Shown: piece after piece, positions 1-64,000 of the stretch
Position numbering within the stretch: the stretch's first letter is position 1
How the letters are laid out: every line of letters begins with the position of its first letter
Notes under the pieces: model-generated
What the model was told of the DNA's origin: nothing
Database searches by the model: none
What the model saw: only the letters and a program-made list of their open reading frames with translations
Translations under genes and position numbers: made by a program
DNA from: Stegostoma tigrinum
Taxonomy: Eukaryota
Assembly: GCF_030684315.1 (NCBI RefSeq)
Contig: NC_081360.1
Location: 73,087,780 to 73,151,779 of the forward strand
Direction: 5' to 3'
DNA: 64,000 nt

Positions 1-169
1 AGTGCAGATATCTTCCTTTTACAACAGCTTATGTATGTTGTCAATGATGTTGGAGTTACTCGATGTTATTGTTGCAAACAGCCAGTGACATGACTGACAA
101 ATATAGTTGATATAAAGATTGCAGATCACAATTTTCTGAAGAAAACAACACAACTGTTACAAACAAGTA

Positions 170-520
170 GGAGCTGAATTACAGCAATGGATGACAGTAT
201 AGATAATGCTATATAATAGATAATGTTAGGGGCACAATTTCAAAATAAGAAGTCTCCTGTTTCAGATTAAAATGAGGAGGAATTTCTTCTCTCAAGGGTC
301 TGATAATCTTTAGAATTATCTACCTCAGAGATCAGTAGAGGCTGGGTTATTGAGTGTTTTGAGGTTTACTGGACACATTTCTAATCAACAAGAGCGTCAA
401 GGCATAGTTAGCAAGCAAGTAGTCTTAAGGCAGCAATCAAATCACCTATGACCTTATTGAACGGCAGAGGAGGTCCAAGGGCCTGATGGCCTATGTCTGC
501 TCTTATTTCTTATGATTTTA
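170..520 (+). mobile_element. Decayed CR1-like 3' fragment
   Basis: ATGAGGAGGAATTTCTTCTCTCAAGGG...GGCCTATGTCTGCTCTTATTTCTTATG resembles the other CR1 3' ends in the window. Confidence 0.7.
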
Positions 521-1229
521 TAAACTTATAGTAACAATGGTGTGACATTTGGGAAGTCAGACTGTAATATCGCATGGCTCACCAACATAGGAATTAGAAC
601 AGTTCTATACATATTAGTCTAGTGGTAATGATAGCAATACTATTGGTGTTCCAAGTAATTCTTCCAATGTTTCAGAGTCAGCACATGAATGCACAAATAA
701 TACAGACATCTACATATTGCTATTGTTGATTTCATACTTTTCCAGAAGGTGTGATGTTGAGGTCCCCCAGTGTGAAATCCCAGAAAAACTTCTCATACTG
801 TTAATACTGTCATAAAAATGTTTCAAAAAGTTACACCTTGTTGAATGAAACATAACCAGTTTTTAACAGAACACTAGCCTCATAATTAAACATATTTACT
901 CAGTCTGATAAAACTAAATTTATATTCAAAATTGAAAATGTCTCTACTATGATGAAAAATTCCATGCTGTATATAGTTCTTTACAAGTTTGTTATAACAT
1001 TTCGCCATCTATTTTAAACGACTCAATCAGTTATGCCACTATCTGAAAGTTGAAATTGAAAGTGAAGGGCTTCAGTGCTTGTACTTTCCTGGCTGCTGCC
1101 TGTGAGAACAGCAAGCACAGTAAGCATCCATCACTGTTGCTGAACGTCTGGAGATCCCTTTTGAAATCACTGGTGACGGCGATATCCAAGTCATTTTTCT
1201 CCCAAATTTTCTTTGCTTTGTAAATGTAC

Positions 1230-1470
1230 TAGAACATAGAACATAGAACAGTACAACACAGTACAGGCCCTTTGGCCCACGATGATGTGCCGACCTAGCA
1301 TCTTACTAAGATCAAACTACCCTGCATACCCTACATTTTACTATCTTCCATATGCCTATCCAAGAGTCGTTTAAAAGTCTCTGAAGTATCTGACTCCACT
1401 ACCACTGCCGGCAGCACATTCCACACGCCCACCACTCTCTGTGTGAAGAACCTACCTCTGACATCTCCCT
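1230..1470 (-). mobile_element. CR1-like 3' fragment
   Basis: Reverse-complement tail AGAACATAGAACATAGAACAGTACA and similarity to the 3' end of the 9195-12190 element. Confidence 0.85.
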
Positions 1471-1664
1471 TATTCTTGATGTTCAGATATTTTATTTCAC
1501 AGTGTGGTTAGTAGAAATGGTGGCCAATTTCTGATTAAAACCCGTAGAAAATAAACATAAACATGTATTATTTCTATGCATAAACACTATAATCAAGGTA
1601 AAAATATCAATTATGTGGCACAAGTCTGTAAAACTCGAAGTATGCAACTAGTTTAAAAACTAAC

Positions 1665-1933
1665 CTGATAGGCAGCAGTAGCTGCACTCCATGCAAAATC
1701 CTTTGGAAATTCTCCATAAATGAATTCATCTTCTTTCCGAGGTGGGAAGCCATTGCCATGAATTATTTCTGTAAAATAATGTGCTGACCTCTTTGGAGTT
1801 CTTTGTCTGTTAGGATCTTTGAAATTTACATGATGCAGTCCAAACTGAAAACTATAACCATTGACCCATTCGAAACTGTCCAGAAGGGATGTAGCTGTGT
1901 ATCCTTTAAGGTTAACATTATCCAACTTGTAAG
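1665..1933 (-). CDS. LCT: LCT exon 9 (end of GH1 domain III, start of domain IV); gene continues beyond the window start
   Basis: AG acceptor at 1935-1934, GT donor at 1664-1663; 269 nt, phase 1->0; translates AYKLDNVNLKGYTATSLLDSFEW...FPKDFAWSAATAAYQ; same length as recalled human exon 9. Confidence 0.95.
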
Positions 1934-2364
1934 CTGCAATTTTTAAAAATAGAGTACAAAGAATTCCAGGTGACTTGGTTCATAATTGTTATCTTTCATT
2001 GCATAAACTATTAAGTAGTTCAATGTTATTCTCTTTGACTGTATTTTCAGTACAATATTTCTGTAAATGAGTTTGCAGATAAAGCAGCATATAACTAAAA
2101 CATTAATAATATTTAAAGAAAACCTTTCGTGGAGCAGAGACAGTAAGTTTGACATTTACTGAACTGTAACCAACTTTCTTCCTGCTGTGACCCTTCTTAT
2201 CTTTGTCCTTCTCAGCTCTCTCTTTTGATTCCATCATTTCTATATCTTATGTGTTTTAATTAAAATAGAAAAGACTTCAAATTAGCTGAAGCATGAGCAA
2301 AAGTAACTAGAGGTCATTCCTTCCTGAAGAAATCCAGATATTTCTGTAATCCCTGGATTGTCAG

Positions 2365-2750
2365 AGACTGAGGGGTGACCTTGTAGAGGTTTATAAAATC
2401 ATGAAGGGCATGGATTATAAATAGACAAAGTCTCTTCCCCAGGGTCAGGGAGTCCAAAACTAGACAGCAAAGGTTAAGGTGAGGAGGAAAGATATAAAAG
2501 GGACCGAAGGGGCAACTTTTTCACACATAGGGTGCTGCATGTATGGAATAAGCTGCCAGAGGAAATGGTGGAGACCAGGACAATCACAGCATTTAAAAGC
2601 CATCCGGAGAGGTATATGAAAAGGAAGTTTTTAGAGGGACTTGGACCAAATGCTGGTAAATGGGTTTAGATTTATATAGGATATCCAGTTGGCATGGACG
2701 AGTTGGACAGAAAGATTTGTTTTGTGCTGCGTGTCCTTATGATTCTATCA
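2365..2750 (+). mobile_element. CR1-like 3' fragment
   Basis: AGACTGAGGGGTGACCTTGTAGAGGTTTATAAAATCATG (RLRGDLVEVYKIM) through a GATTCTAT tail. Confidence 0.8.
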
Positions 2751-2794
2751 CTCTTTTAATTTTGGATGAGAGGACTAGCTGAACTAGTTCAAAA

Positions 2795-3165
2795 GTTGGG
2801 ATCAGAAACAAAGTTGCTGGAGAAGCTCAGCAGGTCTGGCAGCGTCCGTGAAGGTAATAAACAGAGTTAAGGTCTAGGCCCGAAACGTCAGCTTTTGTGC
2901 TCCTGAGATGCTGCTTGGCCTGCTGTGTTCATCCAGCCTCACATTTTATTATCTTGGAATCTCCAGCATCTGCAGTTCCCATTATCTCTTAAATTTTCGG
3001 GTCCGGTTTTGTTCTGAGCGCTGTTGTCCACCTGAGGAAGGGTCACCATACCTGAAACATAAACTCTGTTTTATGCCTCACAAATGCTGCTAGACCTGCT
3101 GAGCTTCTCCAGTAATTTTGTTTTTGCTCCTGGTTTACAGCATCCGCGATTCTTTCGGTTTTTTT
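2795..3165. repeat. Self-inverted family B element with a family A element nested at 2870-2989
   Basis: AAGTTGCTGGAGAAGCTCAGCAGGTCTGGCAGC...inverted GCTGCTAGACCTGCTGAGCTTCTCCAG. Confidence 0.88.
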
Positions 3166-3248
3166 AAGTTTAAGAGTTAGAATTGTTACAAGCGCCCTCA
3201 ATAAACACTTCCTGTACTATTTGTACATGAAAAATAGAAACAAATAAC

Positions 3249-4805
3249 CTTTTAGAGCCTCATTGATATACGTTTTGTAGAAGAATATTCTGTCAGTATC
3301 ATCCACAGTGGAAATCGGTTTTGTAGCTACTCCATTTCCAGTTATGTAAATAGGGGGATTGCTATACTCCTCTTTGATCCAGTTCAGAAGTCTTCTGAGC
3401 CCCCAGGCTGCAGCCCTGAACTTCTTAATAGCTGATGTTGGCCATCCTGGGTCAAATCCTTCAGCTGTGTCTCGATCATATTCATAAGAAAATGATTTCA
3501 GTTTGGCAATATTATGACTTACAATTTTCGTGGTGTATGTAGTGAGACAAAAAACATCTGCAGTACCACGGATAAAATTTTTCTCCTGCTCTGTAAACTG
3601 AGGAAGCCTTGAAGCTGACAGATGTTGCAGTTCACTCTTGTTTCCAACCTGCCATTTCATTGCCTCGGGATAATCACCATTTTTAAAAATGGGGTGTGCA
3701 AACCAGCCCAAAGTAAACTGCAGGTAGCGATCAGCTGCAGCCACATCCCGGAGATTATTAAATATCTTGGGTTCTGCCCAGTCTGCATTAAGGCTGATGG
3801 AAATTAAGCCTTTCTGAGTACTCCTGTATTTATCATCATATGTGTGAAAAGCTTTGGCATGAGCTTTTAGCACTACATGTGCTACTCTGTATGGAAGATG
3901 ACCTGGTTCATTTAAAGCTGGGGGAAAGGAGCTTGTGCCATATCCTTCCCAACTGAATACAGAGGGTTCGTTAAATGTGATCCAGAACCTAACCCTATCA
4001 CCAAAAGTTTTGAAGCAGTAATCAGCGTATGTATTGAACAAGCCAATCAATTCTTCTTTTTCCCAGCCTCCAATATCTTGAAGAGCCTGAGGTAAATCCC
4101 AGTGGTAAAGTGTTACCCTTGGTGTAATGTTGCTGGCAAGGAGGCCATCAATTAGCTTGTTATAGTAATTGACACCAGCTAAGTTCAATGATTCAATACT
4201 GCCATTAGAGAAAATACGAGGCCATGAAATAGAAAAGTGGTAAGTTTGAACTCTCAGTGCTCGAAGCATGAAAAGATCTTCATCAATTTTGTTGTAACTA
4301 TCACATGCAACATCTCCTGTATGACTTTTCAAGACCATATTAGGTGTGTGTGTGAAATTGTCCCATATACTAGGTCCTTTTCCGTCAGCATTCCACCCTC
4401 CTTCGATCTGATAAGCTGAAGAGGATGCACTCCACACAAATCCTTCTGGGAATGTGTCATAAAAAAATGTATCCCTTTCCATGTCCTCCTGGCCTGAAAA
4501 CTTCTCCCACACAATCTTAGCTTTAGAAGGTACTTCAGATGCAGGCAAAGCAGTTAATTTTTTAACATTATTGTTGTGAACAGTGGTCTGAATTAAGTAT
4601 TTCAAAGAACGATTAACAAAACCGTTATTCTTGATTATTTGTGTGTAAAGATATGCTGATTCCTTTGGCGTTCTAGGTCTGTTAGAATCTTCAAAATTCA
4701 CGTAATGGAGTCCAAATCGATGGTTGTACCCTTGTGGACCTTCAAAACTATCCATTAATGACCGTAGTGTAAATGCCTTCACATTGACATTATCTGTGAT
4801 AGAAG
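3249..4805 (-). CDS. LCT: LCT exon 8 (end of domain II, most of GH1 domain III)
   Basis: AG at 4807-4806, GT at 3248-3247; 1557 nt, phase 1->1; contains [38 protein letters not shown] and YITGNG. Confidence 0.96.
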
Positions 4806-5316
4806 CTGGTGGAATGCAAAGGTAAAGTGATGTTAAATATGTTTGCAGCAAATATATGCAACTAGCAAATTATGTGAGGCTATCGATCAACCAGTTTTAA
4901 AGTCATTATTCAGCTTTGCAACATGTTTTACCTTTAAATCTTCATTAATTTTGCAAAAATAGTTATGATAAATAAGTAAAGGTTAAAATACCAGTAGCTC
5001 TCTATTTTTGTCATGTGATTCATATCATTACTTTCTTGCCAAACTCATAATCATCACAATGCTTGTTTTTTGCCAACAAGCCCTATTGAAACTGTATGGC
5101 ATTTCTGCAGTACATCTAAGAAAATCTGTTTTCAGCAACTTCTCTCAAAATGTGCTATATACAGTAATTTACTATTTGCTTCAACTTTGTGCTTAAACAT
5201 TAATTAAAATAGCTAAGGAAATTGTATTATGGCAGGAATAGTAGATTAGGTGTGTGTCACATAACTACCAAATTAGCAAACCACTTTTTGAACCTTTATC
5301 AATATGATATGAGACA

Positions 5317-5638
5317 GGTGGCACAGTGGCTCAGTGGTTAGCACTGCTGCCTCACAGCGCCAGGAACCCGTGTTTGATTCCACCCTTGCGCGACTCTTTG
5401 TGTGGAGCTTGCATATTCTCCCCGTGTCAGCATGGGTTTCCTCTGGGTGCTCCAGTTCCCTCCTACAGCCCAAAGATGTGCAAATTAGACAGATTGGCCA
5501 TGTTAAATTGCTCACAGTGTTCAGAGATGTATAGATTAGGTGGGTCATAGGGGGTTGGGTCTAGGTAGGATGCTCTGAGGGTCAGTGTGGACTTGTTGGG
5601 GCTGGATGGCCTGTTTCCACACTGTAGGGATTCTATGA
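5317..5638 (+). mobile_element. tRNA-derived V-SINE (HE1-like)
   Basis: Box A TGGCTCAGTGG, box B-like GTTTGATTCC, central TGTGTGGAGCTTGCATATTCTCCCCGTG domain, CR1-like tail GGCCTGTTTCCACACTGTAGGGATTCTATG. Confidence 0.9.
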
Positions 5639-6183
5639 ATGATAGTCGAGGCTTAATGGAATCTTCAATCATCACTGTTGTACTATTTTGATTGAGGGCA
5701 TATTAAGAAATCTGTGCGCTTTTGTTTTCTTAGTAATGGCTTGGCACTGTGATAAGTGTATTACAATAGTTGTCACCTTGCTGGATCAGACCACATACAA
5801 GGAACTGGGATAGACTAGATTGTAGGTTGCAATATGGTTTACAAGATCAATACACCATAGTGTGGAAGATAGTAGGTTAATTTCTTAATAATTTAGATTA
5901 TGACACCTTTGGAATGAGTGCTTCAGTACTGAATAAACAGATGAATATTTATCAATAGATTATTTGTACATATCATACATCGATATTGAATCTGTAATTG
6001 CAATACAAGGTCTTTTTTTATTTAAGAAAACAGGGTATATTGTTGATGGTATCCTGCAATACAATGGTCAAATGATATTAAAGCAGAAATGACTGGCTGA
6101 ATAATTTATGGATAATTAGCATTATATGTTACTTACATGTTATTCCTAAATTATCTATAATGACAGAAGGAATATATATTTAC

Positions 6184-7556
6184 CCTTTAGTGCTTCATTA
6201 ATGTAGGCAGCAATACTCTCTATCCTTATGGTGTCATTTATGATATCAAGGCCATCATATTCTGTTGGAATTCCATGCCCTGTTATGTAAATCGGAATGC
6301 TGGTACCCGTATACTCATGGGTAACAAAATTTAGTAACCTTCGTAAGCCCCAGGGCACAATGTATATCCAGGGTGATACAGTTGAGCGCCATGAATTGTC
6401 AACCTGTGGAAAAAAGTCTCCAATACGGTTGTAATCTGAAACGCATACTTTATTGGTGGTAGAATTGATTAGTCGAGAGGTGTAGTGACTGAGTCCAAAA
6501 AAATCTGAAGTTCCATTTATGTATTGTTTTTCCTTTTCTGTAAATGATGGAAAATGGACAGGGGCAGAAGGACATTCCTGATTATATTTTTTTATCTGAG
6601 CTTTTAAGGTTTCTGGATAGTCACCATTAACAAAGATTGGATGAGCAAACCAGCCCAACATAAACTGCAGGTATCGATCAGCTGTTTGAACATCTTCTGG
6701 CTTATTAGGAGATTTAGGTTCTGCCCAGTCTGAATTCAAAGCTATTCCTACTTGACCATGCTGCTGAGAGCGGTAGTTATTATTGTAAATGTGCCAAACA
6801 TTGGCATGGGCCTTGATTACAGAATGGGCCACCTTATAGGATGCATTAGTTGGATCACTGATTCCGGGTGCATGCTGTCCTGTGCCATAGCCAGCATAAC
6901 TAACTACCCAGGGCTCATTAAATGTGATCCAGTACTTCACACGGTCTCCAAAGGTAGCGAAACAAAAATCTGCATAATCACTAAATGCTTTTATGATGTT
7001 CTCATTCTGCCATCCACCAATATCTTGCAAAGCTTGGGGAAGATCCCAATGATATAGAGTTACCATTGGTTGAATGTTGGACTCCAACAGACTGTCAATT
7101 AACTTGTTGTAATAGTCTATTCCATCTTGGTTCGGTTTAGTCCAATTGCCTGTCGGGAAAATTCTAGACCATGATAAGGAGAACTTATAAGAGTTAATTT
7201 GTAAACCTCTCATTAAGTAAACATCATAATCAATTTTATGGAAGCTATCACAGGCAATATCTGCCGTCTGGTTTTTTTCCACTTTTCCCTCATGTGCAAA
7301 CCTGTCCCAAATATTTTCTCCTTTCCCCTGTTCGGCCCAGCCTCCCTCAATTTTAAATGAGGCAGTAGCTGTGCTCCATAGAAAAGTGCTGGGAAAAGTA
7401 CCAATCAGGAAGGAGTCCCTCTCTGCATTTGATTGTACAGAAAACTTTTCCCAAACAGTCTGATAAGCTGAAAGGCGAGATCTTCCATGAAACTGGATAT
7501 CACTGTTATGTTCTGCCAGCTCATCTTCACTTCCTTCTTCCATTGGAGAAAAGTTG
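6184..7556 (-). CDS. LCT: LCT exon 7 (GH1 domain II; corresponds to human exons 6+7)
   Basis: AG at 7558-7557, GT at 6183-6182; 1373 nt, phase 2->1; SAYQTVWEKFS...[34 protein letters not shown]. Confidence 0.96.
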
Positions 7557-7929
7557 CTGAAAACGTGAGATAAAAGAAAGGTTAAACCACTTAAGAAATC
7601 CTGTTAACGCAAAACACTGAGCTTCACTATTTCAGTAAAGCGAGGATAATGCCTAGATTTGGATCAGAAGGCATGGAAGACTTACAGCCCAAACTTTCAT
7701 AGCTACTGCTCCTCCTCAGATATCTGCCCAATTAGAGCAGGAGCATATGCCAACCCAAATCACAGCTGGGATGGGGCAAGACAATATTAAAATATTTGAC
7801 TGGGCAGGCAATCACAGTTATTTTGCTCCAACTGCCCCTCAGAAAATCAGAACTCAATCTGCAGATCTGAGGATGGAAGCTGGAGGTCCTTAACAGATTA
7901 AAGATAGAATTCTTGCAACAACAGCTTCA

Positions 7930-8246
7930 ATTTAGATTAGATTACCTAGAGTGTAGAAACAGGCCCTTTGGCCAAACAAGTTCACACCGCCTCTTGAAGC
8001 ATCCCACCCAGACCAATCCCCCTAAAACACACACACCCCAACACACTATGGGCAATTTAGCATGGCCAATCCACCTAACCTGCACATCTTTGGACTGTGG
8101 AAGGAAACCGGAGCACCCGGAGGAAACCCACACAGACACCGGGAGAATGTGCAAACTCCACACAGACAGTCGCCTGAGGCAGGAATCGAACCTGGGTCCC
8201 TGGCGCTGTGAGGCTGCAGTGCTAACCACTGAGCCACCATGCCGCC
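7930..8246 (-). mobile_element. V-SINE (HE1-like)
   Basis: Reverse complement of the same head and core; (AATCT)n tail. Confidence 0.9.
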
Positions 8247-9194
8247 ACAAATTTATAAAGCGTCTTTGTCACAGAAAATATCTCTAGATACTTTGCTGAG
8301 ATATACGATAACAAAAATGAATGCCAAGCTACAAAATTGAACAAAAATTAGATCAGAGCTGCTGTAAGGAAATTATTTAGTGCACAGAGGTAGATATTTG
8401 ATGGGTTATTTTTGTGAGGGAATCCCGGGGCGTGGGCCTATATAGCAACAACACGCAAACGAGAGTTTAGTTTATATATCATGTTGAATGTGATAATATT
8501 GCACTGTGAGCTTCACAAGAGTATTATAAAGCAAAATTTGATCTTGACTTACATTTGAATGAGTGGGGTGGATGGCCAAAGGCTTGGTAAAAGAGGTAGG
8601 TTTTAAGAAGTGTTTTAAAGGAGGAATGTGAGGTGAGGAGAAGCGAAGAGGTTTAGTAGGGTATGGACCTTAGCAGCTGAAGGCAAAGACACCAATGACG
8701 GCATGATTAAAATCAGGAATGCTCAAGAGGCCAAAATTAGAGGAACAAAAGTCTTTGAGAGTTGTTAGGGTGGCGATGTTTATGAAAGCGTGGAGATGGC
8801 GATGGTGGGGGTGGTACTGTAGAATGATGTGAAAATAAGATCAAGAAATTTTCAAAGTTGAGACATTGATGGGTGATTGGAAAGCGATAAGGTCACAGTC
8901 AATAGATTTTTGGATGGCCTCAAGTTTATACAAGGTAGAATTTGGGAAGCTAGCCAGGAGTGCATTGGGATATTTAAGGGTCAGTGTAACAAAAGGATAG
9001 ATGAAGGATTCAGTCACTGCAACAGGTACAAAATTAGATGACAAGAAGTAGGCCACCTTGGTGGTGCTGTGAAAATATGCTTGAAGGTGCTTCTCAGGGT
9101 CAAAAGTGACACCAAGTTGAAGATGAACCAAAGCTGATGAAGGACAGAAAGAAGTACAAGATGCGAAAATCAGATGAGATATGGTAGAATAGTT

Positions 9195-12190
9195 TGGTTT
9201 AAACTAGTATGGCAGGGGGGTGGGAACCTGAGCTGTATACCAGAGGTGAGCGTTGATGCAGGTGAGGCAGTAGCAAGAGGTAGACCAGCTAGTGGGAAGG
9301 ATTTTCCTGGGAAGGAACCAAGGGATCGGTTAAAGTGTGTTTGCTTTAATGCAAGGAGTATCAGGAATAAAAGTGATGAACTTAGAGCATGGATCAGTAC
9401 CTGGTGCTATGATGTTGTGGCCATAACAGAGACATGGGTTTCTCATGGGCTGGAATGGTTGCTGGATATTCCAGGGTTTAGAACATTTAAAAAGAATAGG
9501 GAGGGGGGAAAAAGAGGAGGGGGTGTAGCACTACTAATCAGAGAGGGTATCACAGCTACAGAAGCTTCCATTGTCGAGGAAGATCTGCCTACTGAGTCAG
9601 TATGGGTGGAAATTAGGAACAGCAAGGGAGTAGTCACCTCGTTAGGGGTTTACTACAGGCCCCCCAATAGCAGCAGGGAGATTGTAGAAAGCATAGGTCG
9701 ACAGATTTTGGAAAAGTGTGGACGCAGTAGGGTTGTTGTAATGGGTGACTTTAACTTTCCTAATATTGATTGGAACCTCCTTCGAGCAGAAGATTTGAAT
9801 GGAGCTGTTTTTGTAAGGTGTGTTCAGGAGGGTTTCCTAACGCAGTACGTTGACAGGCCGACGAGGGGAGAGGCCATTCTAGACTTGGTGCTCGGAAACG
9901 AGCCGGGGCAGGTATCAGATCTTGTGGTGGGAGAGCATTTTGGTGATAGTGACCATAACACTCTCTCATTCTACATAGCTATGGAGAAGGAGAGGATTAG
10001 GCAGAATGGGAGGATATTTAATTGGGGAAGAGGAAACTATGATGCGATTAGACACGAGTTAGGAAGCATGGACTGGGAGCAGTTGTTCCATGGTAAGGGA
10101 ACTATAGACATGTGGAGATGGTTTAAGGAACAGTTGTTGGGAGTGATGAGTAAATATGTCCCTCTGAGACAGGCAAGACGGGGTAAGATAAAGGAACCTT
10201 GGATGACGAGAGCGGTGGAGCTTCTAGTGAAAAGGAAGAAGGTAGCTTACATAAGGTGGAGGAAGCTAGGGTCAAGTTCAGCTAGAGAGGATTACATGCA
10301 GGCAAGGAAGGAGCTCAAAAATGGTCTGAGGAGAGCCAGGAGGGGGCACGAGAAAGGCTTGGCAGAAGGAATCCGGGAAAACACAAAGGCATTTTACACT
10401 TACGTGAGGAATAAGAGAATGGTCAAAGAAAGAGTAGGGCCGATCAGGGATAGCATAGGGAACTTGTGTGTGGAGCCTGAGGAGGTAGGGGAAGCCCTAA
10501 ATGAGTTTTTTGCTTCTGTCTTTACGAAAGAAACGACCTGTGTAGTGAATGAAACCTTTGAAGAGCAGGTGTGCATGCTGGAATGGATAGAGATAGAGGA
10601 AGCTGATGTACTGAAAATTTTGTCAAACATTAAGATTGACAAGTCGCCAGGCCCGGATCAGATTTGTCCTCGGCTGCTTTGGGAAGCGAGAAATGCAATT
10701 GCTTCGCCACTTGCGAAGATCTTTGCATCCTCGCTCTCCACTGGAGTCGTACCTGAGGACTGGAGAGAGGCAAATGTAATTCCTCTCTTCAAGAAAGGAA
10801 ATAGGGAAATCCCCGGCAATTATAGACCGGTAAGTCTCACGTCTGTCGTCTGCAAGGTGTTAGAAAGGATTCTGAGGGATAAGATTTATGACCATCTGGA
10901 AGAGCATGGCTTGATCAAATACAGTCAACACGGCTTTGTGAGGGGTAGGTCATGCCTTACAAACCTTATCGAGTTTTTTGAGGATGTGACTAGTAAGGTT
11001 GATGAGGGTCAAGCTGTGGATGTGGTGTATATGGACTTCAGTAAGGCATTTGATAAGGTTCCCCACGGAAGGCTCATTCAGAAGGTCAGGAGGAATGGGA
11101 TACAGGGGAACTTAGCTGCTTGGATACAGAATTGGCTGGCCAACAGAAGACAGCGAGTGGTAGTAGAAGGAAAATATTCTGCCTGGAAGTCAGTGGTGAG
11201 TGGGGTTCCACAGGGCTCTGTCCTTGGGCCTCTACTGTTTGTAATTTTTATTAATGACTTGGACGAGGGAATTGAAGGATGGGTCAGCAAGTTTGCAGAC
11301 GACACAAAGGTCGGAGGTGTCGTTGACAGTGTAGAGGGCTGTTGTAGGCTGCAGCGGGACATTGACAGGATGCAGAGATGGGCTGAGAGGTGGCAGATGG
11401 AGTTCAACCTGGATAAATGCGAGGTGATGCAGTTTGGAAGGTCGAATTTGAAAGCTGAGTACAGGATTAAGGATAGGATTCTTGGCAGCGTGGAGGAACA
11501 GAGGGATCTTGGTGTGCAGATACATAGATCCCTTAAAATGGCCACCCAAGTGGACAGGGTTGTTAAGAAAGCATATGGTGTTTTGGCTTTCATTAACAGG
11601 GGGATTAAGTTTAAGAGTCGTGAGATCTTGTTGCAGCTCTATAAAACTTTGGTTAGACCGCACTTGGAATACTGCGTCCAGTTCTGGGCGCCCTATTATA
11701 GGAAAGATGTGGATGCTTTGGAGAGGGTTCAGAGGAGGTTTACCAGGATGCTGCCTGGACTGGAGGGCTTATCTTATGAAGAGAGGTTGACTGAGCTTGG
11801 TCTCTTTTCATTGGAGAAAAGGAGGAGGAGAGGGGACCTAATTGAGGTATACAAGATAATGAGAGGCATAGATAGAGTTGATAGCCAGAGACTATTTCCC
11901 AGGGCAGAAATGGCTAGCACGAGGGGTCATAGTTTTAAGCTGGTTGGTGGAAAGTATAGAGGGGATGTCAGAGGCAGGTTCTTTACGCAGAGAGTTGTGA
12001 GAGCATGGAATGCGTTGCCAGCAGCAGTTGTGGAAGCAAGGTCATTGGGGTCATTTAAGAGACTGCTGGACATGCATATGGTCACAGAAATTTGAGGGTG
12101 CATCCATGAGGATCAATGGTCGGCACAACATTGTGGGCTGAAGGGCCTGTTCTGTGCTGTACTGTTCTATGTTCTATGTTCTATGTTCTA
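9195..12190 (+). mobile_element. CR1-clade (HER1-like) LINE, 5'-truncated at the ORF1/ORF2 junction, intact ORF2, in an LCT intron antisense to LCT
   Basis: Uninterrupted ORF 9174-12095 with APE endonuclease (NARS, ITETW, YRPP, GDFN, SDH) and RT (YRPVSL, DFSKAFD, GVPQGSVLGP, FADD); 3' tail (TTCTATG)n ending at 12190. Confidence 0.97.
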
Positions 12191-12750
12191 GTTGTTGGGC
12201 TGGAGGAGTTTGTGGAGATAGGAACCAAAGAGGGCGTAGAAGCATTTAAGTAAGGATGAGGTCTTGAACATGAAAATGCTGGTGTGTTGAGGTAAATTTA
12301 GGTCAGCAGGAAGAGGGATAAGTGAGTGAAACTTGCTGCGGTTTAAGATTTGAGAATCAAAGTTTTACACAAGCTGATGTTTTATACAAACTGATGTTTA
12401 TGGAGGCTAAGGGATGAGATAAGGGAGAGAGCACAGAAATTGTTAACTCCAGAGGCTGCAAAGATACAAATTTGGGTTTCAGTTGCCGAAAGGCTGAAAT
12501 AGGGATGAAAACACTAATTCAGGCACATACCAATTTCTACGTCAACCAGTTTTACATGTTTTTAAAAGTAGAATTTGTTTGCTTGTAATGTTGTGAATCA
12601 ATCACAGAAACTTTTGCCCTGGCTAAGGTGCGAAGCACAATTTCACTTAACACTAACAAGATTTTTCAAAATTCCATAAATTTATTTTCATTTACAAAGA
12701 AATTTCCAACATAATCATGTGGATTTTAAAATATTTTATAATTTAATTAC

Positions 12751-12850
12751 CTTTCATTATCCAAGTTGCTTCTTTGATAATGAAGTGGCAAATGGTCCAG
12801 GAAGTGACTAACATCATAGCCAATCACTGACACTTCATTATTACTTAGAG
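12751..12850 (-). CDS. LCT: LCT exon 6 (human exon 5 equivalent)
   Basis: Pyrimidine tract plus AG at 12852-12851, GT at 12750-12749; 100 nt, phase 1->2; ALSNNEVSVIGYDVSHFLD resembles human AINKDQVLTIGFDINEFL; phases fit both neighbours. Confidence 0.9.
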
Positions 12851-13239
12851 CTTTCAGTGAGAGAAAAAAAAGTTAAGAATTGAACTTACAACACTTTGAA
12901 CAGAGATATGCAATACTTACTAAGACATAAATAAAACTCTATTTAGGATATTATATAACACTATTTATTAGATTGTTGGTTGTTAACAAAGGGTGAAATT
13001 GCCCCTGCCCAGGGCCACCAGTAAAATGCACCTAAAAGCAAAAAAAGTGTGTACAATCATTTCAATATACACGTAGATCAATATAATATGATTTGCTTTC
13101 TTAAAGCACACGTGTAGACAAATATGTGACTTGGATTGGAATGGAGTAGGTAGTGGTATTGGGGTTTAGGGGTTGTGCAGAGTCACAAAGGAGGCTTGAG
13201 TTGCCATCATGTCCAGGAAGTTGAAGAACCTTCACTTAC

Positions 13240-13354
13240 CTTTTACAACTTCAGTGAACTTAGCTCTGTTATACTCTGTGCTGCCTACGGCTGGCACAGC
13301 ACATTGTGAAAAGTCTAAGCTAAAGATCAAAATCTGTAAATGTTTGTTGATGCT
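13240..13354 (-). CDS. LCT: LCT exon 5 (human exon 4 equivalent)
   Basis: TTTTCAG acceptor (13356-13355), G|GTAAGT donor; 115 nt, phase 0->1; SINKHLQILIFSLDFSQC resembles human TIEPKVKVFIFNLKLPDC. Confidence 0.88.
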
Positions 13355-13645
13355 CTGAAAAGTGAAAAAATAAATTACTATTACTATATTTACTTGCCCA
13401 TTGCTTAGCAAACTGATCCATTGAAATCTGAATTGCAAAATATTTTCCAAGATGTCAATGAAGTTAAAAACATATGTTATTGTGTACAATAGATTCTATG
13501 CTACATACTTGTGTCAAGATAAACTTTTATGACTGTTAAGTCCAACCTTGGTCACAATGTACATAAAAGGCTCTAAACTCGGGAGATTTGAAGTTATATT
13601 ATCTGGGATGCCAATGCCATTAAAACAGGACAGTGATGACAGAAT

Positions 13646-13868
13646 AAAAACCGAAAGAAAAAAACCGAAAGAACTGCGGATGCTGTAAATCAGAAACAAG
13701 AACAAAGTTGCTGGAAAATCTCAACAGGTCTGGCATCATCTGTGAAGGAAAAAACAGAGTTAACGTTTCTGAACTTCAGCAGGCCTGAAATGTTAACTCT
13801 GTTTTATCCCTTCACAAGCACTGCCAGACCTGCTGAGCTTTTCCAGCAACTTTGTTTTTGTTCCACTT
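13646..13868. repeat. Self-inverted family B element
   Basis: Inverted arms about 13695-13769 and 13786-13862; TSD ATGACAGAAT at 13636-13645 and 13869-13878. Other family B copies at about 15119-15350, 24422-24590, 26497-26595, 28991-29090 and 32103-32206. Confidence 0.88.
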
Positions 13869-14040
13869 ATGACAGAATGTCTGTCAGTCAGAGGAGCTGA
13901 ATGTCTTCATGGTGATGATAGCTTTTCGACACAAATTTACACTTAAAAGTTTGAAGAAGTGCTGAATGCATTTATCCACATTTTGGTAGATCCATTATGA
14001 CACCACAAACAAGAGGCAGATATCCTGCGTTATATATTTA

Positions 14041-14357
14041 GGGCGGCACGGTGGCTCAGTGGTTAGCACTGCTGCCTCACAGCACCAGGGACCTGGGTTT
14101 GATTCCAGACTTGGGTCACTGTCTGTGTGGAGCTTGCACATTCTCCCCGTGTCTGTGTGGGTTTCCTCTGCGTGCTCCAGTTTCCTCCCACATTCCAAAG
14201 ATGTGCAGGGTAGGTGGATTGGCCATGTTAAATTGCTCAAAGTGCCCAGGGATGTTTTGGTTAGGCATGGAGAATGGTCTAGCTGGGATGTTCTTCAGTG
14301 GGGCGGTGTGGACTTGTTGGGCTGAATGGCCTGTTTCCACACTGTAGGGATTCTATG
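14041..14357 (+). mobile_element. V-SINE (HE1-like)
   Basis: GGGCGGCACGGTGGCTCAGTGGTTAGCACTGCTGCC head, same core and tail. Confidence 0.9.
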
Positions 14358-16335
14358 TTTATAACCTGTCTCTATGTCACAGTCATGCCAGGCAACTCCT
14401 GGCTCCCAACAACCAGCAATTTTAAATGCCTCAGGTAGGGGAATACAGATACATTTCAATTGAATGCATCATTGCCTTTCTGCAGTCCCTTCTGGAGTAA
14501 TTGATTGCAGTAGGGAAACCGCGAAATTTAAAACTGACAGCCTTCCCAATTCTGTAGAAGTCTTGGACTGATGCTGGTGCCCAGGCAAGGCTGTCTCAGC
14601 TGAAAAAGATTGCTGCACCACAGATGGCATGAGCATCTGTCCAAAATACCCTCTTCTCACTCATCTTGGTAAGTGGGCCGGGGTCAGGATTAGGATCAAG
14701 CTGCAAACAATAGTTGTGCAGAACCAAAACTTCATGACTATTCTGAACATGTGAAATCTCTGGAAATTTAACATTACGGACATTAAAAAAAAAACTACAG
14801 CCTGAAGTGGTCCTCAGGTTTATTCATAAATATTACAAGATTTTACCAGTGGTCACTAATGCATGAAAGAGGCGTTGAGACAGTTTCAACAACTGTCTGC
14901 ACTGTGACTGGCTCAGTTATTGCATCAGGTTCTGAATAAGGCAGTTGTTCAAATACAAAAGCCTTAAAAACTGTCAAAGTAGGTTTAACTACTGAAAGCG
15001 TTGAGTAGTACTGAGTAAAATCAGTTGGGACCTTCACATAAATTTGATTATCTAGTTCCTTGAGATTGAAAGGTTGTGTGAAGAAGACTAAGTTTGACAT
15101 ATACATATGCACACACAACAACAGAAGTAGAAATTCCTGGAGAAACTGAGCAGGTCTGTCGGCATCAGTGGAGAAAAGGTGGAGTTAATGTTTTGAGTCC
15201 ACTGATCCTTCTTCAGAAGTATTCTGATGAGGAATCACTGGACACAAAACATTAACTCCACTTTTTCCCACAAATGCTGCCAGACCTGCTAAGTTTCACT
15301 AGCAATTTCAGCTTTTGTTTCAGATCTCCAGAATCCGAAGTTCTTTATTCTATGTTATTTAGATTAGAATATAGATTGTAGACCTTTACTTTGTTTGGTC
15401 GGTACTTTTTATTTTATATCAGTACATTTAGAATGCTTACAACCAATTTTTATCAATTTCCACTAATAAAGATACATTATTTGTGATGAAAAATACTTTC
15501 CCCCAATTTCTGGAAAATGATCTGAAGGTTTTATAAACCAATAGCTGAATCTTCCCTGTTTTTTTGTTTATGAGACCTAACCTGTTTTCCTGCACCATCA
15601 TCTTGAACCCACCTCATTTACAAGCTATCACACCCCCGTGGTAGCCCTCTCATCACATGCTAGTCCAATTCTTCTGCTTGCTGTAGCCAGAAGGACTGAC
15701 CTCTGCTAGGGTTTCCTGAGATATACTAGAAATACACAAGTGCTGGGGCCACATTTAAAAGGATATTGTACACGCAGTCTAATGTTCAGTTTTGCAAATT
15801 TTTGGCTGTTGTTGTGCTACTCTCCAATTACAACTCACTGTGTATTTGATGTTAAGAATGATTACATAATGTTTGCATTTCTTTGTTTGCAAGAAATCAT
15901 ATATTTTCATGTTAATGACAAAATATGGAATAACAATTTTTGAATTCCATCAGCTAATTGTAATATCTGAAACATCCATGGACTGAAATACTTTTTAGAA
16001 GGGAACAAACATTGACTGGAAATGACTCAGCAAATTACTGATTATACAGGTTAGCCAAGATTAGGAAATCATTGTTGAATAAACCAAATGATCTGAACTG
16101 AGATTGACATTGTATCAGAAGGTACCAAAGCCAGTCCAACAGTCATTCATGAAGGAATCCTGTTTCTGCTGTTTTGACTTAAACCTGTATGATTAGTTTC
16201 ACATACTGGAGATGAAAGACTTCATCAAGCTTGGAAACATTGAACTCAGGCATAGAAATGCACACATTAGCTTGCATTGCATGGAATTGCTTTTGGTACA
16301 ACTAGGGAGATTGTGACTGCAGAACTGGAGATACA

Positions 16336-16383
16336 TCTCTCTGTCACTCTCTCTCTCTCTCTCTCTCCCCCCCCCTCCCCCCC
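16336..16383. repeat. (TC)n microsatellite followed by a C-run
   Basis: Directly visible. Confidence 0.9.
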
Positions 16384-16776
16384 ACAGTCTGCCTCTCAAA
16401 AGATAGAGTACATGGTGACTGCTCAACTTTGAAAGAAACATGCAGACATTGAGAAAGTAGCAAGATCTGCAATATTTGCTACTGTCGAAGATACTAGACA
16501 TTAATTAAGCAACAGTGGTCTAAGTTAAACCATCTTTGTAGCCAAGGTTAGCAGATAATAAAATTGCTCTTTCTTTTACTCAACAAAATCTTGAAATTGT
16601 CTCTTACTGATACAATAAACTTTGAGTAACTACATTTTTATGAGAAAGAGGTACAGCTGCATGCTAAAAAAAAGTGCAATCTTTTTTACAGCCAACCAAG
16701 GCAATTGAAAAGCAATGAGCCAATTAACCCTTGCTCAACCCACCATAACAATATTTTTATTTCAAATGAACGGTAC

Positions 16777-16848
16777 CTTCACTTTTGCCAGTTTTTCTGA
16801 TACGGAATCTCTATTTGCTTTTAAGGTTTCATCCCTTAAGGAGTCAAT
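16777..16848 (-). CDS. LCT: Probable LCT exon 4 (extra exon; second half of human exon 3 equivalent)
   Basis: TTGTTCTTCCAG acceptor, AAG|GTACCG donor; 72 nt, phase 0->0, open; IDSLRDETLKANRDSVSEKLAKVK ends like human NEASLRQKLSKLQ. Confidence 0.65.
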
Positions 16849-17567
16849 CTGGAAGAACAAAGATTTCTGATCTGTTACTGGGCAGAAAATTCTATTACAA
16901 AATTATCAGATGTTAAGGTTTTGTGTTAACCATGTGCAGAAAATCTCCTACCAATTCAGTTTTACACTTTATTTTAACAGACATTCCAAATCTCAAAATT
17001 ATAATTTTAAAGGTAAATTTCAACTGGATTCATTTATTTCCGCTGTGGTTAGAATTGAGTTTGCTTTACATGTAAATAAAGTTCCTGATGCTTGGATTTT
17101 ATAATAGTAGCATATAGATGGGCTACAAAAAAAAAACAATGTCAGACAATTATTCTGGAACAGTGTTGTAATTCAGTATGTGTTAGCGAGAAGGGACATT
17201 CTGGCATGTTAATGGAAAATTAATTTTAAGTGTGATGGTTTATGTCAGGTAGGGTATACATTGAAGATCATTAATTTTTTTTATTCATGATAATCAAGAA
17301 TTGGCTACAGCTTAGAACTCTCAGAAAGTGGAAGCTTTTAGCATAGTTTGGAGGAGACCTGACTGGGGTCTCTCCTATAAAGAAGTATCGGATAGTTCAG
17401 GGAAAGCACAATACTTGAGTGAAAATGTGTGGAAATGAGTGGAACTTCCAAACCAGGAAAGAAACCTGCAGGTTATGAAAACCTGACAATATCAAAGCTG
17501 TTTGCTTTGTGAGTATCCATTTAGGAAGACTTCACAGTTTACAAGAAAGTATTGGTTGGTGAGAATC

Positions 17568-17849
17568 AATGGCTAGCACGAGGGGTCATAGTTTTAAGCT
17601 GGTTGGTGGAAAGTATAGAGGGGATGTCAGAGGCAGGTTCTTTACGCAGAGAGTTGTGAGAGCATGGAATGCGTTGCCAGCAGCAGTTGTGGAAGCAAGG
17701 TCATTGGGGTCATTTAAGAGACTGCTGGACATGCATATGGTCACAGAAATTTGAGGGTGCATCCATGAGGATCAATGGTCGGCACAACATTGTGGGCTGA
17801 AGGGCCTGTTCTGTGCTGTACTGTTCTATGTTCTATGTTCTATGTTCTA
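17568..17849 (+). mobile_element. 3' fragment of the same CR1 subfamily
   Basis: Identical by eye to 11909-12190, including the (TTCTATG)n tail. Confidence 0.95.
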
Positions 17850-18656
17850 ATTACATTGAACCTAAAGATTGTTGCAGAGTGGTAAGTTCTTTGGATTTGT
17901 GTATCTCAGTTCTAATGGGTTTGTTGCAAAACAGGAAGGGATTTTGTTTGGATATGCATTTTAAAGACTTTTCACATTGTTTCACATATGTTGATTATTT
18001 TAGTTTTCACATTTTGCGTAGTAAACTTCTGTTCTGTTGTTAACAAATCTCTTCAGCCTTGTGTGACCATGTTTCAGTGGTTGACGCCATGTTAACTTAA
18101 ATAAGAAAAACACATGTGATCCATCAAGCCAGGTTTTTTCTGGAATCTGATTTGTCCGCTAGTACCATCAGCTGGGATCATTGTATTGTATGAATCTTGC
18201 CTGACGTTGAGCCCATTGTCAGAGTACAGAGAGAGTGTTTGACTGGTTAACTGCATTTGGAAGAATGGAAAATCTAACGAGCCGATGCCATGCACAAAAT
18301 CTCACAGTCACTAGTTAGGTTAGTGGAGAAACACTGATGACTGTTAATGCCAATGATATGAAGCACCCTATATATTTGACCAGAGGTGGAAGCCTAACAT
18401 TTTGAGAAATAAATGTTGAATTAATTGTTTCCAACTGAAATATTCCCTATATTCTAAGTTTATATAACATTTACCATTTAAGGTATTTTCTTCATGATAT
18501 CTAAAATGAATTTAAATTCATCTTTATGTCTTGGTGAATATCCAAGTATTTGTGAAAAGAAATATATCTTTGTTACCTTAGAAGGTATTTTATCTATAAA
18601 TAAATATTCAAGTATCATTATTTACTTTTTTTTCTGTATGACGCCTTACATCTTAC

Positions 18657-18713
18657 CTTATGATTTGATAAGCAATCATCTGATACAGCAACAGCAATCA
18701 AATCCATCATTCC
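18657..18713 (-). CDS. LCT: LCT exon 3 (first half of human exon 3 equivalent)
   Basis: TTTGTTTCCATTTACAG acceptor, AAG|GTAAGA donor; 57 nt, phase 0->0; GMMDLIAVAVSDDCLSNHK resembles human DTVDFLSLDLSYEC. Confidence 0.78.
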
Positions 18714-20276
18714 CTGTAAATGGAAACAAAGTAAGTTACTATCCAATTTCTAAATATACTTAATTCTTCCTGAAGCTCCCATCTACACTTTTATAACTCC
18801 TTCCAAAAGACTTATGATGCAATAATCATTGTCAAGCCCAGATGAAGCAAACATTATTTGATTGAAAAATCATAATTTTTTAAAGAGTTTACACCTTCCA
18901 CATTTCACTTGAAATAGAGTGCATGGAGTGGATGTTATGAGAATTAGAGAGTCACAATGACACACAACTGGGAGTTTCCCATGGAAGATGTGAATTTGGA
19001 GTTCAGGCTGTGTCAGAGTCACTGTCTCACCTCTAACTCCATGTTGCCAAAATTTTGAGATCCCCACAGCCTAAAAGACATGTCTGCCATCCAATTATGA
19101 AGATCTGAGATGGAAAAAAGGGTTGATTGCTAAACGGGCAGATGAAAAATCTCATCTTTGCACCTATTCACTCCAAGTTAAAGCAGACAGGATAGGAGAC
19201 CCACCTCCTGGGTCCCCATGGAGAAATGTCCAGGATGTGGACAAAAAGGTGTGACAACCAAGGAGAAATATAGCAAAAAAAAACTATTGTTCCCCAAAGA
19301 TTTTGTTTAATTCCAAAAAGCGTCAAGGCTTTGTGTTCCTTTTTATTGTTTATGAATGTATATGTTGCAATCATAAATTAACCACATTGTGAGCTAAAAT
19401 GATAATCTTAAATGGGTTGTTAGTATAATTCGCAGTATATTCATGATTATTCAATAAGTGATGGCAAATTACAGAGTCACGTTCAAAATTATATGTTACA
19501 TTCTGAGTCTTAAAACATCTACTGGTAGAGTGTGATCAATACTTAGTCTTTTGCAAATTACCAGAGGGACATGCTGTTTGATATGATCAATTTGTTATTG
19601 GAACATACAGCCTGCATATCTGGCAGACTGAGCCATTTGTTCACTATGCAGACTTGATGCCAAAATGAAGCACATTAAATGTACTCTGATCAGAACACTG
19701 CTTATCATGTATCACGCATACATATGAATGGGCACATTTTGTCCCTAACGTGTGCATTCTACCTCAAACTGCCCTTCAGGAGCAAGGTTCTTCAATAATT
19801 TGAGTAACAGCTGAAGCTAGCCTTAAAAAGCTGCCAGAACACAGAAACAATACATCAGATTTTTTATTTTCAAATTGCTGCGAACAAGCATAAGATAGAT
19901 TCTGCCTACCACTTGAATTTTGGTGCTAGTGTGATGTTTTCTGATGCATTTTCCAGAGCAATGTCCTAAACAATCAGCATCAATTAGCCAACCAATCAGC
20001 ACCTTTTCCTTAAGAAATATAAACTACTGCACCCTCTGATGTTGGGCATTCTTGCATCTGTCCTGATGAATACAGGATGAAAATTTTCAATATCATGCCT
20101 CTTTTTTCTCAGCAATATGCATTTTCTGGATTAATTAAAATGTAGTTGTGTTTATGTCACCTTAACTGTAAATGAACTCACAAAGTGCGATCACAAATTG
20201 TGCATATTACCCAACATATCATGAAAATAGCACCTGTCAGTGATCTGCTAATAAAATCAAGATACAAACAATTGTC

Positions 20277-23200
20277 TTAGTTTTCCTGCCAGTTAGGAGT
20301 GAAACTAAAAGATGGGACCTCACAGATAGTAACCTCAGGATTTCTACCAATGCCAGGTGCTAGCCAGAGTAAGAATGGCAGGATAGCTAAGACGAATACA
20401 TGTCTTGAAGAATGATGCAGGAGGGAGCGATTCACATTCCTGGGACTTTGGAACTGGTTCTGGGGGAGGTGGGACCAGCACAAACCAGATGATCTTCACC
20501 TGGCCAACACTGGAACCAATGTCCTACGGGGACTGTTTGCTGGTGCTATTGGTGAGGATTTAAGCTAACATGGCCAGGGGATGGGAAGCAATGCAAGAAG
20601 TCGGAGAGAAGTGGGGACAGAAACAAAGGACAGTAAGGGAAAAAGTGAAAGTAGAAGGCAGAGAAACCAAAGACAGAAATCAAAAAGGGCCACATTTCAC
20701 AATAATTCTAATGGGCAATAAATGTCAAAAAGAAAGCCTGAATACTCTGTGTCTCTATGTGAGGAGCATTTTTAATAAGGTGGATGAATTAACTATGCAA
20801 ATAGTGACAAATGGATATGATGTAATTGGGATCACAGAAACCAGGCTCCAGGGTGACCAAAGATGGGAACTCAATGTCCAGGATTATTTAATTTTCAAGA
20901 AAAGTAAAGGGAGGTAGGGTAGTGTTGGTGGTTAAGAAGGCGACTAACACAATAGTAAGGGAGGACATTAGCTTGGGCATTGTGGAATCAGTATGGGTGA
21001 AGCTGTGGAATTCCAAAGGAAAAAAGACATTAGTAGGAGTTGTGTACAGACCACCAAACAGTAGTCGCTGGGGACTGCATCAGACATGAAATTAGTGATG
21101 CATGCAGTAAGAGTACAGCAGTTATTATGGGTGACTTCAATCTACATATTAACTGGACTAACCAAACTGGTAGCAATGCGATGGAGGATCATTTTTTGGA
21201 GCGTGTGAAGGATGGTTTCCTCAACAATGTGTTGATGAACAATGAAAGACCAAGCCATCCTAGACTAGGTATTGTGTAATGAGAGATGATCAATTAGCAA
21301 CTTTATGATGTGAGATCCTTTGGGAAAGAGTGACCATAACATGGTAGAATTCTTCATTAAGATGGAGAGTGACACAATTAAATCTGAAACCAGTGCCCTG
21401 AACTTAAAGAAAGCTAACTTTTACAGTATGCAGCATGCAATGGCTCGGATAAACTGGCCAAAGATACTTTAAGGGGTTGACAGTGGATAGGCAATGGCAG
21501 ATATTTGAAGAACACATGGATGAACTTCAACCATTGTATATCCCCGTCCGGTATAACAGTAAAATGGGGAAGGTAGCTCAACCATGCTTAACAAGGGAAA
21601 TCAGGAACAGTGTTAAAGCCTAAGAGGACGCATATGAATTGGCTAGAAAAAGCAGCAAACCCAAGGATTGGGAGAAATTTAAAATTTAGCAGAGGAGAAT
21701 AAAGGGTTTATTTCAGAAAGGGAAATAAGAATATGGAAGTAAGCTTGTGGAAAACATATTAACTGACTATAAAAGCTTCTATAGATATGTGAAGAGAAAA
21801 AGTCAGGTGAAGACAAATGTAGGTCCCCTGCAATTAGAATCTGGTGAACTCATAATGAATAATAAAGAGATGGCAGACCAGTTGAACAAATACTTTGGAT
21901 CTGTCTTCACTAAGGAAGACATAAATAATCTTCAGGAAATGCTAGGGAACAGGGGTCAAGCATGGAGGAAGAACTGAAGAAGATCCTTATTAATCAGCAA
22001 ATGGTATAGGGGAAATTGATGGGATTAAAACCTGATAAAGTGCCCAGGACCTGATGCTCTGCATCCCAGAGTACTTAAGGAAGTGGCTCTAAATGTAGCG
22101 GATGCATTGGTGATCATTTTTCAGCATTCTGTAGACTCTGGAAGAGTTCCAGTGAACAGGAGGGTGGCTAAAGTAACTCCACTCTTTTAAAAAGCAGGGA
22201 GAGAGAAAACGAGCAATTATAAGTCGGTTACCTGACATTGGTGGTGGGGAAAAGCTGGAGTTAATCATTAAGAATGTAATAACTGAGCATTTGGAAAGCA
22301 GTGACAGAATTGGTCCAAGTCAGTATGGATTCACTAAATGGAAATTATGCCTGACAAATCTTCTGGAATTTTTTGAGGATGTGACCAGTAGAGTAGACAG
22401 TGCTCAATCAGTAGATATTAAGTATCTGGATTTTCAAAAGGCCTTTGACATGGTTCCACACAGGAAATTAGAAAGCAAAATTAAAGCTCATGGTATCGGA
22501 GGTAATGTATTGCCGTAAATAGAGAACTGGTTGGCAGACAGGCAGCAGAGAGTTGGAATCAACAGGTCCTTTAAAGAGTCGCAGGCAGGCAGTGATAAGT
22601 GGGGTGCGACAGGGTTTAGTGCTGGGACCTCAGCTGTTCACAATATACACTAATGATTCAGATGAAGGAATTGAATGCCATATCTCCACATTTGCAGATG
22701 ACACTAAGCTGGATGGTAGTGTGTGCTGTGAGGAGGATGCTAAGAGGCTGCAGGGTGACTTGGACACTGGCTGAATGGGCAAACACTTGGCAAATGTAAT
22801 ATAATGTGGATAAATGTGAGGTTAACCACTTTGGTAGCAAAAACAGGAAGGCTGATTATTATCTGAATGGTGGCAGTTTAGGAGAATGTGAGATGCAATG
22901 AGATCTGGATGCCATGGTGGAACAGTTGCTGAAGGTTGGCATGAAGGTGCAGCAGGGAGTGAGGAAAGCTAATGGCATGTTGGCCTTCACAGTGAGAGGA
23001 TTTGAGTATTGTAGTAAGGATGTCTTGCTGCAGTTATACAGGGCTTTGGTGAGGCCTCAGCTTGAGTGTTGCATGCAGTTTTGGTCTCTTATCTGAGGAA
23101 GGACATTCTTACAGTTGAGGGAGTCTAGCAAAGGTTCACCCGATTGATTTCCGTGATGACAGGACTGACATATCAGGAAAGACTCGGTCGATTCGGCTTG

Positions 23201-23606
23201 TACTTGCTGGAATTTAAAAGAATGGGGTGTGGGAGTCTGATAGAAATGTACAAAACCTGATGGCACTGGTCAGGCTAGATGCAAGAAGAATGTTCCCAAT
23301 GTTGGGAAAGTACAGAACAAGGGGTCACAATCTAAGAATAAGGGGTGAGCAATTCAGGACTGAGATGAGAAATAATTTGTTCACTCACAGACTTGTAAAC
23401 TTGTGAATTCTCTCCCACAGGAAGCTGATGAGACCAATTAATTAGATATACTTGAGAGGGAGTTGCGTGTGGCCCTTGTGGCTAAAGGGATCAAGGAGTA
23501 TCGGGAAAGGGCGGGAATGGGATGCTGAGATTTTATGATCATATTGAATGGTGGTGTAGGCTCGAGGCATTGAATGGCCTATTTCTGCTCCCATTTTCTA
23601 TGTTTC
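20277..23606 (+). mobile_element. Decayed CR1-like LINE (ORF1 esterase C-terminus, ORF2, 3' end)
   Basis: ORF1 remnant ...SGFLPMPGAS...DDLHL...GEDLS* (stop 20566-20568); ORF2 pieces GITET, MGDFN, LDFQKAFD, FADDTKL with stops and frameshifts; tail TTCTATGTTTC. Confidence 0.93.
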
Positions 23607-23681
23607 ATTCAGTATTGGCCTTGAAGCAATACCTGCACTATTTAACTAATCCATAGTGTAATTTCAAGTCGCCTATTGATA

Positions 23682-23765
23682 GGAAGGGTCTCGGCTCGAA
23701 ATCTTCCTGCTCCTCTGATGCTGCTTGGCCTGCTGTGTTCCTCCAGCTCTACACCTTGTTATCTA
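23682..23765 (+). repeat. Family A short element
   Basis: CTGATGCTGCTTGGCCTGCTGTGTTC core; direct repeat CTATTGATAGGAAGG at 23673-23687 and 23763-23777; further single copies at about 28700-28783 and 30277-30364. Confidence 0.85.
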
Positions 23766-23859
23766 TTGATAGGAAGGCATTGGCAAATGTTTTGTAACAC
23801 GGTCACTTTTGGATAGATGCATTTTCAAAAGGAACAAGCATTCAAGTTTGATATTTCAC

Positions 23860-23945
23860 CTCATTGATAAGTTGCCGAAATGGCTGGAACATATCATCTG
23901 TAGAAAAGACGCCGTTAATGTTCAAAACAATAGACAATGTTCCTT
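23860..23945 (-). CDS. LCT: LCT exon 2
   Basis: TTTTTATTTGCAG acceptor, GAG|GTGAAA donor; 86 nt, phase 1->0, matching the exon 1 phase; EGTLSIVLNING resembles human GGKLSVVLRAE. Confidence 0.85.
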
Positions 23946-24859
23946 CTGCAAATAAAAATAACAATGAATCTAGATTCAATTCTGTGAAAGATTTTACATT
24001 TGTTGCCACTTTACCATTGACAATTTCCAAAAGATAGCACAAAATTGCTGTTAATACTGATTGCTAACCACTTGCATTTATACAGCTCCTTTTCTGTAAT
24101 AAAATCTCCCAAGAAGCACATTAGAAAGTACACTTTGAATCAATTGTAAAATTAAACCGTTAGTCATACCTGAATCAAGGAAGGCATGAGGAATTTTATT
24201 TTGTTGAACTTTAATAAACTGTCATACATCAGGATTCTTGACCTTAGACTTTGACAAAAAAGAGTGTGATTATTATTGCCTTGTATTTACATGACCATAA
24301 TCATGTAGAGGATTAAGTATTGCACAGCAATATTACTTCACAAAATAAGATAAATATGGATAAGGACATCATTTGACCAGTTCTATCTCTCCCATCTTGA
24401 AGAACTACAATTTCTTGAATAAAAATAGAAAATGCAAAGAAAAAACACTGAGCAGGTAAGGCAACATCTGGGGAGTGAGAAAAGGTTTCTCAACCAAACT
24501 AAAGTGTTAACTCTGTTTCTCCATCTGTTGAGCTTTTGCAGCATTTCCTGTTTTTATTTCAGATTTCCAGCAGACGCAGCATTCAGATTTTTTTGATTAT
24601 GAACTGTTGTTGCTTCTACTCTTTATACCTTGCATAATTCCAGGGTTTTCAGGTAATTCCATGTATTAGTCATTTTTACTGAAGAGCTTCTTGATATTAT
24701 AATATTTTGCTTTGGTCAAATGGTAATAATTCTGCCTGTGTCAAAGTTTTGAAGCATCCGATCCCAATCCACAAGCAAAATTCTGACAGCTGTTTGGGAT
24801 GGACTGGGAGGAGGGAAGACTGACATGTCAGCATTTGAAAACTACTGGCCTATAGTTTT

Positions 24860-27590
24860 CTGTTCTCTTTCTCCCTCCCCTTTTGAATAGATGAGTTACA
24901 CTTAAAATTTTCCAATCTAATGAAACCTACCTCAAATCAAGGGAATTTTTGGAAAATTAAAATCAAGTCTCCAGGCTGAGGTTCATCAGTATCCAAGGAC
25001 TTGTCAGCCCACAATTCCAAGAAATTTGCTTAGTACCACTTCCCTTGCTGATTGTAACTTTGTCGAACATTACCCGCCTTTCCTGATATAACACCGTTTC
25101 CAGGGTGTTACAAATATCTTCTATAGTAAAGGCCAATACAGAATACCTGCTCCATTCATCTCTTTATTTTCCAATATTAACTCCCCAGATTCACTTTCTG
25201 TAGGAATAACGTTTACTTTCTTAACTCTTCTCTGTTGTTGACTATCTATAGAAACTTTTACCATCTGTTTAAATGTCTAGCCAGCTTTTTCTCCTCCTCT
25301 AATTTTTCTGCCCTTATCAATTAATAGTCATTCCTTGCTTCTTTTAATATTCTGTCCTGCTGCCCATCTTTGCACAATTACATACTTTTTCTTTAATGTG
25401 CTATCTTTAACCTTAATGTGCTATCTTTAACCTTTACTTAGCTTCAAATGATGGGTCTCACACTTGGATTTCTTTTTCTTTCTTCTTAGAATGTTTCTAT
25501 TTTGGGTTTCTTAAATGTCTGCCACTCTATCTATATCTCTGTTCTTTAACCTAGTTTGCTAATGTACTTTAGCTAGTTCTTTCATGCCCTCACCATTTTC
25601 TTTATTTAAATTTAAAACATTAGTCTTAGATGCATTGTCATTCGCTTAAAATGAATTTAAAATTTAATCATATAATGGTTGCTGTTACTTGGAGGTAACT
25701 TCACCATGGGGTCATTAATTAATTTTACTTCACTGCATGTTGCCATGGTAGAACCTGATCTGTTTGGCTCCAGAATGTGATGTTCTAAGAACCCATCCTT
25801 AAAACACTTGATGGACTGCTCATGTGCATGCATATGCTCATCTGTATTTAGGTTATTCCTTTCTATTGTGCTAATACTGACTGTTAGTTAACAGCCATCC
25901 CTCCACCTGCCATGCTTTTGCATCATCCAGTAACCATTCCCCTCCATGTACAGGATTCCAGCTACATTACAGGTCAGAAGCCCCTAGCAAAACTCTTTGT
26001 CCCCTCTCCCCACTAACCCACCGACACCAGTGATCTCAGAGTGCAGGAGCCACCTCTCTGACCCACAAGGTGCCTGTGACTTCGGAGCCAAACACTGTCT
26101 CCACCCACTGAAGTGGCAGCCAAAGCAGCAGAACTGTTAGACTCCACCTAAACTCATCGACAGCCTCAGGGATTATTTGCACCTAACTGTAGCGAATGTG
26201 GCTAGGAACAAACAAAGGCCCAAACAGGCAGCTCAAAACCCAACGAGCAAAGGCCACTCAGCATAGCTCCCTGGCAAGGCCCAACTCCTGGCTTTACAGT
26301 CGGAGGGTGCACTGTAGGAAGTACTGTAATTAATATACTACATGTTTCCTTTTCACAAGAAATATTCAAAATTACTTTAACAGTTTTATTTACCAATGTA
26401 GGAACTTAATTGTTTAAAATACTGTATTTCGACTTCGAAGCATAATGTTATAATTCATTTCTCTGTTCAGGTGGGCCCAATAAAAAGCCTTCACTTCTGA
26501 GGAAGGGTCACTGGATTTGAAACATTAACTCTGCTTTCTCTCCCTGATGCTGACTGACCTCCTGCATTTTCCCAGCAATTTCTGATTTTGTTTCTAATGG
26601 AACCTAACTAGCCTTAACTTTGATTCTTACAGGAATCTTACTTAAAATTGCAATTTGTAGGAACACAGCACTTGGCTTTAAGTGAGGAAACCCTAGATAT
26701 TAGCCACAATCATCTGCTCTAATTTTGCTCGCTAACTTCTTGTGTGGGATCTTATCAAAAGCGTTTTGAAAGTTTCACTACTTATTGGTTTGCTTTTACC
26801 TATTTTGCAGTTACATCCTCAAAAACTTCAACACCTTCATCAAACAAGATTTCCCCTTCATATATCAATACTGATTCTGCCAAGTCCCACTACTAATTTC
26901 TAAATGTCTCATCTCCACATTCTTTACAACTGATTTTAAAATTTCCCCTATTATTGATGTCAAGCTGACAGGTCTGTAGTTATTTATTTTCTCTCTCCCT
27001 CCTTCCTTAACTGGTGGTGTTCTCTTTTCTACTCTCCTAACCACAGAAACCATTCCAAAATCTAGCACTTGCAAATTGACATCCATTGTCTCCACAGCCA
27101 CCTCGTTCAATACTCTTAGATATTGATCATCAGGTCCATGGTATTTGGTATTTTTCGATCCCATTAATTTCTGCATTTCTACATTTTTTATGAACTTTTT
27201 AAAAATTCTTCTTTCTTGTTAATCCCATTGGTTTTCCAGTTTTCTTTGCTCTTTGAAGACAGATGCAGTTTTTTTTAGTATTTTTTAAAAATTAGTCTTT
27301 GGCTCTCCATTACAAAATTCTAAAATCCTCAAATTTCTACTTTTTTTGGCAATTTTATAAGCCTCTTCCTTCAGTCTAATACAATCCGTTACTTCTCTTG
27401 TTAGATGTACTGTGATCACCTTTCTCGATGGATCTTTGTGCCTCGAAGAAGTATAAGTTTGCCTAGATTTTAAGACGCTAATTTTGGATTGAACCATGTC
27501 ACTTTCAAACATAATATAGAAATCAATTGTATTGTAATTATTCTTTCTTAGAGGCTCTTTGATGAATCTATAAATTACTTGTGAATAGTA
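24860..27590 (-). mobile_element. Highly decayed CR1-like LINE remnants, interrupted
   Basis: Minus-strand remnants such as KEGGREKINNYRPVSLTS (26865-27176); boundaries approximate. Confidence 0.65.
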
Positions 27591-27820
27591 CACACTGCAC
27601 CAAGTTGCGCTGTTTACGATAGACTGTGGGTGTAAGGCTGAAGGATGTAAGACCGATCAAGTGGAATGCTTTCGACTGAATTATAATGAGCCTGGTTTTA
27701 ATAGCTCCATATTTGTAAGATAGCAAAATGATGAACTAAAAGATTGCTTTATTTATATTATCTATTTCATGCAGAAAACAGAATTCTTGAATTTCTAATA
27801 CTTACTTTAAAAACCCTTAC

Positions 27821-28478
27821 CTTTGTGTTGCATCTCATTGTGATAAATTCCATAAACCTTTTCATGGGCACTGATTATATTCCTGATTGCCAAAGGTCCA
27901 GCGTGCTGCAGCTTATGTTTGGATTTTATTAATTCTGAAGGGTTATCAAATGTTATCCAGGTTTCAACTTTATCTCCAAAAGTTGCAAATGCAAATCGCA
28001 CGTAGTCCACAAATAAATCAACAAGTGCTTCATTCTCCCAGCCACCATATTTTTCAATCAGCTCTTGAGGCATGCCACTGTCATGCAGAACCAGCAAAGG
28101 TTTGAGATTTGCAATTATTATCACATTTAGGAGATTTGAATGGCATTTTATTAAATCATTATCCATTTTATCAGATGTACCTTCAGGCAGAATTTTAGTC
28201 CAGGGAAGGATTACTTTGTAATGGGAAATTCCTTTTTTATGTAGATTGGAAAGGTAATCTTTTAGGTGGCTTGAAAGAGCGTCCTGGCAAAAGTACTGTG
28301 CCTCCTCTTGCACACTGAAGTTGTTCTTCTGGTCTTTCTTTTCATCTTCTGCTAAATTCTTCACCAGAACATTTGTCAATGGACCAGCGATTACCATAAA
28401 ATCAGACGATAATTTTATTTCTGCATCAGACAAACCTATAAAAACTATGAAGAAGAAAATACTCCTGAGCGGCCCCAT
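27821..28478 (-). CDS. LCT: LCT exon 1 (signal peptide plus degenerate GH1 domain I)
   Basis: ATG in strong context (AAAATGG), hydrophobic signal MGPLRSIFFFIVFIGLSDA, FMVIAGPLTN, ISHYKVILPWTKILPEG, FATFGDKVETWITF; G|GTAAG donor at 27820-27819; 658 nt. Confidence 0.93.
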
Positions 28479-28499
28479 TTTACCGGTCGTTTGTGGTAG

Positions 28500-28630
28500 A
28501 CAAGGGATAAGTCTCTATATCATAAATAGCAGGATGTAAATAGGCACTTTGTAACTCCTCAACTGTTATTGGAGGGCCAATTTATATTTCATTGTTTACA
28601 ACTCATCATGTAATAAAATGTTAGATAACA
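28500..28630 (-). promoter_or_regulatory. Putative LCT proximal promoter
   Basis: TATA-like TATTTATGATATAG (minus, about 28515-28528) 40-50 nt upstream of the ATG; CDX-type motifs (GTAAA 28536-28540, GTAATAAAA 28610-28618); TGTTTAC 28593-28599; AGATAA 28623-28628. Short motifs in AT-rich DNA, so low specificity. Confidence 0.5.
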
Positions 28631-29230
28631 GAAGTTGCTTAACAGGAAAAGGGCCTCACTTGAATCGAAGTCTAAACATAACATGAACAAATATTTTTTA
28701 CTCCTGTGATGCTGCTTGGCCTGCTGTGTTCATCCAGCTCTACACCTTGGATTCTCCAGCATCTGCAGTTCCTATTATCTCTGAGATTTTTTACCCCAGT
28801 GCATTCTCCTCCTCTGTTAAACGGGGGCTATTACCTGACAGATATAGATTCATCTCTAATGCTTTCCAACAGTAGTAGTAGTAATTCTTTTTGTGATTGT
28901 GATTAACAGTAAGTCTACTTAACACTGGCAGGGGTAAAATCAGACTTGTGATATTGTATCTACAATTTTCAGCTTAGATTGCTCCAGATGAAGTTCTGAG
29001 TAGGAGTCACTAGATCCAAAACTTTAACTCTGATATTTTCTTCACAGAAGCTGCCAGACCTGCTGAGCTTTTCCAGCAATTTTGTTTTTTATATCAGATC
29101 ATGTGCTCCTTCCAAATTCAAGGGCAGCTCTTGATGCTGATATAAAACACATTCTTCTTCTTTTATGCCTTCAACTGATCATCAGATGTGTCACGGAAGA
29201 TCAACTATGACAAACATAATTAAATAGAAA

Positions 29231-29472
29231 CATTTATAAAGTTTTTGAGAAGATTTGCAGGTTGGATTGTGGATGAGGTTATAGACATGCTTGCCGAGCC
29301 GGTGGGTTTGGTTGCAAATGTTTCGTCACCCTGCTAGGTAACATTGTCAGTGCGCCTCCGGTGAAGTGTCGGTGTTCTGTCCCTCTTGTTATTTGCAAAC
29401 CGATGTTAACTAGCAGGGTGACGAAACATTTGCAACCAAACCTACAAGCTCGCCGAACATATCTACAACCTC
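29231..29472. repeat. Self-inverted family C element
   Basis: 29274-29346 inverted against 29403-29473; TSD AAATAGAAA at 29222-29230 and 29473-29481. Confidence 0.8.
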
Positions 29473-31000
29473 AAATAGAAATGCTGTCATGCGATCAACT
29501 AATCTGGAAGAATTGGGCAATGGCATTAATGCGGTCATAATGCTACAGAGTAACATTGTTTGGAAAGTTCGATAAAATGCTATGACTAATAAAAGCTTGA
29601 ATTAACTCCCTTGTTACCAAACTAGCATGGGTAAGTATATTTTATACGTAGCAACTCTAAAATTAATTGCTAAGTGGAGACAAGAACTTGAAGCTTCTCA
29701 TCTTGGACTCATCAGGACTAGGACACAAAAGTTGAGAAAAGAGACACAAAATTATACAGCATGAGAAGAAGTCACTGATTGATTCAGCCATCATTGGCAT
29801 AGAGCTGCAGCAAGAACAGTTAACTGTCAATCTTAGCTCTTAGACCAGGCATGTAGATTCCGATTGGTCAGGGTTTTGCCACAGGAATGCAGCAGAGATT
29901 GGTGGTCTTCATAATCTGCCTATTCCAGCCTTGAATATGCCTAATGAACCAACCCATACAGACCTTGACAACAAAGAATTCCATGGATTAATTACCCTGT
30001 AAGATGAGAAATATCTTAAATAGGCAACCTCTTACTCTGAGTGTGGCCCTAGAGCCCCACACAAGGTGAAACAACCTCTCCGCATCAACCCTGTCAAGTC
30101 TGCTACTAATCATATATATTTCAACAAAATTGCTTCTCTTTCTTCTAAACTCCAATGACTAAAGGCCAAACAAACTCAGCCTCTCCCAGTAAAGTAGTCC
30201 TTCCATATCCTCATATCCATGGTAATTTCTGGGAATTCATTATGCCTACATAAAACAGAGTGTTAACATTTCTAGAGAAGGGCCCAGACCTGAGGGGTGA
30301 ACTTTCCTGCTCCTCTGATGCTGCTTGGCCTGCTGTGTTCATCCAGCTCTACACCTTGTTATCTCATATTAATATATGTAGCAGCTAGTACATGGAAATG
30401 TATCACTCTCCCAGCCTGACTGATGGTCTTAAATTGGTTTGCATTGCAATTTTCAGCATAGTTCAGGTTATTCAATAAATGATGTCCAATGACAGAATCA
30501 CATCCAATAGTGTAGATACTGCTGTGAAGCTGGCAACAATGGCTGGTTGAGCATATATGGCACGCTGCCTGTTGTGAATGGTCAATCAGACACTGTAAGC
30601 TTTTATTCTCACTTGCCCTGATCTATCAGGTTTACTCAGGATATCAATATTCCATGGCAGTTCTAACAACAGAGGGTACCCAAAGTTCTTTATTAAAAAA
30701 AGTACACTACTAGAAGTACGACAAAAATCTTACACACACAATGTTAACAATCACAAGTGAATCCATTTTTGTGGAGTTGTGTGAAAATCAGACCAGAACA
30801 GGAGATTGGCCTCCTCTGTCCCAATCTTGAATCACTGATCAAATGACCCCTCCTGAGCTAGATAACTGTGCTCTGAGGTAAGCCTTCCTTATACCCTTTT
30901 CTACACAAAGAAGCTGTATATTCAAATATTGACATTGTCCAGTCTCCAGTAAATGATCAGTTTAACCGCAGGTAAACATCACAAATATGCAGTTTACCAC

Positions 31001-31144
31001 GATAACAAAGTGTGGAGCTGGATGAACACAGCAGGCCAAGCAGCATCTTAGGAGCTAAGATACTGCTTGGCCTGCTGTGTTCATCCAACTCCACACTTTG
31101 TTATCTCGGATTCTCCAGCATCTGCAGTTCCCATTATCTCTGAC
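31001..31144. repeat. Self-inverted family A short element
   Basis: 31001-31050 inverted against 31056-31105; TSD GCAGTTTACCA at 30989-30999 and 31145-31155. Confidence 0.9.
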
Positions 31145-31341
31145 GCAGTTTACCATGTTCAGTTTGATTAATTGCTTATTAAGACTTCCTTGTGTCTCCC
31201 TGGAAAGAAACTTATCTCCTGAACTTGATAACTTTAACCTCAGGCCAAATTATTCAAGCTGACACCACCTTTGTCATCCAAACATCCATAGCATATTTAC
31301 ACAGCACCATTTCATAGCACTCACATACTCAGTTACCAAGT

Positions 31342-31812
31342 ACTGCAGCCCAATGGTATCAATGTGGACTTCACAATCTCCAAAATCTCCCCTCCCCCAA
31401 CCACATCCCAAAACCAGCCCAGCTCGTCCCCGTCTCCCTGCCTGTCTGTCCTTCCTCCCACCTATCCACTTCTCCCACCTCAAGCCCCACCCCCAACTCC
31501 TACCTTCCAGCCTCATCCTGCCTCCTTGACCTGTCCATCCTCCCTGGACTGAACTATCCCCACCCTAACTCCCCACCCACACTCACCTTTACTGGCTCCA
31601 TCCCCACCTCTTTGACCTGTCTGTCTCCTCTTCACCTATCTCATTTAACTATCTTCCATCCGCTTCCCCCCCCCACCTCTCTATTTATTTCAGAATCCCC
31701 TTCCCCCCTCCCCCATTTCTGAAGAAGGGTCCAGACCTAGAATGTCAGCTTCCCTGCTCCTCTGATTGTGCTTGGCCTGCTGCATTCCTCCAGTTCTACA
31801 CCTTGTTATCTT
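31342..31812 (+). mobile_element. Penelope-like 3' fragment, family A
   Basis: CTGCAGCCCAATGGTATCAATGTGGACTTCAC and downstream tract match 49297-49815. Confidence 0.9.
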
Positions 31813-32409
31813 AGCTACTAAATAGTACATATTATGACATCTGATTCACTGTGAATGTTTTAAACAGAACTTGAACTCTTTCAGAGTTAGTGTGATAATC
31901 CATTACTGCTGGCTACAGCACTAAATCTAAACATACACACATTCCTTCAGCAAAACTTAGAATCACTTGAACACAAGTGACAAGTGACGTTCCAAATTGT
32001 TAGGTCATCACCAGCCTTCACACATTTTTCCTCATTTCATTTCATTTTATTTAACTTCATTTTGCCTTACCCATCAAATTTTAGGTTAATACTTACACCA
32101 TGTTGATGAACAGTCACTGGGTTTCAAATATTAATTCTGTTTCTCTCTACACATGATTCCAGACCTGCTGAGTTTCTTTACCACTTTCTGCTTTTTGTTT
32201 CAGATGTACAACATGTTGTATGATACAGCTTGCCAGTTTTTGGGCTGTATGATCTACATGCCTGACATCACACCAGCACTGAAACTTGCATTTCACAATA
32301 TTCATCTGCGTTGTAGGGAAAATATCTTTCCCACTTCAAGGGATCATTCCTTTAGTGGAGAAAACCACTTTGGTTTATTGCAAAGCAGCAAAGTGAGATG
32401 GCTAGCTTC

Positions 32410-33030
32410 ATCTATTGGTCAAATGTCTGAGAAACGTCTCCTCCAAGGTTAATCTGAGATAGATTGATACCACTCAGGATCAAAGACCTGGCAACATAGG
32501 CCCCTTCCTGAGGTTGTCAATAAGGTTGATTTGTTGTGTATGGAATGGTAGGAATCCCAATGTATACACTGACCAGTCAATGTGGGCTTTGGTACATAAT
32601 AGTAGAGAACCCATTGGCAGATCTATCAGAAGACAAACACATTGACATTTGTACTATATGACTATATCAAGACAATATTAATGGGTCTTCAGTGTCTGGA
32701 TCTCTTTTTATCAAGCTACAATCTGCTGAAAGAATATGTTTTCTGGGCAATGTAGCATTGGATTCAGTTTCATGCATTACAAGATCAATCTTATTGGCAA
32801 CCTTGTGATTCAGCCCAACTGTTTGTGATATGAATTTCAGCGCCGGTGTGATGCTACATATAGGGGCTGTAAATCCCAACAATAGGTTGGTCATATCAAA
32901 CAACATTCTATTGACCATTTGTAGTAGGCGCTAATCCCATTGTAATTAACCAGCCCGTGCTGGCAAGCCCCAGAACAGTATTTTCACCATTAGATGTGAT
33001 GCTGCTATTGGAAATCATTCATTAAATAAT
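32410..33030 (-). mobile_element. Old Penelope-like RT remnant of a different family
   Basis: Minus-strand PALKFI and STIMYQSP.LTGQ..HWDSY resemble Penelope RT thumb motifs. Confidence 0.5.
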
Positions 33031-33720
33031 CTGGACTGAGCAACCAATTACACTAAAGACCAATTTCAGATCATCAGTTGGGTTTGCAGTATGGTACATT
33101 ATTGCATGTCGAAGCTATGGAGTTTAAAAGACAGGCCCCTTGATCTATGTAGGCAGGAATTTGTACGTAGATGGTTCATTTTTCATGAAACAAGAGGGAT
33201 TGGGTAGCCTTCCCTTTAATTCTTTTTCTTTTGACATGAACCTCTAAAAGTCCGCACACAGCAGCCATTGCAGAGTAAGCTGTGAGTGTTGCTAACCATG
33301 TTGGCACTTTGATTGCAGTGTGTGAAATGCCGGAGTGGTTTTGTGTATGTCCAGCTTAGACGGAACATTGATCATGGATTCTGCCAACCTCTCCCAGATT
33401 CATAGAATTAGCACACTGACCAATTAGAGTCTACATGCCTAGTCTGAGATTTAAGATTGATATTTAACTGTTTTCATTGTGTCTGTATGACACTGATGGA
33501 CTAATCAATCAGGGCCCTCTTCACTGCTGTATAAACTGGTGTCTCTTTCTTCAAGTGTGTCTCTTGTCCTGATGAGCCGAGACAAAAATATTGACTTCTT
33601 GTCTGTTTCATCAATATTTAGATTTTGTACAAGCAAGTAGTTATGGTGTTAATTGTATATTCCAAAGTTTACTTTAAAATCTTTTAACATTACAATTCCT
33701 AAATAAACAAGAACAAAGTT

Positions 33721-33939
33721 CAAGATAATGAAATGTGAGGCTGGATGAACACAGCAGGCCCAGCAGCATCTCAGGATCACAAAAGCTGATGTTTCGGGCC
33801 TAGACCCTTCATCAGATGAAGGGTCTAGGCCCAAAACGTCAGCTTTTGTGCTCCTGAGATGCTGCTGGGCCTGCTGTGTTCATCCAGCCTCACATTTCAT
33901 TATCTTGGATTCTCCAGCATTTGCGGTTCCCATTATCAC
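33721..33939. repeat. Self-inverted family A short element (93-bp arms, 1-nt centre)
   Basis: 33721-33813 is the near-perfect reverse complement of 33815-33907; 15-bp TSD AGAACAAAGTTCAAG at 33710-33724 and 33940-33954. Confidence 0.95.
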
Positions 33940-34961
33940 AGAACAAAGTTCAAGTGCTTTATATGACCACAATCTGTAGGTTAATTATACACCATTGTTA
34001 TTCTTGTGTGAGTTGTATTTTTCAGTGCAATGCTGATCAAGTATAACATTTAATTAGATGCATTTAAGTTATGCCTATGAACAATTCGCTGCAGACTTTT
34101 TAAAAACTAATACTTCATTTTGCTTCTTTGACACTTCCAATATATTGTATAATAACTAATAGAAGTAATCATGGTAAGCACTGAGGCATTTCAATGAGTG
34201 TGCACACAAGCTGAAAAACCCCCAAACTACTTCTCAGTGGCACAATCCACCAAAAAAGCAGGTATTTGGGTGACCAAAAGCTTGGCCAAAGGTGCAGGCT
34301 TTAACAAGCTGAGTACTTACTTCAGGAAACCTATTTATAGGTGATTATTGTGAAAATCTCGACCCCCGGTGGGGCCCCTTGGTTCCGCAATCAGTCAATG
34401 AACACTCGCAATCGGTCTGGCTGTTTAACGCTTAACTCTTTATTTCTTCAATACGGCTGGGTACAGATCATCCAGAAACACAGAAGTTGAGCTCTTCTGT
34501 ATTCTTCGGAGGAGCTGCACACAGAAATCAATACAAAGACATTTTATATTTTTCTTAAAGCAGGCTACAAGGTGTGCTCGTACAGTATATTCAAACAATT
34601 ACCAATCAGTATATAATAATGCTTCATTGACAGTTACTAAGTCCAATGATATTAACTGATAAACAACTTATGTCACTACACTTAGATCATTTTTTATCTT
34701 ACTACAGAGAGCTGCTGCACCTGCACTTGAAGGTCAGTCAGAGCGGTTAGTACTTCTCTATCTTATCAGGTTACTGCTGTATTCTGAAAGGCGCATTGTC
34801 TACTAATCTTCCTTTGCAGCAGTCTGAGGGTTAGTGATTTATGTTGCTCTGGCACAATTAATAAAGTTCACAGCCTAGAAGCCATTTTGTTGTGCTAACT
34901 TGCATCGAGAAGTCATTTTGTGCCTGTATCCAAGTTTCAGATTCTCACTTGTACTGCCCAA

Positions 34962-35152
34962 CAATGTTCCCTCTAAGTTTCCTTGTACTATGTGGGCTAT
35001 AAACTTCTGAGCGAGCATTACTTTTTCCTGTTCATGGGCAAATTACAGTTCAAAAGTCAACTTCCATAAAGTTAAGAGAAATTTGTTGATTTCAGTGCAG
35101 TATATTACACATTACTGTGTTGTGGTCACACATGCACCTTAGAGGAAAATTG
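34962..35152. mobile_element. Possible MITE with terminal inverted repeats
   Basis: CAATGTTCCCTCTAAG ... CTTAGAGGAAAATTG; no clear TSD. Confidence 0.4.
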
Positions 35153-35269
35153 TTGTTCTCAAGTATTCCTATTCTTCTTCTCTCAGGACCCATTCAATCT
35201 CTACTTCTCACCGGACTCAATAATCCATCTATCCTCCAACTGGCTACACTGCGTTCTCAATGCTCTCTC

Positions 35270-36130
35270 CCCATACTCCTGTAAGCCTCTTTGGTCGAGA
35301 AATCTATGTCTTTCTTAAGTATTTTCAGTGATTTGCCCTCCATAGTCTTACAGAGTAGAGAATTCTACACATTCGCTACTGTCTGAGTAAAAAAGTCCTT
35401 CTCCTGAGACCATGGTGCCATGTTGTGGACATTCTGGCCAGAGGATACATCATCCCTGCATTCAATCTGACCAGCCCTGTCAGTATCTTATAAATGAGAC
35501 CCACCCCACTCTGACCCCCCTCATTCTTCTAAACCCCAAAGAATATAAGTTTAGTTGACTAAAGTCTGTCTTCAAAAGAAAAACCTCTGCCTTCCTGGGA
35601 ATCATCCTGGAGAAAGCTTGCTATATTGCCCCTATGGTAATTATATCCTTTCTTAGGTTTGGAAGCTAAAACTGCACACAATGAATAGCCACATTAAGGT
35701 CCTGTTCAGCTTCAGCAAGACATCCTTATTCCTATATTCAAGCCATCTTGCAAGAAAGACTAATATATTATTTGCCTTCCTAACAGTTCACTACATCCGC
35801 ATTCTTGCTTTTAGTCACTGGTGTACAAGGACACCCAGCTTCCTTTGTACATCAACATTTCCCAATCTATTGATATTTAAATAATACACTCACATTCTGC
35901 TGTTGCTACCAACTTAGACAAATTCAGATGTATTCAAATTACACTGCAAATGCCTTGAATTTGGCCATTGACTCAACTTGTATAAGACTTTGTAAAACCT
36001 CTTTAATCCTCCTCACCACTCACAATTCCATCTAGTTTTGTGTCATTAGCAAGTCTGGAAATATTACATTTGATTCCTTGTCCAAATTGGTGAAATATGT
36101 TGTAAATATTTGGAGTTCAGTGGTTATCCA
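35270..36130 (-). mobile_element. Decayed CR1-like LINE 3' half
   Basis: Reverse complement resembles the RT C-terminal region (GGTGTCCTTGTACACCAG, GTGTGCAGTTTT) of the other CR1 copies. Confidence 0.7.
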
Positions 36131-36175
36131 TTAGTCACCAACTTCAATTCCACAAACAACCTTACCTATGCCTAT

Positions 36176-36319
36176 GAGATAGTAGGAAATGCGGATGCTG
36201 GAGAATTTGAGGAAAGCTGACATTTCAGGCCTAGGACCTAGGGTCTAGGCCAGAAACAACAGCTTTTCTGCTCCTCTGATGCTGCCTGGCCTGCTGTGTT
36301 CACCCAACTCTACATTTTG
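36176..36319. repeat. Self-inverted family A short element
   Basis: Head-to-head family A halves; TSD TTACCTATG(C/T)CTAT at 36162-36175 and 36320-36333. Confidence 0.8.
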
Positions 36320-37839
36320 TTACCTATGTCTATTCTTTGTTTTCTGTCTGAAACTAAAATCTCAATCAAAGCCCGAATATTTTCATGGTCATTTCATTTC
36401 ATGGCTCGGGGTAGAAATGATCAGGTTTAGGTACTCCTGCAATGATTTCAATTGTTAGAACTTGAAATGTGGCTGGCACATTCTTCATACCAAATGGCAT
36501 AACTTTAAAATGGTATAGTCCATTTGGTGTCACAAAAGCTGAAAATTTCTTTTGCTTTTTCAGATGAAGGTTCCTGCCAGTATCCTGTCTTATATTTCTA
36601 ACTTAGAAAGTCGTTCATCCTAATACAGTCTTCCAAATGTGGAATAAGAATAGGAATCAAAATTTGTAACTGCATTGAATTTGCAATAGTCCACACATAA
36701 TCATTGGACAGCATCTTGTTTTGGCACCATTACTGTGGGTGAGCTTCATTCCCTGCAACTCACTTCAATTATGTCATCTCTGAGCATGTTTTCAATCTTT
36801 CTGAATCTGTGCCAACTTCAGAGAGTTAAGCCTGTAAGGATGTTGATTAACTGGAACAGCATGTCCCATATTTATATCATGCATAATCAAATTATTACTT
36901 CCCAATTTATTCTCATGTACCTCCCCATGTAATTGTGATAACTCTTTCAGGCCATTTCAATTTTCCCCTGGAAGGTAACTCAATGATTTATTCCATTTTT
37001 GAGAACTTCCTCATTGTCCTATTTAACTTGATGAATGTCCAATTCCAAATCATCTGAACCATGTTCTTCACTCTGAGTTGTAACATTCCTTATCAAAATA
37101 CCTTTTGAGTATATTCAAATGACACATTCTGTGAGATTTCTTCTATCTGGCATTCTTATCAAGTAATTCACCACACTCAACGATTTGGTTTGATAAGGCC
37201 CACTAAACTTGCCTTCACAGGTTAACCTGTCACTGGGAATAACACTACACTTTATCTCTACCAGCAAAGTTGTGAATTTTTGATTTCTTGTTTGTTTCTT
37301 ATTTCATCACACGCTGTGCTACTTTTAAATGCAGTTTAGCCAACTCACCTGCTCTATTTAATCTCTAAAATTTAACATATAGCACAAGAACATTGTTTCT
37401 GAATGCTGATTCACCAATTTCTCCTTAATTAATTTCAGTGGCCCTCTCATCTCATGCCCCAAAATAAATTCAAATGGATTGAATTTCGTAGATTCATTAG
37501 GTGCATCACTAAATGCAAAAAATATAAATGGAATTCCCTTACCTCAATCCTTTAGACAATCTTGACCATAAGCCCTGAACATGGTCTCTAAAATTTGATG
37601 CCACCGTTCTAATACTTTCTGTGATTCTGGATGGTACATGATGGATTTGAATTGTTTTATTCCTTAACTACCCATACCTTCATTGAATAGCTTGATGTAA
37701 AATTTACCCTTGATCTGACTGTATTTCTGTGGGTAGTCCAGATCTAGTAACAATTTTAAGTAACTCTTCTACAATCCTTTCAGTCATGATGGAATGGTCT
37801 CTGGAAATCAGTCCCAAAGTCATACAACACCAGGTCATA

Positions 37840-38062
37840 AAAACTGAAAGAATTGTGGATGCTGTAAATCTGGAACAAAAACAGAAGTTGCTGGAAAAGC
37901 TCAGCAGGTCAGGCAGCATCTGTGAAGAAAAAAAATCACAGTTAATGTTTCAGGCTCGGTGGCCCTTCCTCAGAGGATCAGTGGACCCTAAACACTGACT
38001 CTTATCTTTTTCTTCACAGATGCTGTCAGACCCGTTGAGCTTGTCAGCAGCTTTTGTTTTTG
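37840..38062. repeat. Self-inverted family B element
   Basis: Inverted arms; diverged TSD ACACCAGGTCATA (37827-37839) / ACACTAGGTTATA (38063-38075). Confidence 0.85.
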
Positions 38063-38405
38063 ACACTAGGTTATAGTCAACAGATTTATTTGAAATCACA
38101 AGCTTTCAAAGCGCTGCTCCTTTATCAGGTGAAGTGGAGAGAGGAGCACAGGCACAGAATTTATAGGCAGACAGGTCATTGCAAGATAATTCTAGATAAT
38201 TAAGAGTGTCAAAAATAGTTCAAATGATGTGAGTGAAGTGTTGACAGGCTGAATAACAAGTCTTTGCAGGTGAGCAAAAATGTCAAAGTGTGAGTAAAGC
38301 GTCAATAGTTGAACAGCAAGTGAAGGGATGGCCTACGATCTGATTAAGAAAGACAGAGAGATAATTACAAAATATCAAAAGTTAGATGGTGTTGATCATC
38401 ATCAT

Positions 38406-38706
38406 CGGATCCCTACAGTGTGAAAACTGGCCCTTCGATCCAACAAGTCCATACCAAACCTCACAGCACCCAAACCCACCCCCCCTAATCTATACATCCC
38501 TGTATACTATGGGCAATTTAGCATGGCTAATCCACCTAGCCCGCACATCTTTGGACTGTGGGAGGAAACCATAGCACCCAGAGGAACCCCACGCAGACAT
38601 AGGGAGGATGTGCAAACTCCACACAGACAGTTGCCTAAGAGGGGGAAATCGAACCTGGGCTCCTGGCGCTGTGAGGGAGCAGTGCTAACCAGTGAGCCAC
38701 CGTGCC
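38406..38706 (-). mobile_element. V-SINE (HE1-like), nested
   Basis: Reverse complement of the same family. Confidence 0.88.
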
Positions 38707-39662
38707 AGAGTCAAATGCACCTCCACACTCTGGAAATCAAATAGACACATCCATTGTGGTCAACAAATACTAGCTCCCACTTTGTGTTTTAGGTAGAGGT
38801 CCTGTGCAATCAACTAAAAGTTAATGTAAAAGGTTCCTCAAATGAAGGAATGAGTATTAAGGATGCTGCTTTTATCACTGCTTGAGGGTTTCCTGTTACC
38901 TGACATGTATTACATGTGCAGCAAAAGTCAACCACATCTTTATGCAGTCCAGGCCAATGAAAATGCTTTTGCAATTTGGCTTGAATTTTCCTTATTCCCA
39001 AATGACCTCTACTGTAATTCAAATGGTACCTCCTTTCTATAACTCACCAGCAATACAACTTGATGAATATCTGTTCATTTTCCATCTGCCTGAATATGTG
39101 ATAGTCTCCATTTCCTCACCAATACTTCATTTTTACGCTAGTAACATTCTGGAATACCGAGATTCTTTTGTGAATGCTTTTTGATACAACGGCTTTAATT
39201 GTTCATGTTTCTGTTGCAATTCAGCTAATTTCTCTGACTAAAAATATCCATTTTGTCCTACATCTGTTCTTGTTTTCTTTTCCTAACCATTTGACCTAAT
39301 ATAGTTTCCGATCATTGAACTTCAACTTCCTTATCTTTACTCCTTGATTTCTCCTCCTGTTCCCACCTGTGGCTTTGTGGCCATACTGCTACGTAGCCAG
39401 GTGAAATCCCAAGATACACTTCGTTTACCACCTCAGTTGTCTGATTTTCCACTGGCTTTTCATCCAGAGTAGGTATCACTCTCGCTTGTGATCCAGCTCT
39501 ATCATTACCAGTCGGGTTCACAATCCTTAGCTTTACAGATTAATTAGGATTCAAGATCTGAATCCTTTTGGCCATCATTGAATGCTAGCATTCTGCTTGA
39601 CAGAGCTTGCTGACTGGCTGCTCACTAGCTGGCTATCTAGCTCTGAGTGAGTATATGCATTG

Positions 39663-39975
39663 GGGGATGTGATGGCCTTGTGGTATTATCACTGGACTGT
39701 TAATTCAGAAACTCAGATAACATTCTGGGGACCTGGGTTCAAATCCCACTGAGGGAGACAGTGGAATCCGAATTCAATAAAAATTGGGAATTAAGAATCT
39801 AATGATGACCATGAACCCATTGCTGATTGTTGGAAAACCCATATGGTTCGCTAATGCCGTTCAGGGAAGTATACTGCCATCCTCCAATGGCCGACACATG
39901 ACTCCAGATATACAGCAGTTGACTCTTAACTGCCGTATGGGCAATAAATGCTGCCTAGCCAGTGATGTCCCTCAT
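39663..39975 (+). mobile_element. Second tRNA-derived SINE family
   Basis: Box A-like TGGCCTTGTGG, box B GGTTCAAATCC; a diverged minus-strand copy lies at about 56945-57165. Confidence 0.75.
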
Positions 39976-40040
39976 CTTGAAGAAAAAAAACCCTGCAACA
40001 TTGGTCACTAGGTGTTAGTTCTTCAAGTAAGTTAGTTCTT

Positions 40041-40750
40041 TGTGGAGGAACAGCAGGATCTTGGTGTTCAAGTGCATAGCTCCCTCAAAGTTGCCACCCA
40101 GGTGGATAAGATTATTAAGAAAGCATATGGTGTTTTGGCTTTCATTAACGGGGGATCGAGTTTAAGAGCTGCGAGGTTATGCTGCAGCTCTACAAAACCC
40201 TAGTGAGACCACACTTGGAATATTGTGTCCAGTTCTGGTCACCCTATTATAGGGAAGATGTGGAGGCTTTGGAGAGGGTGCAAAGGAGGTTTACCAGGAT
40301 GTTGCCTGGACTGGAGGGCTTGTCTTACGAGGAGAGGTTGACTGAGCTCGGTCTTTTCTCTCTGGAGAGAAGAAGGAAGAGAGGTGACCTGATCGAGGTG
40401 TACAAGGTAATGAGAGGCATGGATAGAGTCGATAGCCAGAGACTTTTCCCCAGGGCAGGATTGACTGCCACAAGGGCTCATAGTTTTAAGGTGTTAGGAA
40501 GAAGGTATAGAGGAGACGTCAGAGGGAGGTTCTTCACCCAGAGAGTTGTGGACGCATGGAATAGTTTACCAGTGGTAGTCGTGGAAGCAGAGTCATTAGT
40601 GACATTTAAGCGACTGCTGGACACGCACATGGACAGCAGTGAATTGAGGGGAATGCAGGTTCGGTTATTTTATTTTTGGATGAGGGTTATTCCACGGCAC
40701 AACATCGTGGGCCGAAGGGCCTGTACTGTGCTGTACTTCTCTATGTTCTA
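40041..40750 (+). mobile_element. CR1-like 3' fragment related to the intact element
   Basis: ORF 40179-40751 LQLYKTLVRPHLEYCVQFWSP...; tail TTCTCTATGTTCTA. Confidence 0.93.
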
Positions 40751-40899
40751 AGTAAAACCTCTATAGCTTGTTAACCCTTGAACATACTGGCACACATAAA
40801 GTTGGGCTGAATCTTGCATTTTTTTTTGGCGATGAGTTAATTCATTGAGTTTCATGGAGTATTTCTCTTCAGGAGGCCTACTGGGTTTTCTTACCATAT

Positions 40900-41570
40900 G
40901 ATTACATGTGGACTATTGCAAAGTCTTCTACGGCTGGAAGACTGTATTGAGAAGTGAGGCACACAACTTATATTTCAAAGCTGGACTTACACAAAGGATG
41001 CCTTTATCTGAAAGAGTGAGGATACTTCACGTCTCGTTACACCCAATTGTATGTACCAGTTTAAAATTATACCATGGTGTGAAAAATGTGCTGGCCACAT
41101 TTCAAAGACTAACCAGTAACGTCAATGTGAGATTATGCAATCGTGTTGTGACAATCTGGTGATTTTTTTGGTCACATATGGAAGGAAAACTTGCAGCATC
41201 AATTGGAATTGTTCAAATAACTTCTGGAGGTAGGCTCGGCTTTGAACCCAGCTAAGAGTGAGTTCACAAAAGCCCAAAGTCACATTACTAGGCCATGTTA
41301 CTGGGCATAGACAAATGGCCCCATGGGCTGTGAAAACAAAGGTTATGGAGGAGTTTCCCTTACCATCAATAAAGAGGGGAGTATCATGATTTCTGGTATT
41401 GAGTATTTTTTTAATCGAAGGTTCGAACCTAATTTTAGCAGTTTGTTGCTCCACTGACTGACTTGTTGAAGAAGTACAAAAAATTTTATTGGGTGGAGGA
41501 CTGTCAGAAGGCACTGACAGCCTGAAAACTGTGTTAACCACTGCCCCAGTGTTAGCCACACTCAATTATG
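40900..41570 (+). mobile_element. Gypsy RT remnant of the same type, opposite orientation
   Basis: Plus-strand remnants VDYCKV, YISKLDL, ATFQRL, VTLLGHV, LKTVLTTAPVLA. Confidence 0.75.
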
Positions 41571-42029
41571 GCTTCCTTATTACTGTTTTAACTTGCCTGG
41601 GAACCTTCCAAGAATTATGCACTTAAACCACGAGGTCCCTTTGCTCCTGGACTCCCCTCAAAATTGTATCATTGAGCCATTGCTTCTCTGTGCTTCTTCT
41701 GCCAAAATACATTATCACAGATTTCTCTGAATTTTGAAATTCATCTGTCAGGTGTCTGTCCATTTTGTCAACTTATCTATGTCTCTCAGAAGTCAATAAG
41801 CATCATCCTCACAATCCATTGTTCTCTGTAGTTTGGTATCACCTGGAAACTTAAGAGGTTTTGCCTTCAACATCTGCCTTCAACTCATTTATGTAAATCA
41901 GGACAAGCTGACGGGGTGGCAGTGGAAGCGGATACATTTACAACATTTAAAAGGCATCTGGATGGGTACATGAATAGGAATGTTTCAAAGGGATATGGGC
42001 AAAATGGACTAGAGCAGTTTAGGATATTT

Positions 42030-42305
42030 TGTCCAAAAAACAGAAGTTGCTGGAAAAGGAGGTCCAGCAGAATCGATGAAGAAAATATCAGAGTTGGTGT
42101 TTCGGGTGTAGTGACCCTTCCTCAGAAGTTGTTGTAGAAGGGGGCAAGCTTTTGTCTAGTAACTTTTGTGAGGCTGAGGAAGGGGGTCACTGGACCTGAA
42201 ACATTTCTGATTTTTCTCCACAAATGCTGCCAGACCTGTTGAGCTTTTCCAACAACTTCTGTTTTTGTTCCTGACTTACAGGATGTACAGTTCTGGTGGT
42301 TTTTA
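42030..42305. repeat. Self-inverted family B element inserted in a CR1 3' end
   Basis: Inverted arms; TSD TTAGGATATTT at 42019-42029 and 42306-42316. Confidence 0.85.
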
Positions 42306-45059
42306 TTAGGATATTTGGTTGGCATGGACATGCTGAACTGAAGGATCTGCGTCTGTGCCACATAACTACATGATCTTCTAGAAACAGGCCTAGAAGAGTG
42401 TGAACTCAAAAATTAGATATCAATTAAAATAATTTATTAAACAACATAAAGGTACAATACATTTATATAAAAAGGGGAAGATAAAAGCCAGCTTATTTTT
42501 GGACCACTCCAAAAATACATCTAATGTGAATGCTAAAGAACTTTAGATTTTGTCCAGAATGTTTTATTTTGGAAAATCATTAGATGCTCCAAAAATAATC
42601 AAATATTTTGGTTCTGACTTTTAATCGAAGAATATTCACTATGATACAGTGAATTTCTCACAGAATTTCATCTGATGGAGCCAACATTTCGGAGGACATC
42701 TTTTCAACTCTAACTTAAGCAGAACTTGTTTCCGGCACCAGAAAGGAGATGGTTATAACTGACCAGAAAGTAAAACTGGACCAGTCATAACAGATTCTGT
42801 GGCTACAAAAGCAGGTCAAAGGCTTGGAAGTCTACACTAAATAAACTCACCTCACGATTCTGTAAAGCCTGTCTGCCAACTATAAAAGTCAGGAGTCTGT
42901 AATGATCAAGACAATGGCAGAGGACATGCTCCAGCCAGAGCTTGTCCACTCTGCCTGTTCTTCCTTTTTGTCCCCCCAGTGACTTTTTCCCTTCCTTCTC
43001 TCCCAGCTTGCGACAATTCCCAGCCTCCAGCGACACCTCCCGGTCTGGTGTAGCAGCCTCCTGACAAGGTGATCTAAAGCAATTGCCCAGCCTCATGATC
43101 CTCAAGGCGAAGAAGGCATGATCTGGAGTCATGGCCTGGTCTGGACTGGAGGCTAGGTGCCAGCGTGGTCTGGGTTGTAAGACTGTGGTTCTGAACTTTT
43201 ATTTCTACAATGCTGGACATTTTATTTCTCTATTTTCCTATATCCTGTAACGAAGGAAGCTGTACCTCAGTACCTTTTGTTGGGATCGTGTTTCAAACAG
43301 CGGCTGGAATTGGTGAGGTTTCAGACCGGGATCTGACATAAATCAATAACAACTACAGTTGGGATCACAACAATGAGCAATAAGCCTAAAACTCACAAGT
43401 AATACTCAAATTAAACAGATAAAGACTCCACAGACTACTATGAATCAACAGTAATGGTGATGTAACTGGCTTTTACTTTCTCTAAGAACTGTTCCATTTT
43501 GTCCTACTTAAGGATTCTTGTTTGGAACAATTTTAGTTTCCTCCCCAAATATCTTTTTCTCTCCTTTTTTAGAAACCTGCGGAAAACTAATCTTTTCAAC
43601 TAGGATTTTGACTTTCACCCTCAATCTTTCCTTCCACATGCTCACATGACGTCCTCGCTTGTTAGTAGGCTTGTTTTTGAAATCTTACTCAATATGTAGT
43701 GTTTAACAAAACATTCTTGCTTTTTATTACAAAAGCACAGCTTACGTTCCACAAGAAAAACCATTCTGAAGTATAATGATTGTATGCTAAATTCAATTTA
43801 TAAACCTTAGCCTGCTGTGTGAATTCATTTGAACAGCAAATTGCAGAGAACAGCTAGATACAAACAATTCCACTATTTCAAACTTTTGCCCTGGCACTCC
43901 TCTGGAGAAAGAAAATTGTTAAACAACAATCAGATTTCTACAATCTCAGTTACATAAAATCAGACAATAAGTCATCATCCTATAAGAAAGTATTACATCA
44001 AAGTTTGAAATGGACCGGTGTCTGGTACTAATCTAAATCACCCAGAAAAAATCTGGACACAATATCTGATTCACCCTCACTCATGTGCACAACTAAAACT
44101 TATGTTACCATGTCCAATCAAACATATTTTCTTTCACATCTTTTAAAAAACATTAACTCATATTCATGCCCTTACTAATCCCTCACTGCTATGCTTTTGA
44201 ACAGTTAACATCTGTACAAGATTTCCACTGACTAAACACCACTTCAGTCTCCAGCAATAGATCATCTGTTAAGATTGAGCAATAGAAGTGACAGCTGAAA
44301 TAGAAACATTTACAAATAGAAGCACGAAGTTAGTAAGATGAAACACTGGGAAAATATATAGTTTCCTTTATATTTTAATGAAGCCATTACACCAGTTTTA
44401 GGGTACTAATCTACAAGAAATACATTTACAACATTGCTTCAGCCACACAGCTACCTTTAAATTAGCCTCATGGCCGAAAAAATTTGCTCAGTCCTTCAAA
44501 TACCACCAAAATAAGGTCCCTTAAAATCTTGAACTTGAGTTGGGATTAAAATACAACATTCTCTAAGTTGTAGCACTTTAAAAAAGAACATAATACAATC
44601 CTTATAATCTATTTGTGATGTGCGCAAATTATTCAGTCACACGATCCAAAATAGCACATTCTTTTCTTCTAACTCATCTTGAATCATAAATTGTAACTAG
44701 CAACATGTAAAAAGATGTGGTTAGGAAACATGTGTGCATTTTAAACCATTTATCAGCAAAAGCCTAAAGTACACATTATAATTTCCTTACACCATTCAAG
44801 CTAAAAATACTTTTGGACTTAAAAACAAACATAAAAGATCATTAACATATTATTAAAAATGTATTAGACATCATTTGCTTTACCCCTTGATTAGCACTTA
44901 AGTAACCTGTTCAGAGCTAAAAGCCAAAATAATCCTACTCTGGAAAAGAATTAGATGATATCAAAGCTTATTCCATGCCTGTATTTTAGACAACTGTCTA
45001 TTTTAGCAAAGTTTTTATAAGTAACATATTCCACATTGATGCAGTGTAGCATTTCACAC

Positions 45060-45179
45060 TTAATCTTCTAAAGTATAATTGGGATTAACAACTAAGTAGG
45101 GATCCTGCTCCAAAACTTCATCACCTTCTCCTTTTCGGCTTTTCAGACCAGTCTGTTTCAATTCAATCAAGATATGGTC
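45060..45179 (-). CDS. MCM6: MCM6 last coding exon (17)
   Basis: AG at 45181-45180; [13 protein letters not shown]...[14 protein letters not shown] with TAA at 45062-45060. Confidence 0.95.
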
Positions 45180-45509
45180 CTATCAAGAAATTAAAACACA
45201 AAATTACCTCAAAAAGAACATTGTGCAGTATTTATTTGAGATAATTAATTTTCTATAGTTGCTATATTTATAGATTGTATTGGTTTCCACGACTTTCAAC
45301 ACCGTGTTGCAAAACTATGTGTGGTAGACAAAGAGCACAAATTTATTATCTCACATACAATAAAACAAATTGCCTGCCTATGTTGTCTTAATTTCCCATC
45401 ACCAGCAATCAGATCATTTTGCAGAGATTTAGTGGTTAATATTTAACTGGCAATTTGCACTTCAACAGAAAGAATAACTGAATAAAAGTTTAAGACAAGG
45501 CATTGTAGG

Positions 45510-46650
45510 AATGTGAGCAAAATTAGGGCGCACGGTACTGGGGGCAAAATACTGAGTTGGATTGAAAATTGGCTGGCTAACAGGAAGCAAAGAGTAGTGA
45601 TAAACGGGTCCCTTTCGGAAAGGCAGGTGGTGGCCAGCGGGGTATCACAAGGTTCGGTGTTGGAACCGCAGCTGTTTACAATATACATTAATGATAGAGA
45701 TGAAGGCATTAAAAGTCAAAGTAGCAAATTTGCTGATGACACAAAGTTGGGTGGCAGTGTGAAATGTGAGGAGGATGTTAGGAAAATACAGGCTGACTTG
45801 GAGAGGCTAGGTCAGTGGACGGATGCATGGCAGATGCAGTTTAATGGGGATAAATGTGCGGTTATACACTTTGGTGGCAAGAACAGGAAGGCAGATTACT
45901 ATCTAAATGGAATCAAGTTAGGTAAAGGCGAAGCACAACGAGATCTAGGTGTTCTGGTACTTGTACATCAGTCAATGAAAGCAAGCATGCAGGTACAGCA
46001 GGCAGTGAAGAAAGCTAATGGCATACTGGCCTTCATAACAAAAGGAATTGAGTATAGGAGTAAAGAGGTCCTTCTGCAGCTGTACAGGGCCCTGGTGAGA
46101 CCGCACCTGGGAGTACTGTGTGCAGTTTTGGTCTCCAAATTTGAGGAAGGACATTCTTGCTATTGAGGGAGTGCAGCATAGGTTCACAAGGTCAATTCCT
46201 GGAATGGCGGGACTATCGTATGTTGAAAGATTGGAGCGACTGGGCTTGTATACACTTGAGTTTAAAAGGATGAGAGAGGATCTGATTGAGATGTATAAGA
46301 TTATTAAAGGATGGACATTCCAGAGGCAGGAAGCAGGTTTTCGCTGATGGGTGAATCCTGCACCAGAGACACAGTTTAAAAATAAGGGGTAGGCCATTTA
46401 GAACAGAGTTGAGGAAAAACTTCTTCACCCAGAGTGTGGTGGATATCCTCTGCCCCAGAAGGCAGTGGAGGCCAAGTATCTGGGTACTTTCAACAAAGAG
46501 ATGGATAGAGCTCTTAAAGACAGTGGAATTAAGGGTTATGGGGATAAGGCAGGAACAGGATACTGATTGTGGATGATCAGCCCTGATCATAATGAATGGT
46601 GGTGCTGGCTCGAAGGACCGAATGGCCTACTCCTGCACCTATTATCTATT
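45510..46650 (+). mobile_element. CR1-like LINE 3' 1.1 kb in MCM6 intron 16
   Basis: WIENWLANRKQRVV, GVSQGSVL, FADDTKLGG, LYRALVRPHL; frameshifted. Confidence 0.92.
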
Positions 46651-46876
46651 GAAAACAAACTAATCAGAAAGTACACAAACATCTTAAAAAACTTGTAACT
46701 CAGAAACCATTAAGAAATAAACTAAACTGAGTAATGCACATGCAAGAAGTTCAGTCGCAAGTCTGTAATCATTTTCCAATTAGTAATTACGATTGACAGA
46801 ACAGGTTTAATATTCAGGAAACCAAAAAGGTCGAGCTATTTGAACATATCAGAATGGAGACATATTTCCCACTTAC

Positions 46877-47016
46877 ATAATGAATAAGTCTGTAAATAAC
46901 TTTCTCAATTAATTTCTTTTTGTTAATTAGCTCTTCTTCTGATTCAATTTCAGATTCAATTTCTTTTAAATACCAGTTAATGAGTTCACTCTTCTTTGGG
47001 GAAGCATCTTCATCTT
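46877..47016 (-). CDS. MCM6: MCM6 exon 16
   Basis: 140 nt, AG/GT bounded; [47 protein letters not shown] (C-terminal winged-helix region). Confidence 0.95.
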
Positions 47017-47384
47017 CTGCAGGTAAGAAGGAAGAAACAAATCAAGTTCATGATGTACAAATAAAATTTACTTGAAATGTTTTATTTTGAGTTAATTCCC
47101 CACACATCTGTCATCCAACGTGAGTAAAAGTCAAAGCATTTAACATGATTAATATTAATATTAAATGCAAGTACCAAAAGCTGAGGTACTTCTGCTCACT
47201 TTACTCAGTTGTTTCAATGAAGTCAATAGATCATATAAAACTTGTTTTTCAATGACTTTCTACTTTCACTACATTATCCAGAAGATCATATTCCAAATCT
47301 TTGTGAATTTCAGTCTTGGGAGGTATAATTCATTTGAACTAAATCATATCCCACCTGTTGTACTGATTTAAATGGATATCCTCC

Positions 47385-47930
47385 CAAAGAGATGCCGTGG
47401 TCAAGGTGGCACAAAAACAGCACTTCTTCCTCAGGATGTGAAGGAAATTTTGCATGTCCCTAAGAACCCTCACCAACTTTTACAGAATACTTTCTGCAGT
47501 GCATCACGGCTTGGTATGGTATCTGCTCTGCCCAGGACCATAAGAAATTACACAAAGATGTGAACACAACTGAGACCAGCACAAGTCAAGCTCCCACCCG
47601 TGGGCTCCATCTATACTTTGTTACCATGGAAATGCAGCCAAAGATCCCTCCCAAGCCAGTTAAACTCTCTTCGAGCCTCTTTGTCAGGCAGAAAATACAA
47701 AAGCTTAAAACACAATTACCAACAGGTTCAAGAACGGCTACTTCCTTGCTGTTATTAGACTGCTGAATGGACCTCTCAAAATTTTAAATCGTAATGTTGA
47801 TCTTGCTGTTGTGCACCTGTAACCTTGTATGCCTCACTCTGGTTAAACACCTTATGAACTGTATATCCTTGTGCCTGTACTGCATGCAAAACAAAACTTC
47901 TTACTGTACTTAGGTACGTGACAATAAATC
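47385..47930 (+). mobile_element. Rex1/Babar-like LINE 3' remnant
   Basis: CACTTCTTCCTCAGG...AAATTTTGCATGTCC...ACCCTCACCAACTTTTACAGA reads like the Rex1 RT C-terminus (FFLR..K..MS..TLTNFYR); ends near ACAATAAA. Confidence 0.6.
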
Positions 47931-48969
47931 AGAAAAGCTTTCCTGTTACACTTGGTATCTTGCATCATAGTCATAACCTCCATATTGGAAAAATCCACCT
48001 TTTAAAAAAAATGTTTCCTTATAATTCCATCCGCTCATTCTAGCCATCAACTTCATTGCCTGTCTCTGTACTATATCTCAGTAACTGGAATTAAACTAGC
48101 TGGCACATTCTGCATGTGGCCCAGACATAAACGCTACAGGTTTTGAGACTAATCAGCATTGCTACAATTTTAGTGTATCCATAACAATGCGATTTAAATG
48201 ATTTTTCAAATCTATCAAATACTGCACTTATCTATACAGAATCTCATCTGTCACACTACTGTTCACCTAAATATTATGTTGCTCAAGTGAGCAATCTGCT
48301 TTGCCCTAAGTTTAATTAACATCTTTGAATAAGTTTTACTAGTTATTCGGAGGAGACTTCTCTAAACTAGGAAACATCCAAATTAGTCTGTAACAATTGA
48401 GGAGGAGTGAATAAATTCCTTAACTTAGTTCCAATCCTCCACTAATCATGACATATTAATTTAACCAGGTATATAGCCAGTTATAGAGGCCTCAGACTAT
48501 ATTAGGAACAAATGAGGCAGAATTCCTCAGCCAAAGAAAAATCAGTTTATTACAAGTAAAATTGACTCAAAGTCCAAACTGTCATTATTTGCATCTGTAT
48601 AAATATATATTCGCATTTCCAAAATAAAACTGACATTCACATAAGCAACTGAGGACAAGTTCTCATACAGACTCACAACAGTACAAACGGCCACATAGCC
48701 CTTTGCGTCAGCAGCAGCTCTGAACATTCTGAGAATGCTGAATCCCTGCCTCCCTCTGCATAATCCGATATGCTATTTCTATTTTGAAAAGTCATCTAAT
48801 GCCCTCTTGAAACCCACAACTGAACTTGCATCCATCATAACTCCAGACCATGCATATCAAACTCAGACCACCAACTATTTGAAAATACGACAGCTAGGAC
48901 CAGAATAAACAAGCAAAAGTTTGTCAGGTAGGAGAAACATTTGTTGCATTGCTTCAGCACGATGTGACA

Positions 48970-49815
48970 GACTCCTCCTCCCTCACCCCTATCCCAGGCC
49001 CCAAGATGACTTTCCATATTAAGCAGAGGTTCACCTGCACATCTGCCAATGTGGTATACTGTATCCATTGTACCCGGTGTGGCTTCCTCTACACTGGGGA
49101 AACCAAGCAGAGGCTTGGGGACCGCTTTGCAGAACACCTCAGCTCGGTTCGCAGTAAACTGCACCTCCCAGTCGTGAACCATTTCCACTCCCCCTCCCAT
49201 TCTCTTGATGACATGTCCATCATGGGCCTCCTGCAGTGCCACAATGATGCCACCCGAAGGTTGCAGGAACAGCAACTCATATTCCGCTTGGGAACCCTGC
49301 AGCCCAATGGTATAAATGTGGACTTCACCAGCTTCAAAATCTCCCCTTCCCCCACCACATCCCAAAACCAGCCCAGTTCGTCCCCTCCCCATACCGCATC
49401 ACACAACCAGCCGAGCTCTTCCACTCCCCCCCACTGCATCCCAAAAGCAGCCCAGCCTGTCTCTGCCTCCCTAACCTGTTCTTCCTCTCACCCATCCCTT
49501 CCTCCCACCCCAAGCCGCACCTCCATTTCCTACCTAGTAACCTCATCCCACCTCCTTGACCTGTCCGTCTTCCCTGGACTGACCTATCCCCTCCCTACCT
49601 CCCCGCCTATACTCTCCTCTCCACCTATCTTCTTTTCTCTCCATCTTCGGTCCGCGGCCCCCCCCCCCCCCCCCCCACCCCTCCCTATTTATTCCAGAAT
49701 CCTCTCCCCATCCCCCTCTCTGATGAAGGGTCTAGGCCCGAAACGTCAGCTTTTGTGCTCCTGAGATGCTGCTTGGCCTGCTGTGTTCATCCAGCTTCAC
49801 ACTTTTATTATCTTA
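48970..49815 (+). mobile_element. Penelope-like element 3' part (GIY-YIG endonuclease plus terminal repeat), family A
   Basis: FTCTSANVVYCIHCTRCGFLYTGETKQRLGDRFAEH...EQQLIFRLGTLQPNGIN; pyrimidine-rich tract; ends in the family A terminal sequence. Confidence 0.92.
49718..49749 (+). ncRNA. Minimal type I hammerhead ribozyme core (best-preserved copy)
   Basis: CT-CTGATGA-A-GGGT(CTAG)GCCC-GAAA-CGTC-AG: complete CUGANGA and GAAA core, stem II, palindromic ACGT stem III, GUC triplet ending at 49747; stem I is only 2 bp. Confidence 0.65.
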
Positions 49816-50326
49816 CTCTCTTCTGCTTTCTAGGGAACCAAAAAAGAATCTATCACAGCCCTAAATATACACCAAGGTCTCTACCCCGACTACTTTCAGT
49901 GGCAAGGAGTTCCAAAGACACAAAACCATCAGAAGAAATTATCATCTCCATTTGAATTGGCATCCCTTAATTCTGAGGCTGTGTCATCTGGTCCTAGACT
50001 CTCCCGAAAGGAAACATCCCCCAAGCATTTACCTGGTCAAGTCCCCTAAGAATCACATATCAATGCGATCACCTCTTATTCTCCATTTCCAATGAGTAAA
50101 ATCCAATCTGTTTAGCTCTTGCTCATAAGTCGACCTCTCCATTTCAGGGATCATCCTAGTCAACTTTCACTGAACTGCCTCAATGAAATAATAAATTTTC
50201 TAAAATCAGGGGACAAAAACTGCTCAGAGCACTCCTGCTGTGGTACAAGTCTTACAGTTTCAGTAAGACTTCCCTAGTCTTTATTTCAAGGGGTGGAAAA
50301 TAAGGCCAACATTCCGTTAGCCTAGA

Positions 50327-51844
50327 GATAATGGGAACTGCAGATGCTGGAGAATCCAAGATAACAAAGTGTGGAGCTGGATGAACACAGCAGGCCAAGC
50401 AGCATCTCAGGAGCACAAAAGCTGACGTTTTGGGCCTAGGCCCTTCATCAGAGAGGGGGACGGGGAGAGGGTTCTGGAATAAATAGGGAGAGAGGGGGAG
50501 GTGGGCCAAAGATGGAGAAAAGAAGATAGGTGGAGAGGAGAGTTCAGTCCAGGGAAGATGGACAGGTCAAGGAGGTGGGATGAGGTTAGTAGGTAGGAAA
50601 TGGAGGTGCGGCTTGGGGTGGGAGGAAGGGATGGGTGAGAGGAAGAACAGGTTAGGAAAGCAGAGACAGGCTGGGCTGGTTTTGGGATGCAGTGGGGGAA
50701 AGGGAAGATTTTGAAGCTGGTGAAGTCCACATTGATACCATTGGGCAGCAGGGTTCCCAAGCAGAATAGGAGTTGCTGTTCCTGTAACCTTCGGGTGGCA
50801 TCCGTGTGGCATTGCAGGAGGCCCATGATGGACATGTCATCTGAAGAATGGGAGGGGGAGTTAAAATGGTTTCCGACTGGGAGGTGCAGTTGTTTATTGC
50901 GAACCGAGCTGAGGTGTTCTGCAAAGCGGTCCCCAAGCCTCCGCTTGGTTTCCCCTATGCAGAGGAAGCCACACCGGGTTCAATGGATACAGTATACCAC
51001 ATTGGCGGATGTGCAGGTGAACCTCTGCTTAATATGGAAAGTCATCTTGGGGCCTGGGATGGGGGTGAGGGAGGAGGTGTGGGGGCAAGTGTAGCACCTC
51101 CTGCGGTTGCAGAGGAAGGAGCCGGGTGTGTGGGGTTGGAGGGCAGTGTGGAGTGAACAAGGGAGTCACGGAGAGAGCAGTCTCTCCGGAAGGCAGACAA
51201 GGGTGGGGAGGGAAAAATGTCTTGGGTGGTGGGGTCGGATTGTAGATGGCGGAAGTGTTGGAGGATGATGCTTTATATCCGGAGGTTGGTGGTGTGGTGT
51301 GTGAGAACGAGGGGGATCCTCTTTGGGCGGTTGTGGTGGGGGCGAGGTGAGAGGGATGTGTTGCGGGAAATGCAGGAGACGCGGTCAAGGGTGTTCTCGA
51401 CCACTGTGGGGGGTAAGTTGCGGTCCTTGAAGAACTTGGACATCTGGGATGTGCGGGAGTGGAATGCCTCATCGTGGGAGCAGATGCGGCGGAGGCGGAG
51501 GAATTGGGAATAGGGGATGGAATTTTTGCAGGAGGTTGGGTGGGAGGAGGTGTATTCTAGGTAGCTGTGGGAGTCGGTAGGCATGAAGTAGACATCAGTA
51601 ACTAGCTGGTTGCCTGAGATGGAGACTGAGAGGTCCAGGAAGATGAGGGATGTGTTGGAGATGTCCCAGGTGAACTTGAGGTTGGGGTGGAAGGTGTTGG
51701 TGAAGTGGATGAACTGTTCGAGCTCCTCTAGGGAGCAAGAGGCAGCGCCGATACAGTCATCAATGTAACGGAGGAAGAGGTGGGGTTTGGGGCCTGTGTA
51801 GGTGTGGAAGAGGGACTGTTCCACGTAACCTTCAAAGAGGCAGG
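50327..51844 (-). mobile_element. Penelope-like element, 5'-truncated (RT C-terminus plus GIY-YIG), family A
   Basis: FLRYIDDCIG, HPNLKFT, FLDL, SSHP..CKNSIPYSQFLRLRRICS, then GIY-YIG; 17-bp TSD CATTCCGTTAGCCTAGA at 50310-50326 and 51845-51861. Confidence 0.95.
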
Positions 51845-53144
51845 CATTCCGTTAGCCTAGATGGTTACCTGCTGCACCTGTATGCTAGAATTATTATGTT
51901 GTGCACAAGTATCCCCAAGTCCTTTTGTGTTGCAGCTTTTTCTCCATTCATAAGTTATACTATGTATGCTTGCAAGACCAGTGTTTTATGCGATCGTAAA
52001 CTTACGGTTTTGTGATATTCTCAGGCCACATTACACACTTTTGCAAACTATTCCTGGAACACTGGTATGTAATTTCACAAAGCAGATTTGTCCTTTTGCT
52101 TGAAGAACCTTTTCTTGATTAGTTAAGAGGGACTCTTAGTGCCTATAAGCTAATCTGAGGGGACTAAAACCAGTGGAGTGACTGGGTGAATCCTTGGTGA
52201 CAAACAAGAGAAGCTTCTGCTCTTTGTCCCAGTTATTGGTAATGTTCTTTCTCAGCTGCAGACTTCAGAGACCTGCACAACTGGGAAGAAAATTAGAGGG
52301 TACGACGGTTGGAGAAGTACACATCGCAACATACCATAGTCATCACGTTGATGACATGACAGTTCTTCAAAATCTTGAGATTCCAGATGGCAGGCAAAGG
52401 ACTTAAGTTGTGTCATACCTAGACTACTCATAACTTCCTGAAAATATTAGGCATAAAATTGATCACTTTGATCCCTTTATGCTCAGGTATGGGAACTTAC
52501 TAAGCTACCTTCAATTTCTCCCAGTGGTAAATATGATCAACCACTGTCCACTCTTTAATGGCATTTTCTCATGGAGGGTTCAATTTAGACCAATCTTTGA
52601 AAGTCAAATGATAGAGCTGCCAGTCTGGGGTGTCAATTCAAGCTCTGCAACAGGGCTGGTTTGGCTATCGACTACACAGCAGAGACAAGACCAGGGTACT
52701 TTTCAGTAATATCTATGATGTAAGCCATTATCTTTGCCACAATCAAACAACTTCAGAGGAGAAAGTCGGCCCTGTCCGAAGTTAAATTAATGACTATCTC
52801 CACCACTACCATTTTTAAATTAGGCCGCACTCCAGATAACAAGAGAGTGTAAATATCCTCCACTGATACACTAAAACCTTGGCATTTAATGCACTCTCCT
52901 TGACATACGCTGCAGTTTGCATAAGTTTAGAGTCAGCTTCTATAAATATAGAATGGGGAAAAATGTTTCAGCCTTCAGCTGATTCTTTTACAGTCACTCA
53001 GACAGATAACAGTTACTCTTTGGAGGTGCCAATGACATCTTAGATGTAAACCGGAGATTGTGGTTGGTGGGATGGTAGACAATGCAAATTTACCTGTATT
53101 AAACTACATTTTACAATGAAACAACTGAGTAACTTGCACGTTAC

Positions 53145-53300
53145 CTTCCTCTAGTTTTCGGAGATGAAGGACGATAAGATTGGAAATCTTGTGATATTCT
53201 ACAAAAGACAGCCTCATTGTGAGTTTTGGTACGTCTTCCTTGATACTGTCTTCAGAATGGCCGTTCACACCATTAATGCCATTTGGTATATCTGAAGTCC
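53145..53300 (-). CDS. MCM6: MCM6 exon 15
   Basis: 156 nt, phase 1->1; NGINGVNGH...RLSFVEYHKISNLIVLHLRKLEE. Confidence 0.93.
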
Positions 53301-54239
53301 CTGTCCAGAATAAACATTTATTAGTACACAGGGTACTAGATCCCTTTGTTCTAAGGAAGCACTGTAAGTATTCAGCAATAGTAAGATAAAACAAATCAAA
53401 ATGAAGTTACTAATAATTTACTGGCATGATCAGTAAATAATTAGCCTTTTAATTATTAAAATGAGTAAAAGGTCCATGCAGCAACTCATCAAATCTTAGC
53501 CAGAACATTTAAGGAAAACAACTTCAAAAGTGTGTGCCTATATGACTATCTCAAAACTGTTGAGTTCTTTTATACACATTCCATTCAAAACATCTAACCC
53601 AGGCCTTTTCCATTGGGAAGCAAAGAGAGAAAAAAAAAACTGATCTTTGGTACAAAGAATCCCGGCTTTGATAAAGCAATCTATTAATGTCTAAAATTGC
53701 TCTTACTGTAAATTCTCTACTTTGTCAAATTTGATATTCCGAAAGATGCCACACTAACTAAATACCTACAACTCGACGGCCAGACATTATCTTGAAGCAA
53801 AATAAATCCAATATTACCACAAATACTAAAATCCTAACTTGAGATTATCCATCACACAGACAATAGTTTTACATTTGTTGCCCCAAACTTCAGACTTAGC
53901 TCACAAATTCTAAAGCATACTTATTTTGAAAGCTCTTTGTCAGTGCGCAGAGCATTGGCAATGGGCACTTTAAATTTTGCTTCAACATCTACAAAGGGTC
54001 AAACTAAGGGTTAAGGTGACCACAAAACAAATCTTTGCAGGTTAGAATACCAACTTAGTCACACAAGATCAAAGATCGAAGTGAAACTGATATACAATTT
54101 GGAAAGAAAAATGGTCTAACAGGAGAGAATTCAAAATTTCATCCACCCCTCACCAAAAGAATGCAAGTCCTAAGGTCCTGCAGAACAATCAATCGTACAA
54201 AATTTATCTGTAAGAATTTTTAAAATTTATTAATGTTTT

Positions 54240-56930
54240 GTGGGCATCACTGGCTGGGCAAGTATTTATTGCTTGCCCTCAATGCCCATGAGAAAATGGT
54301 AGGGACCTGTCTCCTTTCAATGCGCCAGTCAGAATGCTGTAGGTAGACTCTCAGACCTGTTAGAGGGGGAACTGACACAACACTGAAGGACAACGATATA
54401 TTTCAAAGTCTGTGTGCTGAGTGGGTTTGCTGAGGGGTATTTGCAGGTGGAGGTGCTCTCATTTATCTGCTGCCCTAAACCTGACAAAAATGGAAGTGCT
54501 TCTGGGTTTGGAAGGTCAGTACTAAGGATGGAAGGTGAACTGCTGCAGTGCATCTTTTAGATGATACACACTATAGCTAATGATTGAGTGTCAGTGGTGG
54601 AAGGAGTGGATATTTGAATTTGGATTTGTTCTGGATAGTGTCAAGCTTCTTGAGTACTGTTAGAGCTGCAGCCAACCAGGCAAGTGGGGAGGATTCCATC
54701 ACACTCCAGATTTATGCCTTGTAGGTGGGTTTTGATGAATTAGGAGGTGTGTTGCTTACAATATTCCTAGTGTCTTTGCGCCACGTATGACTTCAGCCAG
54801 TGTAATTCCCTCCCACCCGATTCCCTTTAGCTCCAGTTTTGCTCGGGTTCCTTGATGTCCTAATCACTTAAATGCAACCTTGATGTGATGGGCAGTAACT
54901 CTCACCTCTGGAATTCAGCTCTTTTGTTAATGTTTGAATTAAGGCTGTAATAAAGTCAGGGGCTGCGAGGCTCAGATAAAACACAAACTGCATTTGAGAT
55001 TAGATTGTTGCGAGTATGTTACTTTACTTTTTAAGAAGGCTGAAAGAAGAAAACCAGGGAATTATTGACCAGTTATCCTAACACCTGTGGTGCAAAAATG
55101 CTGGGAAACTACAATGAAAGATGGGCTAACTGAACACCTCCAAGATTCAGTTAATCAGGCACAGCCAGCACAGATTCATGGCGGGGAGGGCATGCCTGAA
55201 AGACTCTAAATTTTTTTTTGCAGAGGTGACTAAGGCATTGGACAGGGAATGGTCTATGGATGTTGTTTATATAGAATACAAAAGACTGATGGCTAAGATA
55301 GAGGCAAATGGAATTAAGAGCAAATAAAAAAATTAATTATAGATAGATGAGCTATTTCCACTGTTTGGAGATTCTAGAATTAAGGGGCATAATCTGAAAA
55401 TTTGTGGTGGATCATTCAGGAGAGATGTGAGGAAGCACGTCTACACAAGTGTGGTAGATATGTGGAATTCTTCCACAAATAGCAGTTGATGCTAGATCAC
55501 CTGTTAGTTTTAAAATCCGAGATGGATAAATTTGTTAAGCAAGAGGTACAAAGAGATATGGGCTAAAGGCAGGTATATAGAGTTAGGCCACAGATCATCT
55601 ATGATCTCACTGTTTTGCCATTAAAGACTCGAGGGGCTGAATGGACTACCCCTATGCTCATAAGCATGTGCCATGTGGTAACATTGTTGATGAAATCATC
55701 CATATCTTCCATCGTTTTACTGATAGAGAGTAATCTGATAGGGCAGCAATTGGGCAGGTTGGATTTGTTCTGCTGGGTGCACACAGAGGTACCTAGGGAA
55801 TTTTCTACATTGTCAGGCAGATGCATGTGCTGTAGCTGTACTGGATCAGAAGTGTGTTAAGTTCTGGAGCACAAGTCATCAGTATTATTTCTGCAAAAAT
55901 TATGAACCTTGACAGCATTCTAATGTCCCATGCCTCCAATCACCTTTGTATCATAGACTGAACTGAATTAGCTAAAGACTGGCATCTATGATGCTGCGGG
56001 TTTCTGCAGGAGGCTGAGATGGATCATCCAGTTGGCACTTCTGGATGAAGACTGTTGCAAATGCTTCAGTCATATCCTTTACTCTAAATGCACTGCACTT
56101 CCCTATCATTGAGGATGGGGCTATTTGTACAGCTTCCTCCCATCATGAATTGCTTAATTATTACCACCATTCATGATGGGATGTGGCTGAACCGCAGAGC
56201 TTAGATCTGATCTACTGGTTGTGGAAATGCTTAGCTTTTTCAATTAGTATGCAAGACGCCCTGTTTGTAGCTTCAGTAGATTGACACTACATGGTGGATG
56301 AGTCCAACGCCGTTCCTGGCATGCCCGCTGCACTCTTCATTAAGCCTGGCTTGATGATAATAGAGTAGGGGCTATGGCAGGCCACAGTGCCTCCTAGATG
56401 GCTAGTCTTGAATTACTAGATTTGTTCAAAGTTTGTCCATTTAGCATGGTGATACTGTCAAACACAATTGTATTCTCAGTAAAGGTGGGACTTTGTCTCC
56501 ACAAGGGCTGCGTGGTGGTCACTCACTGATAAGATGTATCTGCAATAGCCAGACTTGAGGGGATCAGGCCAAGTACGTTTTCCCCTCATTTCAGTTCCCT
56601 CGACAGACCCAGTCTAACAACAATGTCTTTGGGACTTGACATGTTTGATTCATAGTGCTGCAGAAGAGCCACTCAGGGTGATGAAAACTGAAAACCCCTC
56701 CACCCAAGGTTAATTTTCTGCCATTCCCACCTTCAGTGCTTCCTCCAGGTTTTGGTCACTCAAGGGAGAACATTACATGATAATCAGCAGGAGGGTTTCA
56801 TATCCGTGCTTAACCTGGTGCCACAAGACCTCATGGGGTCTGGCATCAATGTAGAGGACTCCCAGGGCAACTCCCTTGGTCCCACGTACCACTGCGTGGC
56901 TGGTGCTTCTGGGCCTGTCCTGCCTGTGGG
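54240..56930 (-). mobile_element. Old LINE of a second family (minus), with a plus-strand CR1 fragment nested at about 55010-55660
   Basis: Minus-strand remnants (KSNLPNCCPIRLLS; HEVLWHQVKHG); its 3' end at 54242-54273 matches the tail of the SINE at 39663-39975. Confidence 0.65.
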
Positions 56931-57404
56931 ACAGCCATATGAAAGTCACAGCAGGTAAGGATGGAGTTTCCTTCCCTAAAAAAGATCCAAGTGAAGCTGT
57001 GGGTTTTTCCAACAATTGACATTGGTTTCAAGGTCAGCACTAGATTCTTAATTCCAGATTTTTGTTGAATTCAAATTGCACCATCTGCAATAGCAGGATT
57101 CAAACCCAGGTGACCAAAACAATACGTGGGTCTCTTGATTATTAACTGAGTGCTAGCACCACTTGTTCATTGTACACACGTGAGAGGATAAACTTTAAAA
57201 GGAAAAATATCAATACTGTATTTAACTTAGTTGAAAATTAGGGACATTTGAATAGGCCACTTGCTATGCCAACATAATAAAACGCAGAAGTCCAAAACAG
57301 ATTCTTAGAGACCAAGGTAGAGGATTGAATATCAACATGTACAGACATCTTAAACATCTGATTACAGATTATTCCTTTCTGGTGAAATTAAAAAGTCAGC
57401 TTAC

Positions 57405-57534
57405 CATTGTGGATTTCCTGCTCCATCTCCTCCCTCCCTTCATCATCTTGATCAAAATTTACATCTGGAGTTTCTACTCTAATGATTGATTTGTTCAGTA
57501 ACCGGAAAGCTTCCTTTACATGCTTAGGTTGTAC
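57405..57534 (-). CDS. MCM6: MCM6 exon 14
   Basis: 130 nt, phase 0->1; [29 protein letters not shown]. Confidence 0.95.
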
Positions 57535-58009
57535 CTATAAAGCACAAGTGAAAATTCAGGATATGTTCCTTTTTTGGTAGCACTTTGTTGAAAGTATATT
57601 TTAAGCAATCTTAAATCTCCTGAAACGTAATCAAAAGTAATAATTTAATAAAAACGTTCCATGCATTTTGATATAACACAGCAAACCATTACCATGAACA
57701 ATTTTACAGATCATCCAACTATAGCTGCAAATAACTGCCAGAAGAAGCAAGAAGAGATCTTCCCAGATCTCAGGTGGACTATTAAATAGTAAGCACAAGC
57801 AGCACAGTTTTCTCAAAATAAAAACCTAGCAGTTGAAAGGAAGTAGGCACATACATGACTTGAACATCAACTGTGTAGTTATCTATTATTATTTTGGCCT
57901 TAGGTCTGCTCAGTAAAAGTATCCGCGTAGCGCTAAAACATTTGAATAGGCGGTCGGTGTACTAAAAAACGTAGTCAGGTGATACGACTCATGATAGTTT
58001 GCGACAGTC

Positions 58010-59067
<1,058 letters not shown>

Positions 59068-59130
59068 CTAGAAAATTAAATCCTTGGGAAGTGATCACGA
59101 AATACAGTTTATACAATCCGCAGTCCATTA

Positions 59131-59286
<156 letters not shown>

Positions 59287-59331
59287 CTAGATCATAAAAA
59301 TTACATTACATTAATTTCCTTAAATTGTTTA

Positions 59332-59538
<207 letters not shown>

Positions 59539-59877
59539 CTAAAAATTGAAAAAAAAATTGTTTTAGATTTTAGCTTTTAATCCATTGAAGGAATATTTTC
59601 AAATATTGCAGTGTAACGCTGCAGAATGAAAGTGAAAATTAGAACAGGATAACAGACCTAGTGGGAGGGAAAAATAACTAAAATGAGATTGAATCTTAGT
59701 CATCATGTCTGATAAAATTTATCAAAGTGGCGAATACATTTTTAATCTGTTATCAAGGTAATGTGTGAATGTGGGCTACTAGCAGATACGAGCTAGAAGA
59801 AGGGAAAACAGTAGATATTGAAAGGAAGATCAGCAGTTATCCTCCATTTAGAACACAAGAAAAAGAATATTAAACAA

Positions 59878-60205
59878 GGCTGACTAGCAATGCTGCTGCT
59901 CAGCGCCAGAAACCTGTGTTCAATTCCACCCTTGGGCAAGTGGCTGTGTGGAGGTTGCACATTCTCCCCGTGTCTTGGTGGGTTTCCTGGGGTGCTCCAG
60001 TTTCATTCCAGTCCAAAGATGTGCAGGTTAGATTGCTTGGCAATGCTAAATTGCACATAGTGTCCAGAAATGTGTAAGCTAAGTGGATTAGCCATGAGAA
60101 ATGCACAGTTACAGGCACAGAGTTGTTGGGGGGGAATGCTTTACGGAGGGTCAGCTTTTTTTTCGATGGGCTGAATGGTCGTCTTCCACACTGTAGGGAT
60201 TCTAT
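59878..60205 (+). mobile_element. V-SINE (HE1-like), diverged
   Basis: Core TGTGTGGAGGTTGCACATTCTCCCCGTG and tail CCACACTGTAGGGATTCTATG. Confidence 0.85.
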
Positions 60206-60328
60206 GCTGTCAAAGAATGCTTAAGAAAAAATGATAAAAATCTTTACTTAATCTAAAATTTCACTCTGCCAATTAGCTTTTACTACGCACATAAGCAATC
60301 AACTATAAATTCATTCTCTTCAGATTCA

Positions 60329-60478
<150 letters not shown>

Positions 60479-60959
60479 CTATAAGAAAGGAGGAGTACTT
60501 AAAGACATCATGTATGTTTCCATGCTGAAAGAGTCCAATAATTTACAACTGTGAAGACAGTGGAATAAGAAGACAATTCCACAAGTCCAAAATTTAGGAT
60601 ACTCAAAGTCAGCTACACTCAACATTTCCTTTTGCAATGTTGTAACTGGCTTTATCAATAAGGCAACTCTTGGATGATCTCTGGTGGCTTATCCAAGTAT
60701 TGCAGCATAACACTGAAGAATGAATGCCAAAGGACTCCCAATTCAGAGATTATCACATGCACTATGACTAAAATGCTTATTAGCTTAGCAATCAAAAATC
60801 TATAGTCATAAACTTTTAGATTCTAACAATTTCAAACTGAATATACTTGGAAACAGGAGTGGGCACGTTAAGCCCTTCAACCTGCACTGCCCATTAAAAT
60901 GAAACCATAGCTTAAGTGCAACCCAACTCATAATATCCAGCTTTTCATCAATAATGGGA

Positions 60960-62190
60960 AAACTGAGAGGTCATAATATGGGAGGAGGTAAACAGACACA
61001 GAAAAATAAGTTAATTCTAGACAGTCAACAACTTTGTCAAGGGCAGGTTATGTCTGACATATGTGAATGGAGATCTTTAATGACATGACACAGGCACTGG
61101 ATGAAGGTAGTACTGTGGATGTTGAACATTTGCACTTACAGAAGCCATCTGTTTGAGTGCCACATGGCAGGTTGACAAACTAATTTAAAATATTCGGGAT
61201 TGATGGGTCCTTGAATGATGTGTTGGCTACAAGATAGGAAAAAGGGGGTTTGTAAATGGACATTTCTCAATTGGAGACAGACTGCAAGTGATGTTCCTCA
61301 GGGATTGGTATTAGAAGGCTTGCCTTTTCCGATTTATATAAAAAATGTTGAAGATGGATGATGAGGACAAAATCTCCAAATATGCAGATGATACTAAGCT
61401 AGAGAAAATAGTGAATTGTGAGGATGATGTTGAGTAATATCAGAGGGACACTGACAATTTGGCCAAATAGAGAGATGCCTGGTAGATGAAATGAGGTCAT
61501 GTATATTGGTAGAAGAAACAGAGATGATACAGACTCTTTGGCACAACTTCAAGGGGAGTACAGGAGCAGAGGGGCTTTGGGGTGCACATGCATAATGCTC
61601 CACAAGGTGGCCAGGCTAGTTGAAACGCTTAAGGTGGCTTATAGGATTATAAATATTGGCAATAAAGCAAGGAAGTGATGCTACACCTCTACACATCTAG
61701 AGAACAGTGTTAAGTTCCAGGCACCATATTTAAAGGAAAAATGTTAAAGCCCTGGCGAGCTAGTACAACAGAGATTTACTAGAATGATACTAGGAATAAG
61801 GGATTTTAGACCCAAGGAAAGATTAGGGAAATTCTCTTTGGAGCAGTGAAAACTAAGAGGTGACTTTACTGAGGTGTTCAAAATTATGAACAATTTTAGC
61901 TTAGCAAAGAACTATATTCTGTTCCCACTAGTTGGTAGGTCAGTAACTACAGTCACAATTTCAAGATTGTCAGCAAGACATGGAGAAATGTCTACTCAGC
62001 TGTTAGGTTTTGGAATGTGCTGCCTGGGATAGTGGGGGGAAGAGCCTTTCAAAAGAGGGCTGGGAATTTAGAGGGCTATGGAAATAGAGCTGAAGAGTGG
62101 GACTAGCTAGACAGCTTTTTCAGGAACTGGTGCACACAGTATGGGTTGAGTGGCTTCTCTCTGTACCGTAAAATTCTACGATTCTATCTT
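60960..62190 (+). mobile_element. Decayed CR1-like LINE in MCM6 intron 9
   Basis: GTTCCTCAGGGA (VPQG), TATGCAGATGATACTAAGCTA (YADDTKL), tail ATTCTACGATTCTAT. Confidence 0.85.
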
Positions 62191-62456
62191 TGTCCAATAT
62201 CCCTCCATAAAAATCTTTCACACCCAATAAGAACCGAATTGGTACAGTACCAATTAATATTTGAGGAATGATTTCCAAATCTTACTCATTCTTCGTGTAG
62301 ACATGTTCCTAACTTCACTTCTCATAAATCTGTTTTTTTTTGACAATGAGCAGTACTGAATTCCCTAGTCAGCTGAAATAGTTTTTCCTTGGTATACTGA
62401 AAGCTCCAATCAAAATCAATTCTTAACTGTCAAAATGTCAGGATAACAAAACCCTA

Positions 62457-62636
<180 letters not shown>

Positions 62637-63239
62637 TTAGAGAGAAAAAACAAGCATCTTTAATTTATAAGTATTAAACTAAACAAAACTATAAGGCCTT
62701 TGCATACTGCACACACAAACATGTTCTTTTGCTTTACATGGTCATGCTCTGCTTAGCTCAGAGGCTAGACAGTTAATGCGCTTCGAGGACTAGGTTTATT
62801 CCACTGGAGAATTAAGTCAATATAACCCATGGTGAATTCTGTTATCCCTACCCACGGCAAAGATTTCAGCTCCAAGATACGCATTTAATTAATAATATTG
62901 GATAAAGAATCGAATCAATGCCACACTATCCAACAGTGCAGCACTAAGCATTCATACCCGTGGCATTTTTGATTAAATGTTACTAAAAACCTCATTGATT
63001 GCTGCTCTCTCCATTCCCCTTCCCCATTTATAAGGTTATTAAAACAATTATTTAATCATAGCAGCAGGAATATGTAAAGCATGAATTCTTATCACATAAT
63101 TATATTTCTATAAGTAATAAAACATATAATTATAACAGCACTATTGAAATATTAGTTGGGCCACAAGTGGTTTAAAAATACTGATTTTCAAACAGTACTT
63201 GTGATGTCGAAGATTGATATCTTGGCTTGAAAGGACTTA

Positions 63240-63461
<222 letters not shown>

Positions 63462-63703
63462 TTAAAAAAAAACCTCAAATGAATCATTGTAAAATTACAC
63501 AGTAACGATATTTAAAGATGCTCATTAAATGCCAATAAATATTATTGTGTTTTTATGGCAATAATTAATTTTGGCCATTTTTGAAATCATTAACTTAGTA
63601 TCATCATTTGGGATGAAAGAAATTTCAAAACCAGCTAATTAGGAAATGTTCATATCAATTGAAAACATTTTAAGAAAAAAGCAAATACATTCGCGAAATG
63701 TCA

Positions 63704-63862
<159 letters not shown>

Positions 63863-64000
63863 CTATATTTATTAAAAACAGAAAGTAAACAGTTTTAATG
63901 AAAGATCGAGCTAGACTACATCTCTAAAGTTGTACAGATAAACTCAGTGCTACTTGACAGCAAATTATAAATAGTTTCAGAATCTAAATACTGAAACAGA

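Follow-up and report, generated by a model that had tools for sequence, protein, structure and literature searches.

The window analysed here, a 64-kb stretch of DNA from the lactase region of the zebra shark, carries 34 short repeat arms at 24 insertion sites, and we consider these repeats, at a probability of about 0.93, to be terminal segments (pLTRs) from at least four carpet-shark lineages of Penelope-like elements (PLEs), each with a minimal hammerhead ribozyme. This assignment is based on the linkage of family A to reverse transcriptase (RT) and endonuclease sequences and on the homology of family B to A, while for C, D and E it was inferred from the motif layout. The ribozymes are a known, mostly decayed PLE component, here in a shark. 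Dispersed minimal hammerheads from truncated PLEs have already been published (Cervera and de la Pena 2014, PMC4209133), and passages of that paper place them in fish Neptune and Poseidon PLEs; sharks are not named in its text or supplement passages. The new point is a pile-up of insertion starts at the 5' edge of the ribozyme, together with a TATA-like box upstream in the longer copies.

Judged by its sequence, family A corresponds to the 3'-terminal pLTR of a Neptune-type PLE, the linker being one that Nematis shares. In PLE2 (Table 1) an RT (YIDD) is followed by the linker (CNRRRCYTC, of the CX2-5CxxC form of the Neptune clade) and the endonuclease, leading into family A. Its reading frame is broken by stops and a frameshift, a tblastn search gave 86-88% to shark PLE proteins, spanning both RT and endonuclease, and an exact 17-bp target duplication lies at 50310 and 51845. 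PLE1 is 92% identical to PLE2 over 410 nt of DNA, and its GIY-YIG match (Pfam, E 6e-4) falls under the curated cut-off. The continuity of RT and endonuclease with family A sequence upholds the proposal of the first-pass annotation that the PLEs at 48971-51844 terminate in this family. Full-length or tandem PLE copies were not found in the window. According to passages of Craig et al. 2021 (PMC8557442) and Arkhipova et al. 2013 (PMC3846280), EN+ PLEs of the Neptune clade share the RT with a C-terminal GIY-YIG endonuclease, the CX2-5CxxC linker, 5' truncation, an inverted partner, a tail of 30-40 bp confined to one end and target duplications; unlike these, most shark insertions are pLTR-only, with arms of 60-140 nt.

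Table 1. PLE-derived insertions and associated features of the window
Feature	Positions	Strand	Remarks
PLE1, endonuclease part + family A 3' end, tail-less	48971..49814	+	91% to Stegostoma tigrinum PLE protein
PLE2, 5'-truncated Neptune-type PLE	50327..51844	-	RT C-terminal part, Cx4CxxC linker, GIY-YIG-type endonuclease, family A 3' end + tail
PLE3, older 3' fragment, same lineage as PLE2, tail-less	31343..31812	+	76-82% to PLE2; decayed ribozyme at 31719
Sole complete minimal hammerhead core	49718..49749 (motif 49720)	+	stem I 2 pairs; predicted cut after 49747
TATA-like TATTTAT of PLE1 (putative promoter element)	49686..49692	+	34 nt upstream of C3
A head-to-head pair	33721..33937	.	junction at ribozyme 5' edge; tail right arm only; 14-bp exact target duplication
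A head-to-head pair, without ribozyme	30997..31143	.	junction near +38/+42; tail right arm only; 13-bp duplication, 1 mismatch
A head-to-head pair	36176..36324	.	junction near +8; tail left arm only; 14-bp duplication, 1 mismatch
A solo arm + tail	2871..2989	+	inserted at TTAA in left arm of older B pair
A solo arm, tail-less	23684..23765	+	start near +6; 15-bp exact target duplication
A solo arm + tail, without ribozyme	28694..28782	+	
A solo arm, decayed core	30268..30365	+	start ~4 nt before C3
B head-to-head pair, interrupted by A arm	2798..3165	.	exact core boxes at 3032; tail right arm only
B head-to-head pair	13659..13866	.	junction near +23/+19; tail left arm only; duplication score equals null maximum
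B head-to-head pair	15120..15346	.	both arms start 3-4 nt before C3; tail right arm only; target duplication looked for, not found
B head-to-head pair, old	24413..24593	.	tail right arm only
B solo arm	26493..26596	+	exact core boxes at 26497
B solo arm, core broken	28992..29099	+	only B arm with 4-pair stem I
B solo arm, old	32104..32214	+	
B head-to-head pair, inside 3' end of element E	37837..38062	.	tail left arm only
B head-to-head pair, ~45-nt spacer	42036..42306	.	exact core boxes both arms; tail right arm only; 14-bp duplication, 1 mismatch
C head-to-head pair	29231..29473	.	decayed hammerhead at 29350 minus; 9-bp exact duplication, borderline
D copy	33413..33604	+	TATA-like box 39 nt before C3 (33569)
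D copy	29678..29874	-	TATA-like box 41 nt before C3 (29715); stem III AAGCTT palindrome
D copy, old	19988..20099	+	exact core boxes at 20063; TATA-like box 45 nt before C3; nhmmer E 4e-5
E, single copy	38064..38199	-	stem I 4 pairs, stem II 5, stem III AGCT; G8 changed; exact TATAAAT 37 nt before C3

Exact matches to CTGANGA...GAAA with a stem II of at least four pairs number six, against a mean of 0.17 (maximum 1) in 30 block shuffles, and with at least three pairs there are eight, against 1.07 in 30 block shuffles; one of the eight, at 45733, was rejected as a chance match in a LINE fragment. A family-blind descriptor, at a score of at least 7, gave six matches drawn from A, B, C and E, compared with 0.125 in eight shuffles. 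The excess is weak when one mismatch is tolerated (9 vs 3.5 and 13 vs 7.4 in shuffles), and the Rfam hammerhead models gave no match in the window at E up to 10 (0/12 hits). All 14 intervals quoted earlier contain sequence of the kind described, and the view that they represent PLE-type minimal hammerheads is supported. The earlier figure of more than 20 copies holds if decayed copies are counted and fails for intact cores: part of the ribozyme is kept in 31 arms, both core boxes are exact in eight of these and the whole core is present in one, at 49720. The losses are mostly due to CpG decay, as had been claimed, with TG, CA or TA at two CpG sites in 14/27 and 17/27 of the A, B and C arms, compared with changes in 4/81 at A13-A15.1 and 3/27 at U16.1. 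Nearly all copies are probably dead as ribozymes.

The alignment of A with B yields a z of 15.3, and of 12.2 when only sequence downstream of the ribozyme is used, while the other nine of ten family pairs align at background; A and B are therefore homologous, and the five unrelated families proposed earlier reduce to four lineages. A search with a model built from A and B, up to E 10, recovered neither C nor E, and D appeared only at E 1.2. Since C occurs at a single site and E as a single copy, neither is shown here as a family, contrary to the earlier description. No open reading frame adjoins the C, D or E copies in the window. The B arms diverge by 8-27% from their majority sequence and none of the 15 is linked to an open reading frame.

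In the ribozymes of A, B, C and E, though not of D, stem II is separated from A9 by an extra base. The closing pair G10.1-C11.1 is G-C in nine of 17 cases, G-U in six and unpaired in two. Among the 27 A, B and C arms the stem III palindrome reads CG in five, CpG-decay forms in 17 and other sequences in five; elsewhere it is AGCU in E and AAGCUU in one D copy. Helix I has two pairs in A and most B (the third is unpaired in 11/14), three in C, four in E and in one B copy, and never more than four. A and most B thus fall short of the about 4-5 pairs defining the PLE minimal hammerhead, and with stem I of at most four pairs and no Rfam match a canonical type I fold with a loop 1-loop 2 contact was not found. 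Passages of PMC4209133 on metazoan PLE ribozymes describe the same core boxes, extra base, G10.1-C11.1 pair and palindromic 15.2-16.2, as well as several families within one genome, motifs that are mostly single and dispersed, and opposite-strand pairs; helix I there has 4-5 pairs in the S. mansoni set and two in D. virilis. Covariation of the stems, a check suggested by the first-pass annotation, does not exceed shuffles within A and B (0.205 vs 0.198 shuffled, 184/500), while between the unalignable lineages the stems differ and pairing is kept. The AGTT/AACT stem I ascribed to B occurs in one copy only (28991), where the core is broken, and three others read ACTT; the GTC..GAC stem I ascribed to D is found in one of three copies and is lacking in the other two.

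For the ribozyme at 49720, folding predicts an inactive hairpin that sequesters the core (-11.4 kcal/mol, 77% of the ensemble). Computed energies are -5.5 kcal/mol for the active dimer, -22.8 for a pair of hairpin monomers and -38.0 for the most stable duplex, with core tertiary energy outside the model, and the active form is thus predicted to be disfavoured. The family A hairpin spans +1 to +30, and B copies are not predicted to form it.

The value of the record lies in the ends of the insertions, which bear on the origin of PLE inverted repeats and tails and on the role of the hammerhead. Head-to-head pairs occupy ten sites, and each of the nine A and B pairs has exactly one arm with the ~30-nt Penelope tail (p <=0.002, assuming independent arms); at 13783 the local alignment ran past the end of the right arm, and the duplication was used to set that arm's boundary. 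Target duplications of 13-17 bp occur at six of 25 boundary sets, above the maximum of 500 random controls, and four of the six flank whole head-to-head pairs. Inverted partner, tail at one end and target duplication, the marks of EN+ PLE insertion, are thus all present. Twelve of the 19 A and B insertions start between -8 and +10 of C3, the ribozyme 5' edge, a per-base rate tenfold that of the sequence immediately downstream (A alone 5/10, p 0.009; A and B together p 1e-5), the positions having been read by hand and the interval picked once they were known. Four of the 19 start within or beyond the 3' half of the ribozyme, and no family A insertion starts between -9 and -370.

A TATA-like heptamer lies 34-45 nt before C3 in seven of eight longer copies (three A, three D and one E, the C copy lacking it), against a background of 0.095, and in none of 12 short arms. 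The box of PLE1 recurs in PLE2 at 50479-50485 minus and in PLE3 at 31682, 37 nt from C3, and the family A version carries one mismatch. PLE1 and PLE2 lack the initiator-like match near -4 that occurs in PLE3 and at 26497 and 29715. Within pairs, the two arms start within ~5 nt of each other in seven of ten cases. Junctions differ in all ten pairs, and a palindromic MITE-like element copied from one master does not fit, there being no common central junction. A partner arm is the closest relative in only three of eight pairs tested, ranking 3-9 of 14 in the other five, so that a common template is not established. To judge from these ends, the short copies look like one-off PLE reverse-transcription products.

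The best reading, to which we would give roughly even odds on one 64-kb window and small counts, is that the short copies arose when reverse transcriptase copied uncleaved PLE mRNA and ran off its 5' end. Transcription from a pLTR promoter would begin a few bases upstream of the hammerhead core, the element protein would nick both target strands 13-17 bp apart, and reverse transcription would begin at one of two pLTR sites, ~95-105 nt (tail-less end) or ~125-137 nt (tailed end). A start on the downstream pLTR of read-through RNA would yield ordinary long 5'-truncated copies, and one on the pLTR at the RNA 5' end would run off after 100-140 nt, giving short promoter-less copies with an uncleaved ribozyme. 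Such copies would be solo or, with both nicks in use, form a head-to-head pair with one arm tailed and the other tail-less; they would afterwards decay neutrally. Transcription is known to start in the pLTR (PMC2377424; PMC8557442). For the Poseidon element PAc of Anolis, passages of Frangieh et al. 2024 (PMC11167929) report two internal RT start sites that generate the tail and explain tailed and tail-less ends, cutting and extension of both strands, and uncleaved RNA as the main template. PAc belongs to a different clade, its ribozyme lies near the ORF start, is inactive without protein and is dispensable for insertion, and those passages are silent on short-copy 5' ends and on tail pairing in head-to-head insertions. 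In Drosophila Penelope the internal promoter is TATA-less (PMC2377424) and, by passages of PMC4209133, an intron ends at helix I, so that start site and ribozyme may not coincide. Also weighing against the run-off reading are the TATA mismatch in family A, the spread of box spacing (34-45 nt), the initiator-like match missing from PLE1 and PLE2, and the four starts located in the ribozyme's 3' half or beyond it.

A more specific version of the run-off reading we hold only tentatively: in several PLE lineages the hammerhead would form the first ~30 nt of the mRNA behind the cap, shut by a core-pairing hairpin, and a protein dimer would prime at both nicks, using each RT start site once, with run-off mass-producing solo and head-to-head copies of ~100-140 nt. 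A hammerhead right behind the cap would explain a stem I of 2-4 pairs. If true, shark genomes would hold a very large fossil record of the run-off step, readable by end counts.

A rather unlikely alternative of the same PLE origin is that RT, while copying long read-through RNA, halts at the ribozyme hairpin or turns back on itself there, giving 5' truncation and snap-back pairs. The stable family A hairpin and the near-symmetric junctions of 7/10 pairs fit this, PLEs are typically 5'-truncated (PMC8557442) and passages of PMC3846280 propose self-priming for rotifer PLEs. It leaves the TATA-like spacing in three lineages unexplained, and B is not predicted to form the hairpin, yet has the same ends. 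RT would be expected to stall at the 3' base of a hairpin, whereas most ends lie at its 5' edge.

Because long B copies are absent from the window, the B pile-up cannot distinguish run-off from a short master. A SINE-like, non-autonomous derivative, with a ~140-nt master RNA from just before the ribozyme, an internal promoter and mobilisation in trans, is most plausible for B, given the missing ORF link (0/15) and solo copies without common upstream sequence (none in the best 8 of 36 upstream comparisons, all eight being partner arms); internal promoters (PMC2377424) and non-autonomous PLEs (PMC8557442) are known. As a general explanation it is improbable, family A having the same pile-up despite its coding copies. 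A short non-autonomous master for B is possible; B being old and homologous to A, its coding parent may be elsewhere or lost.

Least convincing among the mobile-element explanations, and decidedly improbable, is the earlier suggestion of retrozyme-like families replicating through ribozyme-cut or circular RNA. The hammerhead layout in four lineages would agree with it, and a preprint derives animal retrozymes from pLTRs, with tandem ones in one chondrichthyan (bioRxiv 10.64898/2026.07.22.740005). Animal non-LTR retrozymes (PMC7229834 and the same preprint) are likewise non-coding, hammerhead-bearing and PLE pLTR-derived, but are defined by head-to-tail repeats with at least two ribozymes and circular RNA, whereas in the shark the copies occur singly or head-to-head, are shorter and carry minimal instead of canonical ribozymes. 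The motif occurs in none of seven tandem arrays of the window, neighbouring copies lie on opposite strands, and without tandem ribozyme repeats these are probably not retrozymes. Moreover, the copies include an uncleaved core rather than beginning at the cut site (+29), their junctions are pair-specific, short copies lack the TATA-like box, the core is intact in one arm of 31, stem I is too short for loop-loop contacts, and the active 49720 dimer is predicted to be disfavoured in a model without core tertiary energy. Solo hammerhead copies should accordingly not be tallied as retrozymes. A chance likeness of ordinary repeats to a short motif, in line with the absent Rfam match, the lack of A+B covariation and the A+B model missing C and E, is largely refuted by the excess over shuffles (6 vs 0.17 and 6 vs 0.125), by four sequence-unrelated lineages that differ in their stems yet keep the core, the G-C closing pair and a palindromic stem III, and by a position agreeing with known PLE hammerheads.

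The one-tail rule (9/9) and the 5'-end pile-up constitute two predictions testable genome-wide. Among the pairs themselves, that at 36176..36324 has an internal deletion in its left arm, and the left arm of the C pair would be ~40 nt longer if its 9-bp duplication is real.

Three longer copies of a Penelope-like element (PLE), here termed PLE1, PLE2 and PLE3, terminate at their 3' ends in family A. When compared with shark proteins, PLE2 aligned across the reverse transcriptase (RT, with its YIDD motif), the endonuclease and a CNRRRCYTC linker between them; its coding sequence is broken by stops and by a frameshift, and it carries an exact 17-bp target duplication. The top protein match for the PLE, at 91%, was from S. 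tigrinum, followed by one from Rhincodon typus at 89%. The earlier proposal that family A is the end of Penelope elements is confirmed by its continuity with this RT-linker-endonuclease copy. The linker matches the CX2-5CxxC motif, a feature of both Neptune and Nematis PLEs (PMC8557442), and the parent may be labelled as a putative Neptune-type PLE. The PLE reading frame stays open for about 130 codons beyond the endonuclease and across the ribozyme; the stop is common to PLE1, to PLE2 and to protein P0001 of S. tigrinum, the indels among them are in-frame, and the ribozyme core contains an ATG in the PLE frame. This open frame may merely mirror a pyrimidine-rich strand that is poor in stops.

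A census by self-BLAST and nhmmer yielded 34 arms, each being one repeat copy, solo or paired, at 24 sites in the window. The first-pass annotation had distinguished five unrelated families, but homology between A and B extends downstream of the ribozyme (alignment z 12.2) and the remaining nine family pairs lie at alignment background; the repeats therefore fall into four lineages, A/B, C, D and E. A/B derives from PLEs. Part of the ribozyme is retained by 31 arms, so that the claim of more than 20 hammerhead copies stands for partial ribozymes but not for complete ones, both core boxes being present in 8 of the 31 and the whole core in a single family A copy, 49720. Damage clusters at two CpG sites (14/27 and 17/27 arms) as against 4/81 and 3/27 at other core positions, which bears out the suggested CpG-type decay of most copies; the CpG observed/expected ratio of the window is vertebrate-like at 0.26. 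Two of the insertions lie inside PLE ends older than themselves, one of A in B at 2871 and one of B in E at 37837.

Repeat families and other features of the window (positions within the window)
Feature	Position	Strand	Arms or copies	Sites
Family A			13 arms	10
Family B			15 arms	9
Family C			2 arms	1
Family D			3 copies	
Family E			1 copy	
PLE1	48971-49814	+		
PLE2	50327-51844	-		
PLE3	31343-31812	+		
Open PLE frame	48898-49764	+		
Open PLE frame	50407-50979	-		
A arm nested in cut-site region of B arm	2871-2989			
B pair nested in 3' end of E	37837-38062			
Spacers of two B pairs	42126-42173, 3009-3031			
Lactase exons	28466 down to 1662	-		
First lactase exon	27822-28466	-		
MCM exons	58804-63461	-		
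LINE ORF	9141-12095	+		
~320-bp repeats	5317-5643, 7938-8261, 14027-14357, 38398-38707, 59885-60206			

All 14 intervals originally quoted for the hammerheads hold the sequence as described. Exact CTGANGA and GAAA boxes with a stem II of at least 4 pairs occur six times in the window, against a mean of 0.17 in 30 shuffles; relaxed scans allowing one mismatch were barely above shuffles. A family-blind descriptor, in which stems I and III were also scored, gave six matches at a score of at least 7, drawn from A, B, C and E, compared with 0.125 in eight shuffles. An Rfam scan with E up to 10 returned 12 matches, none to a hammerhead and none at the gathering score; minimal PLE hammerheads were first identified with custom descriptors (PMC4209133). 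A covariance model built from A and B, run with filters off, recovered the 18 training arms and two further A/B arms (E <0.05) and did not recover C or E, and folding z-scores fell below -1.5 for none of nine copies.

Pairing in alignment cells reached 89% for stem II and 54% for stem I, the third stem I pair being unpaired in 11 of 14; stem I comprises two pairs in A and most B, three in C, and four in E and in one broken B. Covariation among 18 A and B arms did not exceed that of shuffles, in a weak test whose alignment includes stem I junction bases and one misaligned row. The predicted fold of 49720 is 77% hairpin, with CUGAUG paired to CGUCAG and the core buried, and its active dimer scores -5.5 kcal/mol versus -22.8 for two hairpins, the tertiary energy of the core lying outside the folding model. 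Because the core-burying hairpin dominates and the active dimer scores worse, unaided cleavage of this intact copy is predicted to be unlikely, in agreement with the low activity as a dimer (PMC4209133) and the protein dependence (PMC11167929) reported for PLE hammerheads.

Head-to-head pairs occur at 10 sites. Target duplications of 13-17 bp exceed the best of 500 random controls in 6 of 25 boundary sets, and four of them enclose a whole pair, so those pairs are single insertions; none was detected for PLE1, PLE3, 15120 or two D copies tested. Amplification of a palindromic master is ruled out, since all 10 junctions are mutually different. Counted from core position C3 as +1, the 3' ends fall near either +93..+106 or +125..+137, and in 9/9 A/B pairs one arm is long-ended and the other short-ended (arm 13783 is bounded by its duplication). 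The C pair fits this rule, provided that its 9-bp duplication is real. Among ten solo copies, three are long-ended, six short-ended and one intermediate. A partner in inverted orientation and a tail of 30-40 bp at a single end are established hallmarks of PLEs (PMC8557442, PMC3846280), and the tail has been described as the stretch between two RT start sites (PMC11167929). In two B pairs the arms are separated by a spacer for which no match to other window sequence was found; these spacers may have come from captured RNA or from sequence lying upstream in the B parent.

The 5' ends also pile up. Among 19 hand-read A/B insertion starts, 12 lie at -8..+10 (an interval picked post hoc), four at +11..+45 and three far upstream, and no family A copy in the window starts between -9 and -370. 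The start rate at -8..+10 is ten times that just downstream in a local comparison (A alone, p 0.009), and starts do not cluster at the cut site (+29/+31). The copies thus hold an uncleaved ribozyme and do not begin where it would be cut. A TATA-like heptamer is present 34-45 nt before C3 in seven of eight longer copies (A, D and E, not C) and in 0/12 short arms, with a background of 0.095. Transcription starts about 30 nt downstream of a TATA box, which would place the start predicted from the TATA-like sequence in the first strand of stem I, the position at which short copies begin. Some copies have initiator-like matches; PLE1 and PLE2 have none. A splice-acceptor origin of the family A 5' ends was dropped, because the CAG located 24 nt upstream is not the starting point of any short copy, nor does any of them have a common upstream exon.

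We propose that transcription would start just before the hammerhead core and that the RT, starting internally on the 5' terminal segment (pLTR), would run off the end of the uncleaved RNA; in pairs, one run-off would proceed from each nick. Partner arms, which may share a template, are closest relatives in just 3 of 8 pairs tested. Stalling or folding back of the RT at the ribozyme hairpin is an unlikely explanation, with an appreciable chance nonetheless, and a short SINE-like master RNA, invoked for B, is distinctly improbable. Less probable still are true retrozymes, which have been reported in one chondrichthyan (bioRxiv 10.64898/2026.07.22.740005) and are defined by tandem units (PMC7229834 and the same preprint), whereas tandem array and profile searches found no such units in the window; the copies hold uncleaved ribozymes and do not start at the cut site, and the original retrozyme-like reading is not supported.

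Dispersed minimal hammerheads, numbering thousands and in several families per genome, including opposite-strand pairs, have already been attributed to truncated PLEs (PMC4209133). The window repeats are of this known sort, and what is added is a testable mechanistic lead from the copy ends. No published account was found of shark PLE hammerheads, nor of run-off copies or strict tail pairing in PLEs, a weak result given that most subscription papers and Repbase lay outside the literature covered.

As to the setting, a large minus-strand exon shows 100% identity to the lactase-like protein of the zebra shark, Stegostoma tigrinum (NCBI), and 91% to that of Chiloscyllium punctatum. In the Chiloscyllium protein the first lactase exon has an aligning segment; in the isoform X2 model of S. 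tigrinum, starting at 27865, this exon is nearly missing. MCM exons (4/5 tested ORFs) share the strand of the lactase gene and lie upstream of it, perhaps in an MCM6-LCT neighbourhood as in human. PLE-end sites are absent from the last 12 kb around these exons (52000-64000); of the 24, 16 fall beyond the lactase gene, up to 52 kb (28600-51900), and eight inside lactase introns (1-28500). A separate family of ~320-bp repeats, unrelated to the ribozyme repeats, presumably resembles a tRNA-derived SINE, and ARAGORN detected no tRNA. One lactase intron also harbours a LINE, assumed to be of CR1 type, whose near-intact ORF is 984 codons long and encodes both an endonuclease and an RT domain.

Follow-up and report, generated by a model that had tools for sequence, protein, structure and literature searches.

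The window, the whole 64,000 nt stretch of Stegostoma tigrinum (zebra shark) DNA that was analyzed, carries exons of the lactase/phlorizin hydrolase (LPH) gene, LCT, and upstream of them the 3' exons of an MCM helicase gene, whose P-loop and lid are encoded on the minus strand within 58807-63461. From synteny with the human gene order, we take the latter to be MCM6. The LCT exon at about 3249..4805 is 100% identical to P0002, a zebra shark protein annotated as lactase/phlorizin hydrolase-like, and the full isoform (P0148, 1979 residues) has four GH1 (PF00232) stretches by Pfam, a hydrophobic leader at its N-terminus and a hydrophobic stretch at its C-terminus. The mature chain begins with a conserved SEVPS-A-K-VW motif. 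Judged by sequence and gene order, this is the LCT ortholog beside MCM6; an earlier note on this DNA had named the gene LCT, and the identity to a named zebra shark protein and the MCM neighbour both bear that out. The exon borders have AG/GT ends and match joins in spliced contigs of two related organisms (X14 and X16). In these contigs (X14, records 9 and 11; X16, record 15), the segments 1665-1933, 3249-4805 and 6184-7235 are joined without introns, so LCT is spliced in these relatives. Features of the window are listed in Table 1.

Table 1. Features of LCT and its neighbour in the window, with the codons of domain III discussed in the text
Feature	Position	Strand	Details
Domain III, nucleophile position	3337..3339	-	GGA, Gly (Glu in GH1 enzymes); residue 1310 of P0148
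Domain III, acid/base Glu (TFNEP)	3967..3969	-	GAA kept, inside WITFNEP
Domain III, Asn of N-x-Y motif replaced by Thr	3541..3543	-	ACT in FCLTTY; only in the 4 sampled carpet-shark species
Domain III, Trp of WS motif replaced by Thr	1890..1892	-	ACA in TATSLLDSFEW
LCT exon: domain III end and domain IV start	1665..1933	-	AG/GT ends
LCT exon: domain II end, linker and most of domain III	3249..4805	-	open frame, AG/GT ends
LCT exon: most of domain II	6184..7558	-	nucleophile position GGG (Gly), 6280-6278
Stretch with further small domain I exons	12753..24063	-	
Small domain I exons (approximate borders)	23850-23950, 18654-18716, 16777-16870, 13238-13357, 12753-12842	-	
First coding LCT exon: signal peptide and part of degenerate domain I	27821..28478	-	WITFDNP
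3' exons of MCM helicase gene, upstream of LCT	53107..63461	-	same strand as LCT

The LCT introns within the window contain very high-copy repeats (2212-3231 and 5272-5679), as seen from read depth. A retroelement with reverse-transcriptase/GIY-YIG-like regions, presumably of Penelope type given its motifs, is present in two copies near 49-52 kb (48838-51851).

A second LCT copy was not found among the 17 and 14 best-scored candidates in the zebra shark genome, although a diverged paralog with small exons could escape such a search. The other scored candidates are Klotho-, beta-Klotho- and lactase-like loci, names that we assigned from their motifs, and no clear GBA3 locus is among them. One candidate (L021; G000:C43, about 34.72 Mb) is a small-exon GH1 gene with a lactase-like reading and an intact YVTENG. 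LCT is duplicated in other vertebrates, with two copies each in Xyrichtys and Mixophyes, and the changes described below might then be those of a redundant gene, where a second intact copy does the work, or of a gene that is becoming a pseudogene as a whole. This is very improbable, given that the scored candidates include no second LCT, that the intact domain IV is conserved more strongly than any other domain, and that spliced contigs are present in two relatives.

Four domain III codons had been singled out in the earlier note (3339-3337, 3969-3967, 3543-3541 and 1892-1890), and their states, places and minus-strand orientation were all correct. The frames that hold them are open and match Pfam Glyco_hydro_1. 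The first, within a 12-residue stretch of zebra shark LCT, reads GGA, and the nucleophile of domain III is indeed lost. Window positions 1600-7700 were compared with the reads or contigs of 4 of the 24 listed sequencing runs. Contigs of run X1 (sample S1) cover 3118-5341 and those of run X2 (sample S2) 3118-5343, both with zero mismatches, so that base 3338, which it had been proposed to verify in reads, agrees with the window. X1 and X2 are DNA runs of two samples from one study with the same organism label, and since the assembly may have been built from either of them, a state common to other species is the stronger proof: glycine is also found in nine of nine other galeomorph species. GAA and GGA differ by a single A>G change, as a sequencing or assembly error at base 3338 would require, but in the face of two mismatch-free DNA runs and nine further species the chance of such an error is negligible. 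It was rejected, as the note had also argued. Base 3338 is likewise absent among the X14 differences listed, a weak point because 430 further rows of the table lie outside that listing.

The additional changes that had been cited in support differ in value. Loss of the WS-motif tryptophan, which we take to be the sugar-stacking platform in GH1, is informative, but the threonine of FCLTTY and the serine of DSFEW say little about inactivity, because the former occurs only in carpet sharks and the latter is common in domain III proteins with both glutamates (e.g., Polypterus).

Domain I has the motif WITFDNP and domain II has YITGHG, with glycine at the nucleophile position as in other jawed vertebrates, and the claim that domains I-III are all without the catalytic pair is therefore upheld, there being no Glu/Glu in any of the three. 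The exons of domain IV lie beyond the left end of the window in the same genome and contain TLNEP (L012:7072) and YLTENG (L013:8700); as a whole, the LCT exons are spread over the window and L012-L015. Both motifs, which the earlier note had advised inspecting, are intact with both glutamates kept, and its guess that domain IV holds the sole intact site was right. Domains I and II of mammalian LPH are also reported to be without activity (PMC7551416). The lamprey protein (P0129, Petromyzon marinus) has NEP and ENG in each of its three domains corresponding to II, III and IV, and a dead domain II therefore seems specific to jawed vertebrates. TFNEP is nevertheless kept in domain II of 20/20 elasmobranchs and, as this domain is long dead, a kept acid/base glutamate is no sign of function. 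Gene conversion from the glycine-bearing domain II was considered for domain III and is not needed: the codons are ACA GGG CAT in domain II versus ACT GGA AAT in domain III, and the flanks are of the domain III type.

LCT proteins of 21 cartilaginous fish species and lamprey were aligned; the group names used here agree with the gene tree. The domain III nucleophile position is glycine in all ten galeomorphs (Stegostoma, two Chiloscyllium, Hemiscyllium, Mustelus, two Scyliorhinus, Cetorhinus, Carcharodon and Heterodontus), and is glutamate in both squalomorphs (Pristiophorus and Heptranchias), in seven of the eight batoids, in the chimaera Callorhinchus and in lamprey. The remaining batoid, the ray Narcine, has glycine at the nucleophile position and aspartate in place of the acid/base glutamate. 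A free gene tree of domains II-IV (23 rows, 1373 columns) was built with Klotho and LCTL rows left out, so that paralogy is excluded by identity and synteny instead. It unites the ten galeomorphs (94/96, just below the starred level) and places Narcine among the batoids (100/99), which forces two Glu>Gly changes; the zebra shark protein groups with vertebrate LCT proteins in this tree, whose branching follows the species tree. The simplest history is a single GAA>GGA change on the galeomorph stem, which has an age of about 200 million years or more, and a second in Narcine. An alignment of LCT to date the change had been suggested and does so, with glycine in 10/10 galeomorphs and glutamate in squalomorphs and chimaera. 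What had been treated as an oddity of one genome is instead shared by a whole clade, and domain III decay of this sort has recurred elsewhere.

The WS tryptophan is present in the chimaera and missing in all 20 elasmobranch species, where its site is occupied by Thr (6), Ala (3), Gly (3), Arg (7) or Lys (1). Decay of domain III started before the nucleophile was lost, and Glu>Gly came late in the series. Among the galeomorphs, the asparagine site of the N-x-Y motif is Thr in the four carpet sharks, Asn in four species and Ser in two, and the asparagine of NEP is His in the two catsharks. Only three changes in domain III are fixed and galeomorph-specific, the nucleophile site among them. All 10 species retain the sugar-contacting Gln, His, acid/base Glu, Tyr and Glu-Trp.

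Batoid domain III (P0009, P0159, P0160, P0161 and P0162) has its own pattern, with Arg or Lys for the pocket tryptophan and Ser for the NEP asparagine in 8/8, His for the N-x-Y tyrosine in 5/8, and the nucleophile kept in 7/8. The fixed basic residue at the tryptophan site could reflect an altered specificity.

Across the ten galeomorphs, 346/470 columns are invariant in domain II, 335/467 in domain III and 390/468 in domain IV; domain III is below IV (p = 2e-5) and close to II (p = 0.56), the p values being rough since columns are non-independent. Galeomorph domain III is constrained about as strongly as the non-catalytic domain II. Columns of the family core are kept somewhat more often in domain III (106/121) than in domain II (93/121; p = 0.04), an excess that would leave binding open but is no proof of it, domain II having been dead far longer. 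Tree lengths of domains III and IV were computed on a fixed species tree with an assumed topology, and gave a III/IV ratio of 1.66 for galeomorphs and batoids alike, against 1.28 for squalomorphs and 1.08 for amniotes. By this ratio there is no relaxation specific to the glycine clade: with seven of eight batoids retaining glutamate, the equal values of galeomorphs and batoids indicate a relaxation that is common to elasmobranchs and untied to glycine. Against X14, the differences listed include 20 silent and 12 replacement codon differences, corresponding to a dN/dS of about 0.16 (crude and uncorrected; six rows at 4102-4119, probable cross-matches from another domain, were dropped). Purifying selection thus continues.

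An AlphaFold2 model of domains III and IV, based on a 95-row alignment, has a mean pLDDT of 91.4 and a pTM of 0.89, with no segment below 50. Its closest two-domain fold matches are Klotho and beta-Klotho (TM 0.79-0.82). Domain III alone is modeled as a (beta/alpha)8 barrel with a TM of 0.84 to human cytosolic beta-glucosidase, and structures of rice BGlu1 E386G are among its fold matches. Of 97 PDB sequence matches, the 60 best include no solved LPH structure. Being derived from relatives, such models show that the sequence is compatible with the fold, while stability and activity are outside their reach. Residues 14-57 and 420-439 had low confidence in a 32-row model of domain III, but this disappeared with 95 rows and is not read as disorder.

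A wider comparison of 145 vertebrate LCT proteins gave the following acid/base and nucleophile residues in domain III: E/E in 103, Q/E in 28, E/G in 10, E/K in 2, D/G in 1 and D/E in 1, that is, 42/145 without the Glu/Glu pair. Domain IV is E/E in all 143 that could be aligned, and the remaining two are gaps. The set is bird-heavy, includes two species with two copies each, and covers the top-ranked part of 967 and 458 matches, so these counts are not frequencies across vertebrates. Left out were duplicates (P0002, P0004, P0011, P0025 and P0154), the misaligned P0014, fragments (P0163, P0169, P0179 and P0181), invertebrate matches, P0125 and further isoforms. A group of 120 shorter proteins yielded 106 domain III matches with a similar picture (40 E/E, 38 Q/E, 13 with other changes and 15 incomplete).

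The Q/E form is seen in most amphibians, coelacanth, sturgeon, gar, bowfin and percomorph fishes. An NQP motif with the nucleophile kept is scattered over P0016, P0073, P0079, P0092, P0093, P0118, P0126-P0146 and others, and the acid/base glutamate is kept in bichir, lungfish, arapaima and carps. Such a patchy distribution of Glu>Gln at the acid/base site suggests repeated switching; glutamine there, together with a nucleophile glutamate, is the pattern of plant myrosinases. Two pit vipers (P0088, Crotalus; P0090, Protobothrops) have E/K (ITKNG), another independent loss, a Rhinolophus bat (P0117) has aspartate at the acid/base site, and NDP occurs in several models from livebearers/killifish and gobies, in some cases together with DNG. 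In P0014 (Leptobrachium), the domain order looks shifted, with an intact-type domain ahead of the II- and III-type domains, and the gene model possibly fuses tandem copies. Bivalve LPH-like proteins (P0001, P0003, P0013 and P0121-P0124) have five or more tandem GH1 domains, and the catalytic pair is complete in most of those inspected.

In GH1 chemistry, the covalent glycosyl-enzyme intermediate is impossible without the carboxylate of the nucleophile. Catalysis by GH1 enzymes is described as depending on a nucleophile glutamate and an acid/base glutamate (PMC10942382), and glycosidase mutants that lack the nucleophile are reported to have no hydrolytic activity (PMC6151457). Phlorizin hydrolase and lactase activities of human LPH are ascribed to Glu1273 in domain III and Glu1749 in domain IV, respectively, and human domain III is reported to act as an intramolecular chaperone, its removal giving a misfolded protein in the ER (PMC4586527). 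The domain III site is said to favour hydrophobic aglycones, with glycosylceramides as the supposed natural substrates (PMC7658089).

From the residues present, the gut enzyme of galeomorphs has likely lost its phlorizin/glycolipid-cutting site and been left with one working site. Domain III itself is probably a dead GH1 domain that is retained to fold domain IV. Its activity may already have been weakened or altered in the elasmobranch ancestor, where the tryptophan platform was lost, and a single A>G change would then have abolished the nucleophile on two occasions, on the galeomorph stem and in Narcine, probably at little cost. After removal of domains I and II, the mature shark enzyme would be a one-site glycosidase relying on domain IV, and domain III would be retained because domain IV needs help in folding and in reaching the brush border. 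It is for human LPH alone that the chaperone role has been described, and it is carried over to the shark by analogy. The earlier note had offered a structural or lectin-like role for domain III, of which the structural part is favoured by the chaperone function reported in human (PMC4586527), while the lectin-like part is disfavoured: these sharks have Thr, Ala or Gly at the tryptophan position, a variability that speaks against conservation of the sugar pocket.

The loss had also been connected with the absence of milk, a link that fails because the site that cuts lactose is in the intact domain IV, and because milk-free birds, turtles and chimaera keep both domain III glutamates. A milk-free diet was rejected as the cause on the same grounds. 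A diet with few plant glycosides would be a parallel to the losses of GBA3 in mammals, often carnivores (PMC7360587), but other sampled carnivores keep both glutamates of LCT domain III and diet alone is insufficient.

Several observations weigh against this account. The sugar contacts and the acid/base glutamate are unchanged throughout the galeomorphs, the family core is better kept in domain III than in domain II (106 vs 93 of 121), the rate data contain no extra relaxation tied to glycine itself, and Klotho, although it lacks catalytic glutamates, is reported to have weak glycosidase activity (PMC10942382). Domain III could instead be a Klotho-like binding module, in which glycine opens the pocket and a glycan, glycolipid or peptide is held uncut, in addition to any role in folding. 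Fixation of glycine in 10/10 galeomorphs, the retained Gln, His, acid/base Glu, Tyr and Glu-Trp residues, the presence of the nucleophile site among just three fixed clade-specific changes, and the resemblance of the III+IV model to two-domain Klotho proteins whose domains each lack one glutamate would fit such a module. It is unlikely all the same, as the tryptophan platform is lost and its site variable (T/A/G), the N-x-Y (N/T/S) and NEP positions drift, the dead domain II likewise keeps TFNEP in 20/20 elasmobranchs, and overall constraint equals that of domain II. We regard as similarly doubtful the broader proposal that galeomorph domain III is a selected, Klotho-like binding module of the gut surface (or a natural glycosynthase) that arose separately in electric rays, with the recurrent changes of Glu to Gln, Gly or Lys being retooling and not decay.

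Altered or residual chemistry, be it anion-rescued hydrolysis, glycosynthase-like transfer or a weak Klotho-like activity, is less probable still. Glycosynthases of the Abg E358G type are reported to combine an acid/base glutamate with a nucleophile glycine in this way, and such mutants can reportedly be rescued by azide, formate, acetate or fluoride (PMC6151457); the fold matches to rice BGlu1 E386G agree with this likeness. However, such reactions need an activated alpha-linked donor or a concentrated small nucleophile, neither of which, we infer, is known in the gut lumen, the tryptophan platform is lost, and in Narcine the acid/base glutamate has also become aspartate. Retention of a dead domain III for the folding of domain IV is the preferred account. 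The change is real, old, clade-wide and convergent, and is most likely the decay of a dispensable site on a structurally kept domain.

Shark LPH is like the mammalian enzyme in having four tandem GH1 domains, a signal peptide, a C-terminal hydrophobic anchor and an MCM neighbour, as described for mammals (PMC4586527, PMC7551416), with domains I and II non-catalytic and domain IV intact. It differs in that mammalian LPH has two working sites, whereas shark domain III is without the nucleophile and the WS tryptophan, and its phlorizin-hydrolase site is predicted to be dead. The same Glu>Gly change was reportedly engineered in domain III of rat LPH by Neele et al. in 1995, and lactase activity stayed intact; unlike that mutant, the shark substitution arose in nature, has become fixed in an entire clade and goes together with other changes in the pocket. 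Klotho and beta-Klotho also consist of tandem GH1 barrels that lack a catalytic glutamate, in what the models predict to be a similar two-domain arrangement, and Klotho KL2 is reported to be like shark domain III in keeping the acid/base glutamate while the nucleophile is gone (PMC10942382). In contrast to the shark protein, with four domains and a domain IV that is complete by sequence, Klotho has two incomplete domains, which function as FGF co-receptors; identity to Klotho chains is 37-39%, and the shark genome has separate Klotho-like loci. The GH1 glycosynthases Abg E358G and rice BGlu1 E386G share the nucleophile Glu>Gly change and the kept acid/base glutamate, but these are engineered enzymes with a full sugar pocket that use synthetic donors, and the shark likeness is one of sequence pattern. 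Mammalian GBA3 provides another example of repeated loss of GH1 activity on aryl glycosides (PMC7360587, as far as reported there), although in that case the whole gene is lost, while shark LCT loses one catalytic site and the domain stays.

No description of the galeomorph Glu>Gly change was found in the open literature by title or the start of the abstract, a search that leaves subscription journals mostly uncovered and a mention in a supplement possible. What is new is a lactase with three of its four domains lacking the catalytic pair; pseudo-catalytic GH1 domains as such are already well known, dead ones are normal in the LPH family, and the effect of the finding is to that extent modest. 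It is usually supposed that the glycolipid/phlorizin site represents the old function of LPH and that lactose cutting is a mammalian add-on. The present comparison opposes this, with domain IV Glu/Glu in 143 alignable proteins and domain III altered in 42/145. EC labels for phlorizin hydrolase and glycosylceramidase that have been transferred to these shark proteins are likely wrong. Galeomorph LPH would be a naturally occurring enzyme with one site, so that domain IV and its substrate could be studied without interference from a second site, and chimaera, squalomorphs, batoids and galeomorphs together form a dated series for the origin of a pseudoenzyme domain inside a working enzyme.
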